A stretch of DNA of 64,000 bases from Lachnospiraceae bacterium (GTDB lineage: Bacteria; Bacillota; Clostridia; Lachnospirales; Lachnospiraceae), in NCBI GenBank assembly GCA_051888795.1, contig JBJFCD010000199.1, forward strand, positions 12,509 through 76,508, read 5' to 3'. The translations under genes were made by a program, and so were the position numbers. Positions within the stretch are counted from its first letter, which is position 1, and the number at the start of each line of letters is the position of its first letter. Shown here piece after piece: positions 1 to 64,000 of this stretch. The notes under the pieces were generated by a model. That model had not been told where the DNA came from, did no database searches, and saw only the letters and a list, made by a program, of their open reading frames with translations.

Positions 1-70
1 CAAAAAATATTAAAAAAAATAGCGAAAAGAGTATTACGATTTTCTTAAATTTGTTTATAATTTATGCCAG

Positions 71-93
71 ATGGTTGAAATGATTTCATCCAT
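71..93 (+). promoter_or_regulatory. Probable ArsR/SmtB operator (11-1-11 imperfect inverted repeat) overlapping the promoter
   Basis: ATGGTTGAAAT-G-ATTTCATCCAT (one mismatch) overlaps TTGAAA (-35-like) directly upstream of the ArsR gene. Confidence 0.55.
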
Positions 94-148
94 TTGGCAT
101 AATTAATCTGATGCATATTTATGGAGGATGAAAGGAAGGAATGAATGT

Positions 149-508
149 ATGAAGAAAACAGAAGTAGAGTGCTGCGATGTTACATGCATTCACAGTGATA
201 TGATCCGAAAAGTGAAAGAACTGATGCCTGATGATGATCTGCTGAGTGATCTTGCGGATTTTTACAAGGTCTTTGGTGATGCGACAAGGGTGAAGATTCT
301 CTGTGTACTGCTGGAGTCCGAGATGTGTGTCTGTGATTTGGCTGAACTTCTGGGAATGACACAGTCAGCTATTTCACATCAGCTTCGTGTGCTTAAACAG
401 ATGAAACTGGTTAAAAACCGAAGAGAAGGGAAGACAGTGTATTATTCTCTGGCAGATGGACATATTCAGACAATTATCAGTCAGGGAATGGAGCATATTC
501 AGGAATAA
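149..508 (+). CDS. ArsR/SmtB family metal-sensing repressor (CadC/SmtB/ZiaR-like)
   Basis: FKVFGDATRVKIL, ELCVCDLA-like helix, SAISHQLRVL HTH; N-terminal CC..C.H and C-terminal D-x-H-x10-H-x2-E metal sites; start at ATG 149 after GGAAGGA (ORF track starts at 128). Confidence 0.92.
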   Translation: MKKTEVECCDVTCIHSDMIRKVKELMPDDDLLSDLADFYKVFGDATRVKILCVLLESEMCVCDLAELLGMTQSAISHQLRVLKQMKLVKNRREGKTVYYSLADGHIQTIISQGMEHIQE

Positions 509-539
509 TTTGAATATAGATACAAAAAAGGGAACGGTT

Positions 540-2402
540 ATGACAGAACAGTTGAAAAAAAGAAGTGTCATTTATGGTGCAGGCGTATTGATATATGTCT
601 TTGGTGTAATTTTAACATTACAGTTTACTGTGTCAGATTGGACAAAGTTTTTTGTATTTCTTATAGCCTATCTTGTAATCAGCTTCGATGCATTTCGGGG
701 GTTGAGCGAAAGACTGATGCAGAAGAAATTCTTAACAGAATATACTTTGATCATTCTGGCTACAGTGGGAGCTTTTGGCATTGGAAAATATGTTGAAGGC
801 GTTTTTGTTATGATTTTATTTGAATTAGGTATGATTTTTGAAGCATTTGCTACGGATAATGCGAAGAGGACAATCGCAGAGATGATAGATATCCGTCCGG
901 CGTATGCGACTCGTAAGATCAAGGGAAAAGAGGTGCAGGTAGATCCTTCTGAACTGAAGCTGCGCCATATTATCGTTATCAAGCCAGGGGAGATAATTCC
1001 GGTGGATGCCATAGTCACAGCCGGGGTGACAACAATTGATACAAAAGCGCTGACAGGAGAAGCGATGCCTCAGACGGCGAGACCAGGCGATACAATTTAC
1101 AGTGGATGTATCAACCTGAGTGGTGTGATTGAAGCGAGAGTTACAAAACTATATGAAGATTCAACGGTCTCAAGGATCATGAAGATGGTAGAAGATGCCC
1201 AGCAGTTGAAAGCGGAAAGTGAAACATTTGTTGCAAGGTTTTCAAAAATATATACGCCGGTTATGCTTATCCTCGCTATTGTGGTAATGCTCTATCCGCC
1301 ACTTAGTTTTTCATACGGAAACTGGGATACATGGATTTATCGCGGACTTATCTTTATGATTGTGGCCTGCCCCAGCGGTTTGTCACTGTCCATACCGATT
1401 GCATTTTTAGGTGGGATTGCTTCGGCTGCCCGGCAGGGTATATTAATTAAAGGTGGAAACTATCTGGAAGATCTTTCTAAAGCAAATGTTTTTGTCTTTG
1501 ATAAGACAGGAACATTAACAGAAGGTGTTTTTCTGGTAAAAGAGATACATGCCGTCAGCGGAACAGAGGAAGAGATGTTAAAGATTGCTGCACATGCGGA
1601 GAGTTATTCCAACCATCCGATCGCACAGTCGCTATTAGAAGCATATGATGGAACGATTGACAGAGAAAAAGTATATAGAGTAAAAGAAATTCCAGGTTAT
1701 GGTATCAGCGCTACATATGAAGGACAGAGAGTCCATGTCGGAAATCGCAGGCTCATGGAAAGACAGAAGATAGATGTGGAAGAGGTAAATACTACGGGAT
1801 CAGTAGTATATGTAGCGGTTGGTAAAACTTATCTCGGATATATCATCATTTCAGATCAGATCAGAGAAGAAGCTTATGATGTGATGGATTATCTTCGTGA
1901 GAAATGTAACGGTGTTTTGGTTATGCTGACCGGAGACACTGAAAAAGCCGGTGTAGAAGTTGCCGATGAGCTGGGACTTGATTATGCGTATACAAACCTT
2001 ATGCCGATGGATAAGCTGGAGCAGCTGGAAGAATTTTTCTATATTCAGGATGATTCAGAAAGACTGGTCTGTGTAGGAGACGGAATCAATGATGCACCTG
2101 TACTTTCCAGAGCAGACATTGGTATCGCAATGGGTGACCTTGGCTCGGCAGCAGCAATCGAGGCAGCGGATATTGTGCTCATGAATGACGATCTTTCCAA
2201 AATAAAAGATGCTATCCGCATTGCAAAGGAAACACTTCATGTCGTAAGTCAGAATATTGCATTTGCTATGGTTGTAAAATTTCTGGTGCTTTTTATGGCG
2301 GTTATCGGATATTTCGGCATGTGGGAAGCAATTTTAGTGGAAGTAGGAGTTGTATTCGTTGCAATTTTAAATGCATCTGGCGTTGTAAAATTTACTGTGT
2401 AA
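540..2402 (+). CDS. Heavy-metal translocating P1B-type ATPase (CadA/ZntA-like, atypical CPS motif)
   Basis: TGE, CPS, DKTGT, HP and GDGINDAP motifs; downstream of ArsR; start at ATG 540. Confidence 0.9.
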   Translation: MTEQLKKRSVIYGAGVLIYVFGVILTLQFTVSDWTKFFVFLIAYLVISFDAFRGLSERLMQKKFLTEYTLIILATVGAFGIGKYVEGVFVMILFELGMIFEAFATDNAKRTIAEMIDIRPAYATRKIKGKEVQVDPSELKLRHIIVIKPGEIIPVDAIVTAGVTTIDTKALTGEAMPQTARPGDTIYSGCINLSGVIEARVTKLYEDSTVSRIMKMVEDAQQLKAESETFVARFSKIYTPVMLILAIVVMLYPPLSFSYGNWDTWIYRGLIFMIVACPSGLSLSIPIAFLGGIASAARQGILIKGGNYLEDLSKANVFVFDKTGTLTEGVFLVKEIHAVSGTEEEMLKIAAHAESYSNHPIAQSLLEAYDGTIDREKVYRVKEIPGYGISATYEGQRVHVGNRRLMERQKIDVEEVNTTGSVVYVAVGKTYLGYIIISDQIREEAYDVMDYLREKCNGVLVMLTGDTEKAGVEVADELGLDYAYTNLMPMDKLEQLEEFFYIQDDSERLVCVGDGINDAPVLSRADIGIAMGDLGSAAAIEAADIVLMNDDLSKIKDAIRIAKETLHVVSQNIAFAMVVKFLVLFMAVIGYFGMWEAILVEVGVVFVAILNASGVVKFTV

Positions 2403-2467
2403 ATAATAAAGAATAAAAAAGAAGCAATGGTATACATAAACAAGTAAAAACAGAGGAGACTAAACGA

Positions 2468-2992
2468 ATGAAACGATTTCGGATGACAGCGCTGATTTTT
2501 ATATTGGCGCTGAGTCTGTCTGGATGTATAACAAATCCATACAAATCAGGGGTAAAAGCATTAGAAAATGAAGATTATGAAGAAGCAGCCAAAAGCTTTT
2601 CTGAAGCTGTAGAAAAAGATAAGAATACAGCGGATGCGTACAGAGGTCTGGGGATTGCTCTGTGGGAAACAAAAGATTACGAGGGGGCAAGGGATGCTTT
2701 GGAAAAAGCATTACAGGCAGGAACTGAAAAGACTGGTACTATTTATAATCTTCTGGGAAATTGTGAGTTAAAACTTGGAAATGCGAAAGAGGCCGCCGGA
2801 TATTTTGAAACAGGGTTGGAAGATAAAGATTTAAGTAACGAACTTAGGCAGGAAATGCGTTTTAATACCATTGTCTCGTATGAACAAATGGGCGATGCGG
2901 AGACCGCAAAGTCGTTGCTTGAAGAATATATATCTGAATATCCGGATGATGAGGAAGCAGCGAAAGAGGCAGAATTTTTAGAAACGAGATAG
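2468..2992 (+). CDS. TPR-repeat lipoprotein
   Basis: Lipobox LSGC; TPR-like helices (ADAYRGLGIALW, IYNLLGNCELKLG). Confidence 0.8.
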   Translation: MKRFRMTALIFILALSLSGCITNPYKSGVKALENEDYEEAAKSFSEAVEKDKNTADAYRGLGIALWETKDYEGARDALEKALQAGTEKTGTIYNLLGNCELKLGNAKEAAGYFETGLEDKDLSNELRQEMRFNTIVSYEQMGDAETAKSLLEEYISEYPDDEEAAKEAEFLETR

Positions 2993-2995
2993 TAT

Positions 2996-4261
2996 ATGAT
3001 AGAATTAAGAAAAGAAACCGAAAGAGTGATTCTGGTAGGGGTCAGTCTTATGGACGCAGAGCAGACAGATAGGTCTTTAGATGAACTTTCAGAGCTTGCA
3101 AAAACAGCAGGTGCTGAAGCTGTGGGGAGAGTGATCCAAAGCAGAGAGCAGATCCATCCGGGTACTTATGTCGGAAAAGGTAAACTCGGGGAGATCAAAG
3201 ACCTTGTATGGGAGACGGAAGCAACAGGAATTATCTGTGATGATGAATTGACTCCTGTACAGATGAAGAATCTTCAGGATGAACTCGATGTGAAGGTGAT
3301 GGATCGTACTTTAGTGATACTGGATATTTTTGCGGAAAGAGCATCAACCAGTGAAGGAAAGATACAGGTAGAGCTGGCACAGCTCAAGTATCGCCAGACA
3401 AGGCTAACAGGTTTTGGTACAGCGCTGTCAAGGCTCGGTGGAGGAATCGGAACACGTGGTCCAGGTGAAAAAAAGCTCGAGATGGATCGAAGATTAATAA
3501 AAAACCGGATTGCGCAGTTGAACCGTGAACTCAAGGATGTAAAACGTCATCGTGAGATTACCAGGGAACAGAGGAGTAAGAAGAAACTTCCTGTAGTGGC
3601 AATAGTAGGTTACACAAACGCAGGAAAATCTACACTTTTAAATACATTGACAGGATCAGAAATCCTGGCTGAAGATAAATTGTTTGCAACACTTGACCCA
3701 ACCACAAGAGGATTAAAACTCCCGGGAGGTCAGGAGATTTTGCTGACAGATACAGTAGGATTCATTCAGAAACTGCCCCACCATTTGATTGAAGCGTTCA
3801 AAAGCACATTGGAAGAGGCGAAATATGCGGATATGATTCTTCATGTTGTGGATGCGTCAAATCCTCTGATGGATGAGCAGATGTTTACCGTCTATGAGAC
3901 ACTTCAGAATCTGGAAGTAGGAGATAAGCCGGTTATTACAGCATTCAACAAGCAGGATAAGCTGGAAGAGGCTTTGATTGTACGTGATTTCAGGGCTGAT
4001 TATACTGTGAAAATCTCTGCCAGAACCGGCAGAGGTATTGATGAACTTTTGGAAACGATTGAAGCAGTCCTGAGGGATCAGAAGATTGCAATAGAGTTTT
4101 TATATGATTACAAAGATGCAGCGAAGATACAGCTCATCCGTAGATATGGTGAGCTTACAGCCGAGGAATACCGGGATGATGGAATCTATGTCACCGGTTA
4201 TATCCCAGCAGAGTTTTATAGTAAAGTATCTCTTGGAGATTCTGAGAAAAAGCGTTTGTAA
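2996..4261 (+). CDS. hflX: GTPase HflX
   Basis: GGGIGTRGPGEKKLEMDRR, GYTNAGKST, LFATLDPTTR, DTVGFI, NKQD. Confidence 0.97.
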   Translation: MIELRKETERVILVGVSLMDAEQTDRSLDELSELAKTAGAEAVGRVIQSREQIHPGTYVGKGKLGEIKDLVWETEATGIICDDELTPVQMKNLQDELDVKVMDRTLVILDIFAERASTSEGKIQVELAQLKYRQTRLTGFGTALSRLGGGIGTRGPGEKKLEMDRRLIKNRIAQLNRELKDVKRHREITREQRSKKKLPVVAIVGYTNAGKSTLLNTLTGSEILAEDKLFATLDPTTRGLKLPGGQEILLTDTVGFIQKLPHHLIEAFKSTLEEAKYADMILHVVDASNPLMDEQMFTVYETLQNLEVGDKPVITAFNKQDKLEEALIVRDFRADYTVKISARTGRGIDELLETIEAVLRDQKIAIEFLYDYKDAAKIQLIRRYGELTAEEYRDDGIYVTGYIPAEFYSKVSLGDSEKKRL

Positions 4262-5052
4262 GCTCTGGAAAAAGTAGAATAGTCTTTATAGCCACAGTCA
4301 AAACAGGCTTGTGTGCTGGGAATTCCGGACAATATAAGTTCTTTAGCAAGCAGGAGACGTTTACGGGATATATAATTACCAAGTGTATAACCGGTTTCCT
4401 GCTTAAATTGTCTCATCATATAATATTTGCTGACAAAAAATGTGTCGGCAATTTTATCGATTTTCAGATCGTCAGTCAGATGGTCATTTACGTATTGTAA
4501 AATTTCTGTTACTTTGGAAGGATTGCTTTCAGTGTCTATAAATTCCAGATGATTTTTAAGCGCTGCCCTGTTTAAATGGACCATAAATTCCAAAAATAAA
4601 ACCTGACGATACAGTTCCGCTGCATAGCCTTCATCTGCAAATGACTTTTCAAGTCTTACGATAGAACGGAACAGAGAGCTTTTTTCCAGAGAAGGGATTC
4701 GAAGTACGTTAGAGCGTTCTTCTTTTGCTTTCTGAAAGCAGAAGCTCAGATCATAGGAATCTGTTCTGTAAGCGTTCATAAAATTCGGAGAAATATAGAC
4801 AATGATTCTTTCATATATTTCCCTGTTGTCTACCAGAAGACGGTGCATGTCATTATGCTTAACCAGCACAATATCATAAGGCTTCAGTTCATAGGATTTC
4901 CCTTCGATCATATAAGAAACTTTTCCTTTGATGAAAATTGTGATCTTATCGAAATCATGGTAATGTGTTTTTATTTCATGGGATTCTTTGTCAGTCAGGT
5001 GAAACAATTTGAATTCACTGTTTAAATATCCTTTTTTTTCGTATGATTCCAT
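4216..5052 (-). CDS. AraC family transcriptional regulator with N-terminal cupin domain
   Basis: HYHDF cupin motif; C-terminal double HTH (CGYKDYSTFSRAYKR); 3' end overlaps hflX 3' end. Confidence 0.92.
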   Translation of the reverse strand: MESYEKKGYLNSEFKLFHLTDKESHEIKTHYHDFDKITIFIKGKVSYMIEGKSYELKPYDIVLVKHNDMHRLLVDNREIYERIIVYISPNFMNAYRTDSYDLSFCFQKAKEERSNVLRIPSLEKSSLFRSIVRLEKSFADEGYAAELYRQVLFLEFMVHLNRAALKNHLEFIDTESNPSKVTEILQYVNDHLTDDLKIDKIADTFFVSKYYMMRQFKQETGYTLGNYISRKRLLLAKELILSGIPSTQACFDCGYKDYSTFSRAYKRFFSESPRDTLL

Positions 5053-5244
5053 GATGCCCTCCTGAGATAACCGGTTTGTTTTAAAATGTTAAGCTTTAAA
5101 ATGTTAAAGCAGCTTACTTCAAGTATGATAAAATAATTATAAAAAAACAGAGCATTATTTGCAATATATATGGCATTAATTGTATTGAAAAGGGAAATAA
5201 TGCCTGTTATGATTGCCTTAGATAAAGAAAGCGGAGGGTATGTT

Positions 5245-6102
5245 ATGAAGGTTGTTTTGGAAAGATATCATGGTTTAGGAAATGATTATGTTGTATTTGA
5301 TCCGAATAAAAATGAGCTTATGCTTACGCCGGGGAATGTTAAGATGATCTGTGACCGGAATGCCGGTCTTGGTTCGGATGGAGTTTTAGAAGGACCGATT
5401 TTAAAAGAAAACGGTATGTATGTTAAAGTATGGAATCCGGATGGCAGTATTTCAGAAACCAGCGGAAACGGTGTCCGCATCTTTGCAAAATATCTGAAAG
5501 ATGCAGGATATATTCAGAAAAAGAACTTCAAACTATTTACAGAAAACGGAGAAGTAGAGGTAACATTCCTGAATGAAGACGGAAGCAGACTCAGAGTTTC
5601 TATGGGTAAACTTTCTTTCTGGAGTGATGAGATTCCTGTAACAGGAGAGAGAAGAGAAGTAATTAATGAGGATATGGTGTTTGGAAGAACATTATATCCG
5701 GTAACATGTGTGACGATTGGAAATCCACATTGTGTTATTCCGATGAGAGAGATTTCAAAGCCTCTTGTTTGTAAAATAGGTGATTATGCAGAGATCGCGA
5801 GATATTTTCCGAATCGCGTAAATACGCAGATTATGAAAGTGATTGATAAAGAGAATATTGCAATTGAGATTTTTGAGCGTGGCGCAGGATATACTCTAGC
5901 TTCCGGAACAGGTGCCTGTGCAGCAGCAGGTGTTGCATATAAGCTTGGCATGACGAATAATAAAGTAATTGTTCACATGGCTGGCGGAAATCTTCAGGTA
6001 GAAGTGGAAGATGACTGGACTGTCTATATGACCGGAGATGTATTCTATGTAGCAAAACTTACGCTGAGTAATGAATTTGCAGAAAAACTGCGAAACGCAT
6101 AA
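5245..6102 (+). CDS. dapF: Diaminopimelate epimerase-like protein (both catalytic Cys replaced by Ser)
   Basis: YHGLGNDY, NPDGS..E.SGNG, GNPHCV, FP.RVN, ERGAG.TLASGTGACA; start at ATG 5245 after GGAGGG. Confidence 0.8.
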   Translation: MKVVLERYHGLGNDYVVFDPNKNELMLTPGNVKMICDRNAGLGSDGVLEGPILKENGMYVKVWNPDGSISETSGNGVRIFAKYLKDAGYIQKKNFKLFTENGEVEVTFLNEDGSRLRVSMGKLSFWSDEIPVTGERREVINEDMVFGRTLYPVTCVTIGNPHCVIPMREISKPLVCKIGDYAEIARYFPNRVNTQIMKVIDKENIAIEIFERGAGYTLASGTGACAAAGVAYKLGMTNNKVIVHMAGGNLQVEVEDDWTVYMTGDVFYVAKLTLSNEFAEKLRNA

Positions 6103-6165
6103 ATGTATAAATGGTTACAAGTTTATAAAGGGATATGATATACTAAGGCATAGGAGGAAAAACCT

Positions 6166-9100
6166 ATGCCTTTAAAATTTGTATTTGGACCATCGGGTTC
6201 AGGAAAATCACATTTTCTTTACAATTACATTATAGAAGTATCAGAAAAAAATCCGGATCAGAATTATATTATTCTTGTGCCGGAGCAGTTTACAATGCAG
6301 ACACAAAAAGATCTTGTCACGATGCATCCAAAACATGGGATCATGAATATTGATGTTCTGAGCTTCGGGCGTCTTGCTTATCGTGTCTTTGAGGAGACAG
6401 GAGGCGGCAATATACCGGTGCTGGATGATGAGGGAAAGAATCTGATACTGAGAAAGATTGCAGGAGACTATGAAGGAGAATTAAAGGTTCTCAAGGGCAA
6501 TATGAAAAAGCTCGGGTATATCAGTGAAGTGAAATCTGTAATCTCAGAATTTACCCAGTATGATATCGGACAGGAAGAGATAGAACGAGTAATGGAGATG
6601 GTTGGCAAAGAGTCGGGGCTCTACTACAAATTGAATGATTTAAAAATCCTGTATCGTGGATTTTCGGATTATCTTGAAAAAAAATATATTACTAAGGAAG
6701 AGCTTCTGGATGTTCTTGGAAGAGAAATAAAAAAGTCAGAGCTTTTAAAAAACAGTACTGTGGTATTGGACGGATTCACGGGATTTACACCGGTGCAGAA
6801 CAGGCTTTTAAAAGAACTTTTTATACATTGCCGTCAGGTAGTGGTAACCGTACTCATGGATGAAAGAGAAAATCCTTTCGTCTATAAACATCCCTATCAG
6901 CTTTTTGCATTAAGTAAACAGATGGTCACATCATTAACTGAAATTGCGAAAGAGACGGGAACTGTTCTTGAAGATGCAGAATATCTTTACGAAAATATTC
7001 CCTATCGTTTCAAAGAGAATCCGGCGCTTTCGTTTCTTGAGCATAATATTTTCCGATATGAAAAAGAAAGCTACGAATCCGAGCAGGATTCTATTTGTAT
7101 TCATGTGGCAAAAAATCCAAAAGAAGAAGCATTTGCCGTAGTCGGAGAAATTCGTGCTCTTGTGAGAAAAAGCGGATACCGGTATCGTGATATAGGACTG
7201 ATCGCAAGCAGTATGGATGCATATGGAGATTATCTGGAAGAGGCTTTTGAAAGTTACGGGATTCCAGTGTTTATGGACCACAAAAGGAGTATTCTTTTGA
7301 ATCCCTATGTAGAATATATCCGTAGTCTTCTGAATATGGTGGAACAGAATTTTACGTATGACAGTGTTTTCAGATTTCTTCATACGAATCTGTCGGGAAT
7401 TGCGTACGATGACGTTTGCTCTATGGAAAATTATGTTCTTGCTCTGGGGATAAAAGGATATAAAAAATGGCAGGAACGGTGGATTCGTCGCCCGCAGGAT
7501 ATGACGGAGGACGAGCTTGAAAACTTAAATCACTGTAGAGTAACATTTGTGGAAAAAATTGATGATCTGGTCTTTATTTTAAAACAGAGGAGAAAAACAG
7601 TCAGAGACATCACAGTAGCACTTTATGATTTTATTGTTAAGGAAGAATTTCAGTTAAAGCTAAAGCAGCAGGAAGAAGAGTTTCAGACCACAGGTGAACT
7701 TGCTCTTGCAAAAGAGTATGCGCAGATCTATCGAATACTGATAGAGTTGTTTGATAAATTTGTTGAGCTTCTGGGAGATGAACAGGTAGGGCTAAGTGAA
7801 TATTGCAAGCTATTGGATGCAGGTCTTTCGGAGGCAAGAGTCGGTGTGATTCCGCCCAGTGTGGATCAGGTAGTAGCCGGTGATGTTCAGAGGACCAGGC
7901 TGAAGGATATCAAAGTGCTGTTTTTTATCGGAGCAAATGACGTATATTTGCCGGGAACACTTCTTCGAACGGGGCTTTTGTCAGAGAGAGACCGGGAGAA
8001 ATTCCGAAAGGAAAAGCTTGCGCTTGCCCCAGGGGGAAAAGAACAGGCATACATTCAGAAGTTTTACCTTTATATGAATCTTACTAAGCCATCGGAATAT
8101 CTTCATGTGTATTACAGCAAGGTATCCTCAGATGGGAAAAGCATGCGCCCGGCATATCTGCTCCAGGAACTTCGGAAACTGTATCCGGCAATTCAGGTAA
8201 CGGATGAAGAAGAAAAGACATTATATCAGAGGGAACTGACTGAAAAAATGGGTATCAGTGAACTCGTTAAAATGGTACGTGACGATGATTGGAAAGAATT
8301 ATATTCCTGGTATCTGAAGCAGCCGGATTGGAAAGAAAAGGTAGAGAATCTTATTAAGGCGGGATACTATCGTCGTCCCATGGATGGTATGACAGAGAAT
8401 GTAGCAAGACGTCTATATGGCGAGGATTTCATGAATAGTATTACGAGAATGGAAAGATTTTCAGCCTGTGCTTTTGCGCATTTTCTTACGTATGGTCTGG
8501 GACTCAAGGAGCAGCCGGAATATGAATTCAAACCGGTAGATCTTGGAAATGTATGTCACAGAGCACTGGAGAGATATTCTGAAAAAATAGAAAAAGAAGA
8601 GCTGTCATGGACTGAAGTGCCGGAAGAAATGCAGAATCGCTGCATTGATGAGAGTGTGGATGAGGCAATTACCGATTATGGCAATAGTGTTCTTTACAGT
8701 TCTGCGCGCAGTGAGTACATGATTGTGAGGATAAAGCAGATGCTGAGACGTACAGTGTGGGCTCTGACAAAACAGTTGGCGGCAGGAGATTTTATACCAT
8801 CAGCATATGAGCTTCGCTTTGCAAGTGGAAAGATTGATCGTATTGATACTTGTGTGGATGAGGACAAGGTCTATGTAAAAGTTACAGATTATAAGACGGG
8901 AAGCAAGGAATTTGACGTTGTATCTTTGTATTATGGTCTTCAGTTGCAGCTTATGGTATATATGGATGCTGCGGTTAAGATTCAGGAAAAAAAGAATCCG
9001 GATAAGGAAGTGATTCCGGCCGGTGTATTTTATTATCGCATACAGGATCCCTTTGTGGAAAAACCGGAAAAAGAGCAGGGGGAAAAGGCAATTTCTGACG

Positions 9101-9507
9101 AGATTCTGTGCGCATTAAAACCGGACGGAATGGTGAATCTGAAGGATGAAGTGCTTGAACATCTGGACCATACAGCTGCAAGCGATTCAATTGCAGCTCC
9201 GATCAAATTTAATAAAAACGGAAGTCTTTCAAAGACTTCTAAAGCTGTCTCAGAAGATACATTCCGTGCGATGATGCAGCATGCGATGAAAAAAGTAGAA
9301 GAAGCTCATAAAGCAATTTTATCAGGAGACACAGCACCTCTCCCATATCGTAGAGGAACAGAGAGTGGGTGTGATTACTGTAAATACCGTCACGTTTGCG
9401 GATTTGATCTGAAAGTGCCGGGATATCATTATCGTGATCTTGGAAAGATGAGCAAGGAAGAAGCACTGACTAAGATGAGACAGGAAAATGAAGGAGGGGG
9501 ATCATAA
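6166..9507 (+). CDS. addB: ATP-dependent helicase/nuclease subunit B
   Basis: GPSGSGKS, VPEQFT, GKIDRID..DYKTG nuclease motif, Fe-S Cys (C..., CDYC, VC), LQLQLMVY. Confidence 0.95.
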   Translation: MPLKFVFGPSGSGKSHFLYNYIIEVSEKNPDQNYIILVPEQFTMQTQKDLVTMHPKHGIMNIDVLSFGRLAYRVFEETGGGNIPVLDDEGKNLILRKIAGDYEGELKVLKGNMKKLGYISEVKSVISEFTQYDIGQEEIERVMEMVGKESGLYYKLNDLKILYRGFSDYLEKKYITKEELLDVLGREIKKSELLKNSTVVLDGFTGFTPVQNRLLKELFIHCRQVVVTVLMDERENPFVYKHPYQLFALSKQMVTSLTEIAKETGTVLEDAEYLYENIPYRFKENPALSFLEHNIFRYEKESYESEQDSICIHVAKNPKEEAFAVVGEIRALVRKSGYRYRDIGLIASSMDAYGDYLEEAFESYGIPVFMDHKRSILLNPYVEYIRSLLNMVEQNFTYDSVFRFLHTNLSGIAYDDVCSMENYVLALGIKGYKKWQERWIRRPQDMTEDELENLNHCRVTFVEKIDDLVFILKQRRKTVRDITVALYDFIVKEEFQLKLKQQEEEFQTTGELALAKEYAQIYRILIELFDKFVELLGDEQVGLSEYCKLLDAGLSEARVGVIPPSVDQVVAGDVQRTRLKDIKVLFFIGANDVYLPGTLLRTGLLSERDREKFRKEKLALAPGGKEQAYIQKFYLYMNLTKPSEYLHVYYSKVSSDGKSMRPAYLLQELRKLYPAIQVTDEEEKTLYQRELTEKMGISELVKMVRDDDWKELYSWYLKQPDWKEKVENLIKAGYYRRPMDGMTENVARRLYGEDFMNSITRMERFSACAFAHFLTYGLGLKEQPEYEFKPVDLGNVCHRALERYSEKIEKEELSWTEVPEEMQNRCIDESVDEAITDYGNSVLYSSARSEYMIVRIKQMLRRTVWALTKQLAAGDFIPSAYELRFASGKIDRIDTCVDEDKVYVKVTDYKTGSKEFDVVSLYYGLQLQLMVYMDAAVKIQEKKNPDKEVIPAGVFYYRIQDPFVEKPEKEQGEKAISDEILCALKPDGMVNLKDEVLEHLDHTAASDSIAAPIKFNKNGSLSKTSKAVSEDTFRAMMQHAMKKVEEAHKAILSGDTAPLPYRRGTESGCDYCKYRHVCGFDLKVPGYHYRDLGKMSKEEALTKMRQENEGGGS

Positions 9508-12500
9508 ATGGGTGTAACATGGACAAGTGAACAACAAAAAGTGATAGACCTCCGCGGATGTAATATTCTTGTATCAGCCGCAGCAGGTTCCGGAAAGACT
9601 GCTGTTTTAGTGGAGAGAATCATTACAATGCTGACAGATGAAATCCATCCTGTCAGCGTAGATGAGCTTCTTGTTGTGACATTTACAGAAGCAGCTGCTG
9701 CTGAGATGAAAGAACGTATTCGCCTTGCCATTGAAAAGAAGCTTCTTGAGCGCCCAGATGACGAACATCTCAGGCAGCAGGCAACGCTGATCCATAATGC
9801 ACAGATTACGACAATTCACAGCTTTTGTCTTTCTGTTGTGAAAGATCATTTTCATGCCATTGATCTGGATCCTGGCTTTCGGATCGGAGAGGAAGGCGAA
9901 CTTAAACTTTTAAAGCATGATGTGCTTGATGAAATATTAGAAGAAAATTATGCCGAAGGAGAGCAGGATTTTTTGGATTTTGTGTCGGCTTACGGAAGCG
10001 GACGGGATGATAAAAAAATAGAAGATCTTATCTTCAGGATTTATGATTATTCAAGAAGCTATCCGGATGCTGAAGGATGGCTTGACTCCTGTGTGGAGGC
10101 ATACAGTGCCAGGACTTCTGAGGAATTTGAAAAAACAAAATTTTCACGACTTGTAATGGAAAACGTAAAGGCATTGCTTTCTGATGCGGCAGAGATGATC
10201 GAGGACGGTCTCATTATATGCGGTATGGAAGACGGTCCTCATGTATACGAAAATGCATTACAGAATGACCGGGAAATGCTGGATAGCTTTCTTGCGGCAG
10301 AGACTTTTTCAGAGCTTTCAGATTATATGCAGAACGTAAAATGGACACGTCTTGCGGCAAATAGAGACAAAACTGTATCCGAAGAGAAAACAGAACAGGT
10401 CAAAGTTTTAAGAGAGCAGGCAAAAGAACTGGTTGGGAGTATCAGTTCTCAGTATTTCTATCAGAATATGGAAGAACTACTGCAGGATATGAGAGTTTGC
10501 AAACCGAAAGTAAAAGTACTTACTGGGCTTGTAAACCAGTTTGCAGAAAGATTTGAATTAAAAAAGCGGGAAAAAGAACTGATTGATTTTTCTGACATGG
10601 AGCAATATGCACTCCGAATTCTGACCCAGAAAACAGAAGAAGGATTTGTTCCGTCGGTGATAGCTGAGGAATACAGCAGGCAGTTTACAGAAATCATGAT
10701 TGATGAATATCAGGACAGTAACCTGATCCAGGAGACGATTCTCACAAGTATTTCCAGAATACCACAAGGAGAATATAACATATTTATGGTTGGAGATGTG
10801 AAGCAGAGCATCTATCGGTTCCGTCTGTCAAGACCTGAATTATTTATGGAAAAATATAATACGTACCGTCTCGATGAGGGAGAGAAACAGAGAATTGATC
10901 TTCATAAAAATTTCCGAAGCAGATGGGAAGTACTTGAAAGCATTAATTTTCTTTTTCGACAGATGATGACGGAATCACTTGGCGGTATTGCGTATGATGA
11001 GAAAGCGGCACTCTATCCGGGAGCAGATTATCCGGAGTGCGAAGAGGGATTTTCTGCGGCAACGGAAGTACTTATGATTGATACTCAGGAAAATGAGAAG
11101 GATTTAAAAAGTTCTGAAACATTTTCTAAGATTTCTGAAAAAGAGCTGGAGGCAAGTGCGATTGCCGGTCGCATCAGGGAACTTTTGCGCTGCCATAAAG
11201 TTACGGATAAAAAGACGGGAAAGCTCCGTCCGGTGAAGTATTCAGACATTGTGATTCTGATTCGCAGTACAAAAGGATTTTCGGATACATTTACAGAAGT
11301 ATTAAGCCGAGAAGGGATTCCGGTTTTTGCAGGAACATCGGAAGGATATTTTGCCACTCAGGAAATTGGAGTGCTACTTGATTATCTGAGAGTTCTCAAT
11401 AATCCAAAGCAGGATATTCCACTGGCGGCAGTACTGACATCTGCGTTTTGTTCTCTTACAGAGCAGGAACTTGCACTCATAAAAAACCAATTTAAAGAAC
11501 TTCCTTTTTCACAGGCAGTGTTTGCTTATGGAGAAGAAGGAGAAGAAGACCATATTCGAAAAAAGATTAAAGACTGTCTGGAACAGATGGAAAAATTCAG
11601 AAAGATTGTCGCTTACACACCAATGCATGAGCTTCTTCGAAAAATTATGGAAGACACAGGCTATGAGGATCTCGTATCGGCAATGCCGGGTGGTGAACAA
11701 AGGCGGGCGAATCTTTTGATGCTGCTCGAAAAAGCAAAGGCATTCGAATCTACCAGCTATAAAGGATTGTTTCACTTTGTCCGATATGTGGAACAACTGA
11801 AGAAATATGATGTAGACTATGGGGAAGCGGCAATAGAGGATGAGAAGGCGGATACAGTCCGTATTATGACAATTCACAAAAGTAAAGGATTAGAATTCCC
11901 AATTGTGTTTGTGGCCGGAATGGGGAAACGGTTTAATATGCAGGATGCAAGGAGCAGTGTAGTGCTCCATTCCTCCCTGGGGATCGGACTAGATGCAATT
12001 GATATGGAGAAAAGGACAAAAAGTCCGTGTATTATAAAGAAAGTCATTCAAAAAGAAGAGGCTTTGGAAACTTTGGGAGAGGAACTCAGAGTCCTGTATG
12101 TTGCTCTTACAAGAGCAAAAGAGAAGCTTATTATCACCGGCACATTTTCGAATCTGGAAAAGAAACTGGAAAACTGTCGGATGGTTACATGGCAGAATAT
12201 GGATGAATTAAGTTTCAGCCGTCTGAGCAGGGCGGTCACTTACTGGGATTTCCTGCTTCCGGCGCTGATGCGTCTTGATGGCGAGGTCCCTATTGAACAA
12301 AAGCTGCTTCATGTGGAAGATCTAGTCCGTGAAGCGGTAGAAGAAGAGGTAACGCAAAAGGTAAAGGCACAGTTATCAGAACAGTGGGATACGCAAAAAG
12401 TTTATTCTGAGAAGGTCAGACGGATGGTAGAAGAGCAGTTTAGCTATGAGTATCCTTATGGTAAAAGCCAGAGCAAGAAACTGAAATTCACCGTGTCAGA

Positions 12501-13161
12501 ATTGAAAAAAAGAGCGTATCTTGAGGAGAGTCTTGGAAAGAATATGAGCGGTGATGCGGCCTTCGATGAACTGGGAGAAGTAATGTATGAAGAGCCGGAG
12601 GTGATGCCATTGCTGCCAAAGTTTTTACAGCAGGAAGAAGAACTGTCAGGAGCTTCCAGAGGTACTGCATATCATAGGGTAATGGAACTTCTGGATTTTA
12701 CAGAAAAGTATACAGAAGATAAACTGGAGAAAGAGCTGAAGCAGTTTTGCGATACAGGGAGACTGTCAGAAGAAGAATTGTCATGTATCTGTTCAGAAGA
12801 TATTTTAAAGTTTCTTGGATGTACGTCCGGAAAAAGGATGCACAAATGTGCTCTGGAAGGAAAGTTAAAGAAAGAACAGCCATTTGTTCTTGGAATGGAT
12901 GCAAGGGAAATATATCCGGATGAGGAAGAGGGAGAAATGATACTGATTCAGGGAATTATCGACATATTCTTCGAAGAGGAAGATGGACTGGTGGTGCTGG
13001 ATTACAAGACAGACAAAGTAACAAAAGCCGAAGAACTGGTAGAAAAATATCATGCACAGCTTGATTACTATGCAAAAGCGTTGGAGCAGATGACAGGAAA
13101 GAAAGTGAAAGAAAAGATCATTTATTCCTTTACACTGGAAAAAGAGATTATACTGAGTTAA
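9508..13161 (+). CDS. addA: ATP-dependent helicase/nuclease subunit A
   Basis: SAAAGSGKT, DEYQD, VGDVKQSIYRFR, TIHKSKGLEF, LYVALTRAKE, QGIID..DYKTD. Confidence 0.97.
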   Translation: MGVTWTSEQQKVIDLRGCNILVSAAAGSGKTAVLVERIITMLTDEIHPVSVDELLVVTFTEAAAAEMKERIRLAIEKKLLERPDDEHLRQQATLIHNAQITTIHSFCLSVVKDHFHAIDLDPGFRIGEEGELKLLKHDVLDEILEENYAEGEQDFLDFVSAYGSGRDDKKIEDLIFRIYDYSRSYPDAEGWLDSCVEAYSARTSEEFEKTKFSRLVMENVKALLSDAAEMIEDGLIICGMEDGPHVYENALQNDREMLDSFLAAETFSELSDYMQNVKWTRLAANRDKTVSEEKTEQVKVLREQAKELVGSISSQYFYQNMEELLQDMRVCKPKVKVLTGLVNQFAERFELKKREKELIDFSDMEQYALRILTQKTEEGFVPSVIAEEYSRQFTEIMIDEYQDSNLIQETILTSISRIPQGEYNIFMVGDVKQSIYRFRLSRPELFMEKYNTYRLDEGEKQRIDLHKNFRSRWEVLESINFLFRQMMTESLGGIAYDEKAALYPGADYPECEEGFSAATEVLMIDTQENEKDLKSSETFSKISEKELEASAIAGRIRELLRCHKVTDKKTGKLRPVKYSDIVILIRSTKGFSDTFTEVLSREGIPVFAGTSEGYFATQEIGVLLDYLRVLNNPKQDIPLAAVLTSAFCSLTEQELALIKNQFKELPFSQAVFAYGEEGEEDHIRKKIKDCLEQMEKFRKIVAYTPMHELLRKIMEDTGYEDLVSAMPGGEQRRANLLMLLEKAKAFESTSYKGLFHFVRYVEQLKKYDVDYGEAAIEDEKADTVRIMTIHKSKGLEFPIVFVAGMGKRFNMQDARSSVVLHSSLGIGLDAIDMEKRTKSPCIIKKVIQKEEALETLGEELRVLYVALTRAKEKLIITGTFSNLEKKLENCRMVTWQNMDELSFSRLSRAVTYWDFLLPALMRLDGEVPIEQKLLHVEDLVREAVEEEVTQKVKAQLSEQWDTQKVYSEKVRRMVEEQFSYEYPYGKSQSKKLKFTVSELKKRAYLEESLGKNMSGDAAFDELGEVMYEEPEVMPLLPKFLQQEEELSGASRGTAYHRVMELLDFTEKYTEDKLEKELKQFCDTGRLSEEELSCICSEDILKFLGCTSGKRMHKCALEGKLKKEQPFVLGMDAREIYPDEEEGEMILIQGIIDIFFEEEDGLVVLDYKTDKVTKAEELVEKYHAQLDYYAKALEQMTGKKVKEKIIYSFTLEKEIILS

Positions 13162-13251
13162 AGGGAGTGATTGGAAGTTTGCACTGTAATGTGTTTTGAT
13201 ATGGATGATTTATAATTTTATATGAACATAAAAAAATATTGGAGAAAAGTG

Positions 13252-13260
13252 TGCTATAAT
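13252..13260 (+). promoter_or_regulatory. Extended -10 promoter box
   Basis: TGCTATAAT about 30 bp upstream of the RBS/ATG at 13291. Confidence 0.55.
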
Positions 13261-13290
13261 GATTAAAAATTATTAATAATACGGAGGGTT

Positions 13291-14034
13291 ATGAAAATGA
13301 AGAGAAGAGGAATAAAAGGAATCTTTCTGGCACTGTTTGTTATTGTGGGAATGTCTTGTCTGCTTCCGGGAAATCAGGCTGAAGCAAAATCCAAGACGAA
13401 AGTGTCCTACAAAAAAGTAACTGAGACGAGAACATGGGAGGCAGATGATGGGACAATCTTAGTTAAGGCAACCTATAAAGGAATTAAGATTAAGGGAAGT
13501 TCATCAGCTGTCAAAAAAATGAACAAAGTTCTGGAAAAAGAAAAGAACCAGTTTTTTAAGACTGCAGCTGAGGCAAAAGAGAATGCACAAAGCGTATATG
13601 AGGATCAGACATATTATAATCCATTTTATGTATCAGAGTTTTATATTAGTTCGAAAGTTACTTTTAATAAAAAAGGTATCGTCAGCATTAAAGAAGTTTA
13701 TGACGGTTATCATAGCGGTGCTGCACATGGGTATTATTATACATATGGTCATACATTTAAAATCAGTTCCGGTAAAGAACTAAAGTTTAATCAGGTTGTG
13801 TCCGGATCAGATAAAACAGATAAGAAAAAGTTGGTTACAGCTTTCAAAAAAATGTATAATAAAGAACCAGACAAATATTTTGAAGATGCTATAGATACAG
13901 TAAGAAGTAGTAACGTGAAAAAACAGCAGTTTTATCTTTCGGGGAAATACGCGATTGCATGCTATGCACCATACAATTTGTCAAGTTTTGCTGAAGGAGA
14001 GACATTAGTGAAAGTGAAACACAGATATAATTAA
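13291..14034 (+). CDS. Secreted DUF4163/DUF3298 (RsiV/PdaC-N-like) protein
   Basis: Signal peptide ending AEA; GYHSGAAHG motif, TF..SGKEL, FY..PY..SSFAEG. Confidence 0.7.
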   Translation: MKMKRRGIKGIFLALFVIVGMSCLLPGNQAEAKSKTKVSYKKVTETRTWEADDGTILVKATYKGIKIKGSSSAVKKMNKVLEKEKNQFFKTAAEAKENAQSVYEDQTYYNPFYVSEFYISSKVTFNKKGIVSIKEVYDGYHSGAAHGYYYTYGHTFKISSGKELKFNQVVSGSDKTDKKKLVTAFKKMYNKEPDKYFEDAIDTVRSSNVKKQQFYLSGKYAIACYAPYNLSSFAEGETLVKVKHRYN

Positions 14035-14098
14035 AATAGTTATTACAGAGGATAACATTAGGAAAACCAATAAAAGAAAAATGTAACGGAGAAAATGA

Positions 14099-14815
14099 AT
14101 GTTGAATATTGTGATTTTTGATGATAATGAGAATGATATAAACATTACATACGATATTATTAATAAATATTTAAAAGATAAAAATAAAGCGGCGGAGATC
14201 CATACGTTTACCGGAAAAGAAGAGGTAATGAATTATATCAAAGAAGTAAGGACAGATGTTATTTTTTTGGATATTCTTGTGGATGATGAGGCTGTGGGAA
14301 TTGAGATGGCAAAGGAGATCAATAGCTTATCAGAGCATACATATATTGTGTTTTTGACAGGATTTCTTCATTATGCAACGGATATTTATGATACAAGACA
14401 TATCTATTATGTATTAAAGCCTGAGCTTACGCAGAGGCTTCCGGGAGTGTTTTCAAAAATTGAAAAAATCATGGATTCAGAAAATACCGGCATTTTTCAT
14501 GTAAAAAAAGGTGTCAATGATCTGATACTGGAAAAGAAAAAAATCAGTTATATAGAAAGGGATCGCAGAATCAGCATTATTCATTATGATGGTCAGACGT
14601 ATTCCGTGAATTATAAGATATCTGATCTTGTGGAAATGCTTGCGCATTCTGATTTTGTAAGATGTCATAATAGCTATATAGTAAATTTGCAGTACGTATC
14701 AAGGCTGGAGAGAAGATTTGTTTTATTAAAGGACGGAACACAGGTGCCAATCAGCAGATCGCGAAATGAGGAAGTAAAAAATCAATTTTTAGAATGGCTG
14801 CAAAAATATATGTAA
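14099..14815 (+). CDS. LytTR family response regulator (AgrA/VirR-like)
   Basis: Receiver DD, FLDI, FLTG, LKP intact; LytTR domain FVRCHNSYIVN..VPISRSR. Confidence 0.95.
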   Translation: MLNIVIFDDNENDINITYDIINKYLKDKNKAAEIHTFTGKEEVMNYIKEVRTDVIFLDILVDDEAVGIEMAKEINSLSEHTYIVFLTGFLHYATDIYDTRHIYYVLKPELTQRLPGVFSKIEKIMDSENTGIFHVKKGVNDLILEKKKISYIERDRRISIIHYDGQTYSVNYKISDLVEMLAHSDFVRCHNSYIVNLQYVSRLERRFVLLKDGTQVPISRSRNEEVKNQFLEWLQKYM

Positions 14816-14827
14816 TGGAGTAAGAAC

Positions 14828-15559
14828 ATGGGTGTTACGATTTGTCTGACTTTGGCAGGAATAGCATTGTTTATGATTGTTTATATAAAGATGCTTCAAA
14901 GAGAAAACAGGAATCTTATTTTACAGGAAAATCTCATAAGGGAGCATTATAGTACACTGGAATATCAAATTGAGCAAACGAGAAGAGTCAGACATGATAT
15001 TGCAAATCATATTTATACAATTGAGCAGCTTATGAAACAAAGCGAAGAAAAAGATACTTTGGCAAACAATTATAAAAATGATCTGGAAAAAACTTATCTG
15101 GTACTTCAGCAAAAAACGTTCTGTGAGGAAATACTCATTGATTCTGCGATCAAGAATAAACTCAGAGAATGCCAGCAAAAGCAGATTAAGACAGACTGTC
15201 AGGTGGAAAAATTGTCTATTGGTGATATTGAAAGAATTGATATGCTTGGGCTCATATATAATGTCTTTGATAATGCAATAGAAGCCTGTGAAAAAGTTGA
15301 GACAAATCGCAGATGGATTAGAGTAACGATAAAAAATGATGGAGCAAAGTTGTTTTTTTTATGCCATAACTCGAAAAATCCAAATTTTTCTCTGAAAGAT
15401 GGACAAAAAACTACAAAAAAGGATCAGGAAAATCATGGAATCGGAAAAGATATCATGAGAAGCATTGTAAAGAAATATCATGGAAGCATTCACGCAGAAG
15501 ATGGAAAAGAGGAATATAAACTGGAAATTGTGTGTAGGTGTAAGGATGAAAAAGTGTAG
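14828..15559 (+). CDS. GHKL histidine kinase (AgrC-type catalytic core) with only one TM helix
   Basis: H-box RHDIANH, N-box NVFDNAIEA, G-box TTK..NHGIG; only about 20 N-terminal hydrophobic residues. Confidence 0.9.
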   Translation: MGVTICLTLAGIALFMIVYIKMLQRENRNLILQENLIREHYSTLEYQIEQTRRVRHDIANHIYTIEQLMKQSEEKDTLANNYKNDLEKTYLVLQQKTFCEEILIDSAIKNKLRECQQKQIKTDCQVEKLSIGDIERIDMLGLIYNVFDNAIEACEKVETNRRWIRVTIKNDGAKLFFLCHNSKNPNFSLKDGQKTTKKDQENHGIGKDIMRSIVKKYHGSIHAEDGKEEYKLEIVCRCKDEKV

Positions 15560-15585
15560 AGAAAAATATATGGAGAATTTTAGAA

Positions 15586-16890
15586 ATGTTTGAAAGTGAT
15601 ATTACATGGATAGAGGCACTGTCACAGCTGTCTCTTACAGTCCCTGTTTATTTTCTTATGAAAAAAACAGTGGGATGTAAAAAAATATGGAAACAAATCC
15701 CATCCTGGTTTCTGCCTGCAATTCTTTATACACTCTGGAATATATATAACGTAATTGTTATTCGTTACCCTCAAATTCTTACAGATATTATATCGGAACA
15801 ATTGGCATATGAACTGCGGGCAGTCTGTGGGATTATATTAATGTTTGTAATTTTGCCAATGATTTATGAAGGAAGGACTCTTGAACGATATTTTTTCTGT
15901 TCATTATTAGAAATCATCTCTCTCTTTAGTGGATTGTTCAGATATGTGTGTATGATGTTATTTAAAATCAGCGGTTTATACTATGTAATGGAAAAAATGG
16001 TTTTTCTTCTTTTGCTTTTCCGTTTGTTCATTGAATGTGCCCCTTATTTTTTTTGCTATTACGTTTTCGAAAAGAATTTTGGAGATTATCGTGTCCTTGT
16101 AAATAAGCACAAAATAGCGTGTAGCGTACTGACAGTAATCATTATTTGTATGGAATCAGGCACTGCTTTTTTTTGCGTGGAAAGAAATTTTCTGGATATC
16201 TGGCGAGGAATTGGGGGAATGGCGTATCTGTTTTTCGTAATTGGAACAGTAATATTTATGTTAAAAAAAGATAATAGACAAATTTATCGGCAGAAGCAGT
16301 TGCTGGAAAATCATTATCAATCCATAAGGAACCAGGAAGAACAGGTAGTGAGCATGCAGTCGGAGATTGGCGAGCTTCTTAAGGCTGCAGAGAAACTTGA
16401 AAAAGAGAAAAAATACAGTGAAGAAGAGTTAAAACACTATGGAGAAGAGTTAAAGAAGTTACACAGTAAACTAAGGCGTGTAGATTACTGTGATAACCTT
16501 ATGCTGGATGCGGTGTTACATAATAAAGAAAAGGAATGTGAAGAGAAAAATATAAAGCTGGATATAAGAATGCAGGATATAAGCTTTGGGGGAGTTTCAG
16601 ATGTAGATATCTTTGAAGTTGTATATGGAATGCTTGAAGTTGCCATAGATCTAGTTGAGATGCAGGAAGATAAAGCTTTGAAGACTATTGTGATCAGCGG
16701 AAAGAATCTGGCAGGGCAAGTGGTGATAGAGGTGTCAATTCCATCTATTGCCTCTAAAAATGGAAAAGTCTTGAGGAAAAGCAGGAATCAATATAAAAGG
16801 CTGAAACGAAAAGCAAAAGTGCTGAGAGGACAGAGTGTTATATGCACTGATAAAGATTATCAGAAGATTGTTTTGGGAATTCCGTGTTGA
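15586..16890 (+). CDS. Multi-TM AgrC-like pseudo-histidine kinase, paralog 1
   Basis: Hydrophobic N-terminal half; LLENHYQSI coiled coil, YCDNLMLDAVLHNKEKEC; no RHD H-box, no N-box Asn, no HGxG. Confidence 0.75.
   Translation: MFESDITWIEALSQLSLTVPVYFLMKKTVGCKKIWKQIPSWFLPAILYTLWNIYNVIVIRYPQILTDIISEQLAYELRAVCGIILMFVILPMIYEGRTLERYFFCSLLEIISLFSGLFRYVCMMLFKISGLYYVMEKMVFLLLLFRLFIECAPYFFCYYVFEKNFGDYRVLVNKHKIACSVLTVIIICMESGTAFFCVERNFLDIWRGIGGMAYLFFVIGTVIFMLKKDNRQIYRQKQLLENHYQSIRNQEEQVVSMQSEIGELLKAAEKLEKEKKYSEEELKHYGEELKKLHSKLRRVDYCDNLMLDAVLHNKEKECEEKNIKLDIRMQDISFGGVSDVDIFEVVYGMLEVAIDLVEMQEDKALKTIVISGKNLAGQVVIEVSIPSIASKNGKVLRKSRNQYKRLKRKAKVLRGQSVICTDKDYQKIVLGIPC
16333..16747 (+). repeat. Direct repeat copy 1 (415 bp, identical by eye to 17712-18126 and 19056-19470)
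   Basis: Line-by-line visual comparison; offset 1379 to copy 2. Confidence 0.9.
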
Positions 16891-16961
16891 TAATTTGAAT
16901 ATTTATGTGATTCAATGTTAACTGAAGAGGAGATGTAAAAGGTGCAGGAGGGTTGTTTGGA

Positions 16962-18284
16962 ATGTTAAGTCAGCCTGATACGAAACTATTAGAAGCACTG
17001 GCACAGGTATTTCTTGTAGTCCCGCTTGTGTTTACAACAGAAAAGACAGTTGGATATAGAAAAATATGGAATCATATACCAACTTGGTTTCTGGCAGGAT
17101 TTATATATTCTATTTGGAATATATATAATGCATTGGTATTATATTATCCCAGGTATATTACAAAAATGATTACGGAAGAGGCTATGCATTTAAGTTGGGC
17201 ACTTGGTGGATTGGTAATGATGTTTGTGATATTGCCCTCCCTTTATAAAGGAACGATAATTGAACGGTATTTTGTCTTTTTTGTATTTGCTTTGACAGAT
17301 TTTTTTGCCAGACTTTTCAGGATGCTTGGTATGGTGATTTTGGAAAAATTCGGATTGTGGTATGTCATACAGAAAGATTGGTTTTTCTTGCTTTTTATTC
17401 GTTTGGTTTTGCAGTCTGGACCATATTTTTTGTTTTATTTCATTTTTAGAAAACAATTTGCAAAATATCATGATTGGGTCATAAAGCATAAAAAATTATG
17501 CAGTGCAGCAACGATATTAGTTGTTGGACTGGAAATCTCGACAGCACTTATGTCAATAGATGCAGAACATTTAGAAAAGCTAAGGTTATTCATAAATCCG
17601 GCAGTTTTGTTTGGAACATTTATGGGGGCAATTTATTTTTTGAAAAGAGAAAATCGTCAAGTTTATCTACAGAAACAACTGCTGGAAAATCATTATCAAT
17701 CCATAAAGAGTCAGGAAGAACAGGTAGTGAGCATGCAGTCGGAGATTGGCGAGCTTCTTAAGGCTGCAGAGAAACTTGAAAAAGAGAAAAAATACAGTGA
17801 AGAAGAGTTAAAACACTATGGAGAAGAGTTAAAGAAGTTACACAGTAAACTAAGGCGTGTAGATTACTGTGATAACCTTATGCTGGATGCGGTGTTACAT
17901 AATAAAGAAAAGGAATGTGAAGAGAAAAATATAAAGCTGGATATAAGAATGCAGGATATAAGCTTTGGGGGAGTTTCAGATGTAGATATCTTTGAAGTTG
18001 TATATGGAATGCTTGAAGTTGCCATAGATCTAGTTGAGATGCAGGAAGATAAAGCTTTGAAGACTATTGTGATCAGCGGAAAGAATCTGGCAGGGCAAGT
18101 GGTGATAGAGGTGTCAATTCCATCTAATACTCATATAAGTGGGAAAGACATAAAGGAAAGCAGGAATCAATATAAGAGGCTGAAACGAAAAGTAAAAGTG
18201 CTGAGAGGACAATGTATACGGAAGATAGAAGGAGAAACGGAAAAGATTGTTGTGGGCATAATGTGCGGCAGTGCAGGCAGATAG
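16962..18284 (+). CDS. Multi-TM AgrC-like pseudo-histidine kinase, paralog 2
   Basis: Same architecture as paralog 1; ATG 16962 after GGAGGG (ORF track starts at TTG 16953). Confidence 0.75.
   Translation: MLSQPDTKLLEALAQVFLVVPLVFTTEKTVGYRKIWNHIPTWFLAGFIYSIWNIYNALVLYYPRYITKMITEEAMHLSWALGGLVMMFVILPSLYKGTIIERYFVFFVFALTDFFARLFRMLGMVILEKFGLWYVIQKDWFFLLFIRLVLQSGPYFLFYFIFRKQFAKYHDWVIKHKKLCSAATILVVGLEISTALMSIDAEHLEKLRLFINPAVLFGTFMGAIYFLKRENRQVYLQKQLLENHYQSIKSQEEQVVSMQSEIGELLKAAEKLEKEKKYSEEELKHYGEELKKLHSKLRRVDYCDNLMLDAVLHNKEKECEEKNIKLDIRMQDISFGGVSDVDIFEVVYGMLEVAIDLVEMQEDKALKTIVISGKNLAGQVVIEVSIPSNTHISGKDIKESRNQYKRLKRKVKVLRGQCIRKIEGETEKIVVGIMCGSAGR
17662..18253 (+). repeat. Direct repeat copy 2 (592 bp, identical by eye to 19006-19597)
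   Basis: Visual comparison; constant offset 1344; translations identical. Confidence 0.9.
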
Positions 18285-18308
18285 TATATGCGAGGGAGAA
18301 TAAGGAAG

Positions 18309-19688
18309 ATGTTCGAGAGTGATGTTACGTGGATAGAAACAATAATAAGATTATCCGCTGTAGTTCCTTTTTGTTTTTTTACCGAAAAATCAGTAGGTTA
18401 CCGAAAAATATGGAAACGGATGCCATCATGGCTTCCGACATCAATTCTTTACTTTATATGGAGTATATATAATGAGTTAATCTTGTCTTATCCGCAGTTT
18501 GTTTGTAATTTTGTCTCAGAGACAGTAGCATATAAAATCTGGGCGGTCGGTGGACTAATGTTAATGTTAGTGATTTTTCCATGGTTTTATAAAGGTTCAA
18601 TCATAGAGAAATATTTTGTTTGTTTTGTGATAGAAGTGATTTCAATTTTTTGTTATCTTTGCAGAGGCGTCGGCATGCTTTTTGTTAAAAGCATTAGATT
18701 GTATAATATTTTTGAAAAAACTGTTTTTTCATTATTTTTTTTACGATTGGTTTTAGAATATATGCCGTGTTTTCTATGCTATTTTATTTTTAAAAAACAG
18801 TTTAAAAATTACCATACTTATGTTTGGAAACATAAAAAGGTATGTTGTGTGGCAGCAATATTTACTGTCGGAGCAGAGACAGTTACTGCGCTTGTTACGA
18901 TAAGTAAAGATTTCTTAGAAAACTGGAGAGCGATCGCAAACCCTATTATCCTTTTTGGAGCAATTGGAATTACAATTTATCTGTTAAAAAGAGAGAATGA
19001 AAGGATTTATCTACAGAAACAACTGCTGGAAAATCATTATCAATCCATAAAGAGTCAGGAAGAACAGGTAGTGAGCATGCAGTCGGAGATTGGCGAGCTT
19101 CTTAAGGCTGCAGAGAAACTTGAAAAAGAGAAAAAATACAGTGAAGAAGAGTTAAAACACTATGGAGAAGAGTTAAAGAAGTTACACAGTAAACTAAGGC
19201 GTGTAGATTACTGTGATAACCTTATGCTGGATGCGGTGTTACATAATAAAGAAAAGGAATGTGAAGAGAAAAATATAAAGCTGGATATAAGAATGCAGGA
19301 TATAAGCTTTGGGGGAGTTTCAGATGTAGATATCTTTGAAGTTGTATATGGAATGCTTGAAGTTGCCATAGATCTAGTTGAGATGCAGGAAGATAAAGCT
19401 TTGAAGACTATTGTGATCAGCGGAAAGAATCTGGCAGGGCAAGTGGTGATAGAGGTGTCAATTCCATCTAATACTCATATAAGTGGGAAAGACATAAAGG
19501 AAAGCAGGAATCAATATAAGAGGCTGAAACGAAAAGTAAAAGTGCTGAGAGGACAATGTATACGGAAGATAGAAGGAGAAACGGAAAAGATTGTTGTTGG
19601 ACTTACATGTTTTTGTGGAAATTATGAGCAAAATGAGGATGATTATGATAAAATGGTCAGTAAAGGAACAGCTTGTGATAAACGCTAG
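18309..19688 (+). CDS. Multi-TM AgrC-like pseudo-histidine kinase, paralog 3
   Basis: Same architecture; MFESD start at 18309 matches paralog 1 (ORF track starts at 18288). Confidence 0.75.
   Translation: MFESDVTWIETIIRLSAVVPFCFFTEKSVGYRKIWKRMPSWLPTSILYFIWSIYNELILSYPQFVCNFVSETVAYKIWAVGGLMLMLVIFPWFYKGSIIEKYFVCFVIEVISIFCYLCRGVGMLFVKSIRLYNIFEKTVFSLFFLRLVLEYMPCFLCYFIFKKQFKNYHTYVWKHKKVCCVAAIFTVGAETVTALVTISKDFLENWRAIANPIILFGAIGITIYLLKRENERIYLQKQLLENHYQSIKSQEEQVVSMQSEIGELLKAAEKLEKEKKYSEEELKHYGEELKKLHSKLRRVDYCDNLMLDAVLHNKEKECEEKNIKLDIRMQDISFGGVSDVDIFEVVYGMLEVAIDLVEMQEDKALKTIVISGKNLAGQVVIEVSIPSNTHISGKDIKESRNQYKRLKRKVKVLRGQCIRKIEGETEKIVVGLTCFCGNYEQNEDDYDKMVSKGTACDKR
19006..19597 (+). repeat. Direct repeat copy 3
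   Basis: Matches 17662-18253. Confidence 0.9.
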
Positions 19689-19717
19689 ATAATGATTTAA
19701 ACACCGGAGGAAATGAT

Positions 19718-21127
19718 ATGCAGTATATTTCAAAAGGATATTTTATGTGGGTGACATTATTCATACCACTGTATTTTGAAAATGCATATTTTAATATGCT
19801 TCAGGCAAAAGGGCATATTTATATTGTTGGCGCGGCGCTTTATTTGTTAAGCATTGCTTTTTTGTGTGTGATAAAAAAGAGTGTGAAGGATTGTCTCCCT
19901 GGTAAGAGCGTGTTAGACTGGAGCGTTTTTCTCCTGGGGATTACAGCGCTTCTTTCCTGCCTGTTGTCGGAAGATATGAAGGCTTCTTTTTGGGGCAGTA
20001 ATGGATGGTGGGTTGGAGCATTTGTGTTTTTGACTTTTGCCCTTTTTTATCAGGTTCTATCTAAAAATCTGCAATTAAATCAGAATATATGGCTTCCGGT
20101 GTTGATCGTAAATATGTTTATTTTTGTCATGGGAATATTGCATTCTGCACGAATTGATGTTTTATCTTTGCATGAAAATATATATCCAAAGCAGTATTAC
20201 TGGTATATATCTACAATTGGAAATACGAATTGGTATGTAGGGTATCTTTGTCTTATAATTCCTTTGGTACTTGTATTTTACCTTGAATGTGAGGATGTGT
20301 TTTCACGGAGAATCTATTTTGTGTTTCTGGCGTTAGCATGTATCAATATTGTGTTATGTGGGAGCGACGGAATTTATTTGGGATTTGGGATCTGCGCTTT
20401 TTTTTCTATTCCGTATATTGTTGCTGAGGAAAAAAGAGTGTGCAGAATGTTCGAAGTACTTATCTGTTATGGAGGCGGATTACTGCTTGTAAGGTTCTGC
20501 CCGGTCTTTGCGGGGAAGTTGGCTGATATAGAAGGATTGTCAAAAATATTTCTCAGACCTGCATTTTCAATTACGCTTGTTCTTGTATCGTTATGCGGAA
20601 GGATTCTTGCAAAAAAAAGATGGGGAAAACTGGATAAAAAATGTAAGAATGCAGTAACTGCTATCTTGGAAATGATGCTAGGTGTCTGTGCAGCGGTTTT
20701 CCTTTTTCGGGCAATTTGTAATTTTGGAGAAAGTTGGGGAACAAACCGAGGAAGAACATGGAAATATTGTGCAGAGTTATTTCAGACGTTTTCTGTAAAG
20801 CAAAAGTTGTTTGGAGTTGGTCCGGAGATGCTGAAAACATATTTTGAAGAGCTTTCGACACATTTTTCCAGACAGATCCTTGTAGCCCACAGTGAACTGA
20901 TGCAGCTTCTAATGACAATAGGGGTGCTGGGATTGTTATGCTGGCTCTTAATGTGGGGAAGCGTTGTAGGCAGTTATTTTAAAAATAAAATCTGGAAAAA
21001 AGGAAACATTGCATTTTTACTGCCACTAATTGCTTATCTGGGACAGTCACTGGTGAACAGTCCGCAGACTACAAATGTGGCGCTGCTATGTGTTCTTATG
21101 GCGTGTTACAGAAAAAGTGAAATATAG
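19718..21127 (+). CDS. O-antigen ligase / O-oligosaccharyltransferase-like membrane protein (Wzy_C type)
   Basis: About 12 TM helices; STIGNTNW, GTNRGRTW, FGVGP, AHSELMQLLMTIG motifs typical of the family. Confidence 0.7.
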   Translation: MQYISKGYFMWVTLFIPLYFENAYFNMLQAKGHIYIVGAALYLLSIAFLCVIKKSVKDCLPGKSVLDWSVFLLGITALLSCLLSEDMKASFWGSNGWWVGAFVFLTFALFYQVLSKNLQLNQNIWLPVLIVNMFIFVMGILHSARIDVLSLHENIYPKQYYWYISTIGNTNWYVGYLCLIIPLVLVFYLECEDVFSRRIYFVFLALACINIVLCGSDGIYLGFGICAFFSIPYIVAEEKRVCRMFEVLICYGGGLLLVRFCPVFAGKLADIEGLSKIFLRPAFSITLVLVSLCGRILAKKRWGKLDKKCKNAVTAILEMMLGVCAAVFLFRAICNFGESWGTNRGRTWKYCAELFQTFSVKQKLFGVGPEMLKTYFEELSTHFSRQILVAHSELMQLLMTIGVLGLLCWLLMWGSVVGSYFKNKIWKKGNIAFLLPLIAYLGQSLVNSPQTTNVALLCVLMACYRKSEI

Positions 21128-21186
21128 AGCCAGATTAGTGGGGAACACGTTTGGAATTTTATATAAATAAAAATCAGATAATTATG

Positions 21187-21217
21187 TCGGGGTGGATTTT
21201 GTCCACCTCGATTTTTT
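21187..21217 (+). terminator. Type-A hairpin, probable intrinsic terminator
   Basis: TCGGGGTGGA-TTTTG-TCCACCTCGA followed by a T-run. Confidence 0.7.
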
Positions 21218-21224
21218 GTCTTTC

Positions 21225-21294
21225 GTGCAAATTGTGACAAAAATGAGGTTGATTTTGCAGGAGTGATCAGTAATGAAATATTTTGTGATAAACT
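21225..21294 (+). promoter_or_regulatory. Promoter P1: putative LytTR direct repeat plus extended -10
   Basis: CAAATTGTG-12-TTGATTTTG, 31 bp gap, then TGA-TAAACT. Confidence 0.65.
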
Positions 21295-21335
21295 CAGAAT
21301 AAAGAAAACGGTAAATCTCAAAGGAGGAAAAAGGA

Positions 21336-23975
21336 ATGAAGTTTGATTTTGAAAAATCAAGATTTTCTATTAAGAAAGCAATAGTCGGATTATTAGCTTT
21401 CGTTCTGATTGCAGGGCAATCAGGGATTACATCAATGGCAGATTGGGTTGATGTTGATGGAGATGAAAGTTATAGTGAAGGAGATATTTCCGGAAATGCA
21501 TATGTTGACTGGGAGAAACGTGAAAAAAAAGCTATGCCAGGCGATAGTTGTACATTCGAAGTATCTCAAGAGGATATTGTGCTGGAAAAATATGTAAAAG
21601 ATGAAGAAGGATGGGCAGACTGGGAAAAATTTTCCGATGAAGACTGGGAAAATGTAGAACTGCAGTATCAATGGTATAAGATTAATTGGGATGAGGAGAC
21701 TGAAGAGGAGATTTATGAAAAAATATCTGGCGCGACAGAAGCATCTTACACCATTTATGATATTAAAGCAGAAGATTTTCAAGGTGAGTTTGAATGTGAA
21801 ATTTCGGTTAAATATGGTACAGATGAATCTCAAACAGCAATTGTTGATCGTTCACACTTTTGGCTGGTGCCAGATATCGGTTTTGAAGGTGTAGATGAAG
21901 ATAATGAATGCTATAAGAAAATATATACCCAGAATAAATCCGGGGTGCTTAATGTTGATGCAAAATGCACTAATGAAAAAGCAACACTTGAATATAAGTG
22001 GTATGTAGACGGTGAGGAGATTTCAGGAGCTACTTCTAATAGCTGTGAATTTAAAATAGAAGATGGTTCGTATTCGAAATCTTATGAATGTGTCGTTAAG
22101 GCAACCGTGGATGGTGTATCGAGAAGGTGTTATTATTGGTTTGACATTTACCGATATGATAATATGGGGAAATTTGCTGAAAATTCAATTATGAATGTTT
22201 CACTTCCGGGAGGGGCGCGTTATGGATATACTTTTACCCCTAGTCAGACTGATGAGTATTTTTTCTATTCGATTTCTGAAAAATCAGATACAGGAGTATA
22301 TCCTGATCCATATGCAAATTTAATTGATTCTGATGGAAATCCTGTAAAAATTCTTAAAGGTGATACGGATGATGCGAACGCTCTGGATTTCAAATTTAAA
22401 GTGGCATTAGAGGCAAATAAGACATATACATTACTTCTGAAGGCATTTAATAGTGTCGATGTAACATTTGCCGTTAAGAATGATACAGGTGAGTCTGATT
22501 TCTCTGTGACGAGTAGTTATAAAACAATTTATACGCAAGATAAAACAGGAACACTTTCTGCTAATATAAAATGTACTAACGAGAACGCAAATTTTGAGTA
22601 TCAATGGTATGAATATGTATACCATGAAGATACAGGGATTGAAGGGTTAGAAAAAATAGAAGGCGCAACATCAAAAGCTTATGAGTATAGTTTTAGTGAT
22701 GGAGAATACAATAAATATGTAAAATGTGATGTGAAAGTTACTGTAAATGGTATCTCAGAATCAACTACGGGAGAATTTAATGTATACAGATATGAAAATA
22801 AGGGCACATTTTCTGAAGATTCCAGTATGGAAATAACAGCTCCGCAGGGAACAAGTGATGGTCGCCCGGTATGCTATGGATATACCTTTACGCCTAGTCA
22901 GACAGCGGAATATACATTCTCCTCAACATCTAATAATATATCCTTAGAAGCAGCAGTACTGAATTCCAAAGGAAATAATGTTATTGGAAATGATTTCGAT
23001 TATGAATCATGGAATGATACTTGGGATGATGAAGACTGGGATGATGAAGACTGGGATGACGAAGACTGGGATGATGAAGACTGGGAAGAAGGAGATTGGG
23101 ATGATGATTTTCAGTTAAAATCAGTGCTGGTAGCAAATAAGACATATACTTTTGTTGTTTGTATTTGGAATGGTAATACTGAGAATACATTTACGGTTAC
23201 AAATACAATGGGAGACACAGTAGAGTGCCCGCATGCTGATACTTCTTTAATCGATGCAAAAGAAGCCACCTATTTTGAAGAAGGTTACACAGGAGATATC
23301 TATTGTAATGATTGTGAAACTATCATTGAAAAAGGTCAGGTAATTGCGAAAAAAGAATGTGCACATACAAACACATCTGTAGTTGATAAAAAGACGGCTA
23401 CTTGTCTGAAAGAAGGTTATACAGGAGATACTTATTGTAATGATTGTGAGACTGTGATTAAGAAAGGCGAAAAAATTGCCAAGATTCCTGCAACGATTTC
23501 TCTGAACGTAAAGGGAACAATTCCGTTGAAGGTAAAACAGTCTACAACAGCAGTGAGGGTTTCCTATGGACCTGGAGATGGTATTGCGTCATGGAAGTCC
23601 AGCAATACGAAGATTGCAACCGTTTCCTCAAAAGGAAAAATCACCGGTAAGAAAGCCGGAACAGCGAAGATTACGGTTGTGCTGAAGAGCGGAAAGAGTA
23701 AATCCTTTAATGTTAAGGTACAGAAAAAAGAAGTTGCTACGACAAAGGTTACGGTTAATTCAAAGAATGTAGTATTGAAAAAGGGTGGAAAATTCACAGT
23801 AAAAACTACGCTGGCACCGATTACTTCTGTTCAGAAAGTGAAGTATACATCCAGCAATAAGAAAGTGGCAACAGTATCTTCCAAGGGTGTAATTACTGCT
23901 AAGAAAAAAGGAACAGCAAAGATCACTGTAACATCCGGTAAGAAGAAAGTGACAATCAAAGTGACAGTGAAATAA
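21336..23975 (+). CDS. Secreted/surface protein A: two 202-aa repeats, acidic WDDED tract, two Cys/His repeats, C-terminal Big_2 Ig-like domains
   Basis: Signal peptide; repeats K.IYTQ.K.G...KCTNE offset 606 bp; C.H...EGYTGD.YCNDC x2; WKSSNTKIATVSSKGKITGKKAGTAKITV. Confidence 0.8.
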   Translation: MKFDFEKSRFSIKKAIVGLLAFVLIAGQSGITSMADWVDVDGDESYSEGDISGNAYVDWEKREKKAMPGDSCTFEVSQEDIVLEKYVKDEEGWADWEKFSDEDWENVELQYQWYKINWDEETEEEIYEKISGATEASYTIYDIKAEDFQGEFECEISVKYGTDESQTAIVDRSHFWLVPDIGFEGVDEDNECYKKIYTQNKSGVLNVDAKCTNEKATLEYKWYVDGEEISGATSNSCEFKIEDGSYSKSYECVVKATVDGVSRRCYYWFDIYRYDNMGKFAENSIMNVSLPGGARYGYTFTPSQTDEYFFYSISEKSDTGVYPDPYANLIDSDGNPVKILKGDTDDANALDFKFKVALEANKTYTLLLKAFNSVDVTFAVKNDTGESDFSVTSSYKTIYTQDKTGTLSANIKCTNENANFEYQWYEYVYHEDTGIEGLEKIEGATSKAYEYSFSDGEYNKYVKCDVKVTVNGISESTTGEFNVYRYENKGTFSEDSSMEITAPQGTSDGRPVCYGYTFTPSQTAEYTFSSTSNNISLEAAVLNSKGNNVIGNDFDYESWNDTWDDEDWDDEDWDDEDWDDEDWEEGDWDDDFQLKSVLVANKTYTFVVCIWNGNTENTFTVTNTMGDTVECPHADTSLIDAKEATYFEEGYTGDIYCNDCETIIEKGQVIAKKECAHTNTSVVDKKTATCLKEGYTGDTYCNDCETVIKKGEKIAKIPATISLNVKGTIPLKVKQSTTAVRVSYGPGDGIASWKSSNTKIATVSSKGKITGKKAGTAKITVVLKSGKSKSFNVKVQKKEVATTKVTVNSKNVVLKKGGKFTVKTTLAPITSVQKVKYTSSNKKVATVSSKGVITAKKKGTAKITVTSGKKKVTIKVTVK
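23022..23108 (+). repeat. In-frame 15-bp tandem repeat TGGGATGAYGAAGAC (WDDED) x4 plus degenerate copies
   Basis: Seen directly. Confidence 0.95.
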
Positions 23976-23994
23976 GAATAATCTGAAGGGTGTG

Positions 23995-24019
23995 TCGAGG
24001 TGGATTTTGTCCACCTCGA
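23995..24019 (+). terminator. Type-A hairpin (perfect 10-bp stem) without downstream promoter module
   Basis: TCGAGGTGGA-TTTTG-TCCACCTCGA. Confidence 0.65.
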
Positions 24020-24054
24020 TCTTGATTTTATTATTTTGTGAAGAGGTGACAATA

Positions 24055-27000
24055 ATGCGGAAACAAAACAAATTGTGTGCATTGCTATTAATAGTAGCGT
24101 TGATGGTTTCGTCGTTAACAACCTATGCATCTGAAACTACAGAAAGTTACATCAACGAAAATGAGGGAGAAAAAGTTGATGAAATTGAAGAACCTGTTTT
24201 TACTGAGTCAGATGACGAAAATGTAATTTTGTCAGATGTAGAAGAGGTTCATTTGTCGGATAAGAAAATAGTAGAGTTTGGTTCTTATCCAAAATCAAAG
24301 GTGAATGATGCAGAAGTAATTAACGTTTTAAATTCTAAGACAGTAGATAGTGATGGGAATATCGAATATAATGGTGATATATATTTAAAGATAGAAGATG
24401 GGGTATATTATGTATGGGAACCAATACAATGGTATGTAATAGACACACGTGGAGAAGAATCTACTTTATTATCAAAGAATCTAATTGATGGACGGTCAAT
24501 GGGAACAGGATTTTATGCTTCTTCATGGGAAGAATGTCCTATGCGTACTTGGCTCAATGAGGATTTTTATAGTATTGCCTTTTCAGATGAAGAAAAGAAA
24601 GGGATTCGAGCTGTTGACTTAGAAAATGACAGAGGAAATTCAACTACAGATAAAATATGGTTTTTGCAATATACAGATTATTCGAATAATATGTACGGAT
24701 TTTATGGAAACAGTGATAGAGTATGTGAATCTACGGATTACGCTAAATATAAAGGCAATTTTTATTATTTTACTCGCAGTACTTTTACTTTTGTAGTGAG
24801 TTTTTGGAGAGGTTATATAAGTGGAACAGGAGCATTGGTATCTCAATTGACAGGACAAGAATCATATGGGGTTAGACCAGCGGTATGTGTAGATAACTCT
24901 GTATTGGATGGAAGTACAAAAGAAAAGGAACCAGAAAATGGAAATATCCTTTGTTTTACATCTCTTGTAAATAAGATAACTCGCAATGCAGATGGTGATA
25001 TAACGGTTCCTGTTGAAGTGTCTTTAACGGACGGTACAGAAGCTCCGGATAATTTGCAAATCATTGCGTATGTTAATCACGACAAAAAAAGTGAAAAACG
25101 TCTTAAAGTAAAAAATGGAGTGATACAGATTCCACTATATGCAGGAGAATGGAGTGAAGGGGATAATGAGCTCTCCTTCCAATGTACGGTTGAAGGGTAT
25201 TCTGTAGAAGATAAAGATTCAACTGTGAATATACATACAAAAGAGTTATCGTATAAAGAAACTTTGGATATGGATTTATCATTTAAATTTGATGGAAAAC
25301 TTGCCAGTATCCTGGGGCTTGGTATAGGAGCCACAACTGGAACAGTCATGGAAATTGATAATGATGATGGCGATATTACATTATCTATGCAAAATACAGC
25401 GGAAGTAAATGGTAAGGCAACAACAGGCATTACTGTACAATCAGATGAATTAAAAGCTTTTAAGAGTGGAGTATCATCTACAAAGAATTTGTCTGGAACA
25501 AATACGACAACAATGACTATTGAAAATTTTGATCCGGATTTGAGCAAAGATGAGCAGATGGGGGCTATCGGATGTTTTATGTTAAAAGGAATATCTGACA
25601 AAATTGGTGATGTAACGTCTTCTGAATTAGACAAGCTTTACTATGATATGTATGGAACAAGAATTACAAGTTTGGAAACAGAAAAGGAAAGCCTCAAATT
25701 TACACTGGACGTAAACGAAAACTCAACTGCAAGCGGAAAGTTAGGGGATAGTTCATATAGTCTTACAACAGCGGGAGCGAAAATTACATTTTCTAACAGT
25801 ATTAATAAAGATTTGTCATCAGGGAATGTTACATATGGTACATCAGCTGGACAGAAAGATGGAGGAATTTTAATAAAAGGAGATTGGCTTTTTGGAGTAG
25901 GGTCGGTTATTTACGAAAGCAGTAAAAATGCATCTTCCCATGAAATACAGGTTCAGACAAATGGTGGTGAAGTACAGGGAGTTTCAGTAAAAGGGGAAAC
26001 AAATACATCTGATAAAATATCCGCAACTTCAGTCAAAACAACGAATAGTTCAAAAGTATCTTTTAAAGATGATGCAGCAAAATCAATCGTTAATGATAGC
26101 GATGATCTTAAAAACCTTATTAATTTGAAAAAAAGACTTTTTTCGCAAACAGACATAAAGAATGCGTATAATTCTTTATGGGAATCTGATTATATTGGAG
26201 AATACAAAAAAAACAAATCATATGAATCTGGTATTGAGTTATATGTAGATGGAGATGTCCCTAATACGAAAGGACAAGGTATTGAGTTATCATATTCAGG
26301 AACAAAAAAATACGATTTTGAAGTAGGACAAGGAGTACTTTACAAAGGTAATTATTATGATGTAATTGACAATAGTGATAATTTTCCTGATGGAAAGACA
26401 TGGAATCTCGGATATTCTGCACCGGCGATGTTAGCATTAGGAGTAGATGGATTGAGTGATTTTTTAAATGATGTTATTTTATATGAAATAGGAAAAGTAT
26501 CAGATGGTGTTAAAAGTAATGCTGCTTCAGTTTGGGGAAATATAAAAAATGGATGGAATGCAACAATTGCATCGGTACAGTCACCACTATTGTCAACTAA
26601 ATCATCAAAATCAATGAATGTACTTTCTGTAGATGAAGATTCTTTGGAAGAAAAAAATTCGGGAATGAATACAGTAACAATAGGAGATGCATATAGTGTA
26701 AGGATATATACCGATGAATCTCAAACTATTGAATTGACGACTGAAGAACTTTTGTCAAATGAGCCCATTTATTTATCATTGGAATATACAGAAGAAGATA
26801 TTCAGAATCTTGGACTGACAGAGGAAGAAATGGATAAAATAGCCATTTTTTATTGGGATGTTGAAAAGAAATTGTATAGGCGTTTAAACGATTCTGAAAT
26901 TGACATAGATACTAAAAAGGTTACTGCCCGCGTAATTGGAAATGGAGAATATATATTGGCAGTTGATACAGATGAACCTATTGTTACATCTTTTGAAGTT

Positions 27001-28092
27001 TCTGATGAAACAGAAAATCCGATTATGTTGGCAAATGTTAGTGATTTCTCAGGAATTAGTGGATGTACATTATTTATTGATGATATTGAAATGATTAATA
27101 ATGAAAATTATAAGGAATATTATGACGAATCTCTTGGATTGATTGAATATAAAGTAAATGAACCTTTAGAAGAAGGGAAACATACGGCTTCTATTTCGTT
27201 TATAGATTCAACTGGAAATGGCATGAGCAAGCCTGTAACAATTGAATGGACTGTAGATGTGGAGAAACCGGAAATTTCAGAAATAGAGATTCCCAATAGT
27301 ATAGGTGATGAAGAAAAATTTACAATTTCTGTTAATGTTAATGATGATAATTTAAAACATGTGTATGTAAGAATTATGGATGATGCTGATTCTGCTATTT
27401 ATGAAATGGAAAAAGGTGATGACGGATGGTATGTAATAATTAATAGTGGCAATCTAAATAAAAAAGTAGAAGTTGTAATTATTGCTGTAGATGAAGCTGG
27501 AAATAAAACGGAAAGTAAACCAAAAGAAATAATAATTAATAAGAAAGATGATAAAACTTCTAATAGTGTAAAATTAACGAAAATTAAGCTTTCTGGTCTT
27601 TCGAAACAAATTGCAGCAGGCAAAAAAATTAAACTGACGGCAAGTGTTCTTCCGTCTAACGCAACAAATAAAGCTATAACATGGAAATCCAGTAATACGA
27701 AGGTTGCTACAGTTACTCAGTCAGGTGTTGTTACGATGAAGAAAGGATCCGGCGGCAAATCGGTTACGATCACAGCAACGGCAAAAGATGGAAGTGGTGT
27801 AAAAGCAACTTACAAGATTAAATCCATGAAAGGAGTTGTAAAAAAGGTTTCCATTTCCGGAAGCAAGTCTGTAAAAGCAGGAAAATCATTGAAATTAAAG
27901 GCGAAAGTGACAGCTACAAAGAGTGCGAATAAGAAACTGAAGTGGACAAGTAGCAATACAAAGTATGCTAAGGTAAGCAATTCCGGAAAAGTGACAACAT
28001 ATAAGGCGGGAAAAGGAAAGAAAGTTAAGATTACTGCAATGGCGACGGATGGAAGCGGAAAGAAAAAGACTGTGACGATTAAGATTAAATAA
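24055..28092 (+). CDS. Secreted/surface protein B: DUF6273-like domain, unknown central region, Ig-like domains, two C-terminal Big_2
   Basis: Signal peptide; EFGSYP..EPIQWYVI..WEECPMRTWLN..GVRPA; Big_2 tail; ATG 24055 after GAGGTG. Confidence 0.75.
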   Translation: MRKQNKLCALLLIVALMVSSLTTYASETTESYINENEGEKVDEIEEPVFTESDDENVILSDVEEVHLSDKKIVEFGSYPKSKVNDAEVINVLNSKTVDSDGNIEYNGDIYLKIEDGVYYVWEPIQWYVIDTRGEESTLLSKNLIDGRSMGTGFYASSWEECPMRTWLNEDFYSIAFSDEEKKGIRAVDLENDRGNSTTDKIWFLQYTDYSNNMYGFYGNSDRVCESTDYAKYKGNFYYFTRSTFTFVVSFWRGYISGTGALVSQLTGQESYGVRPAVCVDNSVLDGSTKEKEPENGNILCFTSLVNKITRNADGDITVPVEVSLTDGTEAPDNLQIIAYVNHDKKSEKRLKVKNGVIQIPLYAGEWSEGDNELSFQCTVEGYSVEDKDSTVNIHTKELSYKETLDMDLSFKFDGKLASILGLGIGATTGTVMEIDNDDGDITLSMQNTAEVNGKATTGITVQSDELKAFKSGVSSTKNLSGTNTTTMTIENFDPDLSKDEQMGAIGCFMLKGISDKIGDVTSSELDKLYYDMYGTRITSLETEKESLKFTLDVNENSTASGKLGDSSYSLTTAGAKITFSNSINKDLSSGNVTYGTSAGQKDGGILIKGDWLFGVGSVIYESSKNASSHEIQVQTNGGEVQGVSVKGETNTSDKISATSVKTTNSSKVSFKDDAAKSIVNDSDDLKNLINLKKRLFSQTDIKNAYNSLWESDYIGEYKKNKSYESGIELYVDGDVPNTKGQGIELSYSGTKKYDFEVGQGVLYKGNYYDVIDNSDNFPDGKTWNLGYSAPAMLALGVDGLSDFLNDVILYEIGKVSDGVKSNAASVWGNIKNGWNATIASVQSPLLSTKSSKSMNVLSVDEDSLEEKNSGMNTVTIGDAYSVRIYTDESQTIELTTEELLSNEPIYLSLEYTEEDIQNLGLTEEEMDKIAIFYWDVEKKLYRRLNDSEIDIDTKKVTARVIGNGEYILAVDTDEPIVTSFEVSDETENPIMLANVSDFSGISGCTLFIDDIEMINNENYKEYYDESLGLIEYKVNEPLEEGKHTASISFIDSTGNGMSKPVTIEWTVDVEKPEISEIEIPNSIGDEEKFTISVNVNDDNLKHVYVRIMDDADSAIYEMEKGDDGWYVIINSGNLNKKVEVVIIAVDEAGNKTESKPKEIIINKKDDKTSNSVKLTKIKLSGLSKQIAAGKKIKLTASVLPSNATNKAITWKSSNTKVATVTQSGVVTMKKGSGGKSVTITATAKDGSGVKATYKIKSMKGVVKKVSISGSKSVKAGKSLKLKAKVTATKSANKKLKWTSSNTKYAKVSNSGKVTTYKAGKGKKVKITAMATDGSGKKKTVTIKIK
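27677..28087 (+). repeat. 411-bp direct repeat identical by eye to 37344-37754 (Big_2 anchor); similarity continues through the terminator and promoter to about 28220
   Basis: Visual comparison; offset 9667. Confidence 0.9.
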
Positions 28093-28111
28093 TTTCAAAA
28101 AAAAGAGGTGA

Positions 28112-28143
28112 AAAGGGTGTGCGTCGAAAGATGCATACCCTTT
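28112..28143 (+). terminator. Type-B hairpin, probable terminator
   Basis: AAAGGGTGTGCGTC-GAAA-GATGCATACCCTTT. Confidence 0.7.
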
Positions 28144-28153
28144 CTAATCTCCT

Positions 28154-28223
28154 GTGCAAATTGTGGCAAAAATGAGGATAATTATGCTGTAAAAAAAATC
28201 AAAAGTAAATCATGTGGTACAAT
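28154..28223 (+). promoter_or_regulatory. Promoter P2: putative LytTR direct repeat plus extended -10
   Basis: CAAATTGTG-12-ATAATTATG, 31 bp gap, TGG-TACAAT. Confidence 0.65.
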
Positions 28224-28254
28224 GATTACAAAACTATTAAATGGGGTGGCAATT

Positions 28255-28771
28255 ATGTGTGGGAGAATTTATTCTAAAAGAAGAATGTTTTTAACTTTAA
28301 TCATTATGGCATGATTAAATCCTATGATATTTACATAAATAAGAAAGTGTTTCTATCTATAATACCCAGCACGAGAGAGGACGATACATTTTCACCGAGA
28401 GCCGCAATTTATAGATATAAGGGAAAAAAGCGTGTTCTTTGGGAGGCATTACCTTTAATTTGATTTACAAATATAGTAAAGGTAAATCAGTACAAAATGC
28501 GACAAAGATATTCTATAGTAGCTGGTCAGGACAATATGGTTTGCCTGCTAATCGTTCGATGACAGTTTATAATTCACCAAATTCTGGTAAAAAGGTTAAA
28601 ACAGTGGTAAAAGGGCAGATGATTACAATTGATAAATTATATATTAATTCAAAGTGTACAGTCATTTATTTGCATGTGAAATTGCAAAGTGGGAAGACAG
28701 GCTGGGAAAAAGGATTGAAAGATACTTTTACTGAAAATAAAATGTTTCAAGAAGTTGAGTATGCCAGATAA
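28255..28771 (+). pseudogene. Fragmented gene for a secreted protein with an SH3-like C-terminus
   Basis: RBS GGGGTGG and ATG 28255 give a truncated signal peptide (stop 28314); second fragment 28311-28463 and third 28439-28771 are in different frames. Confidence 0.55.
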
Positions 28772-28804
28772 ATACTAATATGAAAAAAACAAGGAGGATA
28801 CAAA

Positions 28805-29488
28805 ATGAAGTTAAAAAGGATGTTGCCATTTTTTATTCTGATTGGGAGTCTGCTTCTGATAAGCTGTTCAAGTGATTCTGCTTTAAAAGAAAACTCATCA
28901 GAAGAGCAACAAAACATTGAACAAACTGAAGAATCTAATGAGAATGAAGTTGAGACTGATACGGAAGAAGAGGCTGAGAATACAGAAGATAATAACAATG
29001 TTGAGAATCAGGGAAATGATACCGAAAAGAATCAGGAATCTTCTATGTCTGAATTTGACAAAAAGATAGAAGAAATACGTCAGAATTATGATGAAATAAA
29101 AAATAATCTTTCAAAAATGCAAAAATTTGATGCGGGAGAAGTTGTGCAATATTTGCAAAACGATAAGATTAGAAAGATAGTTGCACCTCCGGGGACATAT
29201 GATCAGATGGATGGTTATGGTGATCTTGAAGATTATACAGCAGAGTATTATTATACGAAAGATGAAAGACCTGTGTTTGTATTTGTATATAATAAAAAAG
29301 AACAATATCGATTTTATATACAGGTAAGCGAAGAAACTATGTCAAAATGTATTCGGTATATTGATGAAAACGGTGTTGTTCATGATTATCCGGAAGGTAA
29401 GGCTGTAGATGAGATTGAGGAAATTTCAAAAGTAGGCGGATTCTTTATGCTGGCGTATCAGGAATTACACTGGGCAGGACGATTATAG
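28805..29488 (+). CDS. Lipoprotein with acidic linker and uncharacterised C-terminal domain
   Basis: Lipobox LISC; E/N-rich spacer; domain shared with 37921-38694. Confidence 0.8.
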   Translation: MKLKRMLPFFILIGSLLLISCSSDSALKENSSEEQQNIEQTEESNENEVETDTEEEAENTEDNNNVENQGNDTEKNQESSMSEFDKKIEEIRQNYDEIKNNLSKMQKFDAGEVVQYLQNDKIRKIVAPPGTYDQMDGYGDLEDYTAEYYYTKDERPVFVFVYNKKEQYRFYIQVSEETMSKCIRYIDENGVVHDYPEGKAVDEIEEISKVGGFFMLAYQELHWAGRL

Positions 29489-29549
29489 TAGAGGTTCTTG
29501 ATCAAAAAGAAGAGGGAGCACAAAAAGGCTAAAATAGGTTGATTTTTTC

Positions 29550-29577
29550 GAGGTGGATTTTGTCCACCTCATTTTTT
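29550..29577 (+). terminator. Type-A hairpin, probable terminator
   Basis: GAGGTGGA-TTTTG-TCCACCTC followed by ATTTTTT. Confidence 0.7.
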
Positions 29578-29584
29578 CTCTCCT

Positions 29585-29654
29585 GTGCAAATTGTGACAA
29601 AAATCATGTCGATTTTGAAACAGGCAGCAGTATGAGAGGGATATATGGTAAAAT
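29585..29654 (+). promoter_or_regulatory. Promoter P3: putative LytTR direct repeat plus extended -10
   Basis: CAAATTGTG-12-TCGATTTTG, 31 bp gap, TGG-TAAAAT. Confidence 0.65.
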
Positions 29655-29698
29655 TGAGATAAATTTATAGAACGGGAAAAGTCGATGGGAGGAGAAAA

Positions 29699-32600
29699 GT
29701 GATGAAAAAGAAAAGATATATTGCCATAGTATTGACAATGGTTATGCTCGTTCTTTCTACAAGTGAAAGTATGATTACTTTTGCAGAGACGAATGAAACA
29801 ACAGGAGAAATTGAAAGTGTAGATGAGTCAGATTCCGTCACTGCAAAAGAGTACGAAAAAATGCTTGAACAAAAAAAGGAAGAAGAGGAGAAAAAAGAAG
29901 AACAAAAAGTTGCAGATGTATTACAGGAAAGCTCTGCAGATGGTATCAAAACGATAGCAGAAATAAGCGACTATTTTATATACAGAGGGGAAGGCTTTGT
30001 TGAAGATAGTGAAATTACCGAGAAAAGCAAAAAATTCGGTAATATAGAAAAATATTATGATTCTGTTGAAAAGGTTATTGAATATCTGTCTAAAAAGTTT
30101 ATTAGTCAGAAAACTTCAATAGAATTTGGATATCAGTCAAAGGAAATTGATTATAAAAAAGAATTAGAATCAATCATTGGTGCTTCGTGTGAAGAAATTC
30201 AAGAAGACAGATATCCGCAGGAAATTAGTTGTTACTTACAAGGAGAGTACGATAAACAATCAGGAGCTTATAAATACCATGTGATTTTAGAAACGCAGTA
30301 TCAATTGGAGAGTGTAGCGGAGGAAAATGCTTTAGATCAGAAATCTCAGGATGATAGTGTGACTGAAGAATCAAATCAGATGAAATCACTAATGACCTTG
30401 TCAGAAGAAGAACCGATTAATGAATCATCGGAAAAAGATACATCGGATGAAACTGATACAACTGAAGAGCCAGAGGAAGTTACCTGGAAGTTTGATTCAG
30501 AAAGTAGTACATTGACAATTTCCGGTTCTGGAACAATGGAAAATTATGAGAATGCTTCAAGTGTACCATGGTATGATGATCGCGAGAACGTGAAGAATGT
30601 TGTAATTGCAGATACTGTAACGGGAATAGGTGATTATTCATTTAGTGGTTGCAGTAACTTAGTAAGCGCTGATATTCCTGATTCCGTGATTAGTTTGGGG
30701 AAAAATGCATTTTATGGCTGCACATCTTTAGCAAGTGTACAGCTTCCGGATAGTATAGAGTCAATAGGATTTCAGGCGTTTGCATCATGTACATCTTTAG
30801 GGGAGATTAATATCCCATTAAACTGGAAAGAGTGCCCTTCTACAGATGGAAGTACAAGTGATATAGAACATCGCGGACGAATCTTTATAGGATGTGAATC
30901 TTTGGTGGAAATTACAGTTCCGGAAGGAATGACAGTAATACCATCGTATGGATTTAACGGAAGTGACTATCTGGAAACAATAAATTTGCCGAATACACTG
31001 ACCGAGATAAAAAATCATGCATTTTTTGGTTGTAAAAAAATAAAAATAATGGAAATACCGGAAAGTGTGGCAGGGGTAATCGGGAAATCGGCATTTTGCC
31101 AATGTACATCAATAGAGCAGATGGAACTTTCGGAGGGGATTACTGAACTGCAGTCATTTGCATTTGACGGATGCGTAGCTTTAAAAAAGGTGGTCTTGCC
31201 TGATAGTATAGAAAAAATAGGATATAAAGCGTTTATTGGATGTAAGTCCTTAACAGATATCAATATTCCACTTAGCTGGAATGAATGTCCATCTTGGGAC
31301 GGAAGTACCATAGATACAGATCATTGTGGACTGATCTTCCAAGGATGCGAAGCACTTGTAGAAATTACTATTCCGGAAGGAATGACAGCAATACCGTCAT
31401 TTGGATTTAACGGAAGTGACTATTTGGAAACAGTAAATTTACCGGATACACTGACCGAGATAAAAAATCATACGTTTTTTAACTGCAAAAAATTAAAAAA
31501 CATAGAAATTCCAGAAAGTGTAGAAGGAGTTATTGGAAAATCAGCATTTTGTTATTGTAGTTCATTAGAGGGAATCGTGCTCCCATCAGGAATTGCGGAA
31601 CTACAGCTGTATGCATTTAATGAATGTACAGCATTGGAAAAAGTAATCTTACCGGACAGTATAAAGAAAATAGGATATCGGACTTTTTATGGGTGTAAAG
31701 TTTTATCAGATATCAATATTCCACTTAACTGGAATGAATGTCCATCTTGGGAGGAAAGTACCATAGATACAGATCATTGTGGACAGATTTTTAAAGGGTG
31801 TACTGCTTTGACAGAGATTACCATTCCGGAAGGAATGACAGCAATACCGTCATTTGGATTTAACGGGAGTGACTATTTGGAAACAGTAAATTTACCGGAT
31901 ACACTGACCGAAATAAAAAATCATACATTTTTTGGTTGTAAAAAACTAAAAAATGTGGAGATACCCAAAAATGTAACAGGAGTAATCGGAAAATCGGCTT
32001 TTAACCAATGTGCGTCAATAGAACAGATAGAATTGCCGGAAGGGATTACAGGGCTTCAAGGGTATGCGTTTTACTATTGTACGTCACTGAATAATATTAT
32101 ATTGTCTGAAGAACTGAAATCAGTCGGTGATTATGCATTTTATTATTGTACAGGACTCAAGACAATTGACTTGAAAAATATAGAGCAATTAGGGGAATAC
32201 ACTTTTTCAAAATCAGGATTAACCTCCATAACAATTGAGAATATTACAAATTTGGGGTTTCGTTCATTTGAAAATTGTAAGTCATTAGATGAAATATTTT
32301 TCAATGCTACGTCTTATCAGCTTACATATAATACTGGTGGTTATAGTACATTTACCGGTTGTGGTTCCGGCGTTGGGAAAATGAAGGTGACGATAGGTCC
32401 TGAAGCTACTTATATAAGTGCTTTGTTTACAGGTTGTAGCAATCTTACGGATATTGTAATGCCGGATAATGTGACTAAAATAGGAGTATATGCTTTTTAT
32501 AATTGTAAAAATCTGAAAGATGTAACTATGCCTAAACAGCTTACAGCGATTGGTACAAAGGCATTTTATAATTGTAGTGCGCTGGATAAGATTGAGATAA

Positions 32601-35600
32601 ATTCGGATATAACAGTTTCCTCAGACGCGTTCACTGGAGCACAGATGAATGAGCTGGCATTGGGAGAAAATGTTATGTCTCTGGAAAGTGCATTTTACCA
32701 GAAAATTCCAATTGGAAATTTTGAAGTGAATGAAGGGAATACTTCTTATACCAGTGACAAAGGGGTGCTGTATGATAAAGGTAAGCAGATTCTATTATGT
32801 TTCCCAAATAAATCCGATATAACAAAATGCAGTATTCCGGAAAGTGTCACACAAATTACAGATTATGCTTTTTATAATAATTCAGTATTAGAAGAAGTAG
32901 AATTTTTGGAAGACGCTGAAACGGATGTAGTAACGATGGAAGTTTCAGAGGGACTAAATATTGGTAAATATGCTTTTTCAGGGTGTAATTCAATCGCACA
33001 AGTGACAATGCCTGCATCACTGAATAGTATGGGAGATTATGCACTGGCAGATTGTTCTTCACTGGAAGCAGTTCACTTTAAAGGAAATGCACCTCAAATG
33101 TCAAGCAATGTTTTCCAAAATGATTATACAGCATTAGGATACCGCGACGGAACAGATGGATGGACAGAGGAAACATTCAAGAGTGATATGGCAAAGAAGG
33201 GTATAGTTATTATCAATGAGGACGAAAAATATGACAGAGTCTGTGTTCTTTTGCTTGATCATTCATGGAGTATGGATGGGGATCCGTTGAAAAACATGAA
33301 AGAAGCTGCTACAGCATTTTGCAATAATATTTTAAATAAAATGAAATATAAAACAGCTCTTTGTATAGTACCGTTTTGCGGAACCAGTAAAGCATTTGGG
33401 TTTTCTTCAGATAAGAATGATATAAAGAGTTATATCAATAATATTGAGTGTGACAACAGCACAAATATATATGATGCTGCATTATCTGCAAACAGATTCC
33501 TTAAGATGGTAAATGCAGATGAAAAAAATATCATGCTTATGACCGATGGTATCCCTATTACCGGTTCAGTGTCCAATGATGGTCCATATACAAGTAGCGA
33601 TATAGCTACATATTATAAATATGCGAATGCAGTTTATAATTTGGTGAAAAGTTTTAGTGCAGGCTATAGGATTTTTACAGTAGGATTTTTCTCAGAATTA
33701 AGTGAGAGCGAACAAAAATTTGCAAAAAAATTTTTGGAAGATTTGAGCACGCATGGATATTATGATGCAACAGAAATAGAAGATATTACAACAAAATTCG
33801 AGGAAATTGCTGCCGGAATTAATGGCGATACGTATCTGAATATGAAAGAAGATGAGTGCGCCTTCTATTTTTATGATGCAGAGACCGGCGAAAGCTTATC
33901 TAACGTAAGCTTTATGTATGGGCTCGAAAGATATGAGTCGGATAAAGAAGGATTTGCTAAGATATCAGTGTCTCTTTTTGAGAGAACAGCAAAGACATTA
34001 AGTTTTACAAAAACAGGATATAATACAGAGAAAGAATCAATTGTTTTAAAACAGGGAGAAGTCTATCCGATCGGGTTGACAAAAGAAGCTGAGGTTCCTA
34101 CTGTTTATCGGTGTGACCTGCAATATGAAGGAGACACTTCCTATATTGATATTGTGAAAAATGAAGTATCTTTGTACTATGATGATAAGGATGTTTTTTC
34201 GCTTACTGTGACTGCAGGGTATAAAGGTGGAGAAATAAAAAGTTATGCGATTAAGCAAGCTGGAAAAATATTGAAAAGCAATAATACGGGATGCTTTGAA
34301 AAATTGACGGCGTCTGATTTTAAATCTGGGGATAATAATATTGTAATAGAGGTAGAAGGTGAAAAAGGAGATAAATATTCCTATAGTACAAAATTGTCTG
34401 TATACGGTGAAAGTGAAGAAGTACAGGAAAAAATAGATTTAGGAAAAGGACTATCCTGTACAGTCCCGATAAATTTCCCAATTGTAGGGGGCGTAAAAAT
34501 TGATTTGGATTATTTAGTAGATCTGCCTATACAGTTTAGTGTAGAAGGAAAGAAAGTAAAAATAGTTGTTAATGTCGGAACTGTTTCAACAAATGAAAAA
34601 AACAATTCTAAAGGTATATTCGACAAGGATTCGTGGAATATGCTTAAAACATTAGCCGAGAATAAAAAGGATATCTCCAGATTCAGCTCTTGGTTAAATA
34701 CAAACAGTTATGGATGGAATGCCAGATACATGAAACAGATGCAGGCAAAAGTAGGACCAGGATCGCTGAAAATGGATGTATACGGATATCTGGAAGGAGA
34801 ACTGTCTGACTCGGGACAACTAAAGGATATTGAAAACATAAAAGGTGCGATTGTTATCAAATGTACGGCAAAAGCTGAGACGGAGAATCAGATCTTACTT
34901 TCACCTCCAATTATTATAAAAGTAGGAATTAAAGGTGGTGTAGAGGGAGACTGGGGAGTTAGTATGTCAAAAATATCTACTCTTGGTGATCTTAAATTAA
35001 CAGGAAAAGTTACTCTTTCTGTTTCGGTATCTGCAGGTGTGGGAATTGGATATGCCAAAATAATGAGTTTGACAGGGAATGGAGAGGGAACCCTTAGCTA
35101 TTCACGACAGTTTGATCAAGGCTATAATAAAGCTGAGCTAAAAGGGAAATTGTATCTTACAGCAAATATTCTGGGATTTACAACGGATGTGTCGCCTCAA
35201 TTCCTCCAAGGGGGACCATGGACGATATATGAGGAATATGATAATGAAGTAAAGCAAAGTAAAAATGTTGAGACAAAGGGAAACAACGTAAATCCACTTA
35301 ATATTATAATGGATGAAAATGAATATGAAGTTGCAGAACGGACGTATTTGGAGACGCAATCAGAATGGAATAAAGGAGTAGCAGTTAATAAGGAAATGGC
35401 ATCATTATCTGTAGATGATAAAGAAAGTGGTATGACCATACTTCAGTCATCTGTTTATGATGATCCTCAGATGAGACTGGTGCAGACAGATGATGTTACG
35501 ATGATGGTATTTTTGTCAGATGATGCAGATCGGGATGCTGTGGACCGTACAAAACTGGTATATTCCATATATGATGAAGAATCTGACACATGGTCCACTC

Positions 35601-37759
35601 CTGAAGCAGTGTGGGATGATGGTACTGGAGATTATATGCCGGAAATTGAAACAGATGGGTCAAATATTTGGATTGCCTGGATGAATGCAAATCGAAAGTT
35701 TGGGGATGATGCGGAATTTACAAACCTTCTTCCTGCAATGGAAATTGCCATTGCAAGATTTGATGGAAATGGCTTTACAGAATGTAAAAATATTACAAAC
35801 AACACTTCCTATGACTGCATGCCATCGCTTGTTATAAAAAATGGAGCAGGTTATATCAGTTGGATACAGAACACATCAAATAATGCGTTATGTAATGATA
35901 GTACTAATAACGTGTTCGCATATTCGCTCGAAGACGAAAATACAACAGAATTGGCAAGTGGAATTTCTAATATCAAAGACTTTGAGGCGGGAATTCTTTC
36001 AGAGAGCAATGTTGTGACTTATATAACCGATGGTGATGGAAATTACACGACAACTGATGATACGAGTATGTATGTAATGAATTTTTCCGGCAAGAAACTG
36101 TTTTCTTACGAAGGGAAGAATAATCTGTCACAACCTTATTACTATAATGGAAATTTGATTTGGAGCGAAGCAAACGGACTAAAATGCCTGAAAAATGTGT
36201 CCGCAACGGAAGAAAATTTCCTTGGATTTTCCGGATATGTAAACAGTGAATATCAAATATTGGAAAATGAAAATTATATTTATATTTTGTTATTAAATAA
36301 TGCTGATCAGGAAAATTCAAATGATACGGTAAATGTAGAGTCATTTGTTTACACATACGATAAAACCGCAGAAGTATGGAATAAAGCAACTCAGCTGACA
36401 GATTTGAATACAGGAGTACAGAGCACAAACGGATTCTTTACATCGGATGGAAAAATTGGTCAGATAATTACCGCAAATGAATATGTTTCCGATAATACGG
36501 CAAATGTCATGAGTATTTATTCCACGGTATCCGAATTATATTCTGATTATGAATTGGCAGATTTGTATTATGACGATGCAATAATTACAGATGAAGGCTA
36601 TGAATTAGATGTAGATGCAACAATTCAAAATATTGGTCAATTGAAAGGCGGAAGCTATAAGGTTGAATTAGTTCAGGGCGAAAACGTACTTGCAAGCCAG
36701 ACCTTTGATGATGGCATTATGGCAGGAGAAAGTGTGGAACAGACAATAAGATTCAGTTTCTCTGATGCTATATCACATAATAGTGAATATAAGGTGGTAG
36801 TTTCAGTAGAAGATGATCCAGATCAAAGTAATAATACACAGCTTATTTCATTAGGAAAGATGGATGTGGCAGTTAACTATTCATTACTTGAATATGGCGA
36901 AAAACAGGATAAATACAGATTAGCTGTATCGGTTACTAACCAGGGTATTATTACTACGGATGCGATTCTGAAATTATATTGTATGAGTACAGAAAATGAG
37001 GCATTTCAGACAATAGATATTCCGTCTCTTCGGGCAGGGCAGACAAGGATGTATATTGTTGATCTGGATATAGACGAGGCCGACTATGTAAATAATAAAT
37101 ATAGAGTTTACATGGTTGCAGAGACATCGTTGGATGATTCCAATATATTAAATAATACAGATTATGTGCTTATGATGAAGAATGTCGAGAAAGAACCGGA
37201 AGAGAATATAGAAGTTCCGGAAAAAGATACTCCGGTAAAAGTATCTAAGATCACGCTTTCCGGTATATCAAAGCAAATCGCAGCAGGAAGGAAAATAAAA
37301 CTGACGGCGAGTGTTCTTCCGTCTAACGCAACGAATAAAGCCGTAACATGGAAATCCAGTAATACGAAGGTTGCTACAGTTACTCAGTCAGGTGTTGTTA
37401 CGATGAAGAAAGGATCCGGCGGCAAATCGGTTACGATCACAGCAACGGCAAAAGATGGAAGTGGTGTAAAAGCAACTTACAAGATTAAATCCATGAAAGG
37501 AGTTGTAAAAAAGGTTTCCATTTCCGGAAGCAAGTCTGTAAAAGCAGGAAAATCATTGAAATTAAAGGCGAAAGTGACAGCTACAAAGAGTGCGAATAAG
37601 AAACTGAAGTGGACAAGTAGCAATACAAAGTATGCTAAGGTAAGCAATTCCGGAAAAGTGACAACATATAAGGCGGGAAAAGGAAAGAAAGTTAAGATTA
37701 CTGCAATGGCGACGGATGGAAGCGGAAAGAAAAAGACTGTGACGATTAAGATTACATAA
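29699..37759 (+). CDS. Giant surface protein C (2686 aa): BspA-type LRR_5 repeats, VWA domain, propeller/CARDB-like regions, two C-terminal Big_2
   Basis: Signal peptide; IP..V..IG..AF..C..L repeats; MIDAS DHSWS..T..MTDG; TIQNIG..AGESVE CARDB-like; Big_2 tail identical to protein B. Confidence 0.85.
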   Translation: MMKKKRYIAIVLTMVMLVLSTSESMITFAETNETTGEIESVDESDSVTAKEYEKMLEQKKEEEEKKEEQKVADVLQESSADGIKTIAEISDYFIYRGEGFVEDSEITEKSKKFGNIEKYYDSVEKVIEYLSKKFISQKTSIEFGYQSKEIDYKKELESIIGASCEEIQEDRYPQEISCYLQGEYDKQSGAYKYHVILETQYQLESVAEENALDQKSQDDSVTEESNQMKSLMTLSEEEPINESSEKDTSDETDTTEEPEEVTWKFDSESSTLTISGSGTMENYENASSVPWYDDRENVKNVVIADTVTGIGDYSFSGCSNLVSADIPDSVISLGKNAFYGCTSLASVQLPDSIESIGFQAFASCTSLGEINIPLNWKECPSTDGSTSDIEHRGRIFIGCESLVEITVPEGMTVIPSYGFNGSDYLETINLPNTLTEIKNHAFFGCKKIKIMEIPESVAGVIGKSAFCQCTSIEQMELSEGITELQSFAFDGCVALKKVVLPDSIEKIGYKAFIGCKSLTDINIPLSWNECPSWDGSTIDTDHCGLIFQGCEALVEITIPEGMTAIPSFGFNGSDYLETVNLPDTLTEIKNHTFFNCKKLKNIEIPESVEGVIGKSAFCYCSSLEGIVLPSGIAELQLYAFNECTALEKVILPDSIKKIGYRTFYGCKVLSDINIPLNWNECPSWEESTIDTDHCGQIFKGCTALTEITIPEGMTAIPSFGFNGSDYLETVNLPDTLTEIKNHTFFGCKKLKNVEIPKNVTGVIGKSAFNQCASIEQIELPEGITGLQGYAFYYCTSLNNIILSEELKSVGDYAFYYCTGLKTIDLKNIEQLGEYTFSKSGLTSITIENITNLGFRSFENCKSLDEIFFNATSYQLTYNTGGYSTFTGCGSGVGKMKVTIGPEATYISALFTGCSNLTDIVMPDNVTKIGVYAFYNCKNLKDVTMPKQLTAIGTKAFYNCSALDKIEINSDITVSSDAFTGAQMNELALGENVMSLESAFYQKIPIGNFEVNEGNTSYTSDKGVLYDKGKQILLCFPNKSDITKCSIPESVTQITDYAFYNNSVLEEVEFLEDAETDVVTMEVSEGLNIGKYAFSGCNSIAQVTMPASLNSMGDYALADCSSLEAVHFKGNAPQMSSNVFQNDYTALGYRDGTDGWTEETFKSDMAKKGIVIINEDEKYDRVCVLLLDHSWSMDGDPLKNMKEAATAFCNNILNKMKYKTALCIVPFCGTSKAFGFSSDKNDIKSYINNIECDNSTNIYDAALSANRFLKMVNADEKNIMLMTDGIPITGSVSNDGPYTSSDIATYYKYANAVYNLVKSFSAGYRIFTVGFFSELSESEQKFAKKFLEDLSTHGYYDATEIEDITTKFEEIAAGINGDTYLNMKEDECAFYFYDAETGESLSNVSFMYGLERYESDKEGFAKISVSLFERTAKTLSFTKTGYNTEKESIVLKQGEVYPIGLTKEAEVPTVYRCDLQYEGDTSYIDIVKNEVSLYYDDKDVFSLTVTAGYKGGEIKSYAIKQAGKILKSNNTGCFEKLTASDFKSGDNNIVIEVEGEKGDKYSYSTKLSVYGESEEVQEKIDLGKGLSCTVPINFPIVGGVKIDLDYLVDLPIQFSVEGKKVKIVVNVGTVSTNEKNNSKGIFDKDSWNMLKTLAENKKDISRFSSWLNTNSYGWNARYMKQMQAKVGPGSLKMDVYGYLEGELSDSGQLKDIENIKGAIVIKCTAKAETENQILLSPPIIIKVGIKGGVEGDWGVSMSKISTLGDLKLTGKVTLSVSVSAGVGIGYAKIMSLTGNGEGTLSYSRQFDQGYNKAELKGKLYLTANILGFTTDVSPQFLQGGPWTIYEEYDNEVKQSKNVETKGNNVNPLNIIMDENEYEVAERTYLETQSEWNKGVAVNKEMASLSVDDKESGMTILQSSVYDDPQMRLVQTDDVTMMVFLSDDADRDAVDRTKLVYSIYDEESDTWSTPEAVWDDGTGDYMPEIETDGSNIWIAWMNANRKFGDDAEFTNLLPAMEIAIARFDGNGFTECKNITNNTSYDCMPSLVIKNGAGYISWIQNTSNNALCNDSTNNVFAYSLEDENTTELASGISNIKDFEAGILSESNVVTYITDGDGNYTTTDDTSMYVMNFSGKKLFSYEGKNNLSQPYYYNGNLIWSEANGLKCLKNVSATEENFLGFSGYVNSEYQILENENYIYILLLNNADQENSNDTVNVESFVYTYDKTAEVWNKATQLTDLNTGVQSTNGFFTSDGKIGQIITANEYVSDNTANVMSIYSTVSELYSDYELADLYYDDAIITDEGYELDVDATIQNIGQLKGGSYKVELVQGENVLASQTFDDGIMAGESVEQTIRFSFSDAISHNSEYKVVVSVEDDPDQSNNTQLISLGKMDVAVNYSLLEYGEKQDKYRLAVSVTNQGIITTDAILKLYCMSTENEAFQTIDIPSLRAGQTRMYIVDLDIDEADYVNNKYRVYMVAETSLDDSNILNNTDYVLMMKNVEKEPEENIEVPEKDTPVKVSKITLSGISKQIAAGRKIKLTASVLPSNATNKAVTWKSSNTKVATVTQSGVVTMKKGSGGKSVTITATAKDGSGVKATYKIKSMKGVVKKVSISGSKSVKAGKSLKLKAKVTATKSANKKLKWTSSNTKYAKVSNSGKVTTYKAGKGKKVKITAMATDGSGKKKTVTIKIT
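30809..32130 (+). repeat. Three in-frame 453-bp (151-aa) LRR super-repeats
   Basis: NIPLxWxECP anchor at 30809, 31262 and 31715. Confidence 0.85.
37344..37754 (+). repeat. Second copy of the 411-bp Big_2 anchor repeat
   Basis: Matches 27677-28087. Confidence 0.9.
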
Positions 37760-37782
37760 TTTCAAAAAGAAAAGAGTTGTAT

Positions 37783-37814
37783 AGGGTGTGTGTCGAATGA
37801 TGCATACCCTTTTC
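37783..37814 (+). terminator. Type-B hairpin, probable terminator
   Basis: AGGGTGTGTGTC-GAAT-GATGCATACCCT followed by TTT; G-U compatible variants relative to the 28112 copy. Confidence 0.7.
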
Positions 37815-37823
37815 TGGTCTCCT

Positions 37824-37892
37824 GTGCAAATTGTGACAAAAATGAGGTTAATTACGCAGTTAAAAAATCAAAAAGGAATTATATGATATAAT
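37824..37892 (+). promoter_or_regulatory. Promoter P4: putative LytTR direct repeat plus extended -10
   Basis: CAAATTGTG-12-TTAATTACG, 30 bp gap, TGA-TATAAT. Confidence 0.65.
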
Positions 37893-37920
37893 TAAAATCA
37901 GATTAAGGGAAAGGAGTATT

Positions 37921-38694
37921 ATGCTTATGCTAAAGAAACATTGGAAAAGAATCTTTTTTGCGATGGCAGTATTTTGTATGGCAGCGATTGTACAGACAAC
38001 AACACCGCAGATTCATGGACTTAATACGGTGCAAGCTGCAACAAAAGTAAAACTAAATAAAAGTAAAGCATCATTGGTTAAAGGACAGACCACACAATTA
38101 AAGGTGCAGGGAACAAAGAAAAAAGTTAAATGGACGTCATCGAAGAAGAGCGTAGCTACGGTTTCTTCTAAGGGAAAAGTAACTGCAAAAAGAAAAGGAA
38201 AAGTTACAATAACAGCAAAAATTGGAAAAAGGAAATATACATGTAAAATAACTGTATATGCAACTAAGGCAGATAAGGTTATTGCTAACTCCAGAGCATA
38301 TTATTACGGTACAAATAAAAAAATAAAGGATGGTACATATAAGAACTGTGGAATAGACGGTGTTTATAAAGAATACTTAGGCAGTAACCAGAAAATCAGA
38401 CTTACAATTATGTATCCGGGAAATGGTGATATGGATATCAATCATTACACTGTGGAGTACTATTACGATAAGAATGAGAAACTTGTTTTTGCGTATGCGT
38501 ATAAAAAAGTGAATGGTAAGCTTAAAGATTACCGGGCATATTATGGTACAGATGGAAAATGTTATCGCTATATAGAAAGCGATGGAACGGTAAAAACATA
38601 TAAGAATGGAAAAAATTTGGATGAATGTAATGAAATGGTTCAATTACTGTATAATAAGGGTTCTTGGAACATTATTGTGGCTAATGGAGGCTAA
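37921..38694 (+). CDS. Secreted protein: N-terminal Big_2 plus uncharacterised domain
   Basis: Signal peptide; KLNKSKASLVKGQTTQLKV..WTSSKKSVATVSSKGKVTAK. Confidence 0.8.
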   Translation: MLMLKKHWKRIFFAMAVFCMAAIVQTTTPQIHGLNTVQAATKVKLNKSKASLVKGQTTQLKVQGTKKKVKWTSSKKSVATVSSKGKVTAKRKGKVTITAKIGKRKYTCKITVYATKADKVIANSRAYYYGTNKKIKDGTYKNCGIDGVYKEYLGSNQKIRLTIMYPGNGDMDINHYTVEYYYDKNEKLVFAYAYKKVNGKLKDYRAYYGTDGKCYRYIESDGTVKTYKNGKNLDECNEMVQLLYNKGSWNIIVANGG

Positions 38695-38737
38695 CAGGTA
38701 ATTGACAAAAAGAAAAGTGAGAAAGGAGAATAGAGTT

Positions 38738-40036
38738 ATGAGAAGAATGAAAACGAAAATATTAGAGCTTATGACAGTTTTGTTTCTCGTACTGTTAATC
38801 TGTCCGGCAATGACGGCAAAAGCAGACGATAATGAATATTGGATTTCAAAGAGAAATTTTAAAGAAACAGTATATATGCCTATAGGAAATCAGAAAAAAG
38901 ACGGCATATGTATGCACTTGAATTTGCCTGCCAACTCAAAAAATTATAAGGTGTCAGTAAATAATAAAAAGCTTTTAAAAGCAAAAATGCAGTATGGAGT
39001 ATTGGTTTTATATCCTAAAAAGACAGGAACTGTAAAAGTGACAGTCACTGCAGTTTCTAATGGGAAAAAAGTTAAAAGTAAAGGTACAATTAAACTGGTA
39101 AAATATGAAAATCCATTCAAGACCTTGAAAATTGGAGGAAAGAGTTATCGTAAAAAAATAACTATGAGATGTATCCACGATGGATTTAATATTGCAAATA
39201 AAACTTCCATGAAGATCAATTACAAATTAAAATCTGGATGGAAATTTGTCTCGAAAGACGTAGCTATAGAAGACGAAGAAGGAAATGTTAAGAGCTGGAA
39301 TATTAAAAATGGGAAAACGTATACATGGCCTAAAGGAAACGATATGCAGGTGTATATGATTTTGAAAAATAAAAAGCATGGTGGTTTAGTTTATGTCAAT
39401 TTAGAATTTTACCATACGGAAGATTTTGAGACGGCTACAGTAAAAACACAGTATCGTTATTGTGATAAAATTACAACAACCAGCACTTCATCCAGTTTAA
39501 GTGGATGGACATTATATGATACAACTACTGAGTGGGGAAGCTGGGGCAATTGGAGTGCATGGAGTGCAACTGCTCAGACGGCAAGTGATTCAAAGCAAGT
39601 GGAGACAAGAAAAGAGTATCGTTATTATTGCTTCTACTGTCCGGTATGTGGTGGTCGGGAACCGCTTCAGGGAGCCAGTGATTGTAAGAAATACACATTG
39701 TCAGCAAGTAACTGGCAGGAAAAATGGTTCCCTATAGCATATTCAAGTTCAAATTCCTCTACATATTCTTATGCGACATATAAGAGATACACGACATCTC
39801 TGGGAGACGGATTAAGATGGAATTTTAGTAGTGGAAATTTAAATTCTACAGCAGTTGGTACAATAGATTCGGATTCTTCTGCAGTCGTTATCAGAAATGC
39901 GTACCGTTATCGCACCAGAACGAAAAATACGATTTATCATTTCTATAAATGGGGCAATTGGAGTGCGTGGAGTGATACAAAATATACACCAACTGCGAAC
40001 CGGAAAGTAGAGACAAGGACAGTAACAGTGAAGTAA
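38738..40036 (+). CDS. Secreted protein, apparently chimeric, with two WGNWSAWS motifs and a CxxC
   Basis: Signal peptide; Lys-rich N-half ending at about EFYH; Thr/Ser/Trp-rich C-half; ATG 38738 after AAGGAG. Confidence 0.65.
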   Translation: MRRMKTKILELMTVLFLVLLICPAMTAKADDNEYWISKRNFKETVYMPIGNQKKDGICMHLNLPANSKNYKVSVNNKKLLKAKMQYGVLVLYPKKTGTVKVTVTAVSNGKKVKSKGTIKLVKYENPFKTLKIGGKSYRKKITMRCIHDGFNIANKTSMKINYKLKSGWKFVSKDVAIEDEEGNVKSWNIKNGKTYTWPKGNDMQVYMILKNKKHGGLVYVNLEFYHTEDFETATVKTQYRYCDKITTTSTSSSLSGWTLYDTTTEWGSWGNWSAWSATAQTASDSKQVETRKEYRYYCFYCPVCGGREPLQGASDCKKYTLSASNWQEKWFPIAYSSSNSSTYSYATYKRYTTSLGDGLRWNFSSGNLNSTAVGTIDSDSSAVVIRNAYRYRTRTKNTIYHFYKWGNWSAWSDTKYTPTANRKVETRTVTVK

Positions 40037-40062
40037 ACGAAACATGAGCTCAAAAAACTGTC

Positions 40063-40091
40063 TTGACTTTCAAAATTATTTGTGTTACTGT
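40063..40091 (+). promoter_or_regulatory. Probable sigma-A promoter of the trp leader
   Basis: TTGACT-17-(TGT)TACTGT. Confidence 0.5.
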
Positions 40092-40109
40092 AATTATAGT
40101 TTAATATGG

Positions 40110-40418
40110 TAAACCGATGAAGCGGAGATAACGTCAGTGATGCCTTTACAGAGAGCCTGAGGTGCTGAGATTCAGGTGAGAAACAAGTTGGCAAATGGGT
40201 CGCTGAGGGTGCAGTCAAATGTGAACAATATATAGAGAGTATATGATAATGGAAGTTTCACAGAGTATTCTGCAACGTGTGGGCATACGTCAGTTGCCAG
40301 GGATATGCAGGTATCCTGTTAAGTGCATGGGGTCGTACCCGTGAATTCAAGGTGGCACCGCGGATAGAGATTTTTATTCGTCCTTGACAGAAAAGTATTT
40401 CTGTCAAGGACGTTTTTG
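40110..40418 (+). ncRNA. T-box riboswitch (Trp specifier)
   Basis: AGAGAG box, GGTGCTGAGA apical motif, specifier UGG at 40196-40198, T-box AATTCAAGGTGGCACCGCGG at 40344-40363, terminator CGTCCTTGACAGAAA/TTTCTGTCAAGGACG plus T-run at 40379-40417. Confidence 0.92.
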
Positions 40419-40451
40419 TATGCTTTTTTATCATTACAGGAGGTGGAGACA

Positions 40452-41918
40452 ATGAAAATTTTACCGGATTTCAGTGAAGTTAAGAAGATTGCAGATACAG
40501 GTCAGTACAAGGTGCTGCCGGTCAGCTGTGAGATCTTATCGGACTTCACGACACCTATTGAGACTATGAGGATACTGAAAAATGTATCAACACACTGTTA
40601 TATGCTGGAATCAGCCTGGGCGAATGATAAATGGGGACGCTATACGTTTCTCGGATTTGATCCGAAACTTGAAGTCACATGTATAGATGGAGAGATGAAG
40701 GCCGGAAATATCAAATTTAAAACCGATGATCCGTCCGGATATCTTCGACAGATTCTCGCGGATTATAAAAGTCCCCGTTTTGATTACCTTCCATCTTTCA
40801 CAGGTGGTCTGGTTGGATATTTTTCTTATGACTATCTCGGTTACAGCGAGCCGAAGGTCAAATGTGATGTGGAAGATACAGAAGCATTCAGGGATGTTGA
40901 CTTGATGCTTTTTGATAAAGTAATTGCATTTGACAATTTCAGGCAAAAGATTATTCTTATTGTAAACATGCCGCTTGATGAGCCGGAGACAGGATACAAC
41001 AAAGCGGTTATGGAATTAAAACAGCTAGTGGAACTTCTGCAAACTGGAGAAAAGAAAAAAGAGCCGGGCGGACATCTCCTGGGGGAAGTTACACCTTTGT
41101 TTGATAAAGATACTTATTGCGGCATGGTCGAAAAAGCAAAGAATTACATTCGCGAGGGAGACATTTTTCAGATTGTACTTTCAAACCGCTTGAGCGCTTC
41201 CTTTGACGGAAGTCTTTTAAATACCTACCGCGTTCTGAGAACCATCAATCCATCACCATATATGTTTTATTTTTCTGGAATGGATGTTGAGGTTGCCGGA
41301 GCATCACCGGAGACGCTTGTAAAGCTAGAAAACGGAGTCCTTCATACGTTCCCACTTGCGGGAACCAGACCGAGAGGTAAAACGGATGAGGAAGATAAAG
41401 TGTTGGAAGCAGAGCTTCTTGCCGATGAAAAGGAGCTTGCCGAACATAACATGCTTGTAGATCTGGGAAGAAACGATCTCGGAAAGATCAGTAAGTTTGG
41501 GACAGTTCAGGTTGAAAAATTACATTCCATTGAACGGTATTCTCACGTCATGCATATAGGTTCCACTGTTCGGGGTGAAATCAGTAAAGAGCATGATGCA
41601 TTAGATGCAATAGAAGCAGTTCTCCCGGCGGGAACGCTTTCCGGGGCTCCGAAAATCAGAGCATGTCAGCTTATAGGAGAACTTGAGAATAATAAACGTG
41701 GTATTTACGGCGGTGCCATCGGATATATCGATTTTACAGGAAATATGGATAGTTGTATTGCTATTCGGATTGCCTATAAGAAAAACGGCAAAGTGTTTGT
41801 CAGAAGCGGAGCTGGCATTGTGGCAGATTCCGTCCCGGAAAAAGAATATGAGGAGTGTATCAACAAGGCAAAAGCAGTTGTCAATGCCTTAAAGCTTGCA
41901 GAGGAGGCGGATGTATGA
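40452..41918 (+). CDS. trpE: Anthranilate synthase component I
   Basis: [42 protein letters not shown]. Confidence 0.96.
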
Positions 41919-42484
41919 TCTTACTTATTGATAATTATGACAGTTTTTCTTATAACCTGTATCAGCTTATAGGAGAGATTGACCCGAATATAAAGGTTAT
42001 CCGCAATGATGAAATGACAGTGGAAGAAACCAGAACATTAAAGCCTGACCGTATTATTCTTTCACCCGGACCTGGGCGGCCTGAGGATGCAGGTGTAATT
42101 ATAGAAGTTGCAAAGAAACTTGGCAAAGAGATTCCGATTCTCGGTGTTTGCCTTGGTCATCAGGCTATTTGCGCAGCTTTTGGAGCTACGGTTACTTATG
42201 CGAAAGAATTGATGCATGGAAAACAGTCGGAAGTTATTTTTAATGAGAACTGTCTGTTATTTCGAGGATGTCCGGAGAAAGCACTTGTTGCCCGTTATCA
42301 TTCTCTTGCAGCAGATGCAGAGACAATTCCGGAATGTCTGAAAACGACTGCTGTTACGACAGACGGCGAAGTGATGGCAGTGCAGCATAAAGAATACCCT
42401 GTTTACGGCGTACAATTCCATCCTGAATCTATCATGACACCGGATGGTAAAACAATGTTAAGAAATTTTATAAAGGAGATGTAA
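41915..42484 (+). CDS. trpG: Anthranilate synthase component II (glutamine amidotransferase)
   Basis: [25 protein letters not shown]. Confidence 0.95.
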
Positions 42485-42488
42485 AGCT

Positions 42489-43514
42489 ATGATCAAAGAA
42501 GCAATTGTAAAAATCGTAAATAAACAGGATCTCACTTATGATGAGGCCTATACTGTGATGAATGAGATTATGAGTGGTGAGACGACACCGACGCAGAATG
42601 CGGCATTTCTCGCAGCGCTTTCTACAAAAAGCGCAAGAGCTGAGACTACAGATGAGATTGCCGGATGTGCTGCTGCTATGAGAGCTCATGCAGTTAAAGT
42701 GGAGACGGATATGGAACTTTTTGAAATTGTTGGTACCGGTGGGGATAATGCTCACAGCTTTAATATTTCCACCACTTCTGCACTTGTTGCGACAGCAGGA
42801 GGTATCAAGGTTGCAAAGCATGGAAATCGTGCTGCTTCCTCACAGTGCGGAACAGCGGACTGTCTGGAAGCACTGGGCGTTAACATTCAGCAGAGTCCGG
42901 AAAAATGTATTGAGCTTTTGAATGAAGTTGGCATGTGCTTTTTCTTCGCACAGAAGTACCATACATCTATGAAATATGTAGGTGCGATCCGAAAAGAACT
43001 GGGATTTCGTACAGTATTTAATATTCTTGGACCGCTTACAAACCCAGGGAGCCCATCCATGCAGCTTTTGGGAGTATATGACGCTTATCTGATTGAGCCT
43101 CTGGCACGGGTACTGATAAGTCTTGGAGTGAAACGTGGTATGGTAGTTTACGGACAGGATAAGCTGGATGAGATTTCTATGAGTTCTCCGACTTCTGTTT
43201 GTGAGATCAAAGACGGATGGTATAAAACTTATGTGATTACTCCGGAAGATTTTGGACTTGAACGCTGTACGAAAGAGGAGCTTGTAGGTGGAACTCCTGA
43301 AGAAAATGCGAAGATAACACGAGAAATTTTAAGTGGTGAGAAAGGACCTAAGAGAAATGCAGTTCTTATGAATGCAGGTGCTTCTCTCTATATTGGTGGA
43401 AAAGCTGACAGTCTGAAAGACGGTATCGCTCTTGCCGGTGAATTGATCGATTCTGGGAAAGCATTGGAGACATTGAACAAACTGATTGAAATCAGCAACC
43501 GTCCGGAGGTATAA
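42489..43514 (+). CDS. trpD: Anthranilate phosphoribosyltransferase
   Basis: [28 protein letters not shown]. Confidence 0.97.
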
Positions 43515-43516
43515 AT

Positions 43517-44299
43517 ATGACGATTCTTGAACAGCTTGCCGGGTACGCAAAAGAGCGTACTGAGTATGCGAAAAAGAAAGTATCTCTTCAGGATATGAGA
43601 CAGCAGGCGCTGTCGCTTCCTAAAGGAACCTTCGCTTTTGAAAATGCATTGAAAGGATCGGACATTTCCTTTATCTGCGAGTGCAAGAAAGCTTCTCCTT
43701 CTAAAGGGCTGATTGCTCCTGATTTTCCTTATCTGCAGATTGCAAAAGAATATGAGGCGGCGGGAGGTGACTGTATTTCGGTATTAACGGAACCAAAATG
43801 GTTCCTCGGAAGAGATGAGTATCTGAAAGAGATTGCAGACACAGTTTCCATTCCCTGCCTTCGCAAAGATTTTACAGTAGATGAATATATGATCTATGAG
43901 GCAAAAATGCTTGGCGCGTCGGCAGTTCTTCTGATCTGTTCAATCCTCAGTAAAGAGCAGATCAGAGAGTATATTGGAATTTGCGATACACTCGGACTTT
44001 CGGCACTGGTGGAAGCGCACGATGAAAAGGAAGTGGAAATGGCACTGGGCGCAGGCGCACGCATGATAGGTGTAAATAACCGAAATCTCAAGGATTTCAC
44101 AGTGGACACGGATAATAGCCGAAGGCTCCGTGAGAGGATTCCTGAGGATATATTATTTGTCTCGGAAAGTGGTGTGAAAACTAATGCGGATGTAGAGCGA
44201 CTTCGTGAAATCGGAGCCGATGCAGTGTTGATTGGTGAAACTCTTATGAGAGCATCCGATAAAAAAGCAAAACTCGATGAACTGCGAGGTGTATTATGA
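43517..44299 (+). CDS. trpC: Indole-3-glycerol phosphate synthase
   Basis: ECKKASPSKG, SVLTE, LRKDF, GVNNRNL, SESG. Confidence 0.97.
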   Translation: MTILEQLAGYAKERTEYAKKKVSLQDMRQQALSLPKGTFAFENALKGSDISFICECKKASPSKGLIAPDFPYLQIAKEYEAAGGDCISVLTEPKWFLGRDEYLKEIADTVSIPCLRKDFTVDEYMIYEAKMLGASAVLLICSILSKEQIREYIGICDTLGLSALVEAHDEKEVEMALGAGARMIGVNNRNLKDFTVDTDNSRRLRERIPEDILFVSESGVKTNADVERLREIGADAVLIGETLMRASDKKAKLDELRGVL

Positions 44300-44901
44300 C
44301 AAAGATCAAGCTTTGCGGCCTTTCCAGAATTTATGATATAGAAGCTGTCAATGAACTGAAACCGGAGTATGTCGGATTCGTTTTGGCACAAAAAAGTAAA
44401 CGGTATGTTACATCCAAAAAAGCAAAAGAACTAAAACAGCTTCTTGATCCTGGGATAAAGGCTGTGGGAGTGTTTGTAAAAGAGGAACCTCAAGTCGTTG
44501 CCGGTCTCTTAAACGAAGGAATTATAGATATCGCACAGCTTCACGGAGGGGAAGACGAAAGTTACATTCAGCATCTCAGGAGACTTACAGATAAGCCAAT
44601 TATAAAGGCATTTCGTATTGAAACGAAAGAAGATGCTGATGATGCACAGCTAAGCAGTGCTGATTATATACTGCTTGATTCAGGAAGCGGCGGTACGGGG
44701 AAAGCATTTAACTGGGAATTGATACAACATTTGAAGCGACCGTATTTCCTTGCCGGAGGCCTTGGATCGGGTAATGTAAAAGAGGCAATAGAAATGTTAA
44801 GACCTTATGCAGTAGATGTCAGTTCCAGTATGGAAACGAATGGAGTGAAAGATAAAGATAAAATGGCAGCATTTGTAGCTGCTGTCAGAAAGGAAGGATA
44901 A
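44296..44901 (+). CDS. trpF: Phosphoribosylanthranilate isomerase
   Basis: KIKLCGL, QLHG, LAGGL, VDVSS. Confidence 0.95.
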
Positions 44902-44903
44902 CT

Positions 44904-46094
44904 ATGACAAATCCAAACGGACGTTTTGGCATTCATGGAGGGCAGTATATTCCGGAGACCTTAATGAATGCGGTTATTGAACTAGAAGAAGCGTATAATT
45001 TTTATAAAAATGATCCTGAATTCAACAGAGAGCTTACGGAACTGTTTAATGAATATGCGGGGAGACCTTCAAGGCTTTATTATGCAGAGAAGATGACCAG
45101 AGATTTAGGCGGCGCAAAAATCTATCTCAAGCGAGAGGATTTAAATCACACAGGTGCCCACAAAATTAATAATGTGCTGGGACAGGCGCTTCTTGCAAAG
45201 AAAATGGGTAAGACGAGACTTATTGCAGAAACAGGAGCGGGTCAGCATGGAGTTGCTTCAGCAACTGCCGCAGCTCTTTTGGGAATGGAATGTGTGGTTT
45301 TCATGGGCGAAGAGGATACGATCCGTCAGGCGCTTAATGTTTACCGCATGCGGCTTCTGGGCGCAGAAGTCATTCCTGTAAAAACAGGAACTGCAACATT
45401 AAAGGATGCCGTGTCTGAAGCGATGAGAGAGTGGACCTCCCGTATCGATGATACCCATTATTGTCTCGGCTCAGTGATGGGACCGCATCCATTTCCGACA
45501 ATTGTGCGCGATTTTCAGGCAGTTATATCTAAAGAAATCAAAGAGCAGATCCTTGAGAAAGAAGGAAGACTGCCGGATGCAGTCATTGCCTGTGTAGGAG
45601 GAGGTTCCAACGCAATTGGAAGTTTCTATCATTTTATTGATGATAAGGATGTGAAACTGATTGGATGTGAAGCAGCAGGACGAGGAATTGATACTTTTGA
45701 GACTGCGGCGACTGTCAATACAGGAAGAGTCGGTATCTTCCATGGGATGAAGTCCTATTTCTGCCAGGATGAGTACGGACAGATTGCCCCTGTCTATTCC
45801 ATATCTGCAGGTCTTGATTATCCGGGAGTTGGACCGGAGCATGCTTATCTGCATGATTGTGGCCGCGCAGAATATGTTCCGGTTACCGATGAAGAAGCAG
45901 TGTGTGCTTTTGAATATTTGGCAAAAACAGAAGGCATCATTCCGGCTATCGAATCAGCACATGCGGTTGCGCATGCAATGAAGATTGCACCTGAAATGGA
46001 GAAAGACCAGATCATTGTTATTACTATTTCCGGCAGAGGCGACAAAGACTGTGCTGCCATTGCCCGCTACAGAGGGGAGGATATCCATGAGTAA
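44904..46094 (+). CDS. trpB: Tryptophan synthase beta chain
   Basis: [35 protein letters not shown]. Confidence 0.98.
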
Positions 46095-46857
46095 CATAAG
46101 AAAAGCATTTGAAAACGGAAAGGCATTCATTCCATTTATTACCTGTGGTGATCCGGACTTGGAGACAACGGCTGCCAGTGTACGCGCGGCTGTGGAAAAT
46201 GGCGCAGACCTGATTGAGCTTGGAATACCGTTTTCTGATCCTACAGCAGAGGGACCGGTCATCCAGGGAGCTAATATCCGTGCATTGAGTGGTGGCGTGA
46301 CGACAGATAAGATTTTTGATTTTGTTAGAGATCTGCGACGTGACATAAAAGTACCGATGGTATTTATGACTTATGCGAATGTAGTGTTTTCCTACGGGGC
46401 AGAGCGTTTTATCTCTACATGCCGTGATATTGGGATTGACGGGCTTATTCTTCCGGATCTGCCATTTGAGGAGAAAGAAGAATTTCTGCCGATTTGTCAT
46501 AAGTATGAGGTGGATTTAATATCTCTTATTGCACCGACATCCGAAAATCGTATTTCGATGATTGCAAAAGAAGCAGAAGGCTTTTTGTACATCGTTTCAA
46601 GTCTGGGTGTGACAGGAACCAGAAGTGAGATAAAGACAGATCTTGCTTCTATTGTTGAAGTAGTCCGGCAGAATACAGATATCCCGTGCGCCATAGGATT
46701 TGGTATTTCTACCCCGGAACAGGCAAAGAAAATGTCGGATATTTCGGACGGAGCGATTGTCGGTTCTGCGATTATCAAGATTCTCTCCCAATATGGAAAA
46801 GAAGCACCAAGATATGTTGGTGAATATGTGAAGTCAATGAAAGATGCGATGAGATAG
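46087..46857 (+). CDS. trpA: Tryptophan synthase alpha chain
   Basis: [29 protein letters not shown]; ATG 46087 overlaps the trpB end. Confidence 0.97.
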
Positions 46858-46881
46858 AATAAGATTAAGAAGAGAAGAGTG

Positions 46882-46918
46882 GCACATTTGTTCATAGTAA
46901 CGAATGTGCTGCTTTTTT
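46882..46918 (+). terminator. trp operon intrinsic terminator
   Basis: GCACATTTGTT..AACGAATGTGC followed by TGCTTTTTT. Confidence 0.65.
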
Positions 46919-46963
46919 ACTCTATGTTCTGATTTTCTTTCGAAAATCTTCAGAAATATTATA

Positions 46964-46992
46964 TTGACACACAATATTATATGACATATAAT
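46964..46992 (+). promoter_or_regulatory. Consensus sigma-A promoter of the PadR operon
   Basis: TTGACA-17-TATAAT exact. Confidence 0.85.
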
Positions 46993-47052
46993 ATGACTAA
47001 ACAAATAATATTATAAAAACAAGAACCTGCGAAGTAAAAGAGGAGTGGGCAT

Positions 47053-47376
47053 ATGGTATTTAACACAGGAGCAGCACTGCTGGATGCAATTGTACTGGCG
47101 GTTGTATCCAGAGACAAGGAAGGCACTTATGGCTACAAGATCACACAGGATGTGAGGAAAGCTATAGATGTATCAGAATCTACATTATATCCGGTGCTAA
47201 GAAGACTTCAGAAGGATGATTGCCTGGAAGTATATGACCAGCAGTTTGACGGACGAAACCGGAGATACTATAAGGTGACGGAAAAAGGAATGGCACAGCT
47301 TAATCTGTATCGGGTAGAGTGGAAGAATTATTCCAGTAAGATTAATGGTTTGTTTGAAGGAGGAGAGACTGCATGA
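47053..47376 (+). CDS. PadR family transcriptional regulator
   Basis: YGYKI..SESTLYPVLRRL..GRNRRYY.VT..G. Confidence 0.93.
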   Translation: MVFNTGAALLDAIVLAVVSRDKEGTYGYKITQDVRKAIDVSESTLYPVLRRLQKDDCLEVYDQQFDGRNRRYYKVTEKGMAQLNLYRVEWKNYSSKINGLFEGGETA

Positions 47377-48035
47377 ATCGAATAGAATTTATGACTGAAC
47401 TGGCTGCGCTTTTGCAGAATTTACCGGAGGAAGAACGAAATGATGCGATGCAGTATTACAATGACTATTTCGATGATGCCGGAGAGGACAAAGAGCAGGA
47501 AGTAATTGCTGAATTGGAAAGCCCGAAAAAGGTTGCAGATAAAATCAAGGGAGATATTTTGGAAAATCAGGAAGAAGATTCCTCTTCAAAACAGTGTCCC
47601 GGACAATATAAAGCAGCTGAGTATGAATATACTGATGGAAAAGAGAAAAAACCATGGAGCAGCAATGCTTTGAAGATTATATTGATAATAGCGATTATTC
47701 TGGTGGGCGGACCGGTAATCATTCCGTGTACAATTGGAGTTCTGGCAGTAATCGTTGGCGGTGTGGCAGCATTATTTGCCATATTTATCGGTTTGGTAAT
47801 TTTATTTATTGCCCTGGCTATCGTAGGCGTCGCACTTGTAATTGCCGGAATAGCGGCGTTGATTCCGGAAATAGCAGTAGGTCTTGCTCTTTTAGGAGCT
47901 GGTCTGATCATTGGAGTAATAGGCGCGATTGGAACAGTGGCAAGTGTGAGACTATGTATCATTGTATTCCCGGGGATTATAAGAGGAATTGTATGGGTAT
48001 GCAGAAAACCTTTTCATAGGGAGGCGGTGTCATAA
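47373..48035 (+). CDS. DUF1700 (HAAS) membrane protein
   Basis: EFMTEL..L..EER..YY.DYFDDAG..LESPK plus hydrophobic C-half. Confidence 0.85.
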   Translation: MNRIEFMTELAALLQNLPEEERNDAMQYYNDYFDDAGEDKEQEVIAELESPKKVADKIKGDILENQEEDSSSKQCPGQYKAAEYEYTDGKEKKPWSSNALKIILIIAIILVGGPVIIPCTIGVLAVIVGGVAALFAIFIGLVILFIALAIVGVALVIAGIAALIPEIAVGLALLGAGLIIGVIGAIGTVASVRLCIIVFPGIIRGIVWVCRKPFHREAVS

Positions 48036-48037
48036 AA

Positions 48038-48976
48038 ATGAAAAAAGGATGGAAAATATTTTGGATTGTATGTGCATCTCTGGCTGCAGTTGGTTTGATA
48101 TGCTGTGCGGCATCTTTTGCACTGGGGGTAACTGTGGAAGCAATTGAAAGTCGTTATCCGCATGGAATTGCTATTTTTTCAGGGGATGATTATGAAGAAG
48201 ATTATTACGATGAAGATTATTACGATGAAGATTATTACGATGATTCAGAGAATAATGATTCGGACGGAGAAAATCACCATGAAGACAGTCATGAAAGTTC
48301 TGATATATCAGGAAATCAGGTAAAGGGTGATGGAGAGATATTTGAAGGAGTTGTTTCTGTTGACGGTGACATTTCTGCCGGAGAGGTTGAGATACGTACT
48401 GCAGAAGACCTCATGGATGGGATTAAGATTGTGACAGAAAATATAGATGAACGACTGAAACTCAAATATTATAAAGAAGGAAATGAGTTTAAGATCACAA
48501 CAAACAAAAAGATAACAGGGATAACCGGAACGAAAATCGGAAAAATCTGTATATATGTGCCAGCCGGATATACATTTGAAGAGTTTTCACTGGATATGAA
48601 AGCTGGAACTCTTTATATAGAAGACATACAGGCGAGAGAGTTGTCTGTTGAAATGGGAGCCGGGAAGGCGGATATCAGTAATTTTCATGCTGATGAAGCA
48701 GAGTTTGATTGTGGAACAGGCGAGATGAATGTTGCAGGAATTGCAGAGAAGGAAGCAGATCTTGATTGTGGTGTTGGTAAAATTTCTTATACAACATTGG
48801 GAAAAGAAGCAGATTACAATTATAAGATCAATTGCGGAGTCGGTAAGATTTCGTGTGGCAGCAATTCTTATTCCGGGCTTGGAGCAGACAAGAAGATTAA
48901 TAATAGCGCAGACAAAGAGATGAATATCGACTGCGGAGTTGGTGAAGTAACCGTAAAATTTGCAGAAAAATTATAA
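48038..48976 (+). CDS. DUF4097 beta-strand repeat protein
   Basis: N-terminal TM; repeated DCGVGKI-type motifs. Confidence 0.8.
   Translation: MKKGWKIFWIVCASLAAVGLICCAASFALGVTVEAIESRYPHGIAIFSGDDYEEDYYDEDYYDEDYYDDSENNDSDGENHHEDSHESSDISGNQVKGDGEIFEGVVSVDGDISAGEVEIRTAEDLMDGIKIVTENIDERLKLKYYKEGNEFKITTNKKITGITGTKIGKICIYVPAGYTFEEFSLDMKAGTLYIEDIQARELSVEMGAGKADISNFHADEAEFDCGTGEMNVAGIAEKEADLDCGVGKISYTTLGKEADYNYKINCGVGKISCGSNSYSGLGADKKINNSADKEMNIDCGVGEVTVKFAEKL
48197..48241 (+). repeat. In-frame 15-bp tandem repeat GAAGATTATTACGAT (EDYYD) x3
   Basis: Seen directly. Confidence 0.95.
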
Positions 48977-49007
48977 GATTTTATTTTTAATTAAGGAGGA
49001 AATGTTT

Positions 49008-49202
49008 ATGGAACCGAAAAAATTATACAGATCAAGAAATAATCGCATGATTTGTGGTGTGTGTGCAGGAATTGCAGAGTATTTTAACATAGACCCGACG
49101 CTGATTCGTCTGGGACTTGTACTCCTGGCCTGTACCGGAAGTGGAATCCTGGCATATTTTATTGCCGCAATCATAATTCCGGATGAGCCAAAAATAAATT
49201 AA
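49008..49202 (+). CDS. PspC domain protein
   Basis: KKLYRSRNNRMICGVCAGIAEYFNIDPTLIR; RBS AGGAGGA. Confidence 0.92.
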   Translation: MEPKKLYRSRNNRMICGVCAGIAEYFNIDPTLIRLGLVLLACTGSGILAYFIAAIIIPDEPKIN

Positions 49203-49226
49203 ATGAGGCGAGGTGTTCTCTTTTCG

Positions 49227-49255
49227 GTATATTTCCATAATTGTTGTCAATACTT
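49227..49255 (+). promoter_or_regulatory. Possible sigma-G/F forespore promoter
   Basis: GTATA-17-AATACTT upstream of the SASP gene. Confidence 0.45.
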
Positions 49256-49323
49256 ATCTTTAAGCATTGAGATTGCTGAAGTACTGTTATTGTACAGATT
49301 GGTGGCAGAAAGGAGAATACCTG

Positions 49324-49512
49324 ATGGCAAAAAAGGAACAAAAACCAATAAAACTTGATGAATTGACAAAGGAAGAAAAATTAAAATATGAAATTGCTGA
49401 AGAGCTGGGACTTTTAGATCAGGTAATGGAAAAAGGGTGGCGTTCACTTTCCTCGAAAGAGACAGGAAAAATAGGCGGAATGATTGCAAAAAGAAAAAAG
49501 ATGATTGAATAA
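49324..49512 (+). CDS. Small acid-soluble spore protein, alpha/beta type
   Basis: LKYEIAEELGL..GW..LSSKETGKIGG; RBS AAGGAG. Confidence 0.85.
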   Translation: MAKKEQKPIKLDELTKEEKLKYEIAEELGLLDQVMEKGWRSLSSKETGKIGGMIAKRKKMIE

Positions 49513-49645
49513 AAGTAACGAAAATATTACGAATATTAATTTGTATGAAAATTTCCTGACATATGTTGAAAATGATAAATCCCTTTGCTATAATGCGAAA
49601 AAGCCGGTATAGTGCTGATATTTGGCTTTAAGATGCAGGTGATAG

Positions 49646-50338
49646 GTGGAGAATATGGATAACAGGATCAACGTTCTGGATATTAGTATTGACAATTATA
49701 CAGCGAAAGAAGCAATGAAATGTTTTGTAGAATTCATCCGGACGGAGCCGATCGATGTCATTGAGATGGTGACGGTGGAAAGTCTCATGCAGATGGCTGA
49801 AACTCCGGGACTTAAAGAGAATACCGGTGACTTTGAGCTGATTCTGGCAGGAGAGACTACGATTTTGGAATCTGCCGGGATTACGGATAAGAATTTTTTG
49901 ACTCAGACAGAAAAGCAGACATTTTTAAAAATGCTGTTTAGATATCTTCATAAGAATCATAAGAGGGTTTATCTCTTGGTTGATACACAGGAAGAAGGGC
50001 AGATTTTGTATGACTTTCTGGAACGTCATTATCATGGGATACAGATAGGTGGTATGGCGAAGGTTGCGGATGAGGATCGTGCGGATGATATGATTGTGAA
50101 TGCTGTAAACGGGGCAGATATTGATTGCGTTATCTCTATAATGTCATCTCCGCTGCAGGAAGATTTTATTTTGAAAAACAGAAGTCTTTTGAATGCCCGC
50201 GTATGGCTTGGACTTGGGAAAGAAAATCTTGATTTGAAAAAGACGGGTATTATGCAGGGGCGCTTTACACAGTTCTTATTGAAAAAAGTTTTTCAGAAAG
50301 AAGTCGAGAGAAGAAAAAGAGAGATTTCAATTCAGTGA
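49646..50338 (+). CDS. Degenerate WecB/TagA/CpsF family protein
   Basis: INVLDISID, IN..D.D...SPLQE.FI..N...LNARVWLGLG. Confidence 0.65.
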   Translation: MENMDNRINVLDISIDNYTAKEAMKCFVEFIRTEPIDVIEMVTVESLMQMAETPGLKENTGDFELILAGETTILESAGITDKNFLTQTEKQTFLKMLFRYLHKNHKRVYLLVDTQEEGQILYDFLERHYHGIQIGGMAKVADEDRADDMIVNAVNGADIDCVISIMSSPLQEDFILKNRSLLNARVWLGLGKENLDLKKTGIMQGRFTQFLLKKVFQKEVERRKREISIQ

Positions 50339-50577
50339 TACAGTAAAAATAAGAAAATCCTAAGAATTTTATTGGAAATGTTCTTTGGTTACTATGTACA
50401 TTCTACACAAAAGGATAAATCATAAAAAAAGCGGGGAAATAGACAAAAATTTGCTATTTCCTCTTTATTTTTTTGGCAATATATATTAATATAATCTCTA
50501 TAAGTGTGCAGTTTTTCATATAAGAATCAGTTTTTGTTGTGAAAAATGTATATTGAAATGAGTGGAGGAGATGGAAT

Positions 50578-51666
50578 ATGATATCTAATCAAATACTTCA
50601 AAACACAATTGAAGGATTGAAAAGCATTGCAAGAATCGACTTCTGCGTTATGGACACTGATGGAAAATCTCTGGCAAGTACTTTTTCGGAACAGAGCAAT
50701 CATGAGGATGAAGTGTTATCTTTTGTCAACTCATCGGCAGATAGTCAAGTTGTGCAGGGATATCAGTTCTTTAAGATCTTCGATGAACATCAGTTGGAGT
50801 ATATTCTTCTTGCCAATGGCGGCGGTGATGACGTTTATATGGTTGGTAAGATGGCAGCTTTTCAGATCCAGAATCTGCTGGTAGCCTATAAAGAGCGTTT
50901 TGATAAGGATAATTTTATTAAAAATCTTTTGCTGGATAATCTCCTTTTGGTTGATATTTATAACCGTGCCAAAAAATTACATATTGACACAGAAGTGAGA
51001 CGTGTTATCTTTATTATTGAGACGAAGCATGAAAAGGACAGCAGTGCGCTTGATAATGTTCGCAGTCTTCTTGGAAGCAAGGCGCGGGATTTTGTGACTG
51101 CTGTGGATGAGAAGAATATTATTGTCGTTAAAGAACTTGATGCAAATGACGGTCATGTGGAATTGGAAAAGATTGCTCATAATTTCTATGATATTTTGAA
51201 AAATGATGGGGAAGAAGACGTTCTGATTGCATATGGTACAATTGTGAATGATATCAAAGAAGTGTCAAAATCATATAAAGAGGCAAAGCTTGCGTTGGAT
51301 GTGGGAAAAATTTTCTTCTCTGAAAGAAATGTAATCGCATACAGTACGCTTGGAATCGGAAGATTGATCTATCAGCTGCCAATTCCGCTTTGCAAGATGT
51401 TTATAAGAGAGATTTTTGAGGGGAAATCACCGGATGATTTTGACGAAGAGACATTGACAACGATTAACAAATTCTTTGAAAACAATCTGAATGTCTCAGA
51501 AACATCCAGACAATTGTATATTCATCGTAATACGCTGGTATACCGTCTGGATAAACTCCAGAAAAGCACAGGGCTGGATCTGCGAGTGTTTGAGGATGCC
51601 ATTACTTTTAAGATTGCCTTGATGGTTGTTAAATATATGAAGTATATGGAGTCGTTGGAGTATTAA
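50578..51666 (+). CDS. CdaR/PucR family transcriptional regulator
   Basis: C-terminal LNVSETSRQLYIHRNTLVYRLDKLQK.TGLDL. Confidence 0.9.
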   Translation: MISNQILQNTIEGLKSIARIDFCVMDTDGKSLASTFSEQSNHEDEVLSFVNSSADSQVVQGYQFFKIFDEHQLEYILLANGGGDDVYMVGKMAAFQIQNLLVAYKERFDKDNFIKNLLLDNLLLVDIYNRAKKLHIDTEVRRVIFIIETKHEKDSSALDNVRSLLGSKARDFVTAVDEKNIIVVKELDANDGHVELEKIAHNFYDILKNDGEEDVLIAYGTIVNDIKEVSKSYKEAKLALDVGKIFFSERNVIAYSTLGIGRLIYQLPIPLCKMFIREIFEGKSPDDFDEETLTTINKFFENNLNVSETSRQLYIHRNTLVYRLDKLQKSTGLDLRVFEDAITFKIALMVVKYMKYMESLEY

Positions 51667-51682
51667 TAATTAGGAGGAGCTT

Positions 51683-52369
51683 ATGATTGAATTAAGAGAC
51701 GTAAGGAAAGAATACTCAAAAGGGGTTGCGGCCCTCAACGGTATCAATTTAAAAATTGAGCAGGGCGAATTTGTATTTATTGTAGGAGACAGTGGATCTG
51801 GTAAATCAACATTGATTAAGCTGATCATGAAAGAGCTTGATCCTACATCCGGAACTATTATCGTAAACGGACAGAATCTTAATAAAATGAAGCATCGGAG
51901 AATACCGATGTACAGAAGAAGAATCGGAGTTGTATTTCAGGACTTCCGTCTTTTGAAAGACAGAAATATTTATGAGAATATTGCATTCGCACAGCGTGTA
52001 ACAGAAACTCCAAGCAGAATTATCAAGAAAAAAGTTCCTGCTGCATTGTCTCTGGTTGGTCTGGCACAGAAATATAAAGCATTTCCGAAGGAGTTATCCG
52101 GAGGAGAACAGCAGAGAGTTGCGATTGCAAGAGCTATTGTGAATGAGCCGGCAATTTTGCTGGCTGATGAGCCTACCGGAAACCTTGATCCGACCAATTC
52201 ATGGGAAATCATGAAGCTTTTGGAAGAAGCAAATGACAGAGGAACAACTGTATTGGTTGTTACTCACAACCAGGAAATTGTAAACGAGATGAAAAAGCGC
52301 GTTATTACGATGAAAAAGGGAGTGATCGTAAGCGACGAGAAAAAAGGTGGGTATAATAATGAGAATTAG
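51683..52369 (+). CDS. ftsE: Cell division ATP-binding protein FtsE
   Basis: GDSGSGKST, VVFQDFRLL, LSGGEQQRV, DEPTGNLDP. Confidence 0.95.
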   Translation: MIELRDVRKEYSKGVAALNGINLKIEQGEFVFIVGDSGSGKSTLIKLIMKELDPTSGTIIVNGQNLNKMKHRRIPMYRRRIGVVFQDFRLLKDRNIYENIAFAQRVTETPSRIIKKKVPAALSLVGLAQKYKAFPKELSGGEQQRVAIARAIVNEPAILLADEPTGNLDPTNSWEIMKLLEEANDRGTTVLVVTHNQEIVNEMKKRVITMKKGVIVSDEKKGGYNNEN

Positions 52370-53267
52370 TACATTTGGATATTCGATGAAACAAGGGGTA
52401 AAGAACATAGGAAGAAATAAGATGTTTTCCATTGCTTCTATCGCGACAATGGCTGCATGTATCTTCCTGTTTGGTTTATTTTATTCTATTGTAATTAACT
52501 TTAATCATATTGTAGAGAAAGCGGAAGAAGGAGTTGCAATCACAGTATTTTTTGATGAGGACGCAACACAGGAGCAGAAAGATAACATTGGTGCCGAACT
52601 GGAAAAGAAGGAAGGCGTTTTGGAAGTTAATTATATCAGTGCAGATGAAGCATGGGAGAGTTTTCAGGATGATTATTTCGGAGATTCTAAGGATGCAGCG
52701 GAAGGATTTAAAAACGATAACCCTCTTGCCAATTCAGATAACTATGAAGTGTATATGTCTGATGTAGAGAAACAGAAGGACGTTGTTAAATTTGCAGAAG
52801 GTCTGGATGGTGTGCGTAAGGTTAATAAATCAGATGTTGTTGCAAAGACACTGACTAGTGTTAATAAGCTGGTATATTATGTGTCTGCAGCGATTATCCT
52901 TATTCTTCTGGCAGTGTCTATTTTCCTGATCAGCAATACAGTAACGATGGGTATTACTGTTCGACGTGAAGAGATTGCGATTATGAAATACATAGGTGCG
53001 AAGGATGGATTTGTGCGTGCGCCGTTTGTAATAGAAGGTCTGCTTATCGGAGTAGTCGGAGCAATTATTCCGCTGGTACTCTTGTATTTCATGTATGATA
53101 AGGCAATATCTTATATTATGACAAGATTCAGCCTGCTGAATAATATTATGACATTTCTTCCGGTATCGGAAGTATATAAGACCTTGCTTCCGGTTGGTAT
53201 CGCACTTGGAGTAGGAATTGGTTTTGTAGGTAGTTTCTTTACAATCCATAAACATTTACGTGTATAA
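52359..53267 (+). CDS. ftsX: Cell division permease FtsX
   Basis: 4-TM FtsX layout, RREEIAIMKYIGA..FV..PF.IEG. Confidence 0.93.
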   Translation: MRISTFGYSMKQGVKNIGRNKMFSIASIATMAACIFLFGLFYSIVINFNHIVEKAEEGVAITVFFDEDATQEQKDNIGAELEKKEGVLEVNYISADEAWESFQDDYFGDSKDAAEGFKNDNPLANSDNYEVYMSDVEKQKDVVKFAEGLDGVRKVNKSDVVAKTLTSVNKLVYYVSAAIILILLAVSIFLISNTVTMGITVRREEIAIMKYIGAKDGFVRAPFVIEGLLIGVVGAIIPLVLLYFMYDKAISYIMTRFSLLNNIMTFLPVSEVYKTLLPVGIALGVGIGFVGSFFTIHKHLRV

Positions 53268-53288
53268 TAAATTTAGGGGGATACATAA

Positions 53289-54407
53289 ATGCGAGGTAAG
53301 AGGATGATAAGTCTTCTGCTTGTAGGTGTGCTGTGCTTTGGGATGATCAGTGAGACAAAAGCCTCAAGTATCAGCGAAACGAAGAAGAAGGCCGAAGAGC
53401 TGGAAGAAAAAAAGAAAAGCGCGGAGGCAGAAAAAGAGTCCATTGCCAATCAATTGAATACCATCCTTTCCGATATGGAATCGATGCAGGAAACGATTGA
53501 TAAAAAAGAAGAAGAGATTACAGCCAAAGAAGAAGAACTGATCCAGGCCAAAGTAGATGAGAATGATCAGTACGAAAGTATGAAAAAAAGGATCAAGTAC
53601 ATGTATGAGAATGGCAACAGTCAGTTTGTAGAAATTCTTTGTGAGTCCAAAGATCTCAGTGATTTTTTGAATAAGACTGAGTATATTTCCACAATATCTG
53701 AATATGATAGGAATATGCTGGTAAAGTTCCAGAAGGTTGTTAAATCTGTTGAAAAGCAGGAAAAGGAACTGAAAGAAGAACAGGAAGAGATGAAGGTTCT
53801 TCAGGATGAACTTATCGAGAAACAGTCTAACATGGAAAGCTTGCTTGAAAGTAAAAATGAAGAGATTGATTCTCTGAAAAAAGAAATCAGTTCAAATGAG
53901 AAAAAGATGAAAGCTCTGGAAGAAGCTGCGAAGGCTGCAGAAGAGGCTGCGAGAAAACAGGCAGAGGCAGCAGCAGCCGGTGGCGGTGGAACAGCAGGAG
54001 CATCGGTAGTCAGCGGCAATGGTATGTTTACTCATCCGTGCCCTGGTTACAGTCGTATTTCCAGTACATTTGGTTACAGGACGGCACCACTCGCCGGAGC
54101 AAGCACCAATCATAAAGGTGTGGATTTTGCTGCACCTACAGGAACACCAATCTATGCAGCGGCAGGTGGAACTGTTACCTCTGCGGGTTACAGTGGTAAT
54201 GCGGGAAATATGATTGTTATTAATCATGGAAACGGATTTCAGACATATTATATGCATTGCAGTAAGATTTATGTAAGTGCAGGTACAAAGGTAGAAAAGG
54301 GACAGAATATCGGAGCAGTTGGTTCGACCGGAAATTCTACGGGACCACATCTTCATTTCCAGGTAATGTCTGGTGGTGTTCCGGTTAATCCATTGAATTA
54401 TTTATAA
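53289..54407 (+). CDS. Coiled-coil M23 murein hydrolase/activator (EnvC/PcsB-like)
   Basis: Signal peptide, long coiled coil, HKGVD..HC..TGPHLHF. Confidence 0.9.
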   Translation: MRGKRMISLLLVGVLCFGMISETKASSISETKKKAEELEEKKKSAEAEKESIANQLNTILSDMESMQETIDKKEEEITAKEEELIQAKVDENDQYESMKKRIKYMYENGNSQFVEILCESKDLSDFLNKTEYISTISEYDRNMLVKFQKVVKSVEKQEKELKEEQEEMKVLQDELIEKQSNMESLLESKNEEIDSLKKEISSNEKKMKALEEAAKAAEEAARKQAEAAAAGGGGTAGASVVSGNGMFTHPCPGYSRISSTFGYRTAPLAGASTNHKGVDFAAPTGTPIYAAAGGTVTSAGYSGNAGNMIVINHGNGFQTYYMHCSKIYVSAGTKVEKGQNIGAVGSTGNSTGPHLHFQVMSGGVPVNPLNYL

Positions 54408-54422
54408 GACAGGAATTGAAAA

Positions 54423-55607
54423 ATGAATAATAAAAAAAGTTTTTGGCAAGGGACGCTATGCGGCGCCCTTGCTATATTATTAGTGATAGGACTTGTGTCC
54501 TGTGGATTGAAAACAGGTGAAGGGAGTGCTTCCTCCCAAAAGACTATGTCGGAAGATGTTAAGAAAAAGCTTTCAACGTTACAAAGTCTGATTGATGAGA
54601 ATTATCTTCATGAAGTAGATGTAGAAGCACTGGAGCAGGGGATATATGAAGGTTATATCAGTGGACTTGATGACCCCTACTCAGTATATTATGACGAAGA
54701 AGATACAAAGTCTCTTATGGAGACGACAGAGGGAGAATATGAGGGAATTGGTGCGGTCATGCAGCAGGACAAAGACAGCGGAATCATTACTCTCACACAT
54801 GTGTACAAAGATTCTCCTGCAATGAAGGCCGGTCTCAAGGATGATGATATCCTCTATAAGGTTGAGAATATGGAAGTAACCGGAGAGGATTTGAATGAAG
54901 TAGTATCCCATATAAGGGGTGAAAAAGGCACGGAAGTAGAGATGACTGTTCTTCGCGGGGAAAAGAGTGAAGAAGTTACAGTAACTGTGACCAGAGGTAA
55001 GATTGAAGTTGAAACGGTTGAAGCTAAAATGCTCGAAGATGGAATAGGGTATCTTGCGGTGAGTGAGTTCGATTCCGTTACTTATGATCAGTATGAAGAA
55101 GGGCTGAATGAGCTTGAAGATGAGGGAATGAAAGCACTGGTTGTGGATCTCAGGGGAAATCCGGGAGGAAATCTGCAGACCGTCTGTGACATCCTTGATT
55201 TGATGCTTCCGGAAGGACTGATCGTATACACAGAGGATAAAAATGGTGAACGTCAGGATATGACTTCTGATGAAGAGCACCAGTTTACGCTTCCTATGAC
55301 AGTTTTAGTAGACGCTAACAGTGCCAGTGCATCAGAAATATATGCCGGAGCAATACAGGATTACGGACTTGGAAAGATTGTCGGCACAAAGACATACGGA
55401 AAAGGAGTCGTTCAGAAAATTTTTGATCTGAAAGATGGAACCTGTGTGAAACTTACGGTTGCGGAATATTATACTCCAAAAGGACGCAATATTGATGGGA
55501 AAGGAATTTCACCGGATGTAGAAGTCAAATACGAATATGACAAAGATAATCCGGAAGCAGATAATCAGCTTGAAAAAGCTATACAGGAATTAAAAAAAGA
55601 AATGTAA
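54423..55607 (+). CDS. S41 carboxyl-terminal processing protease (PDZ)
   Basis: GLDDPYS, DLRGNPGG, SASASEI, TYGKGVVQ. Confidence 0.93.
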   Translation: MNNKKSFWQGTLCGALAILLVIGLVSCGLKTGEGSASSQKTMSEDVKKKLSTLQSLIDENYLHEVDVEALEQGIYEGYISGLDDPYSVYYDEEDTKSLMETTEGEYEGIGAVMQQDKDSGIITLTHVYKDSPAMKAGLKDDDILYKVENMEVTGEDLNEVVSHIRGEKGTEVEMTVLRGEKSEEVTVTVTRGKIEVETVEAKMLEDGIGYLAVSEFDSVTYDQYEEGLNELEDEGMKALVVDLRGNPGGNLQTVCDILDLMLPEGLIVYTEDKNGERQDMTSDEEHQFTLPMTVLVDANSASASEIYAGAIQDYGLGKIVGTKTYGKGVVQKIFDLKDGTCVKLTVAEYYTPKGRNIDGKGISPDVEVKYEYDKDNPEADNQLEKAIQELKKEM

Positions 55608-55614
55608 TTTTGTG

Positions 55615-55645
55615 AAGGGAATGTCGAATCGGCATTCCCTTTTAT
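55615..55645 (+). terminator. Intrinsic terminator
   Basis: AAGGGAATGTCG-AAT-CGGCATTCCCTTTT. Confidence 0.7.
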
Positions 55646-55746
55646 ATTTTCGTATGATAAAATGTTTTTGGAATCATTTTATATGATTATAACATGCAGT
55701 AATAGTGCAGAGAGTTTTTGATAATAAAACGAAAGGATATAAGAGC

Positions 55747-57024
55747 ATGAAAATACTGATTAAAAATGGCCATGTGGTAGACCCCTTGACAAAAACGGAT
55801 GAGTGTTCTGATGTGTTGGTGGATGGCGACCGCATTGTAAAAGTTGAAAAACAGATAGAGGAAAAGGCGGATCAGATAATCGAAGCAGATGGATGCTATG
55901 TAATGCCGGGATTTATCGATCTTCACGTACATTTTAGAGATCCCGGACTGGAATATAAAGAGACACTGGAGACCGGAGGAAAGGCAGCGGTGAGAGGCGG
56001 AGTAACAACAGTCTGCGCAATGCCGAACACAAAACCGGTCATTGATAATGGTGAAAAAGTAGCTGAAGTACACAGAAGAGCGAAAGAAGAATCTCTGACA
56101 CATGTGATCCAGATCGGAGCTGTGACAGTTGGACAAAAAGGCGAGGAACTGGCAGACATTGAGGGAATGGCAAAGGCAGGATGTCATGCGATCAGCGAAG
56201 ACGGAAAGTCTGTGATGAATGCATCTTTGTACAGAAAAGGCATGAAGATTGCAAAAGAACAGGGGATTTCCGTGTTCGCACACTGTGAGGACATTAACAT
56301 GGTAGAAGGCGGTGTCATGAATGCGGATAAGAATACAGAGCGTCTTGGTCTTCGCGGAATCACCAATTCTGTGGAAGATGTAATTGTTGCAAGAGATATT
56401 CTTCTTTCAAAAGAAACAGGAGTAAGGCTCCATCTTTGTCATTGTTCTACTGAGGACAGCGTGAAGATGATCAGAGAAGCAAAAGAAGAAGGACTTCCGG
56501 TTACAGGAGAGGTGTGTCCGCATCATTTTATTCTGACATCCGATGATATTAAAGAAGATGACGGAAATTATAAGATGAATCCGCCCCTTAGAAGCAGAGT
56601 AGATGTGGAAGCATTGAAACAGGGACTGAAAGATGGAACAATGGATGTAATTTCCACAGACCATGCGCCACATTCTGCTGAAGAAAAAAACAAGTCTATG
56701 GCAAAGGCAGCGTTTGGAATCGTCGGGCTTGAGACAAGTGCTGCTCTCACATATACGTATCTTGTAAAAGAAGGAATTTTAAGTGTGATGGGCATGGCAG
56801 AAAAGATGAGCTATAATCCCGCAAAGATTTTGGGACTGACAGAAAAAGGTTCTGTATCAGAAGGTAAAATTGCGGATATTGTAATCTTTGATCCGGATAA
56901 AACTTATAAAATTGATAAGAACACATTTGTTTCTAAAGGGAAAAATACACCGTTTGACGGGTTTGAAGTATCCGGAGAAGTGAAATATACTCTTGTGGAT
57001 GGAAAAGTTGTTTACCAGGCATAA
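55747..57024 (+). CDS. pyrC: Dihydroorotase
   Basis: DLHVHFRDPG, MPNT, KMNPPLR, TDHAPH; ATG 55747. Confidence 0.95.
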   Translation: MKILIKNGHVVDPLTKTDECSDVLVDGDRIVKVEKQIEEKADQIIEADGCYVMPGFIDLHVHFRDPGLEYKETLETGGKAAVRGGVTTVCAMPNTKPVIDNGEKVAEVHRRAKEESLTHVIQIGAVTVGQKGEELADIEGMAKAGCHAISEDGKSVMNASLYRKGMKIAKEQGISVFAHCEDINMVEGGVMNADKNTERLGLRGITNSVEDVIVARDILLSKETGVRLHLCHCSTEDSVKMIREAKEEGLPVTGEVCPHHFILTSDDIKEDDGNYKMNPPLRSRVDVEALKQGLKDGTMDVISTDHAPHSAEEKNKSMAKAAFGIVGLETSAALTYTYLVKEGILSVMGMAEKMSYNPAKILGLTEKGSVSEGKIADIVIFDPDKTYKIDKNTFVSKGKNTPFDGFEVSGEVKYTLVDGKVVYQA

Positions 57025-57045
57025 TGAGTTTATAAATAGGAGGAA

Positions 57046-57969
57046 ATGAGAATGATCAACAAGTTAGTTTCAAACATTAAAAAGACAGGAGCGCCGATTG
57101 TAGTAGGACTTGATCCGATGTTAAATTATGTGCCGGAGCATGTTCAGAAAAAAGCATTTGCTGAATACGGAGAAACACTGGAAGGAGCAGCAGAAGCAAT
57201 CTGGCAGTTTAATAAAGAAATCGTAGACAAGACATATGATCTGATTCCGGCAGTAAAGCCACAGATTGCTATGTATGAACAGTTCGGTATCCCAGGACTT
57301 TTAGCATTTAAAAAGACCGTGGATTATTGTAAGAGCAAAGACCTTGTGGTGATCGGAGACATTAAGCGAGGGGATATCGGCTCCACATCTGCAGCATATG
57401 CAGTCGGACACATCGGAAAAGTACAGGTAGGAAGCAAAACTTATGCTCCATTTGATGAAGATTTTGTCACAGTAAATCCATATCTTGGCTCAGACGGTGT
57501 AAATCCATTTGTAAACGTATGTAAAGAAGAAAAGAAAGGACTTTTCATCCTTGTAAAAACATCAAATCCATCCAGCGGCGAATTCCAGGATCAGCTCATC
57601 GACGGACGCCCACTCTATGAACTCGTAGGCGAAAAAGTAGCCGAGTGGGGCGCAGACTGCATGGGAGATGAATACAGCTACATCGGAGCAGTAGTAGGAG
57701 CAACCTATCCTGAGATGGGAAAAGCACTTAGAAAAATCATGCCAAAAAGCTACATCCTCGTACCAGGCTACGGCGCACAAGGCGGAAAAGGAAAAGACCT
57801 CGTACACTTCTTCAACGAAGACGGCCTGGGCGCAATCGTAAATTCCTCAAGAGGAATCATCGCCGCATATAAACAGGAAAAATATGCAAAATATGGAGCG
57901 GAAAACTTCGGCGATGCATCCAGAGCAGCAGTGGAAGACATGGTAGGAGACATCAAAAGCGCATTATAA
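57046..57969 (+). CDS. pyrF: Orotidine-5'-phosphate decarboxylase
   Basis: VGLDP, KPQIAMYE, DIKRGDIGST, VVGAT, PGYGAQG, NSSRGI. Confidence 0.96.
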   Translation: MRMINKLVSNIKKTGAPIVVGLDPMLNYVPEHVQKKAFAEYGETLEGAAEAIWQFNKEIVDKTYDLIPAVKPQIAMYEQFGIPGLLAFKKTVDYCKSKDLVVIGDIKRGDIGSTSAAYAVGHIGKVQVGSKTYAPFDEDFVTVNPYLGSDGVNPFVNVCKEEKKGLFILVKTSNPSSGEFQDQLIDGRPLYELVGEKVAEWGADCMGDEYSYIGAVVGATYPEMGKALRKIMPKSYILVPGYGAQGGKGKDLVHFFNEDGLGAIVNSSRGIIAAYKQEKYAKYGAENFGDASRAAVEDMVGDIKSAL

Positions 57970-57975
57970 AACACA

Positions 57976-58018
57976 AATTTGGGACGTAGACTTTTTTAAA
58001 AATACTACGTCCCAAATT
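57976..58018. repeat. Perfect 14-bp-stem palindrome between pyrF and pyrK
   Basis: AATTTGGGACGTAG-15-CTACGTCCCAAATT. Confidence 0.95.
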
Positions 58019-58049
58019 GGAAAATGGGGTGTACCTGAAAGGAGTTTTT

Positions 58050-58832
58050 ATGGATAGAAGGAAAGAATGTGTGACGGTTTTTTCGCAGGATATGCTGGCG
58101 GATGGGATCTTCAGTATGTGGATTCGTACGGATGTGGCGGCTGAGGCCAGGCCGGGGCAGTTTATTGCTATGTATACGAATGATCCAAGTAAGCTTTTGC
58201 CGAGACCGATCAGTATTTGTGAGATTGACAGAGAAAAGAGTCTTTTGAGGGTTGTGTATCGTGTGACTGGTGAAAATACGGGAACAGAGCAGTTTGCCAG
58301 AATGAAAGCGGGAGATACGCTTGATGTGATTGGGCCTTTGGGAAATGGATTTCCTTTTGAGAAGGCTGTTGGAAAAAAAGTATTTCTGATGGGAGGCGGT
58401 ATTGGCGTGCCTCCGATTCTGGAACTTGCAAAACAGATTGACTGTGCGGAAAAACAGATTGTTGTAGGATATCGTGACGCGCAGACATTTTTAAGGGAAC
58501 AATTTGAGGAAAACGGCAGATTATATATTTCGACGGAAGATGGAAGTGTAGGGACGAAAGGTAATGTTATGGATGCGATCAGAGAAAATGCTCTGGATGC
58601 TGATATCATTTTTGCCTGCGGGCCGATGCCTATGCTCCGCGCAATTAAACAGTATGCCGAAGAAAAAGATATAGAATGCTATATTTCTTTAGAAGAGAGA
58701 ATGGCCTGTGGTATCGGTGCGTGTCTTGGATGTGTGTGTAAGACGAAAGAAAAAGATCATCACAGCAATGTAAATAACAAGAGAATCTGTAAGGATGGCC
58801 CAGTATTCTTGTCTACGGAGGTGGAAATTTAA
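58050..58832 (+). CDS. pyrK: Dihydroorotate dehydrogenase electron transfer subunit
   Basis: LPRPIS, GPLGNGF, GGGIG, CGP, MACGIGACLGC..C.DGPVF. Confidence 0.95.
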   Translation: MDRRKECVTVFSQDMLADGIFSMWIRTDVAAEARPGQFIAMYTNDPSKLLPRPISICEIDREKSLLRVVYRVTGENTGTEQFARMKAGDTLDVIGPLGNGFPFEKAVGKKVFLMGGGIGVPPILELAKQIDCAEKQIVVGYRDAQTFLREQFEENGRLYISTEDGSVGTKGNVMDAIRENALDADIIFACGPMPMLRAIKQYAEEKDIECYISLEERMACGIGACLGCVCKTKEKDHHSNVNNKRICKDGPVFLSTEVEI

Positions 58833-59740
58833 TGGCAGTAGATATGCGTGTAAATATAGCAGGTGTTGAGTGGAAAAATCCGGTGACAGTAGCTTCCGGC
58901 ACTTTTGGCTCCGGTGCGGAATTTGCAGAGTTTGTAGATTTAAATAAACTTGGTGCTGTGACCACAAAAGGTGTGGCTAATATCCCGTGGGCCGGTAACC
59001 CGACGCCGAGAGTTGCAGAGACATACGGAGGCATGATGAATGCCGTGGGACTTCAGAATCCGGGAATCGATCTTTTTTGTGAGAGAGACATTCCGTTTTT
59101 GAAGCAGTATGACACAAGGATCATTGTAAATGTGTGCGGAAAATCCACAGAAGATTACTGTGAGGTTGTCGAGCGCCTTGCGGACGAAGATGTGGACATG
59201 TTAGAAATCAATATTTCCTGTCCAAATGTCAAAGAGGGCGGGATTGCTTTTGGTCAGAATCCAAAAGCGGCAGAAGATATTACAAAATCGGTAAAAAAAT
59301 ACGCAAAGCAGCCGGTTATTATGAAGCTGAGTCCTAATGTAACAAGCATTGCAGAGATGGCAAAGGCAGTAGAAGCCGGTGGAGCTGACGCAATATCTCT
59401 GATTAATACATTGACCGGTATGAAAATAGATGTAAACCGCCGCAAATTTGTAATTGCGAATAAGACTGGCGGTGTGTCAGGCCCGGCCATTCACCCGATT
59501 GCAGTGCGCATGGTGTACGAAGCAGCGCATGCAGTCAAGGTGCCAATTATCGGTATGGGAGGCATCGCAAAAGCGGAGGATGCGATCGAGATGCTCCTTG
59601 CAGGTGCAGATGCAGTATCTGTTGGAACCGCAAACTTCCACAATCCGGCAGTGACGATGGAAATTGTAGCCGGTATTGAGAGATACATGGAACAGTATGG
59701 CTTTTCCCATGTGTCCGATATGGTTGGAATAGTAGAATAG
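58832..59740 (+). CDS. pyrD: Dihydroorotate dehydrogenase (class 1B) catalytic subunit
   Basis: ASGTFG, NAVGLQNPG, NISCPNV, KLSPN, GGVSG, GMGGI. Confidence 0.97.
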   Translation: MAVDMRVNIAGVEWKNPVTVASGTFGSGAEFAEFVDLNKLGAVTTKGVANIPWAGNPTPRVAETYGGMMNAVGLQNPGIDLFCERDIPFLKQYDTRIIVNVCGKSTEDYCEVVERLADEDVDMLEINISCPNVKEGGIAFGQNPKAAEDITKSVKKYAKQPVIMKLSPNVTSIAEMAKAVEAGGADAISLINTLTGMKIDVNRRKFVIANKTGGVSGPAIHPIAVRMVYEAAHAVKVPIIGMGGIAKAEDAIEMLLAGADAVSVGTANFHNPAVTMEIVAGIERYMEQYGFSHVSDMVGIVE

Positions 59741-59774
59741 CAGAATAGCAGAATAGCAGAATAGTAGAATAGCA
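59727..59774 (+). repeat. 8-bp tandem repeat GAATAGYA x6 spanning the pyrD stop codon
   Basis: Seen directly. Confidence 0.95.
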
Positions 59775-59792
59775 ATGGAAAAATCCGTAAAC

Positions 59793-59822
59793 AAAAAAGG
59801 GCATTGTAAAAATGCCCTTTTA
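59793..59822. terminator. Bidirectional terminator between pyrD and paaK
   Basis: AAAAAAGGGCATT-GTAAA-AATGCCCTTTT. Confidence 0.7.
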
Positions 59823-59845
59823 AAATGCCACTTAGTTTGGAAGAT

Positions 59846-61081
59846 TTATTCATATCTTTCATCAATCACTCGTTTTGTCTTTTTCTCGCTTCTCGGAAGC
59901 AGTCCGAGCTCAACAACTTTTACAAGAGGAGTGAATCCAATGCGGCTCTTGACTTTATCTGCAATTCGTCTTGCGAGATCTAAGAAATCAACACTTCCAT
60001 TTGTCTCAACATAGATACGCATTGTATCGCGGCCATCCAGATGAGAGATTCGGATCTGGTATTCACTGGAAACCTCAGGGAATTCCTTCAAAATTTCTTC
60101 GATTTGGCTTGGGAATACATTTACACCTTTAATCTTCATCATGTCATCTGTTCTTCCCATAATAGTGTCAAGTCTTGGGAATTTACTGCCACAAGGACAG
60201 GTTCCCGGAATGATTCGCGATAAATCATGTGTGCGGTAACGGATCAGTGGAGCCCCCTCTTTTACGAGTGTAGTGATAACAATCTCGCCAAGTTCTCCAT
60301 CCGGCAGAGGTTTTAATGTTACCGGGTCAATGATTTCAATGTAAATATAATCATCCCAGTAATGCATTCCGGTGTCATATTTACAATTGATACCGATACC
60401 CGGTCCGTAAATTTCTGTAAGTCCGTAAATATCATAAAGCTCAATTCCAAGCTCTGTTCTTATGCGGTTACGCATTTTTTCGCCCCATCGCTCAGAGCCG
60501 ATGACACCTTTTTTCAAACATATTTTATCTTTGATGCCGCGCTTTTCTATCTCTTCAGCAAGAAGAAGCGCATAGGAAGAAGTTGCACACAGAACGGTGC
60601 TTTTCATGTCCATCATCATCTGGAGCTGTTTATCAGTGTTGCCGGGGCCCATCGGGATAACCATTGCGCCAAGTTTTTCAGCACCATTTTGAAAACCGAT
60701 ACCGGCAGTCCATAATCCGTAGCCAGGTGTGATCTGAATGCGGTCCGTATTTGTAATGCCGGCTGTCTCATAACAGCGGGCAAACATAATCGCCCAGTCA
60801 TCTACGTCTTTTGCAGTATACGGTATAATAACAGGAAGTCCTGTAGTACCTGAAGAAGAGTGTATTCTTACAATCTCCTCTTCCGGGGCAGTCATAAGTC
60901 CGAGAGGATAAGCTTCTCTGAGATCGTTTTTCTCGGAAAACGGAAGCTTTTCAAAATCTTCCGGTGTAGAGATACCAAAGATCCCTGCTTCTTCAAGCTT
61001 TTTTCCGTAAAAGCTACCGGCATTTCTGAGTGCCTGGATCTGATTATTAACCTGACTGATCTGTAATTCTGAAATCTGCAT
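59846..61081 (-). CDS. paaK: Phenylacetate-CoA ligase family protein
   Basis: SSGTTG, YGLWTAG, YGLTE, RYRTHD, GRTDDMM..KGVNVFP. Confidence 0.9.
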   Translation of the reverse strand: MQISELQISQVNNQIQALRNAGSFYGKKLEEAGIFGISTPEDFEKLPFSEKNDLREAYPLGLMTAPEEEIVRIHSSSGTTGLPVIIPYTAKDVDDWAIMFARCYETAGITNTDRIQITPGYGLWTAGIGFQNGAEKLGAMVIPMGPGNTDKQLQMMMDMKSTVLCATSSYALLLAEEIEKRGIKDKICLKKGVIGSERWGEKMRNRIRTELGIELYDIYGLTEIYGPGIGINCKYDTGMHYWDDYIYIEIIDPVTLKPLPDGELGEIVITTLVKEGAPLIRYRTHDLSRIIPGTCPCGSKFPRLDTIMGRTDDMMKIKGVNVFPSQIEEILKEFPEVSSEYQIRISHLDGRDTMRIYVETNGSVDFLDLARRIADKVKSRIGFTPLVKVVELGLLPRSEKKTKRVIDERYE

Positions 61082-61103
61082 AATAAAAATATCCTTTCTT
61101 GTA

Positions 61104-61688
61104 TTAACAGTTGTGAGTTCTTACATATTCAAGTGCCCGGAAATTCAGCTGATGGAATTTTTCCGGCAATCGTTCTTTTATTGCGAGTCTTATATCTTCT
61201 TCGGTCAGGCCAAGTGCACCACTGTGAATGGCAGCACCAAGAAGAAGAATATTTAAAACTTTTGAGGAACCAATTTCCTTACATGCTTCGTCAGTATCTA
61301 CAACGAGGAGATGTTCCACATGTCTTTTTAAGTAATCAATCATCGCTTCCTCGCTATAAGAAGAACCGGAAAGAGTAGCAGTAATTGGCATGATCGCCCG
61401 TTTACTTACAACTACCTGACCATTCTTTTTAAGGAATGGAAGCATACGTACAGTTTCGCCAGGTTCAAATCCAAGAATGATGTCTGCCTCATTTTCAGCA
61501 ATCATCGGAGAATAAAGATTATCTCCAAGACGTACATGGCTGAAAACGCTTCCGCCTCTTTGTGCCATACCTATTGTTTCGGCGCTCATTACAGGAATAT
61601 TTTTTTTCATAGCAGCGGCAGCTATCAGTTTAGATGCGAGTACAGTTCCCTGACCTCCGACACCACATAACACAATATTTTTATTCAT
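61104..61688 (-). CDS. iorB: Indolepyruvate ferredoxin oxidoreductase beta subunit
   Basis: GVGGQGTVL, ETIGMAQRGGSV. Confidence 0.93.
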   Translation of the reverse strand: MNKNIVLCGVGGQGTVLASKLIAAAAMKKNIPVMSAETIGMAQRGGSVFSHVRLGDNLYSPMIAENEADIILGFEPGETVRMLPFLKKNGQVVVSKRAIMPITATLSGSSYSEEAMIDYLKRHVEHLLVVDTDEACKEIGSSKVLNILLLGAAIHSGALGLTEEDIRLAIKERLPEKFHQLNFRALEYVRTHNC

Positions 61689-63528
61689 GACTTTCACCTC
61701 CGGCAATAGCATTTACAGGGCAAAGCTGACTGCACAGTGTACAACCGGTACAGAGGGAAGAATCAATGCAGACCTTTCCTTCTTTAATAATAAGAGCAGG
61801 ACAGCCGAGTTCCCTGACACATTTTTTGCAGCCAATACATTTTTCAGAATCTACATGCATACAGCCGGATGGCTTTGTAATTGCAATGCAGGGTGATTTA
61901 AAAATGATGGCTTTTACACCTGGGGAGGCAGAAACACGTTTTACACAATCTATGGCATTGTCAAGAACCAGAGGATCACAGGTCTCAACAACAGTAAGAC
62001 CGATGCCTCGAAGGACAGCTTCAATATTTACTTTATCTACCACTTCTCCCATCATTGTATGGCCGGTGCCTGGGTGAGGCTGATGACCGGTCATGGCAGT
62101 TGTGGAATTATCCAGTATGACAAGAGTCATTTCAGCCTGATTGTAGACAGCATTGATAACACTGGGGATTGCAGAAGCAAAAAAGGTAGAGTCACCTACA
62201 AATGCAAAGCAAGACGTGTCAGGTTCAATTCTGCCTACACCTTGTGAAATACCAAGACCGGCACCCATGCAAAGACAGGTGTCAACCATATCAAGCGGCA
62301 TTGCATTGCCAAGTGTATAGCATCCGATATCTCCGCAGAAAATAGTCTTTTTCCCTTTCATAGCAGTCTTTACCGCATAGAAAGAAGCGCGGTGCGGGCA
62401 GCCTGCGCACAGAACCGGAGGACGTACCGGAAGAGCCGGCATATCAGATCCGGATGCAGTTTCAGCATCTGCGCAGTCCGTTTTTAGAAAAGCTGTTATG
62501 TCTTTATTTACACTGTCTCTGGTGTTTTCACCTGCATTTTTCACATGATGGGTAAGCTTTCCGTAAATCTTTACAGGGAGATTGTATTTTCCACTTATAT
62601 AAGTAAGTTCCCGCTCAATGACCGGATCGAGTTCTTCCAGACAAAGTACTTCGTCAAGATCTTTAAGAAAATCATAAGCTAACCTCTCCGGAAAAGGATG
62701 AGGTGTTGAAACTTTGAAAAGAACTGGTTTTTCGCAGTCATCAACAGAGTTAAGTGTTTCCATCGCGTATGTAAAACTGATCCCGCCTGCTGCAATCCCT
62801 TTTCTGGAGTTTGCAGTTGAGGAAGTATGATCGGAACTGAAATAAATCCGGTTTCTCTTATAGGAAGAAAAATCTTCGGCAAGATTCACATTTCTCTCCT
62901 CAATTTTTATGTGATTCTGGTAGGAAAGGCGTGGAAATATTACCCAGCGTCCGGAATCCTTGATAAAGCCTTCCGGTTTGTGTAAAAGATACTCACTTGT
63001 GTCCTTGACTGTAACAGAAGCATATCCGTGACAGACTCTTGTGGTTGGTCTGAGAAAGACCGGAGTACCATATTTTTCAGAGTATTCAAATGCTTCCTGG
63101 ACCATTTCGTAAGCTTCCTGTGCGGATGAAGGATCAAAACAGGGCAGTTTTGAAAATGCTGCGAAATGTCTTGTGTCTTGTTCTGTCTGTGATGATACCG
63201 GTCCCGGATCATCAGCAACAAGGATGACCATACCTCCTTTGATGCCTATATATTCCAGACTCATAAGAGGGTCTGAAGCGACATTTAATCCGACCTGTTT
63301 CATGGTGACCATACTGCGGGCACCGGCATATGCAGCACCGGCAGCAACTTCCATGGCAGTTTTTTCATTGACTGACCATTCTACATAAGTGGTATCAGGT
63401 CTGCGCTTAGCAACGGTCTCGAGAACTTCGGTAGAAGGTGTTCCGGGATAACCTGATACGAGGTTTACACCGGCAGCAATTGCACCCATAGCAATTGCCT
63501 CATTTCCCATTAAAAATTCCTTATGCAT
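61681..63528 (-). CDS. iorA: Indolepyruvate ferredoxin oxidoreductase alpha subunit
   Basis: GYPGTPSTE, NEKTA, LCAGCPHR, GDIGCYTL, GDSTF..DN.TTAMTG, 2x CxxCxxC. Confidence 0.95.
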   Translation of the reverse strand: MHKEFLMGNEAIAMGAIAAGVNLVSGYPGTPSTEVLETVAKRRPDTTYVEWSVNEKTAMEVAAGAAYAGARSMVTMKQVGLNVASDPLMSLEYIGIKGGMVILVADDPGPVSSQTEQDTRHFAAFSKLPCFDPSSAQEAYEMVQEAFEYSEKYGTPVFLRPTTRVCHGYASVTVKDTSEYLLHKPEGFIKDSGRWVIFPRLSYQNHIKIEERNVNLAEDFSSYKRNRIYFSSDHTSSTANSRKGIAAGGISFTYAMETLNSVDDCEKPVLFKVSTPHPFPERLAYDFLKDLDEVLCLEELDPVIERELTYISGKYNLPVKIYGKLTHHVKNAGENTRDSVNKDITAFLKTDCADAETASGSDMPALPVRPPVLCAGCPHRASFYAVKTAMKGKKTIFCGDIGCYTLGNAMPLDMVDTCLCMGAGLGISQGVGRIEPDTSCFAFVGDSTFFASAIPSVINAVYNQAEMTLVILDNSTTAMTGHQPHPGTGHTMMGEVVDKVNIEAVLRGIGLTVVETCDPLVLDNAIDCVKRVSASPGVKAIIFKSPCIAITKPSGCMHVDSEKCIGCKKCVRELGCPALIIKEGKVCIDSSLCTGCTLCSQLCPVNAIAGGESHE

Positions 63529-63747
63529 AATTTCACCTCAAGATAAAATGTTGATTATCATATTATTTTACTATTTTACCATACTAAAGGAAAAATAAAC
63601 AGCATTAAAAGAATGTGAAATTATGGTGTTGTAAACAAAAAAATGTCAAATCTTAATCTGATTTTAATCTTTGTTCTATATAATATACGCCGTGATTTTA
63701 TGTGAATAACTATGTTCTCTGGTTTTCCAGATACAGATGGAGGAAGT

Positions 63748-64000
63748 ATGTCGTATACATCATTTATTTATTTGGTTTTTTTAGCGATTTCATGCCTGAT
63801 TTATTATATGATTCCGTTAAAGAATCGTTGGATTGTAATTCTTGCGGCTAATATGGTATTTTATGCTGCTGCAGGATGGGATAATCTTGTTTACCTTTTG
63901 TGTGCAATTTCAATTTCCTATTTTGTAGCATTAAAAATGGGGAAATTGCATGATGAATTTAAGGTTATAAAAAAGCAGGGAAATTATGACAGAAAGCAGC
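63748..64000 (+). CDS. MBOAT family O-acyltransferase (AlgI/DltB-like), 5' partial, runs off the window
   Basis: Hand translation MSYTSFIYLVFLAISCLIYYMIP..RW..LAANMVFY..GW; RBS GGAGG. Confidence 0.7.
   Translation, partial: MSYTSFIYLVFLAISCLIYYMIPLKNRWIVILAANMVFYAAAGWDNLVYLLCAISISYFVALKMGKLHDEFKVIKKQGNYDRKQ

Follow-up and report, generated by a model that had tools for sequence, protein, structure and literature searches.

One operon of a gut Lachnospiraceae bacterium is predicted to encode a REC-LytTR regulator, a kinase of 243 aa and three receptor pseudokinases with 6-7 TM each, and on balance we read it as a three-component system of the AgrC/ComD type (HPK10 + LytTR), in which sensing and catalysis would reside on different proteins and which would switch on a regulon of exported proteins. 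In the window, i.e. the whole 64,000-nt stretch of DNA that was analysed, the block carrying these genes has a G+C content of 32-37% vs 40-44% in the flanks, a feature beyond the preliminary description of this DNA. The signalling part is organized as follows.

13291-14034, + strand: PdaC/DUF3298-like secreted protein, 247 aa (weak Pfam matches below the cut-off)
14099-21127, + strand: signalling operon, comprising the regulator, the short kinase, three receptor paralogs and the Wzy_C-like gene
14099-14815, + strand: response regulator with a receiver (Asp58) and a LytTR DNA-binding domain (Pfam, LytTR 2.1e-18, Response_reg 1.1e-9)
14828-15559, + strand: sensor-less short histidine kinase, 243 aa (HATPase_c_5, 6.7e-17)
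15586-16890, + strand: receptor pseudokinase paralog 1, 434 aa, 6-7 TM, with a DHp-like hairpin without His and a degenerate CA
16953-18284, + strand: receptor pseudokinase paralog 2, 443 aa (440 aa in the gene caller's version)
18288-19688, + strand: receptor pseudokinase paralog 3, 466 aa, whose C-terminal tail runs through a decayed motif copy
19718-21127, + strand: Wzy_C/O-antigen-ligase-like polytopic membrane protein, 469 aa, about 11-12 TM (Pfam, hydropathy)
21186-21212, + strand: type A terminator-like hairpin at the end of the signalling operon (repeat family D9)

The LytTR regulator, the sensor-less active kinase and the three dead receptor paralogs announced in the preliminary description were all found in place. 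The NCBIfam models nearest to the regulator are BtsR, LytR and AgrA, all far below the cut-off. The sole hydrophobic segment of the short kinase is an N-terminal TM helix at residues 2-20, and its H, N and G2 boxes are intact (RRVRH56DIANH in the DHp, DN149AIEA in the CA, and HGIG), as they are in all short-kinase orthologues. The kinase would consist of a membrane anchor, a DHp domain with His56 and an active-looking ATP-binding domain, and nothing more. Upstream of the operon, the PdaC/DUF3298-like gene is kept in one related locus (L001), has an amidase in its place in another (L003) and is missing from a third (L004); its product is probably a neighbour outside the signalling core. The O-ligase-like enzyme described earlier was only partly borne out: the gene is present and closes the signalling operon, but its match to Wzy_C is sub-threshold (29.9 bits vs a cut-off of 31.7, 5.7e-7, Pfam). 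No Wzy_C-like gene was found in the related loci compared, and it is specific to this genome.

Each of the three paralogs has 6-7 hydrophobic segments, and no family model matched them in Pfam and NCBIfam searches. Their alignment with the short kinase covers the DHp and extends into the beginning of the CA (28% identity, E 3e-18), and receptors and kinase are homologous in the juxtamembrane coiled coil and the DHp hairpin (KRENxxxxLQxxLxxHY...). The paralogs are catalytically dead, with Ser in place of the phospho-acceptor His, Val in place of the N-box Asn and no G2 box; in paralog 1, the substituted residues are Ser259 and Val352. For residues 226-434 of paralog 1, AF2 gave a model with a pLDDT of 79 and a pTM of 0.68; the model of the full-length protein was poor, with a pLDDT of 62. 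The best 50 Foldseek matches of this cytoplasmic half were histidine-kinase cores without exception (50/50), headed by DesK (8e-8), AgrC (6e52_B, TM 0.64/0.59, the best structural match by TM-score), HK853, CusS and RetS. The dead cytoplasmic half is thus predicted to have the fold of a histidine-kinase core, and the receptors would have kept this fold while losing the three catalytic elements.

The sensor (TM) halves of the paralogs are 38-45% identical to one another, beside cytoplasmic halves that are 100% identical in DNA, including paralog 2 vs paralog 3, and the border of this mosaic is sharp and lies at the TM/coiled-coil junction. This pattern points to gene conversion and, together with a duplicated anchor-terminator-promoter module among the surface-protein genes, agrees with the module shuffling proposed earlier. 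The paralogs might instead be functionless, decaying copies of an AgrC-like kinase that was formerly complete, or the triple array an assembly artefact of repeats. Either would fit the loss of all catalytic motifs and the lack of a Pfam or NCBIfam match; moreover, the three-gene array with its exact 415-592-bp repeats, which are hard for short-read assembly, comes from one draft assembly only, and the gene caller gives paralog 3 just 279 aa. We nevertheless consider this very improbable, since the reading frames are intact and the three sensor halves are clearly distinct genes, in whatever order. The TM halves appear to be under purifying selection (dN/dS 0.16-0.41, with dS saturated). Constraint on the pseudokinase is likewise indicated by the alignment of eight homologues of 47-70% identity, in which 90+ positions are invariant, with the highest density in the cytoplasmic half, and the substitutions QSEIG and LEVAI are kept. 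The architecture of regulator, short kinase and pseudokinase (trio) is also found in another genus (L011) at 23-32% identity, and about 40 further 50%-identity clusters contain full-length proteins that are His-less and Asn-less.

Downstream of and partly within the signalling operon, the following features were found.

19613-19682, + strand: decayed copy of the motif and -10 (TGATAAACG) within the 3′-terminal part of paralog 3, ahead of the Wzy_C-like gene
21225-21294, + strand: promoter U1, motif 21225-21259 (69.6 bits, E 8.6e-19), repeats AATTGTGAC and GATTTTGCA 21 nt apart, extended -10 TGATAAACT (21286-21294)
21336-23975, + strand: exported 879-aa protein with a C-terminal Big_2 pair (Pfam, signal peptide)
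23994-24020, + strand: hairpin that separates the 879-aa gene from the 1345-aa gene and is not followed by a motif
24055-28092, + strand: exported 1345-aa protein with DUF6273, Big_13 and a Big_2 pair, without a motif promoter of its own
28114-28223, + strand: type-B hairpin (28114-28143) and promoter U2, motif 28154-28188 (63.6 bits), extended -10 TGGTACAAT (28215-28223)
28805-29488, + strand: lipoprotein-like 227-aa protein
29550-29654, + strand: type-A hairpin (29550-29570) and promoter U3, motif 29585-29619 (58.7 bits), extended -10 TGGTAAAAT (29646-29654)
29702-37759, + strand: exported 2685-aa protein with BspA-type LRR, VWA, a C-terminal Big_2 pair and a signal peptide (Pfam, LRR_5 1.6e-164, VWA_2 3.5e-9, Big_2 2.8e-19)
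37783-37892, + strand: type-B hairpin and promoter U4, motif 37824-37858 (61.3 bits), extended -10 TGATATAAT (37884-37892)
37921-40036, + strand: two exported proteins of 257 aa (Big_2) and 444 aa (no family)

A terminator-like hairpin lies 5′ of each surface-protein unit, as had been described, and the units encode Big_2, DUF6273, BspA-LRR and VWA domains with signal peptides. The long leader of the 227-aa gene contains an ORF (28439-28771) that resembles a gene fragment. The motif common to the promoters is 35 nt long and contains 9-12-9 direct repeats with the consensus AATTnTGnC / rATTnTGyA. The sequence GTGCAAATTGTGACAAAAAT occurs four times with at most one mismatch (at 21225, 28154, 29585 and 37824), vs 0.04 expected, and 21 nt was the sole long offset with a repeat signal (5.4 of 9 matches vs 2-3.8). 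In U1-U4, the -10 hexamer of TGnTAnnnT lies 64, 64, 64 and 63 nt from the first position of the motif, which confirms that four units carry the same repeat at a fixed position. Two more sites of the same layout are located on other contigs of the genome, outside the window, where they precede a gene for a Lectin_C/LRR/Big_2 protein and a lipoprotein operon; neither these nor the decayed fifth copy had been described before. Genome-wide, five strong sites, one decayed site and one at E 0.003 were found and no others, each with a spacing of 63-64 nt between motif start and -10 hexamer. Every site lies upstream of an exported-protein gene. The decayed copy (30.8 bits and E 1.1e-6 genome-wide with the R1 model, E 3e-8 in the other search) precedes the Wzy_C-like gene and has an equivalent relic in L001 (8171-8224). 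By this common motif, at least six secreted/surface-protein promoters may be tied to the signalling unit as one regulon.

No -35 box is conserved across the motif promoters, and thus they would need an activator. Between the end of the proximal repeat and the -35 position downstream of it lie about 6 bp. In published LytTR sites, 9-bp repeats with a 12-bp spacer are found 4-11 bp 5′ of the -35, and the -10 is often of the TGn type (PMC6193735). Since the 9-12-9 arrangement and the placement with respect to the -10 are both typical of such sites, the motif is a candidate binding site of the LytTR regulator.

The motif could also belong to a promoter/terminator cassette spread through the surface-protein genes by local duplication and recombination and read by another factor or by none, with the signalling genes as mere neighbours. 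Consistent with such spreading, U2 and U4 lie inside a 93%-identical duplicated block that includes the 3′ gene end and terminator, and U1 and U3 have a hairpin in common. Most LytTR systems autoregulate, but no motif was found 5′ of the regulator operon in any locus searched. A motif-like 35-mer was also seen on an unrelated-looking metagenome contig. We regard this explanation as improbable, given the LytTR-like layout, the apparent need for an activator and the distribution of the motif in relatives.

The order of regulator, short kinase and pseudokinase genes is conserved in six other lineages (L001, L003, L004/L042-44, L039/40, L041 and L045), with 56-82% identity of the short kinase where compared and 68-80% identity of the regulator orthologues in L001, L003 and L004. 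The earlier proposal that signalling genes, motif and surface genes belong together held for five other trio lineages (L001, L002, L003, L045 and L039/40), where the motif was found 3′ of the pseudokinase gene (two copies in L003; E 1e-14 in L045 and 3e-8 in L039/40) and 64-65 nt from the extended -10. In four of the five it precedes a secreted/surface-protein gene, and in L002 a decayed remnant of one; the targets include Lectin_C+Big_2, DUF6273+Big_2, LRR_5+Big_2 and NlpC/P60-like proteins. The motif is kept though the flanks differ, both across contigs with kinases 57-82% identical and on the two other contigs of this genome, which argues against a spreading cassette, as does the same-genus genome G081, from which both trio and motif are absent. 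The association did not hold for the L004, L042-44 lineage, where the trio is present but a surface gene next to it is missing and the MAG yielded no convincing motif, despite a regulator that is 74% identical; this would fit the cassette.

In the three-component reading that we favour, each receptor would pair with the kinase via the common DHp-like module, in a mixed DHp bundle or a higher oligomer, and a ligand would move the receptor helices to set the kinase/phosphatase balance of the short kinase. Phosphotransfer from His56 to Asp58 would then place a regulator dimer on the two 9-bp direct repeats with 12 bp between them, turning on the four adjacent units and the two loci elsewhere. The direction of regulation, the binding of the regulator to the motif and the nature of the ligand are part of this model as drawn from the sequence; a search for a ligand, a peptide precursor and AgrB found none. 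We propose that the three receptors with their diverged sensor halves respond to different inputs, and that gene conversion holds their transmitter halves DNA-identical because all three have to dock on one kinase.

In a kinase:pseudokinase heterodimer, the sole His and the sole active ATP site are on the same chain, so activation within it would need cis-autophosphorylation. AgrC autophosphorylates in trans; if this holds for the family, mixed dimers would be inactive, and the receptors would more likely be inhibitory. The pseudokinases may accordingly be dominant-negative partners of the short kinase, as RetS is for GacS, holding the regulon off through dead heterodimers or stimulation of the phosphatase state until a signal frees the kinase for assembly into active homodimers. 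The Foldseek matches include kinase cores of RetS, and RetS inhibits GacS via DHp heterodimers, as cited in PMC12675982. We judge this reading unlikely, though the least so of the alternatives: output in FasBCA and RocA/CovS depends on the pseudokinase partner or is enhanced by it, and an anchor-only kinase without its own input would be constitutively on when receptors are absent, which is ill-suited to a costly regulon of giant surface proteins. If it were true, the three brakes would form an AND gate rather than an OR gate.

The separation of sensing from catalysis has relatives in several families. In BceS-BceAB and LiaS-LiaF, a kinase without an input domain relies on a separately encoded membrane protein, but these accessories are transporters or unrelated membrane proteins rather than kinase homologues. 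In RetS-GacS of Pseudomonas aeruginosa and DivL-CckA of Caulobacter, a kinase-like protein controls a true kinase by kinase-core contact, and phosphotransfer by RetS or DivL itself is not needed; however, kinase classes, regulators and organisms differ, the partners are full sensors, and RetS is inhibitory. AgrCA, ComDE and PlnBCD share with the locus the HATPase_c_5 kinase class, a polytopic sensor, a LytTR regulator and 9-12-9 direct repeats upstream of activator-dependent promoters, but there sensor and kinase are on one polypeptide, a dedicated peptide pheromone with export/processing genes is present, none of which was found here, and autoregulation is positive, whereas the site looked for here was not found.

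The preliminary description knew of no system with such a layout, but FasBCA (PMC12675982) and RocA/CovS (PMC7028121) of group A Streptococcus come closest and are precedents, so the principle is not new here. RocA is a six-TM pseudokinase with a DHp and a degenerate CA that acts only via its membrane partner kinase CovS (PMC7028121), much as proposed for the receptors; in contrast to the present locus, CovS is itself a complete sensor kinase that has an input of its own, CovR is OmpR-type, rocA is unlinked to covRS, and RocA retains a dispensable His. In FasBCA(X) of Streptococcus pyogenes, an operon encodes two kinase-like membrane proteins together with a single ComE/LytTR-type regulator, sensing and catalysis are divided, and the output touches adhesins and secreted factors. 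FasC is a proposed pseudokinase that does the sensing and whose kinase domain is dispensable, while FasB needs its kinase domain but not its TM domains; the two interact as a heterodimer or higher oligomer, and FasA is ComE-like (PMC12675982). In a comparison made from this published description rather than the FasB/FasC sequences, the split is complete in sequence here, with a kinase without a sensor (1 TM, 243 aa) and a sensor without catalytic motifs. The phospho-acceptor His is on the catalytic subunit (His56) and the receptors have Ser, whereas FasBCA has it on the sensor protein (FasC H246); the locus has three receptor paralogs vs one, and direct activation of protein-coding promoters is proposed vs an sRNA. 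By this analogy, the locus is a natural multi-receptor variant of the streptococcal FasBCA-type split kinase described not long ago, the principle of which is already known.

The accessory block at 13291-40036 lies between addA (9508-13161) on the left and a T-box leader with trpE on the right, and its G+C content is 32-37% compared with 40-44% in the flanks. All of its genes are on the plus strand, and those in the left part are tightly packed as a single operon.

14099-14815, plus strand: response regulator with REC and LytTR domains (Pfam)
14828-15559, plus strand: GHKL kinase of 243 aa (HATPase_c_5)
15586-19688, plus strand: three paralogous membrane proteins of 434-466 aa (paralogs 1-3)
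19718-21127, plus strand: polytopic protein with a sub-threshold Wzy_C match (Pfam)

The product of the last gene, with about 11-12 TM segments, scores 29.9 bits against Wzy_C (cut-off 31.7, E 5.7e-7) and has no NCBIfam match. The right part encodes signal-peptide proteins with Big_2, DUF6273, BspA-type LRR and VWA domains, and terminator-like hairpins stand between these surface-protein genes. One of the proteins, 879 aa long, contains WDDED repeats encoded by five tandem 15-nt units (23007-23107). The right edge of the low-G+C block is marked by the T-box leader (40108-40388; RF00230, E 2e-15, 71 bits versus a gathering score of 93) with a terminator, upstream of trpE (40416-41918).

A module of ~640 nt, composed of the 3′ end of a Big_2 gene, a type-B hairpin and a motif promoter, is present twice (27568-28208 and 37235-37878; 83-93% identical, 9.67 kb apart), and copies of a type-A hairpin are found at 21186, 23994 and 29550. 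Judging from sequence, the junctions between the surface-protein units are evidently recombination-prone. Site-specific inversion of the shufflon kind was rejected for these repeated junctions, as the repeats are all direct and the block contains no recombinase gene.

The regulator combines a receiver, in which Asp58 stands in an FLDI context, with a LytTR domain. The short kinase (sHK) has a single hydrophobic segment at residues 2-20, which is directly followed by the DHp helix. It carries RRVRH56DIANH in the DHp and DN149AIEA and HGIG in the CA domain; with the H, N and G2 boxes of HPK10 present and a HATPase_c_5 score of 61.7 bits against a cut-off of 22, the sHK is predicted from its boxes to be an active-type histidine kinase.

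Paralogs 1-3 each have 6-7 hydrophobic segments and match no Pfam or NCBIfam model, HATPase_c_5 included; a PDB sequence profile search returned nothing significant either. They align with the short kinase over 136 residues without a gap (28% identity, E 3e-18), and the aligned part begins at the juxtamembrane KRENxxxxLQ..L..HY segment and ends at the N box. At the catalytic positions, the paralogs read QSEIG (Ser for His) and LEVAI (Val for Asn) and have no GxG, and the same holds in all eight aligned members of the pseudokinase family. An AlphaFold (AF2) model of the cytoplasmic half of paralog 1 (residues 226-434; pLDDT 79, pTM 0.68) consists of a helical hairpin and then an alpha/beta domain, and its best 50 Foldseek matches in the PDB were all histidine-kinase cores, including DesK (8e-8) and AgrC (6e52_B), which gave the best TM-scores (0.64/0.59). 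The full-length model (pLDDT 62) had no significant fold match. The cytoplasmic half is thus modeled with the fold of a histidine-kinase core, i.e. a DHp hairpin and a Bergerat ATP-binding domain, while the H-box His, N-box Asn and G2 GxG of an active kinase are all missing. As the predicted fold is kept and the catalytic residues are gone, we assign the paralogs as true pseudokinases. The eight family members, 47-70% identical, share >90 invariant positions and are best conserved in the cytoplasmic half; these positions, together with the common catalytic-site substitutions, argue against the paralogs being debris.

The TM halves of the three paralogs are 38-45% identical, with saturated dS of 1.3-2.7 and dN/dS of 0.16-0.41. 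In this triple array, which is represented by one draft genome and whose exact repeats are hard to assemble, copies 2 and 3 show 100% DNA identity from the TM/coiled-coil junction onward, and all three copies are identical across ~400 nt. This pattern in the DNA is the signature expected of gene conversion limited to the cytoplasmic module, and such homogenization would be anticipated if all three paralogs must fit one partner. The public gene call for paralog 3 (P0002) is 279 aa long and covers the C-terminal 60%, and the 466-aa frame (18288-19688) is open in the window; the shorter call may reflect the start choice of the gene caller or hint at a repeat region that differs between assemblies.

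The motif GTGCAAATTGTGACAAAAAT occurs four times in the window at ≤1 mismatch, compared with 0.04 copies expected, and each copy is located directly 3′ of a terminator hairpin. No Rfam family reached its gathering score over the block, so that the motif does not represent any known RNA element. Alignment of nine sites defined a conserved block of 35 nt. Outside this block, only TGnTAnnnT is invariant, which represents an extended -10 with its hexamer beginning 63-65 nt from the motif start, and the nine sites share no conserved -35 box. The 9-mer AATTGTGAC at motif positions 6-14 is repeated as GATTTTGCA at positions 27-35. Among offsets of 13-29 nt, a repeat signal was found at 21 only (5.4/9 matches versus 2.1-3.8), and the proximal repeat ends 6 bp upstream of the expected -35 position. 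Published LytTR sites consist of 9-bp direct repeats with a 12-bp spacer, located 4-11 bp upstream of the -35 and often combined with a TGn -10 (PMC6193735). The motif promoters have the layout of LytTR-dependent promoters, which makes the motif a candidate site for the LytTR regulator. Other readings of the motif were discarded: a sigma-54 promoter was dropped by eye as the GG/GC spacing is not kept, a CRP-like site was likewise dropped by eye for lack of a TGTGA-N6-TCACA palindrome, and the inverted repeat TGCAAAT/ATTTTGCA is not conserved across the sites.

We built a profile from the motif and applied it to the whole genome of the window (G000). The four window sites scored 58-70 bits, and a fifth strong site (53.9 bits) was found on contig C167 before the gene for a 952-aa Lectin_C + LRR_5 + Big_2 protein, whose C-terminal Big_2 module is the same as in the window proteins. 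In a site on contig C66 (E 0.003), TGATAAAAT follows the motif start at a distance of exactly 64 nt; this site precedes a lipoprotein gene.

C167:47553-50535 (L026 2054-5036): promoter and target, located by the profile match
C66:25103 downwards, minus strand: promoter and targets, the gene for a 304-aa lipoprotein and then another secreted-protein gene

In addition, a decayed motif copy (19613-19682, E 1e-6) is contained in the 3′-terminal part of the paralog 3 gene and precedes the Wzy-like gene. Every site found in G000 stands before a gene for an exported protein. The elements observed in the preliminary description, namely the regulator, the sensor-less kinase, the dead receptors, the surface-protein units and the motif, were confirmed and are extended by the decayed copy and by the sites on C167 and C66. 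A half-site on contig C243 was discarded since it lacks both the second repeat and the -10. No motif was found upstream of the regulator gene or its operon in the window or in the related loci L001-L004 and L039-L045.

Three further observations concern motif-like sequences and their surroundings. In both the window (19613-19688) and L001 (8171-8224), the last pseudokinase ends in a C-terminal tail, …NYEQNEDDYDK and …NYDQNEVDYDK, respectively, that is a translated decayed motif copy; by its sequence, the reading frame ran on into a former promoter, which is apparently the trace of an old junction duplication. The second motif promoter of the window (U2) is followed by a leader of ~580 nt (28224-28805) before a lipoprotein gene, and this leader contains a TTG-started ORF of 110 aa (28439-28771) without signal peptide that is probably a gene remnant, as it resembles an SH3-type domain fragment. 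The AT-rich metagenome contig Ga0247841_10000512 (L025) carries a very similar 35-mer, TCAAATTGTGACAAAAAAGAGATTAATTTGTA, at L025 630-664, which was rejected as a promoter since, in the section of the 100-kb record that was covered, no extended -10 stands at the right distance and no gene lies behind it.

The pseudokinase family is rare, with 5 foreign homologues among 5.8 billion proteins and one locus among 185,579 species genomes, and no close match was detected in 400 other genera of the family or in a genome of the same genus. Using both the pseudokinase and the short kinase as queries, we found the gene order regulator, short kinase, receptor pseudokinase (hereafter, the trio) in six other lineages (L001, L003, L004/L042-44, L039/40, L041 and L045), with sHK identities of 56-82% where compared. 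Locus L002 begins within the pseudokinase gene and is counted outside these six. The motif is located directly 3′ of the pseudokinase gene in five lineages, i.e. four of the six trio lineages and L002, with the same spacing to the extended -10 and the following targets.

L001: Lectin_C + Big_2
L002: remnant of a C2-like gene
L003 (two copies): 113-aa protein without an assigned family, followed by DUF6273 + Flg_new + Big_2
L045: NlpC/P60-like, with signal peptide
L039/40: 213-aa secreted protein and 2875-aa LRR_5/Big_2 protein

In the L004 lineage, the trio follows addBA as in the window and is succeeded by unrelated genes; its MAG contains no convincing motif, and the matches there were not site-like on inspection. 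The same-genus genome, which lacks the trio, has no motif. The synteny search suggested in the preliminary description recovered both the trio and the motif in relatives. Its interpretation is partly supported: this comparative evidence speaks well for the regulon link, with motifs in five lineages, but not in the L004 lineage, where the trio occurs without the motif. Beyond these close relatives, L011 from another genus has the trio gene order at 23-32% identity, and L013 and L008 from two further genera show variant arrangements.

The HTH_3 genes that adjoin the trio in L001 and L039 lack an equivalent in the window and were not considered part of the system. In L039, a small HTH_3 gene (12269-12487) in the opposite orientation separates the motif promoter from its targets, so that an activated transcript would be antisense to it. 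An IS110-family transposase pair (7790-9009) is located immediately upstream of the L039 trio.

The closest known system is FasBCA of group A Streptococcus, which comprises two 6-TM kinase-like proteins and a ComE-like regulator (PMC12675982). FasB and FasC interact, the TM domains are not required in FasB, nor is the kinase domain in FasC, and FasC was proposed to be a pseudokinase (PMC12675982). RocA is likewise a 6-TM pseudokinase, working through CovS (PMC7028121). As in FasBCA, one operon here encodes two kinds of kinase-like membrane proteins and a ComE/LytTR-type regulator, with sensing and catalysis divided. However, the phospho-acceptor His of FasBCA is on the sensing subunit (FasC H246), whereas the receptors here have Ser and the only H box is that of the short kinase. 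Compared with FasBCA and RocA, the sequences here show a complete split, there are three copies of the receptor with a homogenized transmitter half, and the output is predicted to be a directly activated surface-protein regulon.

The locus also differs from AgrCA/ComDE, with which it shares the REC + LytTR regulator. In those systems, the polytopic sensor and the kinase core form one polypeptide, pheromone and processing/export genes (AgrB/AgrD or ComAB/ComC) are linked, and the regulator acts on its own site before the operon. Here, sensor and kinase core are on separate proteins, no autoregulatory site was found, and no peptide-pheromone gene was detected in the locus, although small peptide genes may escape detection. 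AgrB (PF04647) was not found in the 90%-complete genome, a weak negative as control genomes gave barely any signal. Given these differences, the locus is not an agr or com system. The HdrRM/BrsRM LytTR regulatory systems have a regulator without receiver and a small membrane inhibitor, and are autoregulated (PMC6193735). The locus is not of the HdrRM type since its regulator carries a receiver domain; moreover, the partners are kinase homologues and no autoregulatory site was found. We found no description of this layout in the literature on LytTR proteins with pseudokinases or in Lachnospiraceae. The view in the preliminary description that no such layout was known has to be revised, as FasBCA and RocA/CovS are clear forerunners in principle.

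The juxtamembrane coiled coil and the DHp hairpin are homologous between the receptors and the kinase. The coiled coil, together with the homogenized cytoplasmic halves, hints at heterodimerization of kinase and receptor. In the simplest reading, a receptor would pair with the kinase via the DHp-like module and set its activity, the kinase would phosphorylate Asp58 of the LytTR regulator, and the regulator dimer would bind the 9-12-9 repeats and recruit RNA polymerase to promoters lacking a -35; each of the three sensor halves would stand for a separate input. We infer the signalling step from receptor to kinase. Such pairing is the simplest reading because the two share the coiled coil and DHp, the kinase has no input and the receptors no output of their own, identity is maintained in the common half of the receptors, and the three genes stay together.

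The sign of control may be the opposite of activation. AgrC autophosphorylates in trans. If this family does the same, mixed kinase/receptor dimers would be dead, as the sole His and the sole ATP site are on the same chain, and the receptors would then act as brakes on the kinase, by analogy with RetS on GacS.

The division of sensing and catalysis between separate proteins may extend beyond this locus. An exhaustive profile search yielded 620 proteins at E ≤ 0.001. The best 150 of the 620 include 98 full-length proteins, of which 49 are devoid of His, Asn and G2, and the short proteins (~230-270 aa) comprise 18 with all three boxes, 8 with His only and 7 with the ATP site only. These complementary defect classes among AgrC-like relatives in Clostridia (P0012-P0156; loci L006, L008, L011, L013 and L024) hint at several kinds of naturally split kinases, and split AgrC-type kinases seem to be a broad theme. 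Genome G036, for example, encodes a 448-aa protein (L024) that has N and G2 boxes without the His, and a 255-aa protein (L006) that has the His without N and G2 boxes. Tentatively, and with slightly more doubt than belief, the locus may be regarded as a 'plug-in' receptor array on one kinase. It would then be one visible example from a large class of HPK10 (AgrC-type) kinases, so far undescribed, that are naturally split and occur in Clostridia and other Firmicutes. The sensor halves would be interchangeable, the docking half would be common and held identical by gene conversion, and the pseudokinases would compete for, or co-assemble with, one catalytic kinase. If true, several unrelated signals would be integrated by one phosphorelay.

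How a signal passes from a pseudokinase to its partner kinase is only beginning to be understood, in FasBCA and RocA/CovS, from proteins that still resemble complete kinases. The present locus is akin to a natural deletion experiment, with a sensor subunit without catalytic residues and a catalytic subunit without a sensor. It offers three sensor variants on one identical transmitter and a compact, sequence-defined regulon as a read-out, and would allow one to ask how signals cross from a dead to a live kinase core, whether multiple receptors add up or gate on a single kinase, and how an interface is held constant by gene conversion while inputs diversify. It may serve as a clean natural system in which to study signalling from pseudokinase to kinase and the integration of multiple inputs. 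To our knowledge, the surface biology of Lachnospiraceae and its regulation are little known, and the locus suggests that large adhesin-like surface proteins (BspA-LRR, VWA, lectin and Big_2) are under environmental control in one gut member of this family.

Follow-up and report, generated by a model that had tools for sequence, protein, structure and literature searches.

Histidine kinases are, to our knowledge, usually described as homodimers in which sensing and catalysis are carried on one chain. A gene cluster in a 64,000-nucleotide stretch of DNA from a Lachnospiraceae bacterium (the window) raises the question of how a kinase might signal when these functions lie on separate proteins. 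Adjacent to a LytTR response regulator it encodes one short kinase (K) and three long kinase-like membrane proteins (P1, P2 and P3). An earlier note on this DNA had described K as intact in its His, N and G boxes with a membrane anchor of ~20 residues, had described P1–P3 as pseudokinases with full membrane sensors, and had proposed that they heterodimerise with K as interchangeable receptors or act as inhibitory decoys. The genes of the cluster are as follows.

14099–14815, forward strand: LytTR response regulator, 238 amino acids, with receiver and LytTR DNA-binding domains (Pfam LytTR 2.1e-18, Response_reg 1.1e-9)
14828–15559, forward strand: K, a short histidine kinase of 243 amino acids (Pfam HATPase_c_5 and motifs)
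15586–16890, forward strand: P1, a sensor joined to a catalytically dead DHp/CA-like half, 434 amino acids (alignment, hydrophobicity and motifs)
16962–18284, forward strand: P2, the second sensor pseudokinase, called as 440 amino acids from the ATG at 16962
18309–19688, forward strand: P3, the third sensor pseudokinase, 459 amino acids from the ATG at 18309

The description of K was confirmed. In the HMM scan proposed by the earlier note, K matches HATPase_c_5 with an E value of 6.7e-17 (61.7 bits, cut-off 22) and P1–P3 have no family match in Pfam or NCBIfam. The DHp motif of K, RVRHDIANH, spans residues 53–61 and includes H56 (nt 14984–15010), the N box FDNAIEA spans residues 147–153 and includes N149 (nt 15266–15286), and the G box NHGIGKD spans residues 202–208 with HGIG at 203–206 (nt 15431–15451). 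The His, the N-box Asn and the G-box glycines are invariant among K orthologues, those of loci L010, L012 and L013 being 66–81% identical. A single hydrophobic segment, residues 2–20, constitutes the membrane anchor, and the polytopic sensor of 5–7 helices typical of HPK10/AgrC-type kinases is absent from the chain. As the regulator gene ends only 12 nt upstream, at 14815, there is no space for a lost sensor exon. The possibility that K is a piece of a split gene was also rejected, since K lies upstream of the P genes and has a start codon and a membrane helix to itself, and P for its part has a complete kinase-shaped half. K carries the sequence HDIAN, which matches the H-E/D-x-x-N/T phosphatase motif (PMC3591291), and thus it is probably a phosphatase too. 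A PDB sequence search with K alone returned no match. The acidic pocket of the adjacent regulator, assigned by eye, comprises D8, D9 and D58.

P1–P3 each contain about six to seven hydrophobic segments within the first ~230 residues, and everything that the earlier note had stated about their sequences holds. Opposite RVRHDIANH of K they read SMQSEIGELL, with Ser in place of His (nt 16351–16380 in P1); opposite YNVFDNAIEA they read YGMLEVAIDL, with Val in place of Asn (nt 16624–16653 in P1); and nothing corresponds to HGxG. Ser, Leu or Asp occupies the position of the phospho-acceptor His in these proteins and their orthologues, and the orthologues (42–56% identity) retain the non-catalytic residues. 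P3 ends in an acidic C-terminal tail, as does the single P of L010. The start codons given above are likelier than the TTG at 16953 for P2 (443 amino acids) and the ATG at 18288 for P3 (466 amino acids). A PDB sequence search with the P profile yielded nothing significant, and the only name that any source gives to members of the family is 'hypothetical protein'.

K and P are true homologues, with a likeness far beyond chance. Comparison of the K and P orthologue profiles by hhalign gave a probability of 99.4% and an E value of 3.9e-21 over 209 columns. K aligns with P1–P3 over their last membrane helix, over the coiled coil (QKQLLENHYQSI) and over the YCDNLMLDAVLHNK segment, which bears out the shared coiled coil and CDNLMLDAVL..K-type segment that had been noticed earlier. 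Canonical long kinases also align with the P profile, across their membrane region. A structure model of P2 has a pLDDT of 71, lower in the DHp-like helices (50–62), and Foldseek searches with this moderate-confidence model matched DesK (E 1.4e-5) and AgrC (6e95/6e52), with a TM-score of 0.72 to the AgrC CA domain (4bxi). By motifs, hydrophobicity and fold match, P1–P3 combine a membrane domain with a dead kinase half, as in RocA-like accessory pseudokinases.

The arrangement recurs. Thirteen loci encode a LytTR regulator, a short intact kinase and one to six long pseudokinases: the window locus, C142 on another contig of the same genome, L010, L012, L013, G038, G051, G036-C64, G256, L093/94, L095/96, L099 and L100. 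In every related locus the regulator lies beside K and P, the gene order being regulator–K–P, P–regulator–K or regulator–P–K, and the C142 locus is about 25% identical to that of the window. The trees of regulator, K and P are congruent, and the pairwise identities among K proteins correlate with those among P proteins (r = 0.96). Hence the short kinase is not a strain-specific truncation; the regulator, K and P are conserved and inherited together as a unit. Loci L010, L012 and L013, which are orthologous to the window locus, have one P each, and arrays behind one K occur in three other loci that are independent (six P genes in L095, two or more in L100 and two in L093). The L095 array has variable sensors and a conserved cytoplasmic half, like the P genes of the window. 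An orphan P, L011, was set aside as a relic that is interrupted N-terminally and has neither K nor regulator. In G036, contigs C35 and C14 could not be joined by end overlap; they are contiguous in a public contig of a near-identical strain.

In a library of 1.84 billion proteins, long proteins without all three motifs account for 48 of the 150 best clusters. P-type proteins turned up in 5 of the 401 genera sampled within the family, and the locus is absent from one genome of the same genus, and therefore this is an accessory system. A scan of species-representative genomes by sequence pattern found one close P orthologue only. When a broad P profile was run against 400 genomes across the class, the best 29 loci outside the family all held canonical, fully intact kinases. 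Some family members adjoin surface-protein genes, a type VII secretion locus or a radical-SAM gene. A search of the literature on AgrC-type or LytTR-linked pseudokinases found nothing on the K/P family.

Related short/long pairs divide the kinase motifs in other ways. In L091 and in module 2 of L092 the short chain has only the His and the long chain only the ATP site, and in L097 and L098 the short chain has only the ATP site and the long chain only the His. With His and ATP site on different chains, these four pairs can work only as heteromers. The window locus does not follow this split-kinase partition, as its K holds both the His and the ATP site.

We favour, with moderate confidence, a three-component phosphorelay of the HPK10/LytTR type in which sensing and catalysis reside on separate paralogous chains, with P1–P3 most likely controlling the one real kinase, K. 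In such a relay K alone would perform the phosphoryl chemistry, autophosphorylating on H56 and then transferring the phosphate to the LytTR regulator. P1, P2 and P3 would be non-catalytic receptors that present different seven-helix sensors on a nearly identical kinase-shaped cytoplasmic module, and this module would dock on K along with the last membrane helix, which is retained in K as well. Such a pairing of K with P has indirect support from their co-inheritance and from the complementary defects of the relatives. The ligand state of the sensors would then set K's balance between its activity as a kinase and its activity as a phosphatase, so that several inputs would converge on one kinase and one regulator. 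As to the direction of this control, we lean slightly towards a K that is kinase-silent when bound to P. In the relatives with complementary defects phosphorylation must occur in trans; the same geometry would leave a K:P dimer without a productive pairing of ATP site and His, and K would thus need K:K dimers to fire. P may even be dispensable for signalling, because K has everything it needs to work alone.

An unlikely alternative is that P1–P3 are receptors acting without the phosphoryl chemistry of K. Their dead domain would bind directly to the regulator or to some other partner, and K would be an independent kinase, either constitutive or sensing the cytoplasm. Pseudokinases that read the state of a regulator are known, and DivL reportedly reads DivK~P. 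Such a role would suit proteins that have lost all catalytic residues and yet are conserved, and module 1 of L092, where a short sensor-less pseudokinase lies beside a complete long kinase, shows that the dead domain has a role other than sensing. Of the 14 P loci examined, however, 13 contain K as well, and the two diverge together; K has retained just that membrane helix and that coiled coil which it has in common with P; and the complementary pairs among the relatives require chain-to-chain contact, all of which argues against this alternative.

The sequences of the three P genes form a mosaic with two exactly shared blocks.

16333–16747, 17712–18126 and 19056–19470, forward strand: 415-nt block identical in P1, P2 and P3, the longest exact run shared by all three
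17662–18253 and 19006–19597, forward strand: 592-nt block identical in P2 and P3, an exact shared run

The 415-nt block, which the DNA alignment and the repeat families show as well, corresponds to the region of the P genes that encodes the DHp-like and CA-like parts. In the 592-nt block dS is 0, against a saturated dS of 1.3–2.5 in the sensor halves, which are 39–46% identical to one another. The sensor half of P1 shares 69% identity with the only P encoded at L010, a syntenic locus, that of P2 groups with P of L012, and the trees of the sensor and cytoplasmic halves are discordant. Identical 3' halves joined to diverged sensor halves with different orthologues indicate that the mosaic arose by gene conversion, as judged from these alignments. 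Conversion would keep the receptors identical in their docking module as their sensors diverge. The sharp boundary between the sensor and cytoplasmic parts may mark the location of the specificity and docking surfaces, and could be useful for the engineering of chimeric receptors.

The 100% identity of the blocks comes from one metagenome-assembled contig, and the triplication with its identical 3' halves could in principle have been produced by metagenome assembly or polishing, the real locus having one P or less similar copies. The genome is a MAG of 295 contigs, exact repeats of 415–592 nt at a spacing of 1.3–1.4 kb are difficult for short reads, and a single P is present at each of the orthologous loci L010, L012 and L013. 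We consider such an artefact improbable, as the sensor halves are distinct and have different orthologues, the putative conversion tracts of P1 and of P2/P3 end at different points, and six bases differ in P1 immediately 5' of the 415-nt run. The same mosaic is seen in the six tandem P genes of the independent contigs L095/L096 (one record, tig00004642), and L100 carries two or more P genes. An artefact of this kind would in any case leave the K-plus-P architecture untouched. That P1–P3 are functionless, decaying duplicates of a former full-length kinase is highly improbable despite their lost catalytic residues and the fragmented P copies in L093, L095 and L011, given frames that are intact across homologues down to 15–18% identity, many invariant positions in both the sensor and cytoplasmic halves, dN well below dS in the sensor halves, dozens of clusters with proteins of the same length, and a QxxIDxQ motif that many distant members share where the His box used to be.

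The known systems nearest to the window locus, read as receptors acting on one kinase, are FasBCA and RocA-CovS. FasBCA of group A Streptococcus comprises two paralogous HPK10-like membrane proteins and a LytTR/ComE-type regulator in one operon; in two-hybrid assays FasB and FasC heterodimerise and form no homodimers (PMC12675982). The catalytic chain FasB can do without its membrane domain and the sensing chain FasC without its kinase domain, FasC is proposed to be a pseudokinase, and its H246 is required, the phosphate passing through the sensor chain (PMC12675982). Since the Fas study, the view that kinases of this type invariably combine sensing with catalysis on one chain is outdated. Our comparison draws on the published description of FasB/FasC and concerns architecture only. 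Both operons have paralogous kinase-like chains and one LytTR regulator. Both Fas chains, however, are full-length with six helices, whereas the catalytic K of the window lacks a sensor; the Fas sensor chain keeps its required His, whereas P1–P3 have neither His nor ATP site and the chemistry stays on K; and the window has three sensor chains with homogenised cytoplasmic halves. Since P lacks a His and the phosphate in Fas and in the complementary pairs passes through the partner chain, the analogy supports contact between the chains, not the same chemistry. L097 and L098, in which the long chain keeps the His, match the Fas model closely.

RocA is a six-helix protein with a dead kinase half whose His and CA domain are not needed; it co-precipitates with CovS, with which it associates in the membrane, and modulates its output (PMC7028121). 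P1–P3 likewise are pseudokinase membrane proteins in which the kinase half is dead. The gene for RocA lies apart from covRS, and RocA forms no arrays and is not paralogous to its partner, whereas the P genes adjoin K, form an array and are its paralogues; CovS comes from a different kinase family, has a sensor of its own and works with an OmpR-type regulator, in contrast to the sensor-less K and its LytTR regulator. In Pseudomonas aeruginosa, RetS is said to bind the GacS DHp domain and disturb the homodimer, which provides a model for an inhibitory action of P. Both belong to kinase families other than that of the window proteins and have hybrid architectures; RetS is catalytically intact in its motifs, the two genes are not linked, and no LytTR regulator carries the output.

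The ATP-binding and phosphorylatable parts of CheA3/CheA4 of Rhodobacter sphaeroides are located on two complexed proteins (PMC3591291). This resembles the complementary relatives L091, L092, L097 and L098. The split in CheA3/CheA4 is between ATP site and His and each chain lacks the other domain, whereas in the window it is between sensing and catalysis and the chains keep a full, partly dead kinase core. Many non-catalytic transmembrane chemoreceptors feed one sensor-less histidine kinase, CheA, and the window would share this pattern of many inputs and one output; unlike P1–P3, chemoreceptors have unrelated folds, couple through CheW and are not kinase paralogues.

The agr groups combine a variable sensor half with a conserved cytoplasmic half and 9-12-9 promoter repeats. 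AgrC/AgrA, ComD/ComE and PlnB-type systems share the HATPase_c_5 core, polytopic sensor and LytTR regulator with the window, but consist of a one-chain homodimer with adjacent peptide genes, whereas the window chains are separate. AgrB (PF04647) has no match in the whole 90%-complete genome, and the stretch from 13161 to 21336 shows no small gene for an AgrD-type precursor. The AgrC equivalog model scores 15.6 bits against 500 and the AgrA model 41.9 bits against 400, both far short of these cut-offs. The label 'AgrC-like' in the earlier note therefore stands only in the broad HPK10 sense, and membership of agr-type peptide quorum sensing is rejected.

The flanks of the cluster suggest its output.

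13291–14034, forward strand: secreted PdaC/DUF3298-like protein (weak Pfam PdaC and DUF3298 matches)
19718–21127, forward strand: polytopic membrane protein, O-antigen ligase-like by a weak Wzy_C match (Pfam 5.7e-7, just below cut-off)
21186–21212, forward strand: intrinsic-terminator-like hairpin, a 12-pair stem followed by a T run
21228–21257, forward strand: candidate LytTR box, CAAATTGTG, 12-nt spacer, TTGATTTTG (exact 9-mer matches)

The PdaC/DUF3298-like gene has the same place upstream in L010. The Wzy_C-like gene begins 30 nt past P3 with no terminator-like site before 21186, and is probably the last gene of the operon; the hairpin is the sole strong one after this run of genes. We take the sequence at 21228–21257 to be a LytTR box from the 9-12-9 layout of AgrA/ComE sites. 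It precedes a TGn -10 element, and in an alignment of four promoter regions near-identical copies occur at 28157, 29588 and 37827, before large surface-protein genes. The promoters with this candidate box are the probable output of the system, and the regulator would probably drive these downstream genes.

Natural kinase heteromers are, as far as we know, rare and have been studied singly, as for RetS-GacS, RocA-CovS and FasB-FasC (2025). Tentatively, the short/long pairs beside LytTR regulators may be an unrecognised family of heteromeric kinases, mainly in gut Firmicutes of the Lachnospiraceae type, with partitioned functions and plug-in receptors. In the K/P family the division of labour is seen in the sequences, in several alternative versions. 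If the proposal is correct, sensor, His, ATP site and docking would have been partitioned in at least four ways after duplication. In the window branch, interchangeable pseudokinase receptors with different ligand specificities would compete for one catalytic subunit; gene conversion would keep the common plug identical, and recombination among the identical stretches would allow the receptor set to grow, shrink or be reshuffled. The family yields testable predictions on cis versus trans autophosphorylation, on the control of a live kinase by a dead domain and on receptors sharing one kinase, and it flags dozens of gut-bacterial receptors missed by domain databases. The plug-in receptor system of the window branch would constitute a kinase-level counterpart to chemoreceptor arrays.

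The locus is flanked by an AddA helicase gene on one side and by a series of very large genes for surface proteins on the other. It encodes a short histidine kinase (K) and three long pseudokinase paralogues (P1–P3), among the following features:

13291–14034, plus strand: secreted PdaC/DUF3298-like protein
14099–14815, plus strand: receiver-LytTR response regulator (RR)
14828–15559, plus strand: K, 243-aa kinase, Pfam HATPase_c_5
15586–16890, plus strand: P1, paralogue of P2 and P3
16953 or 16962 to 18284 (two candidate starts), plus strand: P2, paralogue of P1 and P3
18288 or 18309 to 19688 (two candidate starts), plus strand: P3, paralogue of P1 and P2
19718–21127, plus strand: polytopic Wzy_C-like protein
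21186–21212: terminator-like hairpin

The hairpin is the only strong terminator-like site across the stretch from the PdaC/DUF3298-like gene to the Wzy_C-like gene. Thus, the regulator, K, P1–P3 and the Wzy_C-like gene probably share a single transcript.

K contains a single hydrophobic segment (residues 2–20) and the intact motifs RVRHDIANH (residues 53–61), FDNAIEA (147–153) and NHGIGKD (202–208). The HMM scan proposed in the earlier note located HATPase_c_5 in K with a score far above the cut-off, and the H-D-x-x-N phosphatase motif, as defined in PMC3591291, is retained. P1–P3 each possess ~ 7 hydrophobic segments within the first ~ 230 residues, and their alignment to K starts at the last membrane helix and extends to the C-terminus; at the catalytic positions the phospho-acceptor His is replaced by Ser and the N-box Asn by Val, and the G box is absent. 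P yielded no match in Pfam, NCBIfam or PDB sequences. At the profile level the homology between K and P is solid: alignment of the K-orthologue and P-orthologue profiles gave a probability of 99.4% and an E value of 3.9e-21 over 209 columns. An alignment of nine sequences served to model P2 in AlphaFold; the model (mean pLDDT 71, with the DHp-like helices below this value) comprises a long helical hairpin and, after it, an alpha/beta sandwich. Foldseek matched this model to histidine-kinase cores, including DesK (E 1.4e-5) and the AgrC cytoplasmic module (6e95/6e52), and superposed it on the AgrC ATP-binding domain (4bxi) with a TM-score of 0.72 and an rmsd of 3.7 Å. The motifs, the profile alignment and the fold matches thus bear out in full the initial description of a catalytically intact kinase with one membrane segment beside three proteins with multi-TM domains and no catalytic residues.

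The short kinase is not a strain-specific truncation, as regulator, short kinase and P occur together at 13 loci in three gene orders (RR-K-P, P-RR-K and RR-P-K). The genome containing the window, a 295-contig MAG, carries a second such locus on another contig; its regulator, its intact kinase (242 aa) and its pseudokinase (440 aa) are only ~ 25% identical to the window proteins. Orthologous loci with a single P are present in the public assemblies L010 and L012 and in the Lachnospiraceae MAG L013, L010 being syntenic with the window from AddA onward. The distant loci are arranged as RR-K-P (genome G038), P-RR-K (G051 and contig 64 of G036), RR-P-K (G256), RR-K with a fragmented P and then P (L093/L094, a Clostridia MAG), RR-K with six P genes, two of the six split (L095/L096, an ENA contig), and RR-K-P-P (L100), and the RR-K-P locus L099 adjoins a type VII secretion locus. 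P without K was encountered only at L011, an N-terminally interrupted and probably relic copy. The same two clades appear in the regulator, K and P trees, and the pairwise identities of K correlate with those of P (r = 0.96), P being the fastest-evolving component; the congruence and the correlation indicate that the K–P pair is old and inherited as one unit. In P orthologues of 42–56% identity all three motif sites remain non-catalytic, and QxxIDxQ recurs at the former His-box site in many distant P members.

Several loci show individual features. In the P-RR-K locus L046 (3046–3588, G036 contig C64) the short-kinase frame stops at 180 aa, 5' of the G box, which may be a frameshift or a genuine truncation. 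The L099 trio (3136–8943, Logan SRR19939431) lies directly 5' of type VII genes encoding an FtsK/SpoIIIE ATPase with an FHA domain and a WXG100 protein. In L093/L094 (7108–9189) a 693-aa Ser/Thr protein kinase is encoded 3' of P, and a further P copy, located between K and P, is split over three frames. The orphan P orthologue of L011 (380–1700, Logan ERR11553347) has neither K nor regulator beside it; its usual MF..D.TW start is interrupted by TAG and the frame opens 14 codons later. In the window's own genome, the minus strand of contig C285 (20845–21162; ~ 4845–5162 of L009) carries a frame of 121 aa that contains an internal TAG. This frame has a MerR-like gene on one side and a 616-aa gene on the other, is weakly similar to the P cytoplasmic half (E 2.6e-7) and may be a decayed fragment. 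No frame of at least 100 aa is among the open frames listed for the 4.3 kb 3' of the second pseudokinase gene (L008 7700–12001, contig C142).

The sensor halves of P1–P3 share 39–46% protein and 58–60% DNA identity, with dS saturated at 1.3–2.5 and dN of ~ 0.4–0.5, and the next 152 codons are 98.7–100% identical in DNA. The switch coincides with the point at which the last membrane helix joins the coiled coil. The longest exact run common to all three genes is 415 nt (16333–16747 = 17712–18126 = 19056–19470), and that between P2 and P3 is 592 nt (17662–18253 = 19006–19597). In the sensor-half tree, P1 groups with P of L010 and L011 (69% and 52% identity, respectively) and P2 with P of L012, whereas in the cytoplasmic-half tree P1, P2 and P3 cluster together. 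This discordance indicates that the sensors predate the array and that the cytoplasmic halves were homogenised within the genome. On the alignments, P1–P3 are mosaics generated by gene conversion or by recombination that recurred at the conserved half. The six-gene array of L095 exhibits the same step, with sensor halves 17–42% identical and, in the last three copies, cytoplasmic halves 71–75% identical in protein and 81–100% in DNA windows; its occurrence in an independent array argues against an assembly artefact in the window. The L095 genes (3440–12912, ENA ERZ21549410 contig_1829) lie in tandem 3' of one short kinase, the split ones in pieces of 43+273 and 52+387 aa. After the array come a gene for a radical-SAM/SPASM enzyme and some small open frames, and the signal in this relative could be a modified peptide.

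All four partitions of the motifs were found beside a LytTR regulator.

Partition of the His, N and G boxes between short and long chains
Window type, 13 loci: short chain with all three intact; long chain with none
Reverse of the window, L092 module 1: short chain (253 aa) without motifs; long chain (473 aa) fully intact
Complementary 1, L091: short chain with His only (RFRHDLANH; Asn and G box absent); long chain with ATP site only (QFRDEILDY; DNAIEG; HGLG)
Complementary 1, directly adjacent genes, L092 module 2: short chain (228 aa) with His only; long chain (450 aa) with ATP site only
Complementary 2, L097 and L098: short chain with ATP site only; long chain with His only

L092 (2025–7689, Logan SRR8986148) carries two regulator modules side by side, and in module 2 the gene of the long ATP-site-only protein directly precedes that of the short His-only protein. 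L097 (541–3630) and L098 (4208–7062) display a Fas-like partition, each adjoining a LytTR regulator. The regulator, short and long chains of L091, a joined form of two G036 contigs, are sister to the window clade in three of three trees. In the complementary partitions neither chain is self-sufficient for autophosphorylation, and therefore the ATP site of one chain must have access to the His of its partner chain. We regard these partitions as the strongest indirect evidence that short and long chains make contact. Because they arise within one group of related trios, short:long association would most simply be ancestral to the group, the window branch included.

The closest known system is FasBCA of group A Streptococcus, which combines two HPK10-like paralogues with a ComE-like regulator. 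FasB can do without its membrane domain and FasC without its kinase domain, FasC H246 is required, two-hybrid assays detected heterodimers but no homodimers, and FasC was proposed to be a pseudokinase (PMC12675982). Unlike FasBCA, the catalytic chain of the window truly has no sensor, the sensor chains also have no His, and there are three of them, with converted cytoplasmic halves. RocA-CovS (PMC7028121), RetS-GacS (PMC8498467) and the split kinase CheA3/CheA4 (PMC3591291) are functional analogues; RocA, in contrast to RetS, reportedly enhances its partner kinase. Membership in the agr system proper was rejected on the equivalog scores and because no AgrB homologue is present in the window's own MAG. 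Judged by its sequences, the window probably encodes a three-component system of Fas/RocA-like type that is built into a sensor-less kinase and pseudokinase receptors.

P1–P3 are reasonably likely to be ligand-sensing, non-catalytic partners that dock on K and set its kinase/phosphatase balance. This reading is favored because P has a conserved kinase-shaped module that is homogenised among the copies, the membrane helix and the coiled coil that K keeps are exactly those common to P, the trio is co-inherited, and the relatives must function as heteromers. K is the sole protein able to bind ATP, hold the phosphate and hand it to the regulator. Docking would use the last membrane helix and the DHp-like hairpin that K and P have in common, so that multiple inputs would converge on one output. 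If the geometry is conserved, trans phosphorylation, as in the relatives with complementary chains and in the Fas model, would leave a K:P heterodimer without productive pairing. P would then be inhibitory: firing of K would be confined to K:K, and P would be a ligand-controlled sequestering partner, as RetS reportedly is. The earlier note had envisaged interchangeable receptors that heterodimerise with one catalytic subunit or act as inhibitory decoys. This interpretation is supported in part: co-inheritance of K and P and the obligate heteromers among the relatives speak indirectly for the pairing, and the choice between activator and decoy tilts only slightly toward inhibition.

Four intergenic regions before large surface-protein genes (starts 21228, 28157, 29588 and 37827) contain near-identical promoter modules, in each of which CAAATTGTG and a second related 9-mer are separated by a 12-nt spacer and stand ahead of a TGn -10 (extended -10). 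The 9-12-9 layout is a direct repeat and corresponds to that of AgrA/ComE-type LytTR sites. The four modules are candidate targets of the LytTR regulator, with the surface-protein genes as the probable output. A further copy of the 9-mer occurs at 24069, inside a gene start. No such module precedes the regulator operon, and the surroundings of the locus show no gene for a precursor peptide.

When 1.84 billion cluster representatives were searched with a profile, 613 matched with E values of at most 0.001. Of the top 150, 48 are long with all three motifs absent, the fully intact ones comprise 37 long and 16 short proteins, and smaller groups have partial motif sets. The family is distributed patchily: of the 401 sampled genera of the window's family, 5 have P-type proteins, the locus is absent from one same-genus genome, and the best loci in the rest of the class are all canonical kinases. 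Where P-type members are named by NCBI they are labeled 'hypothetical protein', from Lachnospiraceae or Clostridia MAGs. The family is unannotated, and natural complementary split kinases and receptor arrays both belong to it.

Follow-up and report, generated by a model that had tools for sequence, protein, structure and literature searches.

Tandem predicted sensor pseudokinases with diverged membrane heads and DNA-identical cytoplasmic modules in a Lachnospiraceae LytTR operon

Results

Layout of the operon

The DNA comes from an uncultured Lachnospiraceae bacterium of gut type; its genome is a MAG built from short reads and scaffolded, in 295 contigs with an N50 of 32 kb and 22 gaps of 100 N. 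The window is the whole 64,000-nucleotide stretch that was analysed. Within it, the genes from 14099 to 21127 are one operon, which comprises a response regulator, a short histidine kinase, three tandem sensor pseudokinases (g1, g2 and g3) and a gene for a Wzy_C-like protein.

14099..14815, + strand: LytTR-type response regulator, 238 aa, the first gene of the operon (Pfam Response_reg 1.1e-9, LytTR 2.1e-18)
14828..15559, + strand: short catalytic histidine kinase, 243 aa (Pfam HATPase_c_5 6.7e-17; motifs from alignment and motif table)
15586-16890, + strand: g1, putative sensor pseudokinase 1, 434 aa; head orthologous to those of the single-copy proteins P0004 and P0007
16953-18284, + strand: g2, putative sensor pseudokinase 2, 443 aa; head groups with that of P0003
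18288-19688, + strand: g3, putative sensor pseudokinase 3, 466 aa; C-terminal extension common to P0004 only
19718..21127, + strand: Wzy_C/O-antigen-ligase-like membrane protein, the final gene before the terminator (Pfam Wzy_C 5.7e-7, under the curated cut-off)
21186..21212, + strand: sole post-operon terminator-like hairpin with a full T tail
21226..21248, + strand: box TGCAAATTGTGRCAAAAATGAGG, the first of four before surface-protein genes

No full terminator was found between 14099 and 21186. The three pseudokinase genes are intact open reading frames, in tandem on the same strand, each with its own ribosome-binding site. In g2 this is AGGAGG ahead of a TTG start; for g3, the ATG at 18309 is a more likely start than 18288. 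The nearest NCBIfam families of the regulator are BtsR, LytR and AgrA. The box TGCAAATTGTGRCAAAAATGAGG has four matches (21226, 28155, 29586 and 37825) against none expected, and these boxes are probably targets of the LytTR regulator. The genes adjoining the operon's signalling genes are PdaC-like and Wzy_C-like, and a non-exhaustive survey of small peptide ORFs made no ligand or peptide gene evident. Within g1, at 15814-15830, there is one further terminator-like match, which is weaker.

A kinase-like body that lacks the catalytic residues

The short kinase, which adjoins the regulator, has a single N-terminal membrane helix and no sensor domain, and its catalytic motifs are RVRHDIANH (H box), FDNAIE (N box) and HGIG (G box). 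In the cytoplasmic bodies of g1-g3 the H-box His is replaced by Ser (SMQSEIGEL); all 8 family members have Ser here too. The N box of g1-g3 is LEVAID, with Val in place of Asn, and the G box is absent. The whole pseudokinase family is without these catalytic residues, and the g1-g3 bodies gave no HATPase_c_5 or HATPase_c match even at E<=10. Conserved His residues nearby occur only in LLENHY and LHNK, and both of these recur in the live kinase or in canonical relatives. The body is related to the short kinase (BLASTP 4e-20), and its AF2 model (pLDDT 70) matched DesKC (3e-6) and the cytoplasmic part of AgrC (6e95, 7e-6) in Foldseek, as well as the ATP-binding domain of AgrC (4bxi, TMt 0.74). 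By alignment and model, the body is predicted to be a DHp hairpin with a GHKL fold that follows a polytopic membrane domain, and not a working kinase. The original prediction of a constant signalling body does not hold if a working kinase is meant, because the H-box His, the N-box Asn and the G box are gone; the catalytic kinase is encoded at 14828-15559.

The amino-terminal heads were defined as follows.

15586..16282, + strand: variable membrane head of g1, about 6-7 helices (hydropathy)
16953..17661, + strand: variable membrane head of g2 (AF2 model all-helical, pLDDT 77, pTM 0.71)
18288..19005, + strand: variable membrane head of g3

A count of about 6-7 helices is compatible with an AgrC-type membrane domain. 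No similarity of the heads to AgrC or to any solved sensor was detected: a head-only HMM found only close family members among 148 representative proteins, and the g2 head model had no PDB fold match with E <0.4. By analogy, we infer that the heads act as sensors.

Identical tracts in otherwise diverged genes

The three genes share long runs of identical DNA in their 3' halves.

16333..16747, + strand: 415-bp tract, g1 copy; covers the coding sequence of the His-less DHp hairpin and, of the degenerate GHKL domain, the first two thirds
16748..16890, + strand: g1-specific 3' tail, a mosaic relative to g2 and g3 (tail dS 0.5-0.6)
17662..18253, + strand: 592-bp tract, g2 copy; includes the 415-bp core 17712-18126
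19006..19597, + strand: 592-bp tract, g3 copy; includes the 415-bp core 19056-19470

These are the longest exact runs in the MAFFT alignment, 415 bp in all three genes and 592 bp in g2 and g3; the identity is exact within a repeat assembled from short reads, where the assembler may hide micro-differences between copies. The longest run in 2000 column shuffles was at most 50 bp. Both run lengths and their coordinates, with the peptides quoted in the original prediction, were reproduced exactly from the ORFs and the alignment. The tract of g2 and g3 begins at g2 residue 237 (between KRENRQ and VYLQKQ), about 7 residues past the last hydrophobic helix (212-230), so its edge is the membrane-to-cytoplasmic-helix junction, where the boundary had been placed from the sequence at the outset. 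In g1 the left edge of the tract has 8 mismatches, and the tail differs from g2 and g3 at about 12 positions in 35 nt and then at 2 in about 55 nt, after which it is unrelated.

The 5' halves are homologous but heavily diverged, as had been claimed. Identity is 38-76% at the nucleotide level, in windows of 50 nt, and 39-45% at the protein level, and dS among the three heads is saturated (1.24-2.68). For the g1 head, dS is 1.2-1.8 against its paralogs and 0.92 against P0004. In the shared body, by contrast, g2 and g3 have a dS of 0, with no difference at any of about 120 synonymous sites, and between g1 and the other two dS is 0.058. The comparison of dS per half that had been proposed as a check thus separates saturated heads from a module at 0-0.06. 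Against orthologues, body dS runs from about 0.9 (at least 0.92) up to saturation, so selection cannot account for the identity among g1-g3. Across the family, amino acid identity is 53-78% in the body against 30-69% in the head.

Conflicting trees of heads and bodies

The head tree places g1 with P0004 and P0007 (100/100) and g2 with P0003 (99/98), and g3 is sister to the pair of g2 and P0003 (100/98). In the body tree, g1, g2 and g3 form one clade (87/93). With groups defined after the trees had been seen, the AU test rejected a clade of the three heads (delta lnL 68.8, p = 1.9e-84) and rejected the head groupings for the body (p = 0.022 and 0.0047). The conflict between the trees, together with the AU rejections, points to homologous recombination, or gene conversion, that was limited to the cytoplasmic module. 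The locus has the marks by which gene conversion is recognised: a tract that takes in synonymous sites beyond chance, diverged flanks, conflicting trees and an orthologous tract that has diverged. These comparisons support recombination or gene conversion in the cytoplasmic half as the source of the identity, rather than selection or recent duplication of whole genes.

Single-copy relatives

Six loci of relatives or paralogs combine a LytTR regulator with a short HATPase_c_5 kinase and a single polytopic pseudokinase: L016, L017, L019/G001, L032-35, L036-38 and, in the genome that carries the array, a second locus (C142, L005). The locus that encodes P0007 (L018) has one pseudokinase copy on a contig that ends just upstream, before the regulator and kinase region. 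Every relative found is thus single-copy, and the three-gene array is present in one genome only; no second strain of the same species was found in the protein and contig collections.

L017 is collinear with the window (AddA 88%, PdaC-like protein 85%, regulator 80%, kinase 82%) and is missing the Wzy_C-like gene by gene list and synteny. In its single pseudokinase gene the head is of the g1 type (69% aa) and the tail, with the C-terminal extension, of the g3 type (62% vs 47%); tblastx matched this tail to 19389-19664 (65% over 92 aa). By sequence, the gene is head 1 joined to tail 3, the product expected of a crossover between the repeats. In G001, from the same genus, the flanks are 76-96% identical in amino acids (AddA 92%), the regulator and kinase only 72%, and the pseudokinase about 50%. 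The suggestion that recombination between the repeats could change receptor number thereby gains comparative support, from the single-copy relatives and from the composite gene of L017. The recombination proposed in the original prediction also stands, on dS, trees and AU tests. The genome with the array shows at least two nested, undated events, and since the array is present in one genome with no second strain found, "ongoing" conversion and "cassette swapping" are readings that go further than those tests.

Discussion

Origin of the identical modules

How did three anciently separated heads come to stand on one body sequence? Selection might maintain the identity, either at the nucleotide level, for an RNA or DNA element embedded in the sequence, or as very strong purifying selection on the protein, and across the family the body is better conserved than the head. 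Yet orthologous bodies are synonymously diverged, from a dS of 0.9 to saturation, while g2 and g3 lack a single synonymous difference; this divergence leaves no nucleotide-level constraint in the region, and we give selection almost no weight. Just as improbable is a recent triplication of the whole gene after which the heads were altered, either by targeted hypermutation (through a diversity-generating retroelement, for instance) or by programmed DNA shuffling. It would explain the sharp boundary between variable and constant halves, but saturated head dS speaks against it, as does the position of heads 1 and 2, each nearer to genes of other organisms than to its neighbours, and the substitutions are of all kinds, without adenine specificity. 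On the repeats in 12-24 kb and the ORFs of the array, programmed variation by a shufflon, invertible cassettes or a diversity-generating retroelement is judged very unlikely: there are no inverted repeats of at least 40 nt, and the array consists of three complete same-strand ORFs with ribosome-binding sites. Could the identity have been made by the assembler? A collapsed or bubble-popped repeat would leave the copies less alike than they appear, or their number or order wrong, and an exact repeat of 592 bp is near the limit of paired-end resolution; in the assembly of this MAG, just a single further repeat reaches both 250 bp and 97% identity. Against this, the unique junctions, at which the short kinase gene meets head 1, the spacer links tail 1 with head 2, head 3 follows tail 2 and the Wzy-like gene follows tail 3, could not have been invented, so at least three heads are in tandem. 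The differences at the tract edges survived assembly, stray copies of the module are absent from other contigs and contig ends, and a collapse would hide a few SNPs at most, so that the contrast with dS >1 stands. We judge an artefact quite unlikely.

Stacking of alleles deserves more weight than any of these, although we still hold it to be improbable. Within the species, the heads would be alternative alleles on a near-invariant body, brought together by recent unequal or Campbell-type recombination between strains and without continuing conversion; identity would then reflect recent common ancestry of the bodies and not repeated homogenisation, and the alleles would resemble the staphylococcal agr specificity groups. 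The locus does lie in a variable island: G001 has the closer flanks by AddA but the more distant two-component genes, and L017 the more distant flanks yet the closer two-component genes (80-82%). All relatives are single-copy, and head 1 with tail 3 in L017 would also suit such an exchange. However, the nested 592-bp and 415-bp tracts, the mismatches at the left edge and the mosaic g1 tail fit several events with differing end points, and a strain of the same species with a single alternative head was not found. In addition, P0003, with which the g2 head groups, has a body of only 65% identity, so at least one replacement of a body is needed anyway.

A shared docking module

The reading that we favour, and consider likely, is an operon with one live kinase and three sensor pseudokinases, in which the heads are old, the bodies were recently homogenised by recombination and the body serves for docking. 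The three heads, of about 235 residues each, would stem from anciently separated lineages of a rare Lachnospiraceae family. Their bodies would have been made identical recently, through RecA-type homologous recombination between the tandem copies, in at least two nested events, one giving the 592-bp tract of g2 and g3 and one the 415-bp core that reaches g1; the direction and timing are our reconstruction. The tracts end where sequence similarity collapses, a few codons past the last membrane helix, and crossovers in the same repeats could delete or add whole head units. The identical body would be a docking module, through which each head could pair, DHp to DHp, with the short kinase. By analogy with FasC and FasB of group A Streptococcus, the shared dead kinase probably docks all three sensors onto the upstream live kinase. 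The juxtamembrane helices are alike (LKRENRQVYLQKQLLENHYQS vs LQRENRNLILQENLIREHYST), a hint only toward heterodimerisation. Three inputs would then feed one regulator, which probably turns on the downstream surface-protein genes, its presumed regulon.

More tentatively, the array may be a plug-in receptor bank, in which a dead DHp-GHKL adaptor is shared and recombination keeps the sensors compatible with the kinase while heads come, go or are captured; we think this possible but doubtful. If it is true, concerted evolution would act as partner-matching, and heads from other lineages could be acquired without rewiring the pathway. It would also be a cassette principle for signal input, undescribed for two-component systems.

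Comparison with known systems

In group A Streptococcus, FasB and FasC form an experimentally supported heterodimer of kinase and pseudokinase that feeds the LytTR/ComE-type regulator FasA; the membrane part of FasB, which has six membrane helices, is dispensable, as is the kinase domain of FasC, which the authors propose to be the pseudokinase, and His246 of FasC is essential (PMC12675982). Of FasB, the DHp and kinase domains suffice, and of FasC the membrane and DHp parts. As in Fas, kinase-like genes at our locus are predicted to be co-transcribed with a LytTR-type regulator, one of them catalytic and the others with a dead kinase domain, and the division of labour would here be hard-wired in the sequences. 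Unlike FasC, which keeps His246, g1-g3 have Ser at this position, so the His must come from the short kinase and the phosphoryl route of FasBC cannot be the same. There is one sensor partner in Fas against three here, with DNA-identical docking modules, and six membrane helices in FasB against one in the short kinase.

Kinases of the HPK10 type, such as AgrC of staphylococci and, among streptococcal pherotypes, ComD/BlpH, have a hypervariable polytopic half, a conserved cytoplasmic half and a LytTR regulator (reviewed in PMC10482373). The switch in g1-g3 from a variable putative sensor half to a conserved cytoplasmic half lies at the membrane junction in the same way. Different strains carry the agr variants as alleles of a single locus, in linkage with an AgrB/AgrD or peptide gene that varies too, and there AgrC is an active kinase. 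In g1-g3, by contrast, the variants stand in tandem in one genome, on a dead-kinase body and with no adjoining AgrB gene or evident peptide gene.

Gene conversion and concerted evolution of bacterial paralogs are known from tufA/tufB, rRNA operons and the babA/babB chimeras of Helicobacter. The present tracts resemble these in including synonymous sites, in their diverged borders and conflicting trees, and in recombination between direct repeats; they differ in that the tract matches a domain boundary of a signalling protein and does not extend into the input domain. We know of no described case of such gene conversion in two-component sensor paralogs, and none was found in the literature searched.

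Other kinase-like membrane proteins modulate a true kinase by direct contact, which for g1-g3 is proposed only: RetS of Pseudomonas aeruginosa binds the DHp of GacS (PMC8498467), and RocA is given as an accessory partner of CovS in group A Streptococcus (PMC12675982). Both RetS and RocA differ from g1-g3 in being encoded elsewhere in the genome, single-copy and unrelated in sequence to this family. RetS moreover inhibits its kinase rather than serving as a sensor for it.

Three tandem genes with one cytoplasmic half

The window contains three tandem genes, g1, g2 and g3, encoding polytopic proteins. Each can be divided into a head (the membrane half), a body (the cytoplasmic half) and a tail (the 3' end). 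They follow genes for a LytTR response regulator and a short histidine kinase.

14099-14815, LytTR response regulator gene
14828-15559, short live histidine kinase gene, 243 aa
15586-16890, + strand, g1, complete ORF, 434 aa
16953-18284, + strand, g2, complete ORF, 443 aa
18288-19688, + strand, g3, complete ORF, 466 aa

With the three genes aligned in MAFFT, the longest exact run shared by g1 with either g2 or g3 is 415 bp (16333-16747 = 17712-18126 = 19056-19470). The longest between g2 and g3 is 592 bp (17662-18253 = 19006-19597) and contains this core. Both identities had been claimed in the original prediction; BLAST against the whole assembly reproduced them, and the peptides quoted with them are all present in the three ORFs. 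When the alignment columns were shuffled 2000 times, no run exceeded 50 bp. On the 5' side of the tracts, identity is 38–76% per 50-nt window and the proteins are 39–45% identical. The g2/g3 tract starts at g2 residue 237 (KRENRQ/VYLQKQ), about 7 residues past the last hydrophobic helix (212-230), which places the boundary at the membrane/cytoplasm junction, as had been proposed. In g1, the 44 nt preceding the core hold 8 mismatches, and past the core the gene turns mosaic: the first 35 nt differ at approximately 12 positions and the next 55 or so at 2, after which the sequences are unrelated. The public call of g3 (P0005) is only 279 aa long and starts at an internal GTG, although the frame is open from 18288 or 18309; the existing annotation therefore hides a third full-length head.

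Is this array real, or is it a product of the assembly? It is known from one genome, a short-read MAG of 295 contigs (90.5% completeness, N50 32 kb, 22 gaps of exactly 100 N), in which it lies on a 114-kb contig. The assembly is of the scaffolded short-read type and is nearly free of other repeats. The junctions between the short kinase and head 1, between tail 1, a 62-nt spacer and head 2, between tail 2 and head 3, and between tail 3 and the next gene are all unique sequences, so that the sole possible threading has at least three heads in tandem. These tail-to-head junctions contradict the idea of three strain alleles strung together by the assembler. A BLAST search of the whole assembly found no stray copies of the module on other contigs or at contig ends. 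Bubble-popping by the assembler could have flattened a few true differences within the repeat, making the "100%" identity in truth about 99%. The assembler did preserve differences at the tract edges, and flattening on this scale would leave the contrast in dS between heads and body unchanged.

The shared body is that of a dead histidine kinase

The original prediction spoke of a constant signalling body. As a kinase, this body did not hold up: no histidine-kinase Pfam or NCBIfam match was found in g1-g3, nor, at E<=10, in the constant module alone, and the H, N and G boxes have been lost from all three proteins. Even so, the module can be aligned to the 243-aa short kinase with scarcely a gap (BLASTP 4e-20, 25% identity over 161 aa).

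Catalytic boxes of the short kinase and of g1-g3
H box: short kinase RVRHDIANH; g1-g3 SMQSEIGEL (His to Ser)
N box: short kinase FDNAIE; g1-g3 LEVAID (Asn to Val)
G box: short kinase HGIG; g1-g3 absent

The losses are common to 8/8 family members, so that this is an old family of pseudokinases and not a case of genes decaying recently. The AF2 model of g2 (pLDDT 70) comprises about seven helices in the membrane, one long helix that runs on into a hairpin of helices, and a domain of alpha/beta type; its Foldseek matches are DesK, the cytoplasmic part of AgrC (6e95) and the AgrC ATP-binding domain (4bxi, TMt 0.74). The head modelled alone gave a good model (pTM 0.71) and had no Foldseek match in the PDB, to AgrC or to any other solved protein, and a head-only HMM searched against 148 representative proteins gave no sequence link outside the family, AgrC included. 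By analogy, the heads would be sensors.

The combination of a short live kinase and a dead polytopic partner is found beyond this family. Among the best 150 cluster representatives retrieved with the family profile, 47 are long polytopic proteins without H, N and G boxes, 40 are long and canonical, and many proteins of about 240–250 aa are canonical short kinases.

Recombination is limited to the body

Synonymous divergence was estimated by the Nei-Gojobori method on a codon alignment.

Synonymous divergence (dS) by gene part
Heads, paralog vs paralog: 1.24-2.68 (saturated)
Body, g2 vs g3: 0
Body, g1 vs g2/g3: 0.058, differences confined to the left edge
Tail, g1 vs g2/g3: 0.5-0.6
Body, window copies vs orthologues from other organisms: from 0.92 up to saturation

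Could purifying selection have kept the bodies identical? The orthologue values contradict this, as they reveal no constraint on the body at the nucleotide level. The heads are themselves under purifying selection and not in decay, given a dN/dS of about 0.2 (0.193/0.92) between the g1 head and that of P0004, a single-copy relative from another organism.

The trees of the two halves conflict. In the head tree, g1 groups with P0004 and P0007, also single-copy (100/100), g2 with another relative, P0003 (99/98), and g3 is sister to g2 plus P0003 (100/98). In the body tree, g1, g2 and g3 form one clade (87/93) adjoining P0004 and P0007. With groups chosen after inspection of the trees, the AU test rejected a clade of the three heads (delta lnL 68.8, p = 1.9e-84) and, in the body data, the head groupings (p = 0.022 and 0.0047). 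Thus g2 and g3 fall within the g1/P0004 lineage by their bodies and outside it by their heads. This conflict indicates that gene conversion or recombination acted on the cytoplasmic module alone, and the nesting of the 415-bp within the 592-bp tract points to at least two events. Recent duplication with fast divergence of the heads, or a DGR, is contradicted by the dS values, both trees, the AU tests and the substitution pattern. A shufflon is contradicted by the repeat search, which found no inverted repeats of at least 40 nt in 12-24 kb. The three genes have undergone domain-restricted homogenisation by homologous recombination, and the gene conversion or recombination suspected from the sequence alone is supported by the dS contrast between halves, the tree conflict and the AU tests.

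Single-copy relatives and the number of heads

The pseudokinase family is very rare. A word-based search of 5.8 billion clustered proteins gave 9 matches, 1.84 billion representatives yielded 4 clusters at E<1e-30, and a contig scan of 185,579 species found one matching genome (G001, a MAG of the same genus). JGI metagenome contigs held no match to the family patterns and no exact match to 46 nt taken from the constant tract, and the exact g2 protein has no database record. A search of 400 Lachnospiraceae genera, in which at most 4 candidates were scored per genome, returned few matches, all distant. Two distant pseudokinases were located on contigs of about 2 kb.

Wherever the context of a relative is visible, there is exactly one pseudokinase, preceded by a LytTR regulator and a HATPase_c_5 short kinase of about 228–247 aa. 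This covers L016, L017, the G001 locus (L019), L032-L035 and the more distant L036-L038. P0007, at L018, is also single-copy; its contig ends just upstream, leaving regulator and kinase beyond view. At the distant locus of P0021 (L036-L038), three small genes (101, 128 and 140 aa) lie between short kinase and pseudokinase, and the next gene after them encodes a Ser/Thr kinase of the Hanks type; these may be extra partners or signals. The genome of the window itself carries a second, distantly related module of equal layout on contig C142 (about 23.5-25.6 kb; L005, L006), made up of a LytTR regulator, a live kinase of 242 aa (RRYRHDLAKH, LLDNAREA, HGIG) and one 440-aa polytopic partner lacking the His, which supports a recurrent architecture.

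The window and L017 are collinear (AddA 88%, PdaC-like protein 85%, regulator 80%, kinase 82%). The sole pseudokinase of L017 has a g1-type head (69% aa identity) and a g3-type tail (62% identity vs 47% to the g1 tail; 65% by tblastx across 92 aa of window 19389-19664), including a C-terminal extension common only to g3 (CLGVNYDQNEVDYDK vs CFCGNYEQNEDDYDK). In effect, the 5' part of the ancestral gene would now be in g1 and the 3' part in g3. The L017 gene may have arisen by a crossover between g1 and g3 in the constant module, with deletion of the middle. Alternatively, a stretch of tail 1, head 2, body, tail 2, head 3 and body may have been inserted by way of the constant module in the lineage of the window. 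In either history, recombination in this module altered the number of heads. Repeat recombination had been predicted to change receptor number, and the gene with head 1 and tail 3 matches this in comparative data, in either direction.

A proposed mechanism and its relation to known systems

The tract ends may be set where the short stretches of identity needed for RecA-type recombination run out; the heads are only about 55–60% identical. The identical body would be a docking surface for the single live kinase. The juxtamembrane helices of pseudokinase and short kinase are strikingly similar (LKRENRQVYLQKQLLENHYQS vs LQRENRNLILQENLIREHYST). Each head would then modulate autophosphorylation of the short kinase on its own His, from which phosphate would pass to the LytTR regulator.

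Gene conversion between tandem paralogs, the polymorphism of variable sensor and constant kinase in agr, and kinase/pseudokinase pairs (FasBC, RetS-GacS) are well known. How inputs are added to two-component pathways without cross-talk is an open question. The locus is a candidate natural example, with three deeply different heads, one identical body, a sensor-less kinase and one regulator. If the docking model holds, recombination in the constant adaptor is a simple genetic route to expand, contract and exchange sensory inputs, and the locus offers a ready-made scaffold for engineered chimeric sensors.

In FasBCA of group A Streptococcus, FasB requires only its DHp and kinase domains, and FasC, a proposed pseudokinase, only its membrane and DHp parts; the two heterodimerise, His246 of FasC is essential, and the regulator, FasA, resembles ComE (PMC12675982). 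FasBCA is the experimental precedent for the proposed mechanism. Unlike FasC, g1-g3 have no His at the H-box position. The recently proposed FasBC principle is extended here to a broader unnamed group, the 47 box-less polytopic representatives. The literature search found no paper joining pseudokinase, histidine kinase and LytTR, none joining AgrC and gene conversion, and no description of anciently diverged tandem heads on a DNA-identical dead-kinase adaptor beside a sensor-less live kinase. The comparative evidence that adaptor recombination changes head number is part of this combination.

The array lies in a variable island

In G001, flanking proteins are 76–96% identical to those of the window (AddA 92%). 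For the regulator and kinase the figure is only 72%, and for the pseudokinase about 50%; this far greater divergence of the two-component genes marks a hypervariable island. The G001 order is AddA, regulator, kinase and one pseudokinase, then genes found at 47-53 kb in the window. Compared with window 13162-47000, it lacks the PdaC-like gene, a Wzy-like gene and some 26–27 kb of surface-protein genes.

The Wzy-like gene (19718-21127) encodes a polytopic protein resembling Wzy_C/O-antigen ligase (E 5.7e-7, under the Pfam cut-off) and is missing from the syntenic L017. It seems to be transcribed together with the array. Past 14099, a terminator-like hairpin with a full T tail occurs only once, at 21186-21212; a weaker match to the terminator consensus lies within g1 (15814-15830). 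The box TGCAAATTGTGRCAAAAATGAGG occurs four times (21226, 28155, 29586, 37825; 0 expected) ahead of downstream giant Big_2 surface-protein genes. These boxes are probably sites for the LytTR regulator; none was found ahead of the regulator operon itself.

Another long direct repeat (27568-27867 and 37235-37534; 93% over 300 nt, 9667 bp apart) lies where two of the surface-protein genes have their 3' ends. Recombination between the ends of paralogous genes may be a trait of the island as a whole. Elsewhere in the genome, positions 1-7155 and 32227-39377 of the 41-kb contig C177 form a 7.1-kb repeat (98.8% identity, period 32,226 bp). This contig resembles a circular plasmid or phage of about 32 kb whose assembly ran past one full turn and took in variation between strains.

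Follow-up and report, generated by a model that had tools for sequence, protein, structure and literature searches.

Four promoters in the 64,000-nucleotide stretch of DNA analysed here (the window) share a single plan. Each of these, P1 to P4, consists of the 9-mer CAAATTGTG (R1), a 12-bp spacer, a second 9-mer nnrATTwyG (R2) and then an extended -10 of the form TGnTAnnnT. The motif, its geometry, its genome-wide specificity and its inheritance together with one response regulator were observed directly. Judging from sequence, we think it likely that these are activator-dependent promoters of the LytTR class, read by sigma-A RNA polymerase and driven by the regulator encoded at 14099-14815. 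The sites, and the intrinsic terminators that precede three of them, are:

P1, + strand: R1 21228-21236, spacer 21237-48, R2 21249-21257, extended -10 TGaTAAACT 21286-21294
P2, + strand: R1 28157-28165, R2 28178-28186, extended -10 TGgTACAAT 28215-28223
P3, + strand: R1 29588-29596, R2 29609-29617, extended -10 TGgTAAAAT 29646-29654
P4, + strand: R1 37827-37835, R2 37848-37856, extended -10 TGaTATAAT 37884-37892
21186-21212, + strand: intrinsic terminator that closes the regulator operon, 15 bp ahead of P1
29550-29570, + strand: intrinsic terminator preceding P3
37783-37810, + strand: intrinsic terminator preceding P4

The first-pass annotation of this DNA had proposed these four sites, and we saw all of them at the coordinates given above. 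Its gaps from R2 to the -10, namely 31, 31, 31 and 30 bp for P1, P2, P3 and P4, proved correct when re-read. It had also reported no consensus -35, and a sigma-70 scan demanding a -35 of at least 4/6 indeed recovers none of P1-P4. Across 12 sites from this genome and from orthologous loci, the spacer between the repeats is 12 bp without exception, and TGn stands ahead of the -10 at every site compared. The distance from the end of R2 to the -10 is 30-32 bp in 11 of the 12, and 31 bp in 10; one site has 30 bp, one has 32 bp, and L153a is ambiguous. If a -35 is placed by a core-promoter spacer of 17 bp, the end of R2 falls some 8 bp ahead of it.

Are these four the whole set? The genome-wide motif scan suggested in the first-pass annotation was run and yielded three more sites of the same geometry, bringing the total to at least seven promoters. 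The original four are all real; the set to which they belong is larger, taking in P0 and two unlinked sites.

19618-19684, + strand: P0, with its motif at 19618-19647; GAAATTATG-N12-ATGATTATG, 31 bp, then TGaTAAACG

P0 is embedded in the 3' end of the third sensor gene of the regulator operon, upstream of a Wzy_C-like gene (19718-21127), and scores 26.9 bits by a matrix built without it. Together P0-P4 make up a single 27-kb island that opens with the regulator operon. The unlinked sites, P5 and P6, are on other contigs, ahead of a lectin/LRR/Big_2 protein and of a lipoprotein operon. Two marginal candidates were left outside the seven-site count: C284:15497 (21.8-24.7 bits), whose -10 lies at 35 bp, and one in C243 (21.3-27.5 bits), whose R2 is degenerate and which has no -10.

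At up to two mismatches the core CAAATTGTGNCAAAAAT occurs four times in the window, against 0.11 expected. Among the sites of this genome identity is 60-90% over the 30-bp motif, 23-55% over the 40 bp ahead of it and 18-61% over the stretch from R2 to the -10. This last stretch had been described as divergent except between P2 and P4; P2/P4 is indeed high, but P0/P1 and P2/P5 are high too. P2/P4/P5 and P0/P1 being in part paralogous copies, the number of independent observations is smaller than seven.

The repeats themselves are imperfect. When R1 is compared with the sequence at an offset of +21, an average of 5.25 of the 9 positions match over 12 sites, against about 2.5 at most other offsets; R1 and R2 agree at only 5-6 of 9 positions, the core common to both being A-ATT-TG. 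Positions C1, G9, C11, G20-21 and G30 are invariant or nearly so, and the conserved block reaches about -73. Within this genome the 'spacer' ACAAAAATGAGG is conserved as strongly as the repeats, and there is a second self-match peak at +11/+12. Given an invariant spacer with an R1-like element at +11, the unit actually recognised may be something other than a plain 9-12-9. It is possible that this central element, AAAAATGAG, is functional, giving three-site binding at helical-turn spacing, a binding mode that to our knowledge has not been described for LytTR proteins.

What lies upstream of the island's promoters? The regulator operon comprises the following genes:

14099-14815, + strand: response regulator, REC + LytTR (Pfam), 238 aa; proposed activator of the promoters
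14828-15559, + strand: short histidine kinase, 243 aa, with one TM segment, H-box RHDIANH and GHKL domain (Pfam HATPase_c_5, 61.7 bits)
15586-19688, + strand: three paralogous multi-TM AgrC-like sensor proteins of 434, 443 and 466 aa, without a phospho-acceptor His

By its sequence the regulator is a bona fide REC-LytTR response regulator of the AgrA/ComE/LytR/AlgR family, its LytTR domain occupying residues about 140-238. It scores 66.8 bits for LytTR (PF04397; cut-off 22.6) and 38.9 bits for Response_reg (PF00072; cut-off 30.2), and the acidic pocket of the receiver is intact (D8, D9, D58, T87, K107). The kinase adjoins the regulator in all orthologous loci, each of which has one sensor gene as against three here. 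The kinase and the C-terminal half of the 434-aa sensor share 27% identity (E 1e-17), with QSE of the sensor aligned to the RHD of the H-box. A LytTR gene had been noted 7 kb upstream of the promoters. The regulator is there, but that distance understates the linkage, because its operon ends at the terminator just before P1 and contains P0. We found no autoregulatory site upstream of the regulator, either here (at 12 bits or above) or in L149, L152, L153, L154 and L155 (at 8 bits or above), which is atypical for quorum-sensing LytTR circuits. A look-alike at 13190-13220 lies 34 bp from TGcTATAAT and scores below threshold; it was not counted. Among ORFs of at least 80 aa in 13291-21127 there is no member of the AgrB or ABC-exporter families.

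Does the motif accompany the regulator elsewhere? Orthologues of the regulator (56-80% identity) were taken from a metagenome protein catalogue and lie on metagenome contigs. In all five contigs that reach past the sensor gene (L149, L150, L152, L153 and L155) the 9-12-9 motif is found immediately 3' of the two-component operon, in flanks that are otherwise mostly unrelated. P1 has orthologous promoters in L152 and L155, and in L153 the spacer sequence is changed while both repeats and their 21-bp register are kept. A matrix made from five foreign sites only returns P1, P4, P2, P3, P5 and P0 as the top six matches in the 3.9-Mb genome, at 22.9 (P0) to 37.7 bits, against a maximum of 19.1 bits for the reversed genome. 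In 60 related genomes without an orthologue of the regulator, the core motif at no more than one mismatch does not rise above chance; isolated matches in these relatives are at control level and lack R2, and in at least one of them (L002) GTGACA stands at -35 distance from TATAAT. One relative has the regulator reduced to its REC half and has lost the kinase, sensor and surface genes; it has no motif within 10 kb on each side. About 300 representative genomes of the family, sampled separately, offered no homologue of the regulator closer than 36% identity.

When metagenomes were scanned blind for the motif together with its geometry, 22 matches emerged, three of them directly 3' of distant LytTR two-component operons and on the same strand; the 49 control loci contained no LytTR gene. 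Distant LytTR systems (25-33% identity) adjoin repeats of the form CAAATTwTG-N12-CCrATTwTG, so that the sequence of a repeat does not by itself assign the cognate regulator. The loose pattern TGCAANNNNTGRCAAAAATNNNNNNNATT, run over genome contigs, produced 117 single matches, all from unrelated taxa and all lacking the -10 geometry.

The geometry is that of a LytTR-activated promoter: imperfect repeats of about 9 bp, a 12-bp spacer, and an R2 that falls 4-11 bp upstream of the -35 position. The LytTR reading of the first-pass annotation is supported, the 12-bp spacer, the placing of R2 some 8 bp ahead of where the absent -35 would lie and the extended -10 all matching published promoters. Spacers in LytTR promoters are 12-13 bp, rarely 11 (PMC4005675, PMC5600425, PMC6193735). 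A ComE site consists of two imperfect 9-bp direct repeats with 12 bp between them, which the LytTR domains of a dimer of REC-LytTR proteins occupy in tandem (PMC4005675). The early competence promoters of Streptococcus pneumoniae (comAB, comCDE, comX) thus have the same 9-12-9 layout as ours, although their repeats are of another sequence. The circuit around ComE is driven by a peptide and regulates itself, whereas in our locus neither a site ahead of the regulator operon nor genes for a pheromone or its export were seen; its targets are competence genes, while those predicted here are surface proteins.

AgrA acts upstream of the -35, from direct repeats with a spacer of 12-13 bp (PMC5600425), with the site centred around -60 and activation tied to DNA bending (PMC4227749, PMC5600425). 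The P2 and P3 promoters of the Staphylococcus aureus agr locus resemble ours in having repeats 12-13 bp apart directly upstream of a suboptimal core promoter. They possess a -35 with an over-long spacer, however, whereas here the -35 is absent and the -10 extended; nor was AgrB or AgrD found in the present locus, whose kinase is divided between a catalytic stub and sensors that lack the His. Against the AgrA consensus [TA][AC][CA]GTTN[AG][TG], CAAATTGTG and TTAATTATG each match at only about 6/9 positions, position 4 being A in place of the conserved G; there are documented cases of functional LytTR repeats departing from this consensus (PMC6193735). The LytTR regulatory systems of Streptococcus mutans have a 12-bp spacer and repeats 4-11 bp upstream of the -35, and at hdrRM the repeats lie 8 nt upstream of the -35 and are combined with an extended -10 (PMC6193735). 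Reckoned in the same way, the 31-bp gap found here corresponds to the spacing at hdrRM. HdrR and BrsR are LytTR-only proteins that are restrained by a membrane inhibitor and autoactivate their own operon, unlike the present regulator, which has a receiver domain and a kinase and for which no autoregulatory site was found. VirR of Clostridium perfringens, a REC-LytTR protein from the class Clostridia, has two imperfect direct repeats just upstream of the promoters of secreted proteins (pfoA and others). Its boxes are usually given as 12-bp repeats of the CCAGTT type; they differ from ours in sequence, and the target genes differ as well.

How might such promoters be switched on? With an extended -10 and no -35, initiation by RNA polymerase should require assistance. 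We infer that the regulator binds and activates, where transcription starts, and that phosphorylation is needed. Two tandem protomers of the phosphorylated regulator would bind R1 (CAAATTnTG) and R2 (TTrATTwTG), whose centres, being 21 bp or two helical turns apart, face the same side of the DNA. If transcription begins about 7 nt after the -10, the repeats would be placed near -69 and -48. The A-tract between them probably makes it easier for the DNA to bend as LytTR proteins bend it. With the end of R2 some 8 bp ahead of the unoccupied -35 position, the dimer would be able to recruit or reposition RNA polymerase. The input presumably comes from the adjacent short kinase and its His-less multi-TM sensor paralogues.

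Could a different LytTR protein be the activator, leaving the neighbouring regulator to control something else? The genome encodes ten in all, the other nine being six REC-LytTR regulators and three short LytTR-only proteins, with the two closest paralogues on contigs C142 and C70; the very similar repeats beside distant systems mean that the motif class is not unique to one orthologue group, and the neighbour lacks an autoregulatory site. Yet the motif travels with orthologues of that neighbour in five of five loci, only unrelated candidate repeats (no related site) occur within 5 kb of the other nine LytTR genes, and the orthologue scan (best 36%) and the 60-genome motif scan both came back empty. 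We therefore regard another LytTR activator as improbable. We give similarly little credence to the view that the conserved block is the operator of a non-LytTR activator, for example a dimeric HTH protein acting in class I style on the pseudo-palindrome AATTGTG-A-CAAAAAT centred near -64, or that it is a UP-element-like A/T module of constitutively strong extended -10 promoters. The invariant 'spacer' favours this, as do the 5/7 imperfect palindrome AATTGTGACAAAAAT and the position of the A-tract and T-rich R2, which is where alpha-CTD contacts UP elements. The CodY box consensus is AATTTTCWGAAAATT, and AATTGTGACAAAAAT matches it at 11 of 15 positions. In L153, however, both palindrome and A-tract are replaced (TCGAAATTGTGG, TCGGAAAAGTGG) with R1, R2 and the 21-bp register intact. 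The only consistently co-occurring regulator is the LytTR system, HTH_3 genes being present in two of six loci, and three of the 22 blind matches abut LytTR operons. As for a UP element, pure A/T at -40 to -60, conserved G/C positions (C1, G9, G20-21, G30) are not a property of such elements, and a block extending to about -73 contradicts it too.

That the likeness is a by-product, with no regulatory meaning, of the recent duplication of a module of gene 3' end, terminator and intergenic region is hardly credible. P2 and P4 do have their upstream hairpin and much of the downstream stretch in common, P1 and P3 share another hairpin, and P0 and P1 are alike in the -10 region. Nevertheless, for most pairs the flanks are at background identity (23-38%) and the motif is still 60-90% identical; upstream of the unlinked P5 and P6 the flanks show no relationship; in orthologous loci motif and distance to the -10 persist although the flanks have diverged; and an extended -10 at the fixed offset would arise by chance at about 0.002 per site by our own estimate from base composition. 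Pure duplication of the intergenic region, which the first-pass annotation had set against its own reading, is thus an unlikely account, partial likeness within P2/P4, P1/P3 and P0/P1 aside.

Several other elements were considered by eye and set aside. A sigma-54 -24/-12 promoter would have GG-N10-GC, which is absent; GTGACA as a -35 has no -10 at 16-18 bp downstream; a CRP/FNR or Rex palindrome lacks a conserved right half-site; Spo0A boxes are found only within the terminator hairpins; and the CodY match has the wrong central bases, besides being replaced in L153.

Which genes would the LytTR-class promoters control? Those downstream of P1-P4 are:

21336-23975: predicted target of P1, 879 aa, Big_2
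23992-28092: probably also a target of P1, 1366 aa, DUF6273/Big_2
downstream of P2: short or degenerate ORFs, then a 227-aa lipoprotein gene at 28805-29488
29699-37759: predicted target of P3, 2686 aa, BspA-type LRR, VWA and Big_2
37921-38694: predicted target of P4, 257 aa, Big_2
38702-40036: predicted target of P4, 444 aa

The predicted targets are functionally coherent, nearly all being secreted or surface proteins: giant BspA-LRR/VWA/C-type-lectin/DUF6273 proteins with terminal paired Big_2 domains, lipoproteins and a Wzy_C-like membrane protein. The gene at the unlinked P5 encodes LRR_5 and a C-terminal Big_2 pair, as in the island genes. The promoters thus probably switch on a set of giant, adhesin-like surface proteins. 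More tentatively, and with the odds rather against it, the island may form a 'sense-and-coat' cassette, complete in itself and shuffled by horizontal transfer. In it a sensor-less catalytic kinase and up to three interchangeable His-less sensors would feed one non-autoregulated LytTR regulator, and this at least seven promoters, one of them inside the coding 3' end of a sensor gene, so that giant adhesins and a Wzy-like glycan enzyme are replaced in response to several host or community signals.

If confirmed, this would be a sequence-defined two-component regulon in a poorly studied gut Firmicute, probably of the family Lachnospiraceae to go by the names that distant homologues bear. It would tell which giant BspA-LRR/Big_2 surface proteins are co-regulated and conditionally expressed, and would be of use in studies of colonisation and adhesion and in annotating similar islands in metagenomes. 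It would be a clean new example of a well-known switch, leaving the mechanism of LytTR regulators as already known. The repeats, the 31-bp gap, the extended -10 and the motif matrix together provide a search key, and the blind scan has already found other LytTR operons.

Do the four promoters P1–P4, proposed by the first-pass annotation as a putative LytTR regulon, hold up as a class? On inspection of the sequence the coordinates of all four repeat sites are exact, the gaps to the extended −10 are as described, and a sigma-70 scan requiring a −35 misses all four, in keeping with that annotation's remark on the lack of a consensus −35. The sigma-70 scan also places an intrinsic terminator 10–20 bp ahead of three of the four; P2 comes after a comparable hairpin whose T-run is weaker. 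The window contains four copies of their 17-nt core, where 0.11 would be expected. A genome-wide search, by mismatch and matrix scans of the 3.9-Mb draft (39% G+C, 295 contigs), added three more sites of the same geometry, P5, P6 and P0.

Repeat sites: first repeat (R1), spacer, second repeat (R2) and distance from R2 to the extended −10. Percentages are identities of the locus's regulator to that of the window.
P1, window 21228: CAAATTGTG, ACAAAAATGAGG, TTGATTTTG; 31 bp to TGaTAAACT
P2, window 28157: CAAATTGTG, GCAAAAATGAGG, ATAATTATG; 31 bp to TGgTACAAT
P3, window 29588: CAAATTGTG, ACAAAAATCATG, TCGATTTTG; 31 bp to TGgTAAAAT
P4, window 37827: CAAATTGTG, ACAAAAATGAGG, TTAATTACG; 30 bp to TGaTATAAT
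P5, contig C167: CAAGTTTTG, N12, CTAATTATG; 31 bp to TGgTAATAT
P6, contig C66: CAAAAAGTG, N12, ATAATTGTA; 31 bp to TGaTAAAAT
P0, window 19618–19647: GAAATTATG, N12, ATGATTATG; 31 bp to TGaTAAACG
C284:15497, marginal (21–27 bits, range with C243): −10 at 35 bp; upstream of PP2C-like gene and 608-aa secreted-protein operon
C243:3248, minus strand, marginal (same range): R2 degenerate, −10 absent at expected place; 177 bp upstream of membrane transporter gene
L152, metagenome, 80%: CAAATTGTG, ACAAAAAAGAGA, TTGATTTTA; 31 bp to TGaTAAACT
L155, metagenome, 66%: CAAATTGTT, ACAAAAATAAGG, TTGATTTTG; 31 bp to TGaTAGACT
L153 site a, metagenome, 68%: CCAATTTTG, TCGGAAAAGTGG, TTAATTTTG; gap to −10 ambiguous
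L153 site b, metagenome, 68%: CAAATTATG, TCGAAATTGTGG, TTAATTTTG; 32 bp to TGgTAATAT
L149/L150, metagenome, 56%: CAAATAATG, TCAAAAAAAGCG, TTGATTATG; 31 bp to TGgTACAAT

What do these promoters serve? In the window they serve genes for proteins of 879 aa (Big_2), 1366 aa (DUF6273/Big_2), 227 aa (lipoprotein), 2686 aa (BspA-LRR/VWA/Big_2), 257 aa (Big_2) and 444 aa (no Pfam family). The 1366-aa gene (23992–28092) has no separate repeat promoter. The P1/P3-type hairpin over its start (23994–24020) is without a proper T-run, which makes co-transcription from P1 probable. The gene behind P5 encodes 952 aa, with a C-type-lectin domain, LRR_5 and, at the C-terminus, two Big_2 domains; behind P6 come a gene for a lipoprotein and one for an fn3/PPC secreted protein. 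P0 falls in the third sensor gene, over its last ~23 codons (19618–19688), and is positioned to drive the Wzy_C-like gene starting at 19718. A motif-like relic without a −10 occupies the same place in the sensor gene of L152 (8175–8204, 25.7 bits); a promoter here seems either to have been taken up into coding sequence or to be arising out of it.

The candidate regulator (14099–14815, +) belongs to an operon comprising a PdaC-like gene, the regulator itself (REC-LytTR), a kinase of 243 aa with a single transmembrane segment, three His-less multi-transmembrane sensor paralogues and the Wzy_C-like gene, and ending at a terminator directly before P1. The regulator retains D8, D9, D58, T87 and K107. 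Since the genome encodes ten LytTR proteins, its proximity alone is weak evidence. Among ~300 representative genomes of the family no orthologue was found (best match 36% identical), and a metagenome protein catalogue yielded orthologues at 80, 74, 68, 68, 66, 58 and 56% identity. On every orthologue contig reaching past the sensor gene, the motif follows the operon directly. The neighbours upstream of the regulator are different at each locus (AddA/PdaC, GGDEF, amidase, esterase or an IS110 element); regulator, kinase and sensor, together with the repeat promoter and a gene for a large surface protein, form the conserved unit.

A matrix built from five foreign sites only, scanned on both strands of the genome, ranks P1, P4, P2, P3, P5 and P0 first (37.7–22.9 bits; reversed-genome maximum 19.1); P6 scores 18.3 bits, yet has the exact −10 geometry. 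Across sixty related genomes the motif never exceeded the control rate, and isolated matches lacked R2. A syntenic relative (L180:10001–10429, also L181 and L182; DapF-AddB-AddA-GGDEF) carries a regulator cut to a 142-aa receiver. It has no kinase, sensor or surface genes, and no motif of at least 10 bits within 10 kb on either side. The island is gained and lost as one unit.

Does the motif accompany LytTR systems elsewhere? A blind scan of JGI metagenome contigs with CAAATWNTGNCNNAA-N8-RATTNTG-N27-29-TGNTA gave 22 matches, three of which lie directly 3′, on the same strand, of distant REC-LytTR and kinase operons (25–33% identity), with cleaner repeats (CAAATTwTG-N12-CCrATTwTG). The 49 control loci (366 kb in all), drawn from an earlier loose scan, include no LytTR gene, and Fisher's exact test on this contrast gives p ~0.03 (hand arithmetic); the identical placement of the three adds weight beyond this value. 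The motif class thus belongs to LytTR systems in general, and for the same reason sequence alone cannot name the cognate LytTR protein. At these loci (L160:279, L164:4709, L173:4299) the repeat pair comes at once after the operon and the extended −10 follows 31 bp on. At L173 a secreted-protein gene comes after the promoter, and the kinase seems split into a 306-aa GHKL protein and a 322-aa multi-transmembrane protein with the H-box RHDFNNQ.

ComE promoters have two imperfect 9-bp repeats joined by a 12-mer linker, to which LytTR domains bind in tandem (PMC4005675), and the same repeat and spacer lengths are found here. AgrA repeats ([TA][AC][CA]GTTN[AG][TG]) are spaced 12–13 bp, upstream of the −35 (PMC5600425), in a site centred near −60 of suboptimal core promoters (PMC4227749); our pair would be centred at about −58/−59 if transcription starts ~7 nt after the −10. 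In S. mutans LytTR systems the spacing is 12 bp and the repeats lie 4–11 bp upstream of the −35, hdrRM having an 8-nt gap and an extended −10 (PMC6193735); here too 8 bp separate the end of R2 from the position of the missing −35 downstream, and the −10 is extended. On this geometry we class the promoters as LytTR-type. Only ~6 of 9 positions match the family consensus. Functional LytTR repeats can stray from it (PMC6193735). Unlike known LytTR promoters, the own-genome sites have a strongly conserved spacer and, by self-match, an R1-like element at +11 of the motif block. In contrast to Agr/Com-type circuits, no autoregulatory repeat site was found at the regulator at the scan thresholds applied, and no pheromone or processing genes among the ORFs of at least 80 aa in its locus. 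Because of these differences we keep the system apart from quorum-sensing circuits of the Agr/Com type.

Could the similarity reflect nothing but recent duplication, as the first-pass annotation had allowed? The flanks do resemble one another in part: downstream of R2, P2, P4 and P5 are alike, as are P0 and P1, and two hairpin types recur upstream. But over all pairs of own-genome sites the 30-bp block is 60–90% identical, against 23–55% for the 40 bp upstream of it and 18–61% between R2 and the −10. Duplication thus stands as a contributor and falls as the sole cause; we infer that the module spread by duplication, and that selection then preserved the block together with its spacing from the −10. 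The spacer sequence of L153 is a different one, but both repeats and the register between them are kept, which favours two repeats over a single long operator or an AATTGTG-A-CAAAAAT palindrome.

Geometry, orthologous loci, the foreign-only matrix, negative controls and the blind test together support the LytTR reading. Judged from sequence, these are very probably LytTR-type promoters whichever the regulator, and the neighbouring regulator is a likely activator of the P1–P4 class. The mechanism is the textbook LytTR arrangement; the interest lies in a clean regulon over several loci, a giant adhesin-like cargo and an unusual kinase and pseudo-kinase input.

That input (14828–19688) is a split kinase. 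The 243-aa protein carries a GHKL domain, and its H-box (RHDIANH) is intact; the three sensors (434–466 aa) have cytoplasmic halves homologous to it (27% identity, E 1e-17), with QSE in place of the phospho-acceptor RHD. Their C-terminal halves are nearly identical to each other, and orthologous loci have one sensor gene each.

Behind P2 (28224–28800) a clearly intact first gene is missing. Ahead of the 227-aa lipoprotein gene lie three ORFs: one of 19 aa whose ribosome-binding site is good (28255–28314, MCGRIYSKRRMFLTLIIMA), one of 50 aa, and one of 110 aa that starts with TTG (SH3-like look, no Pfam match); the region may be a decayed gene or encode a small peptide. In L149 (12857–13420) the repeat promoter points into a convergent HTH_3 (Xre-type) gene (13002–13220), beyond which lie a 213-aa gene and a 2875-aa LRR/Big_2 gene, so activation would make RNA antisense to a repressor-like gene. 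The HTH_3 gene of L152 is divergent from the regulator.
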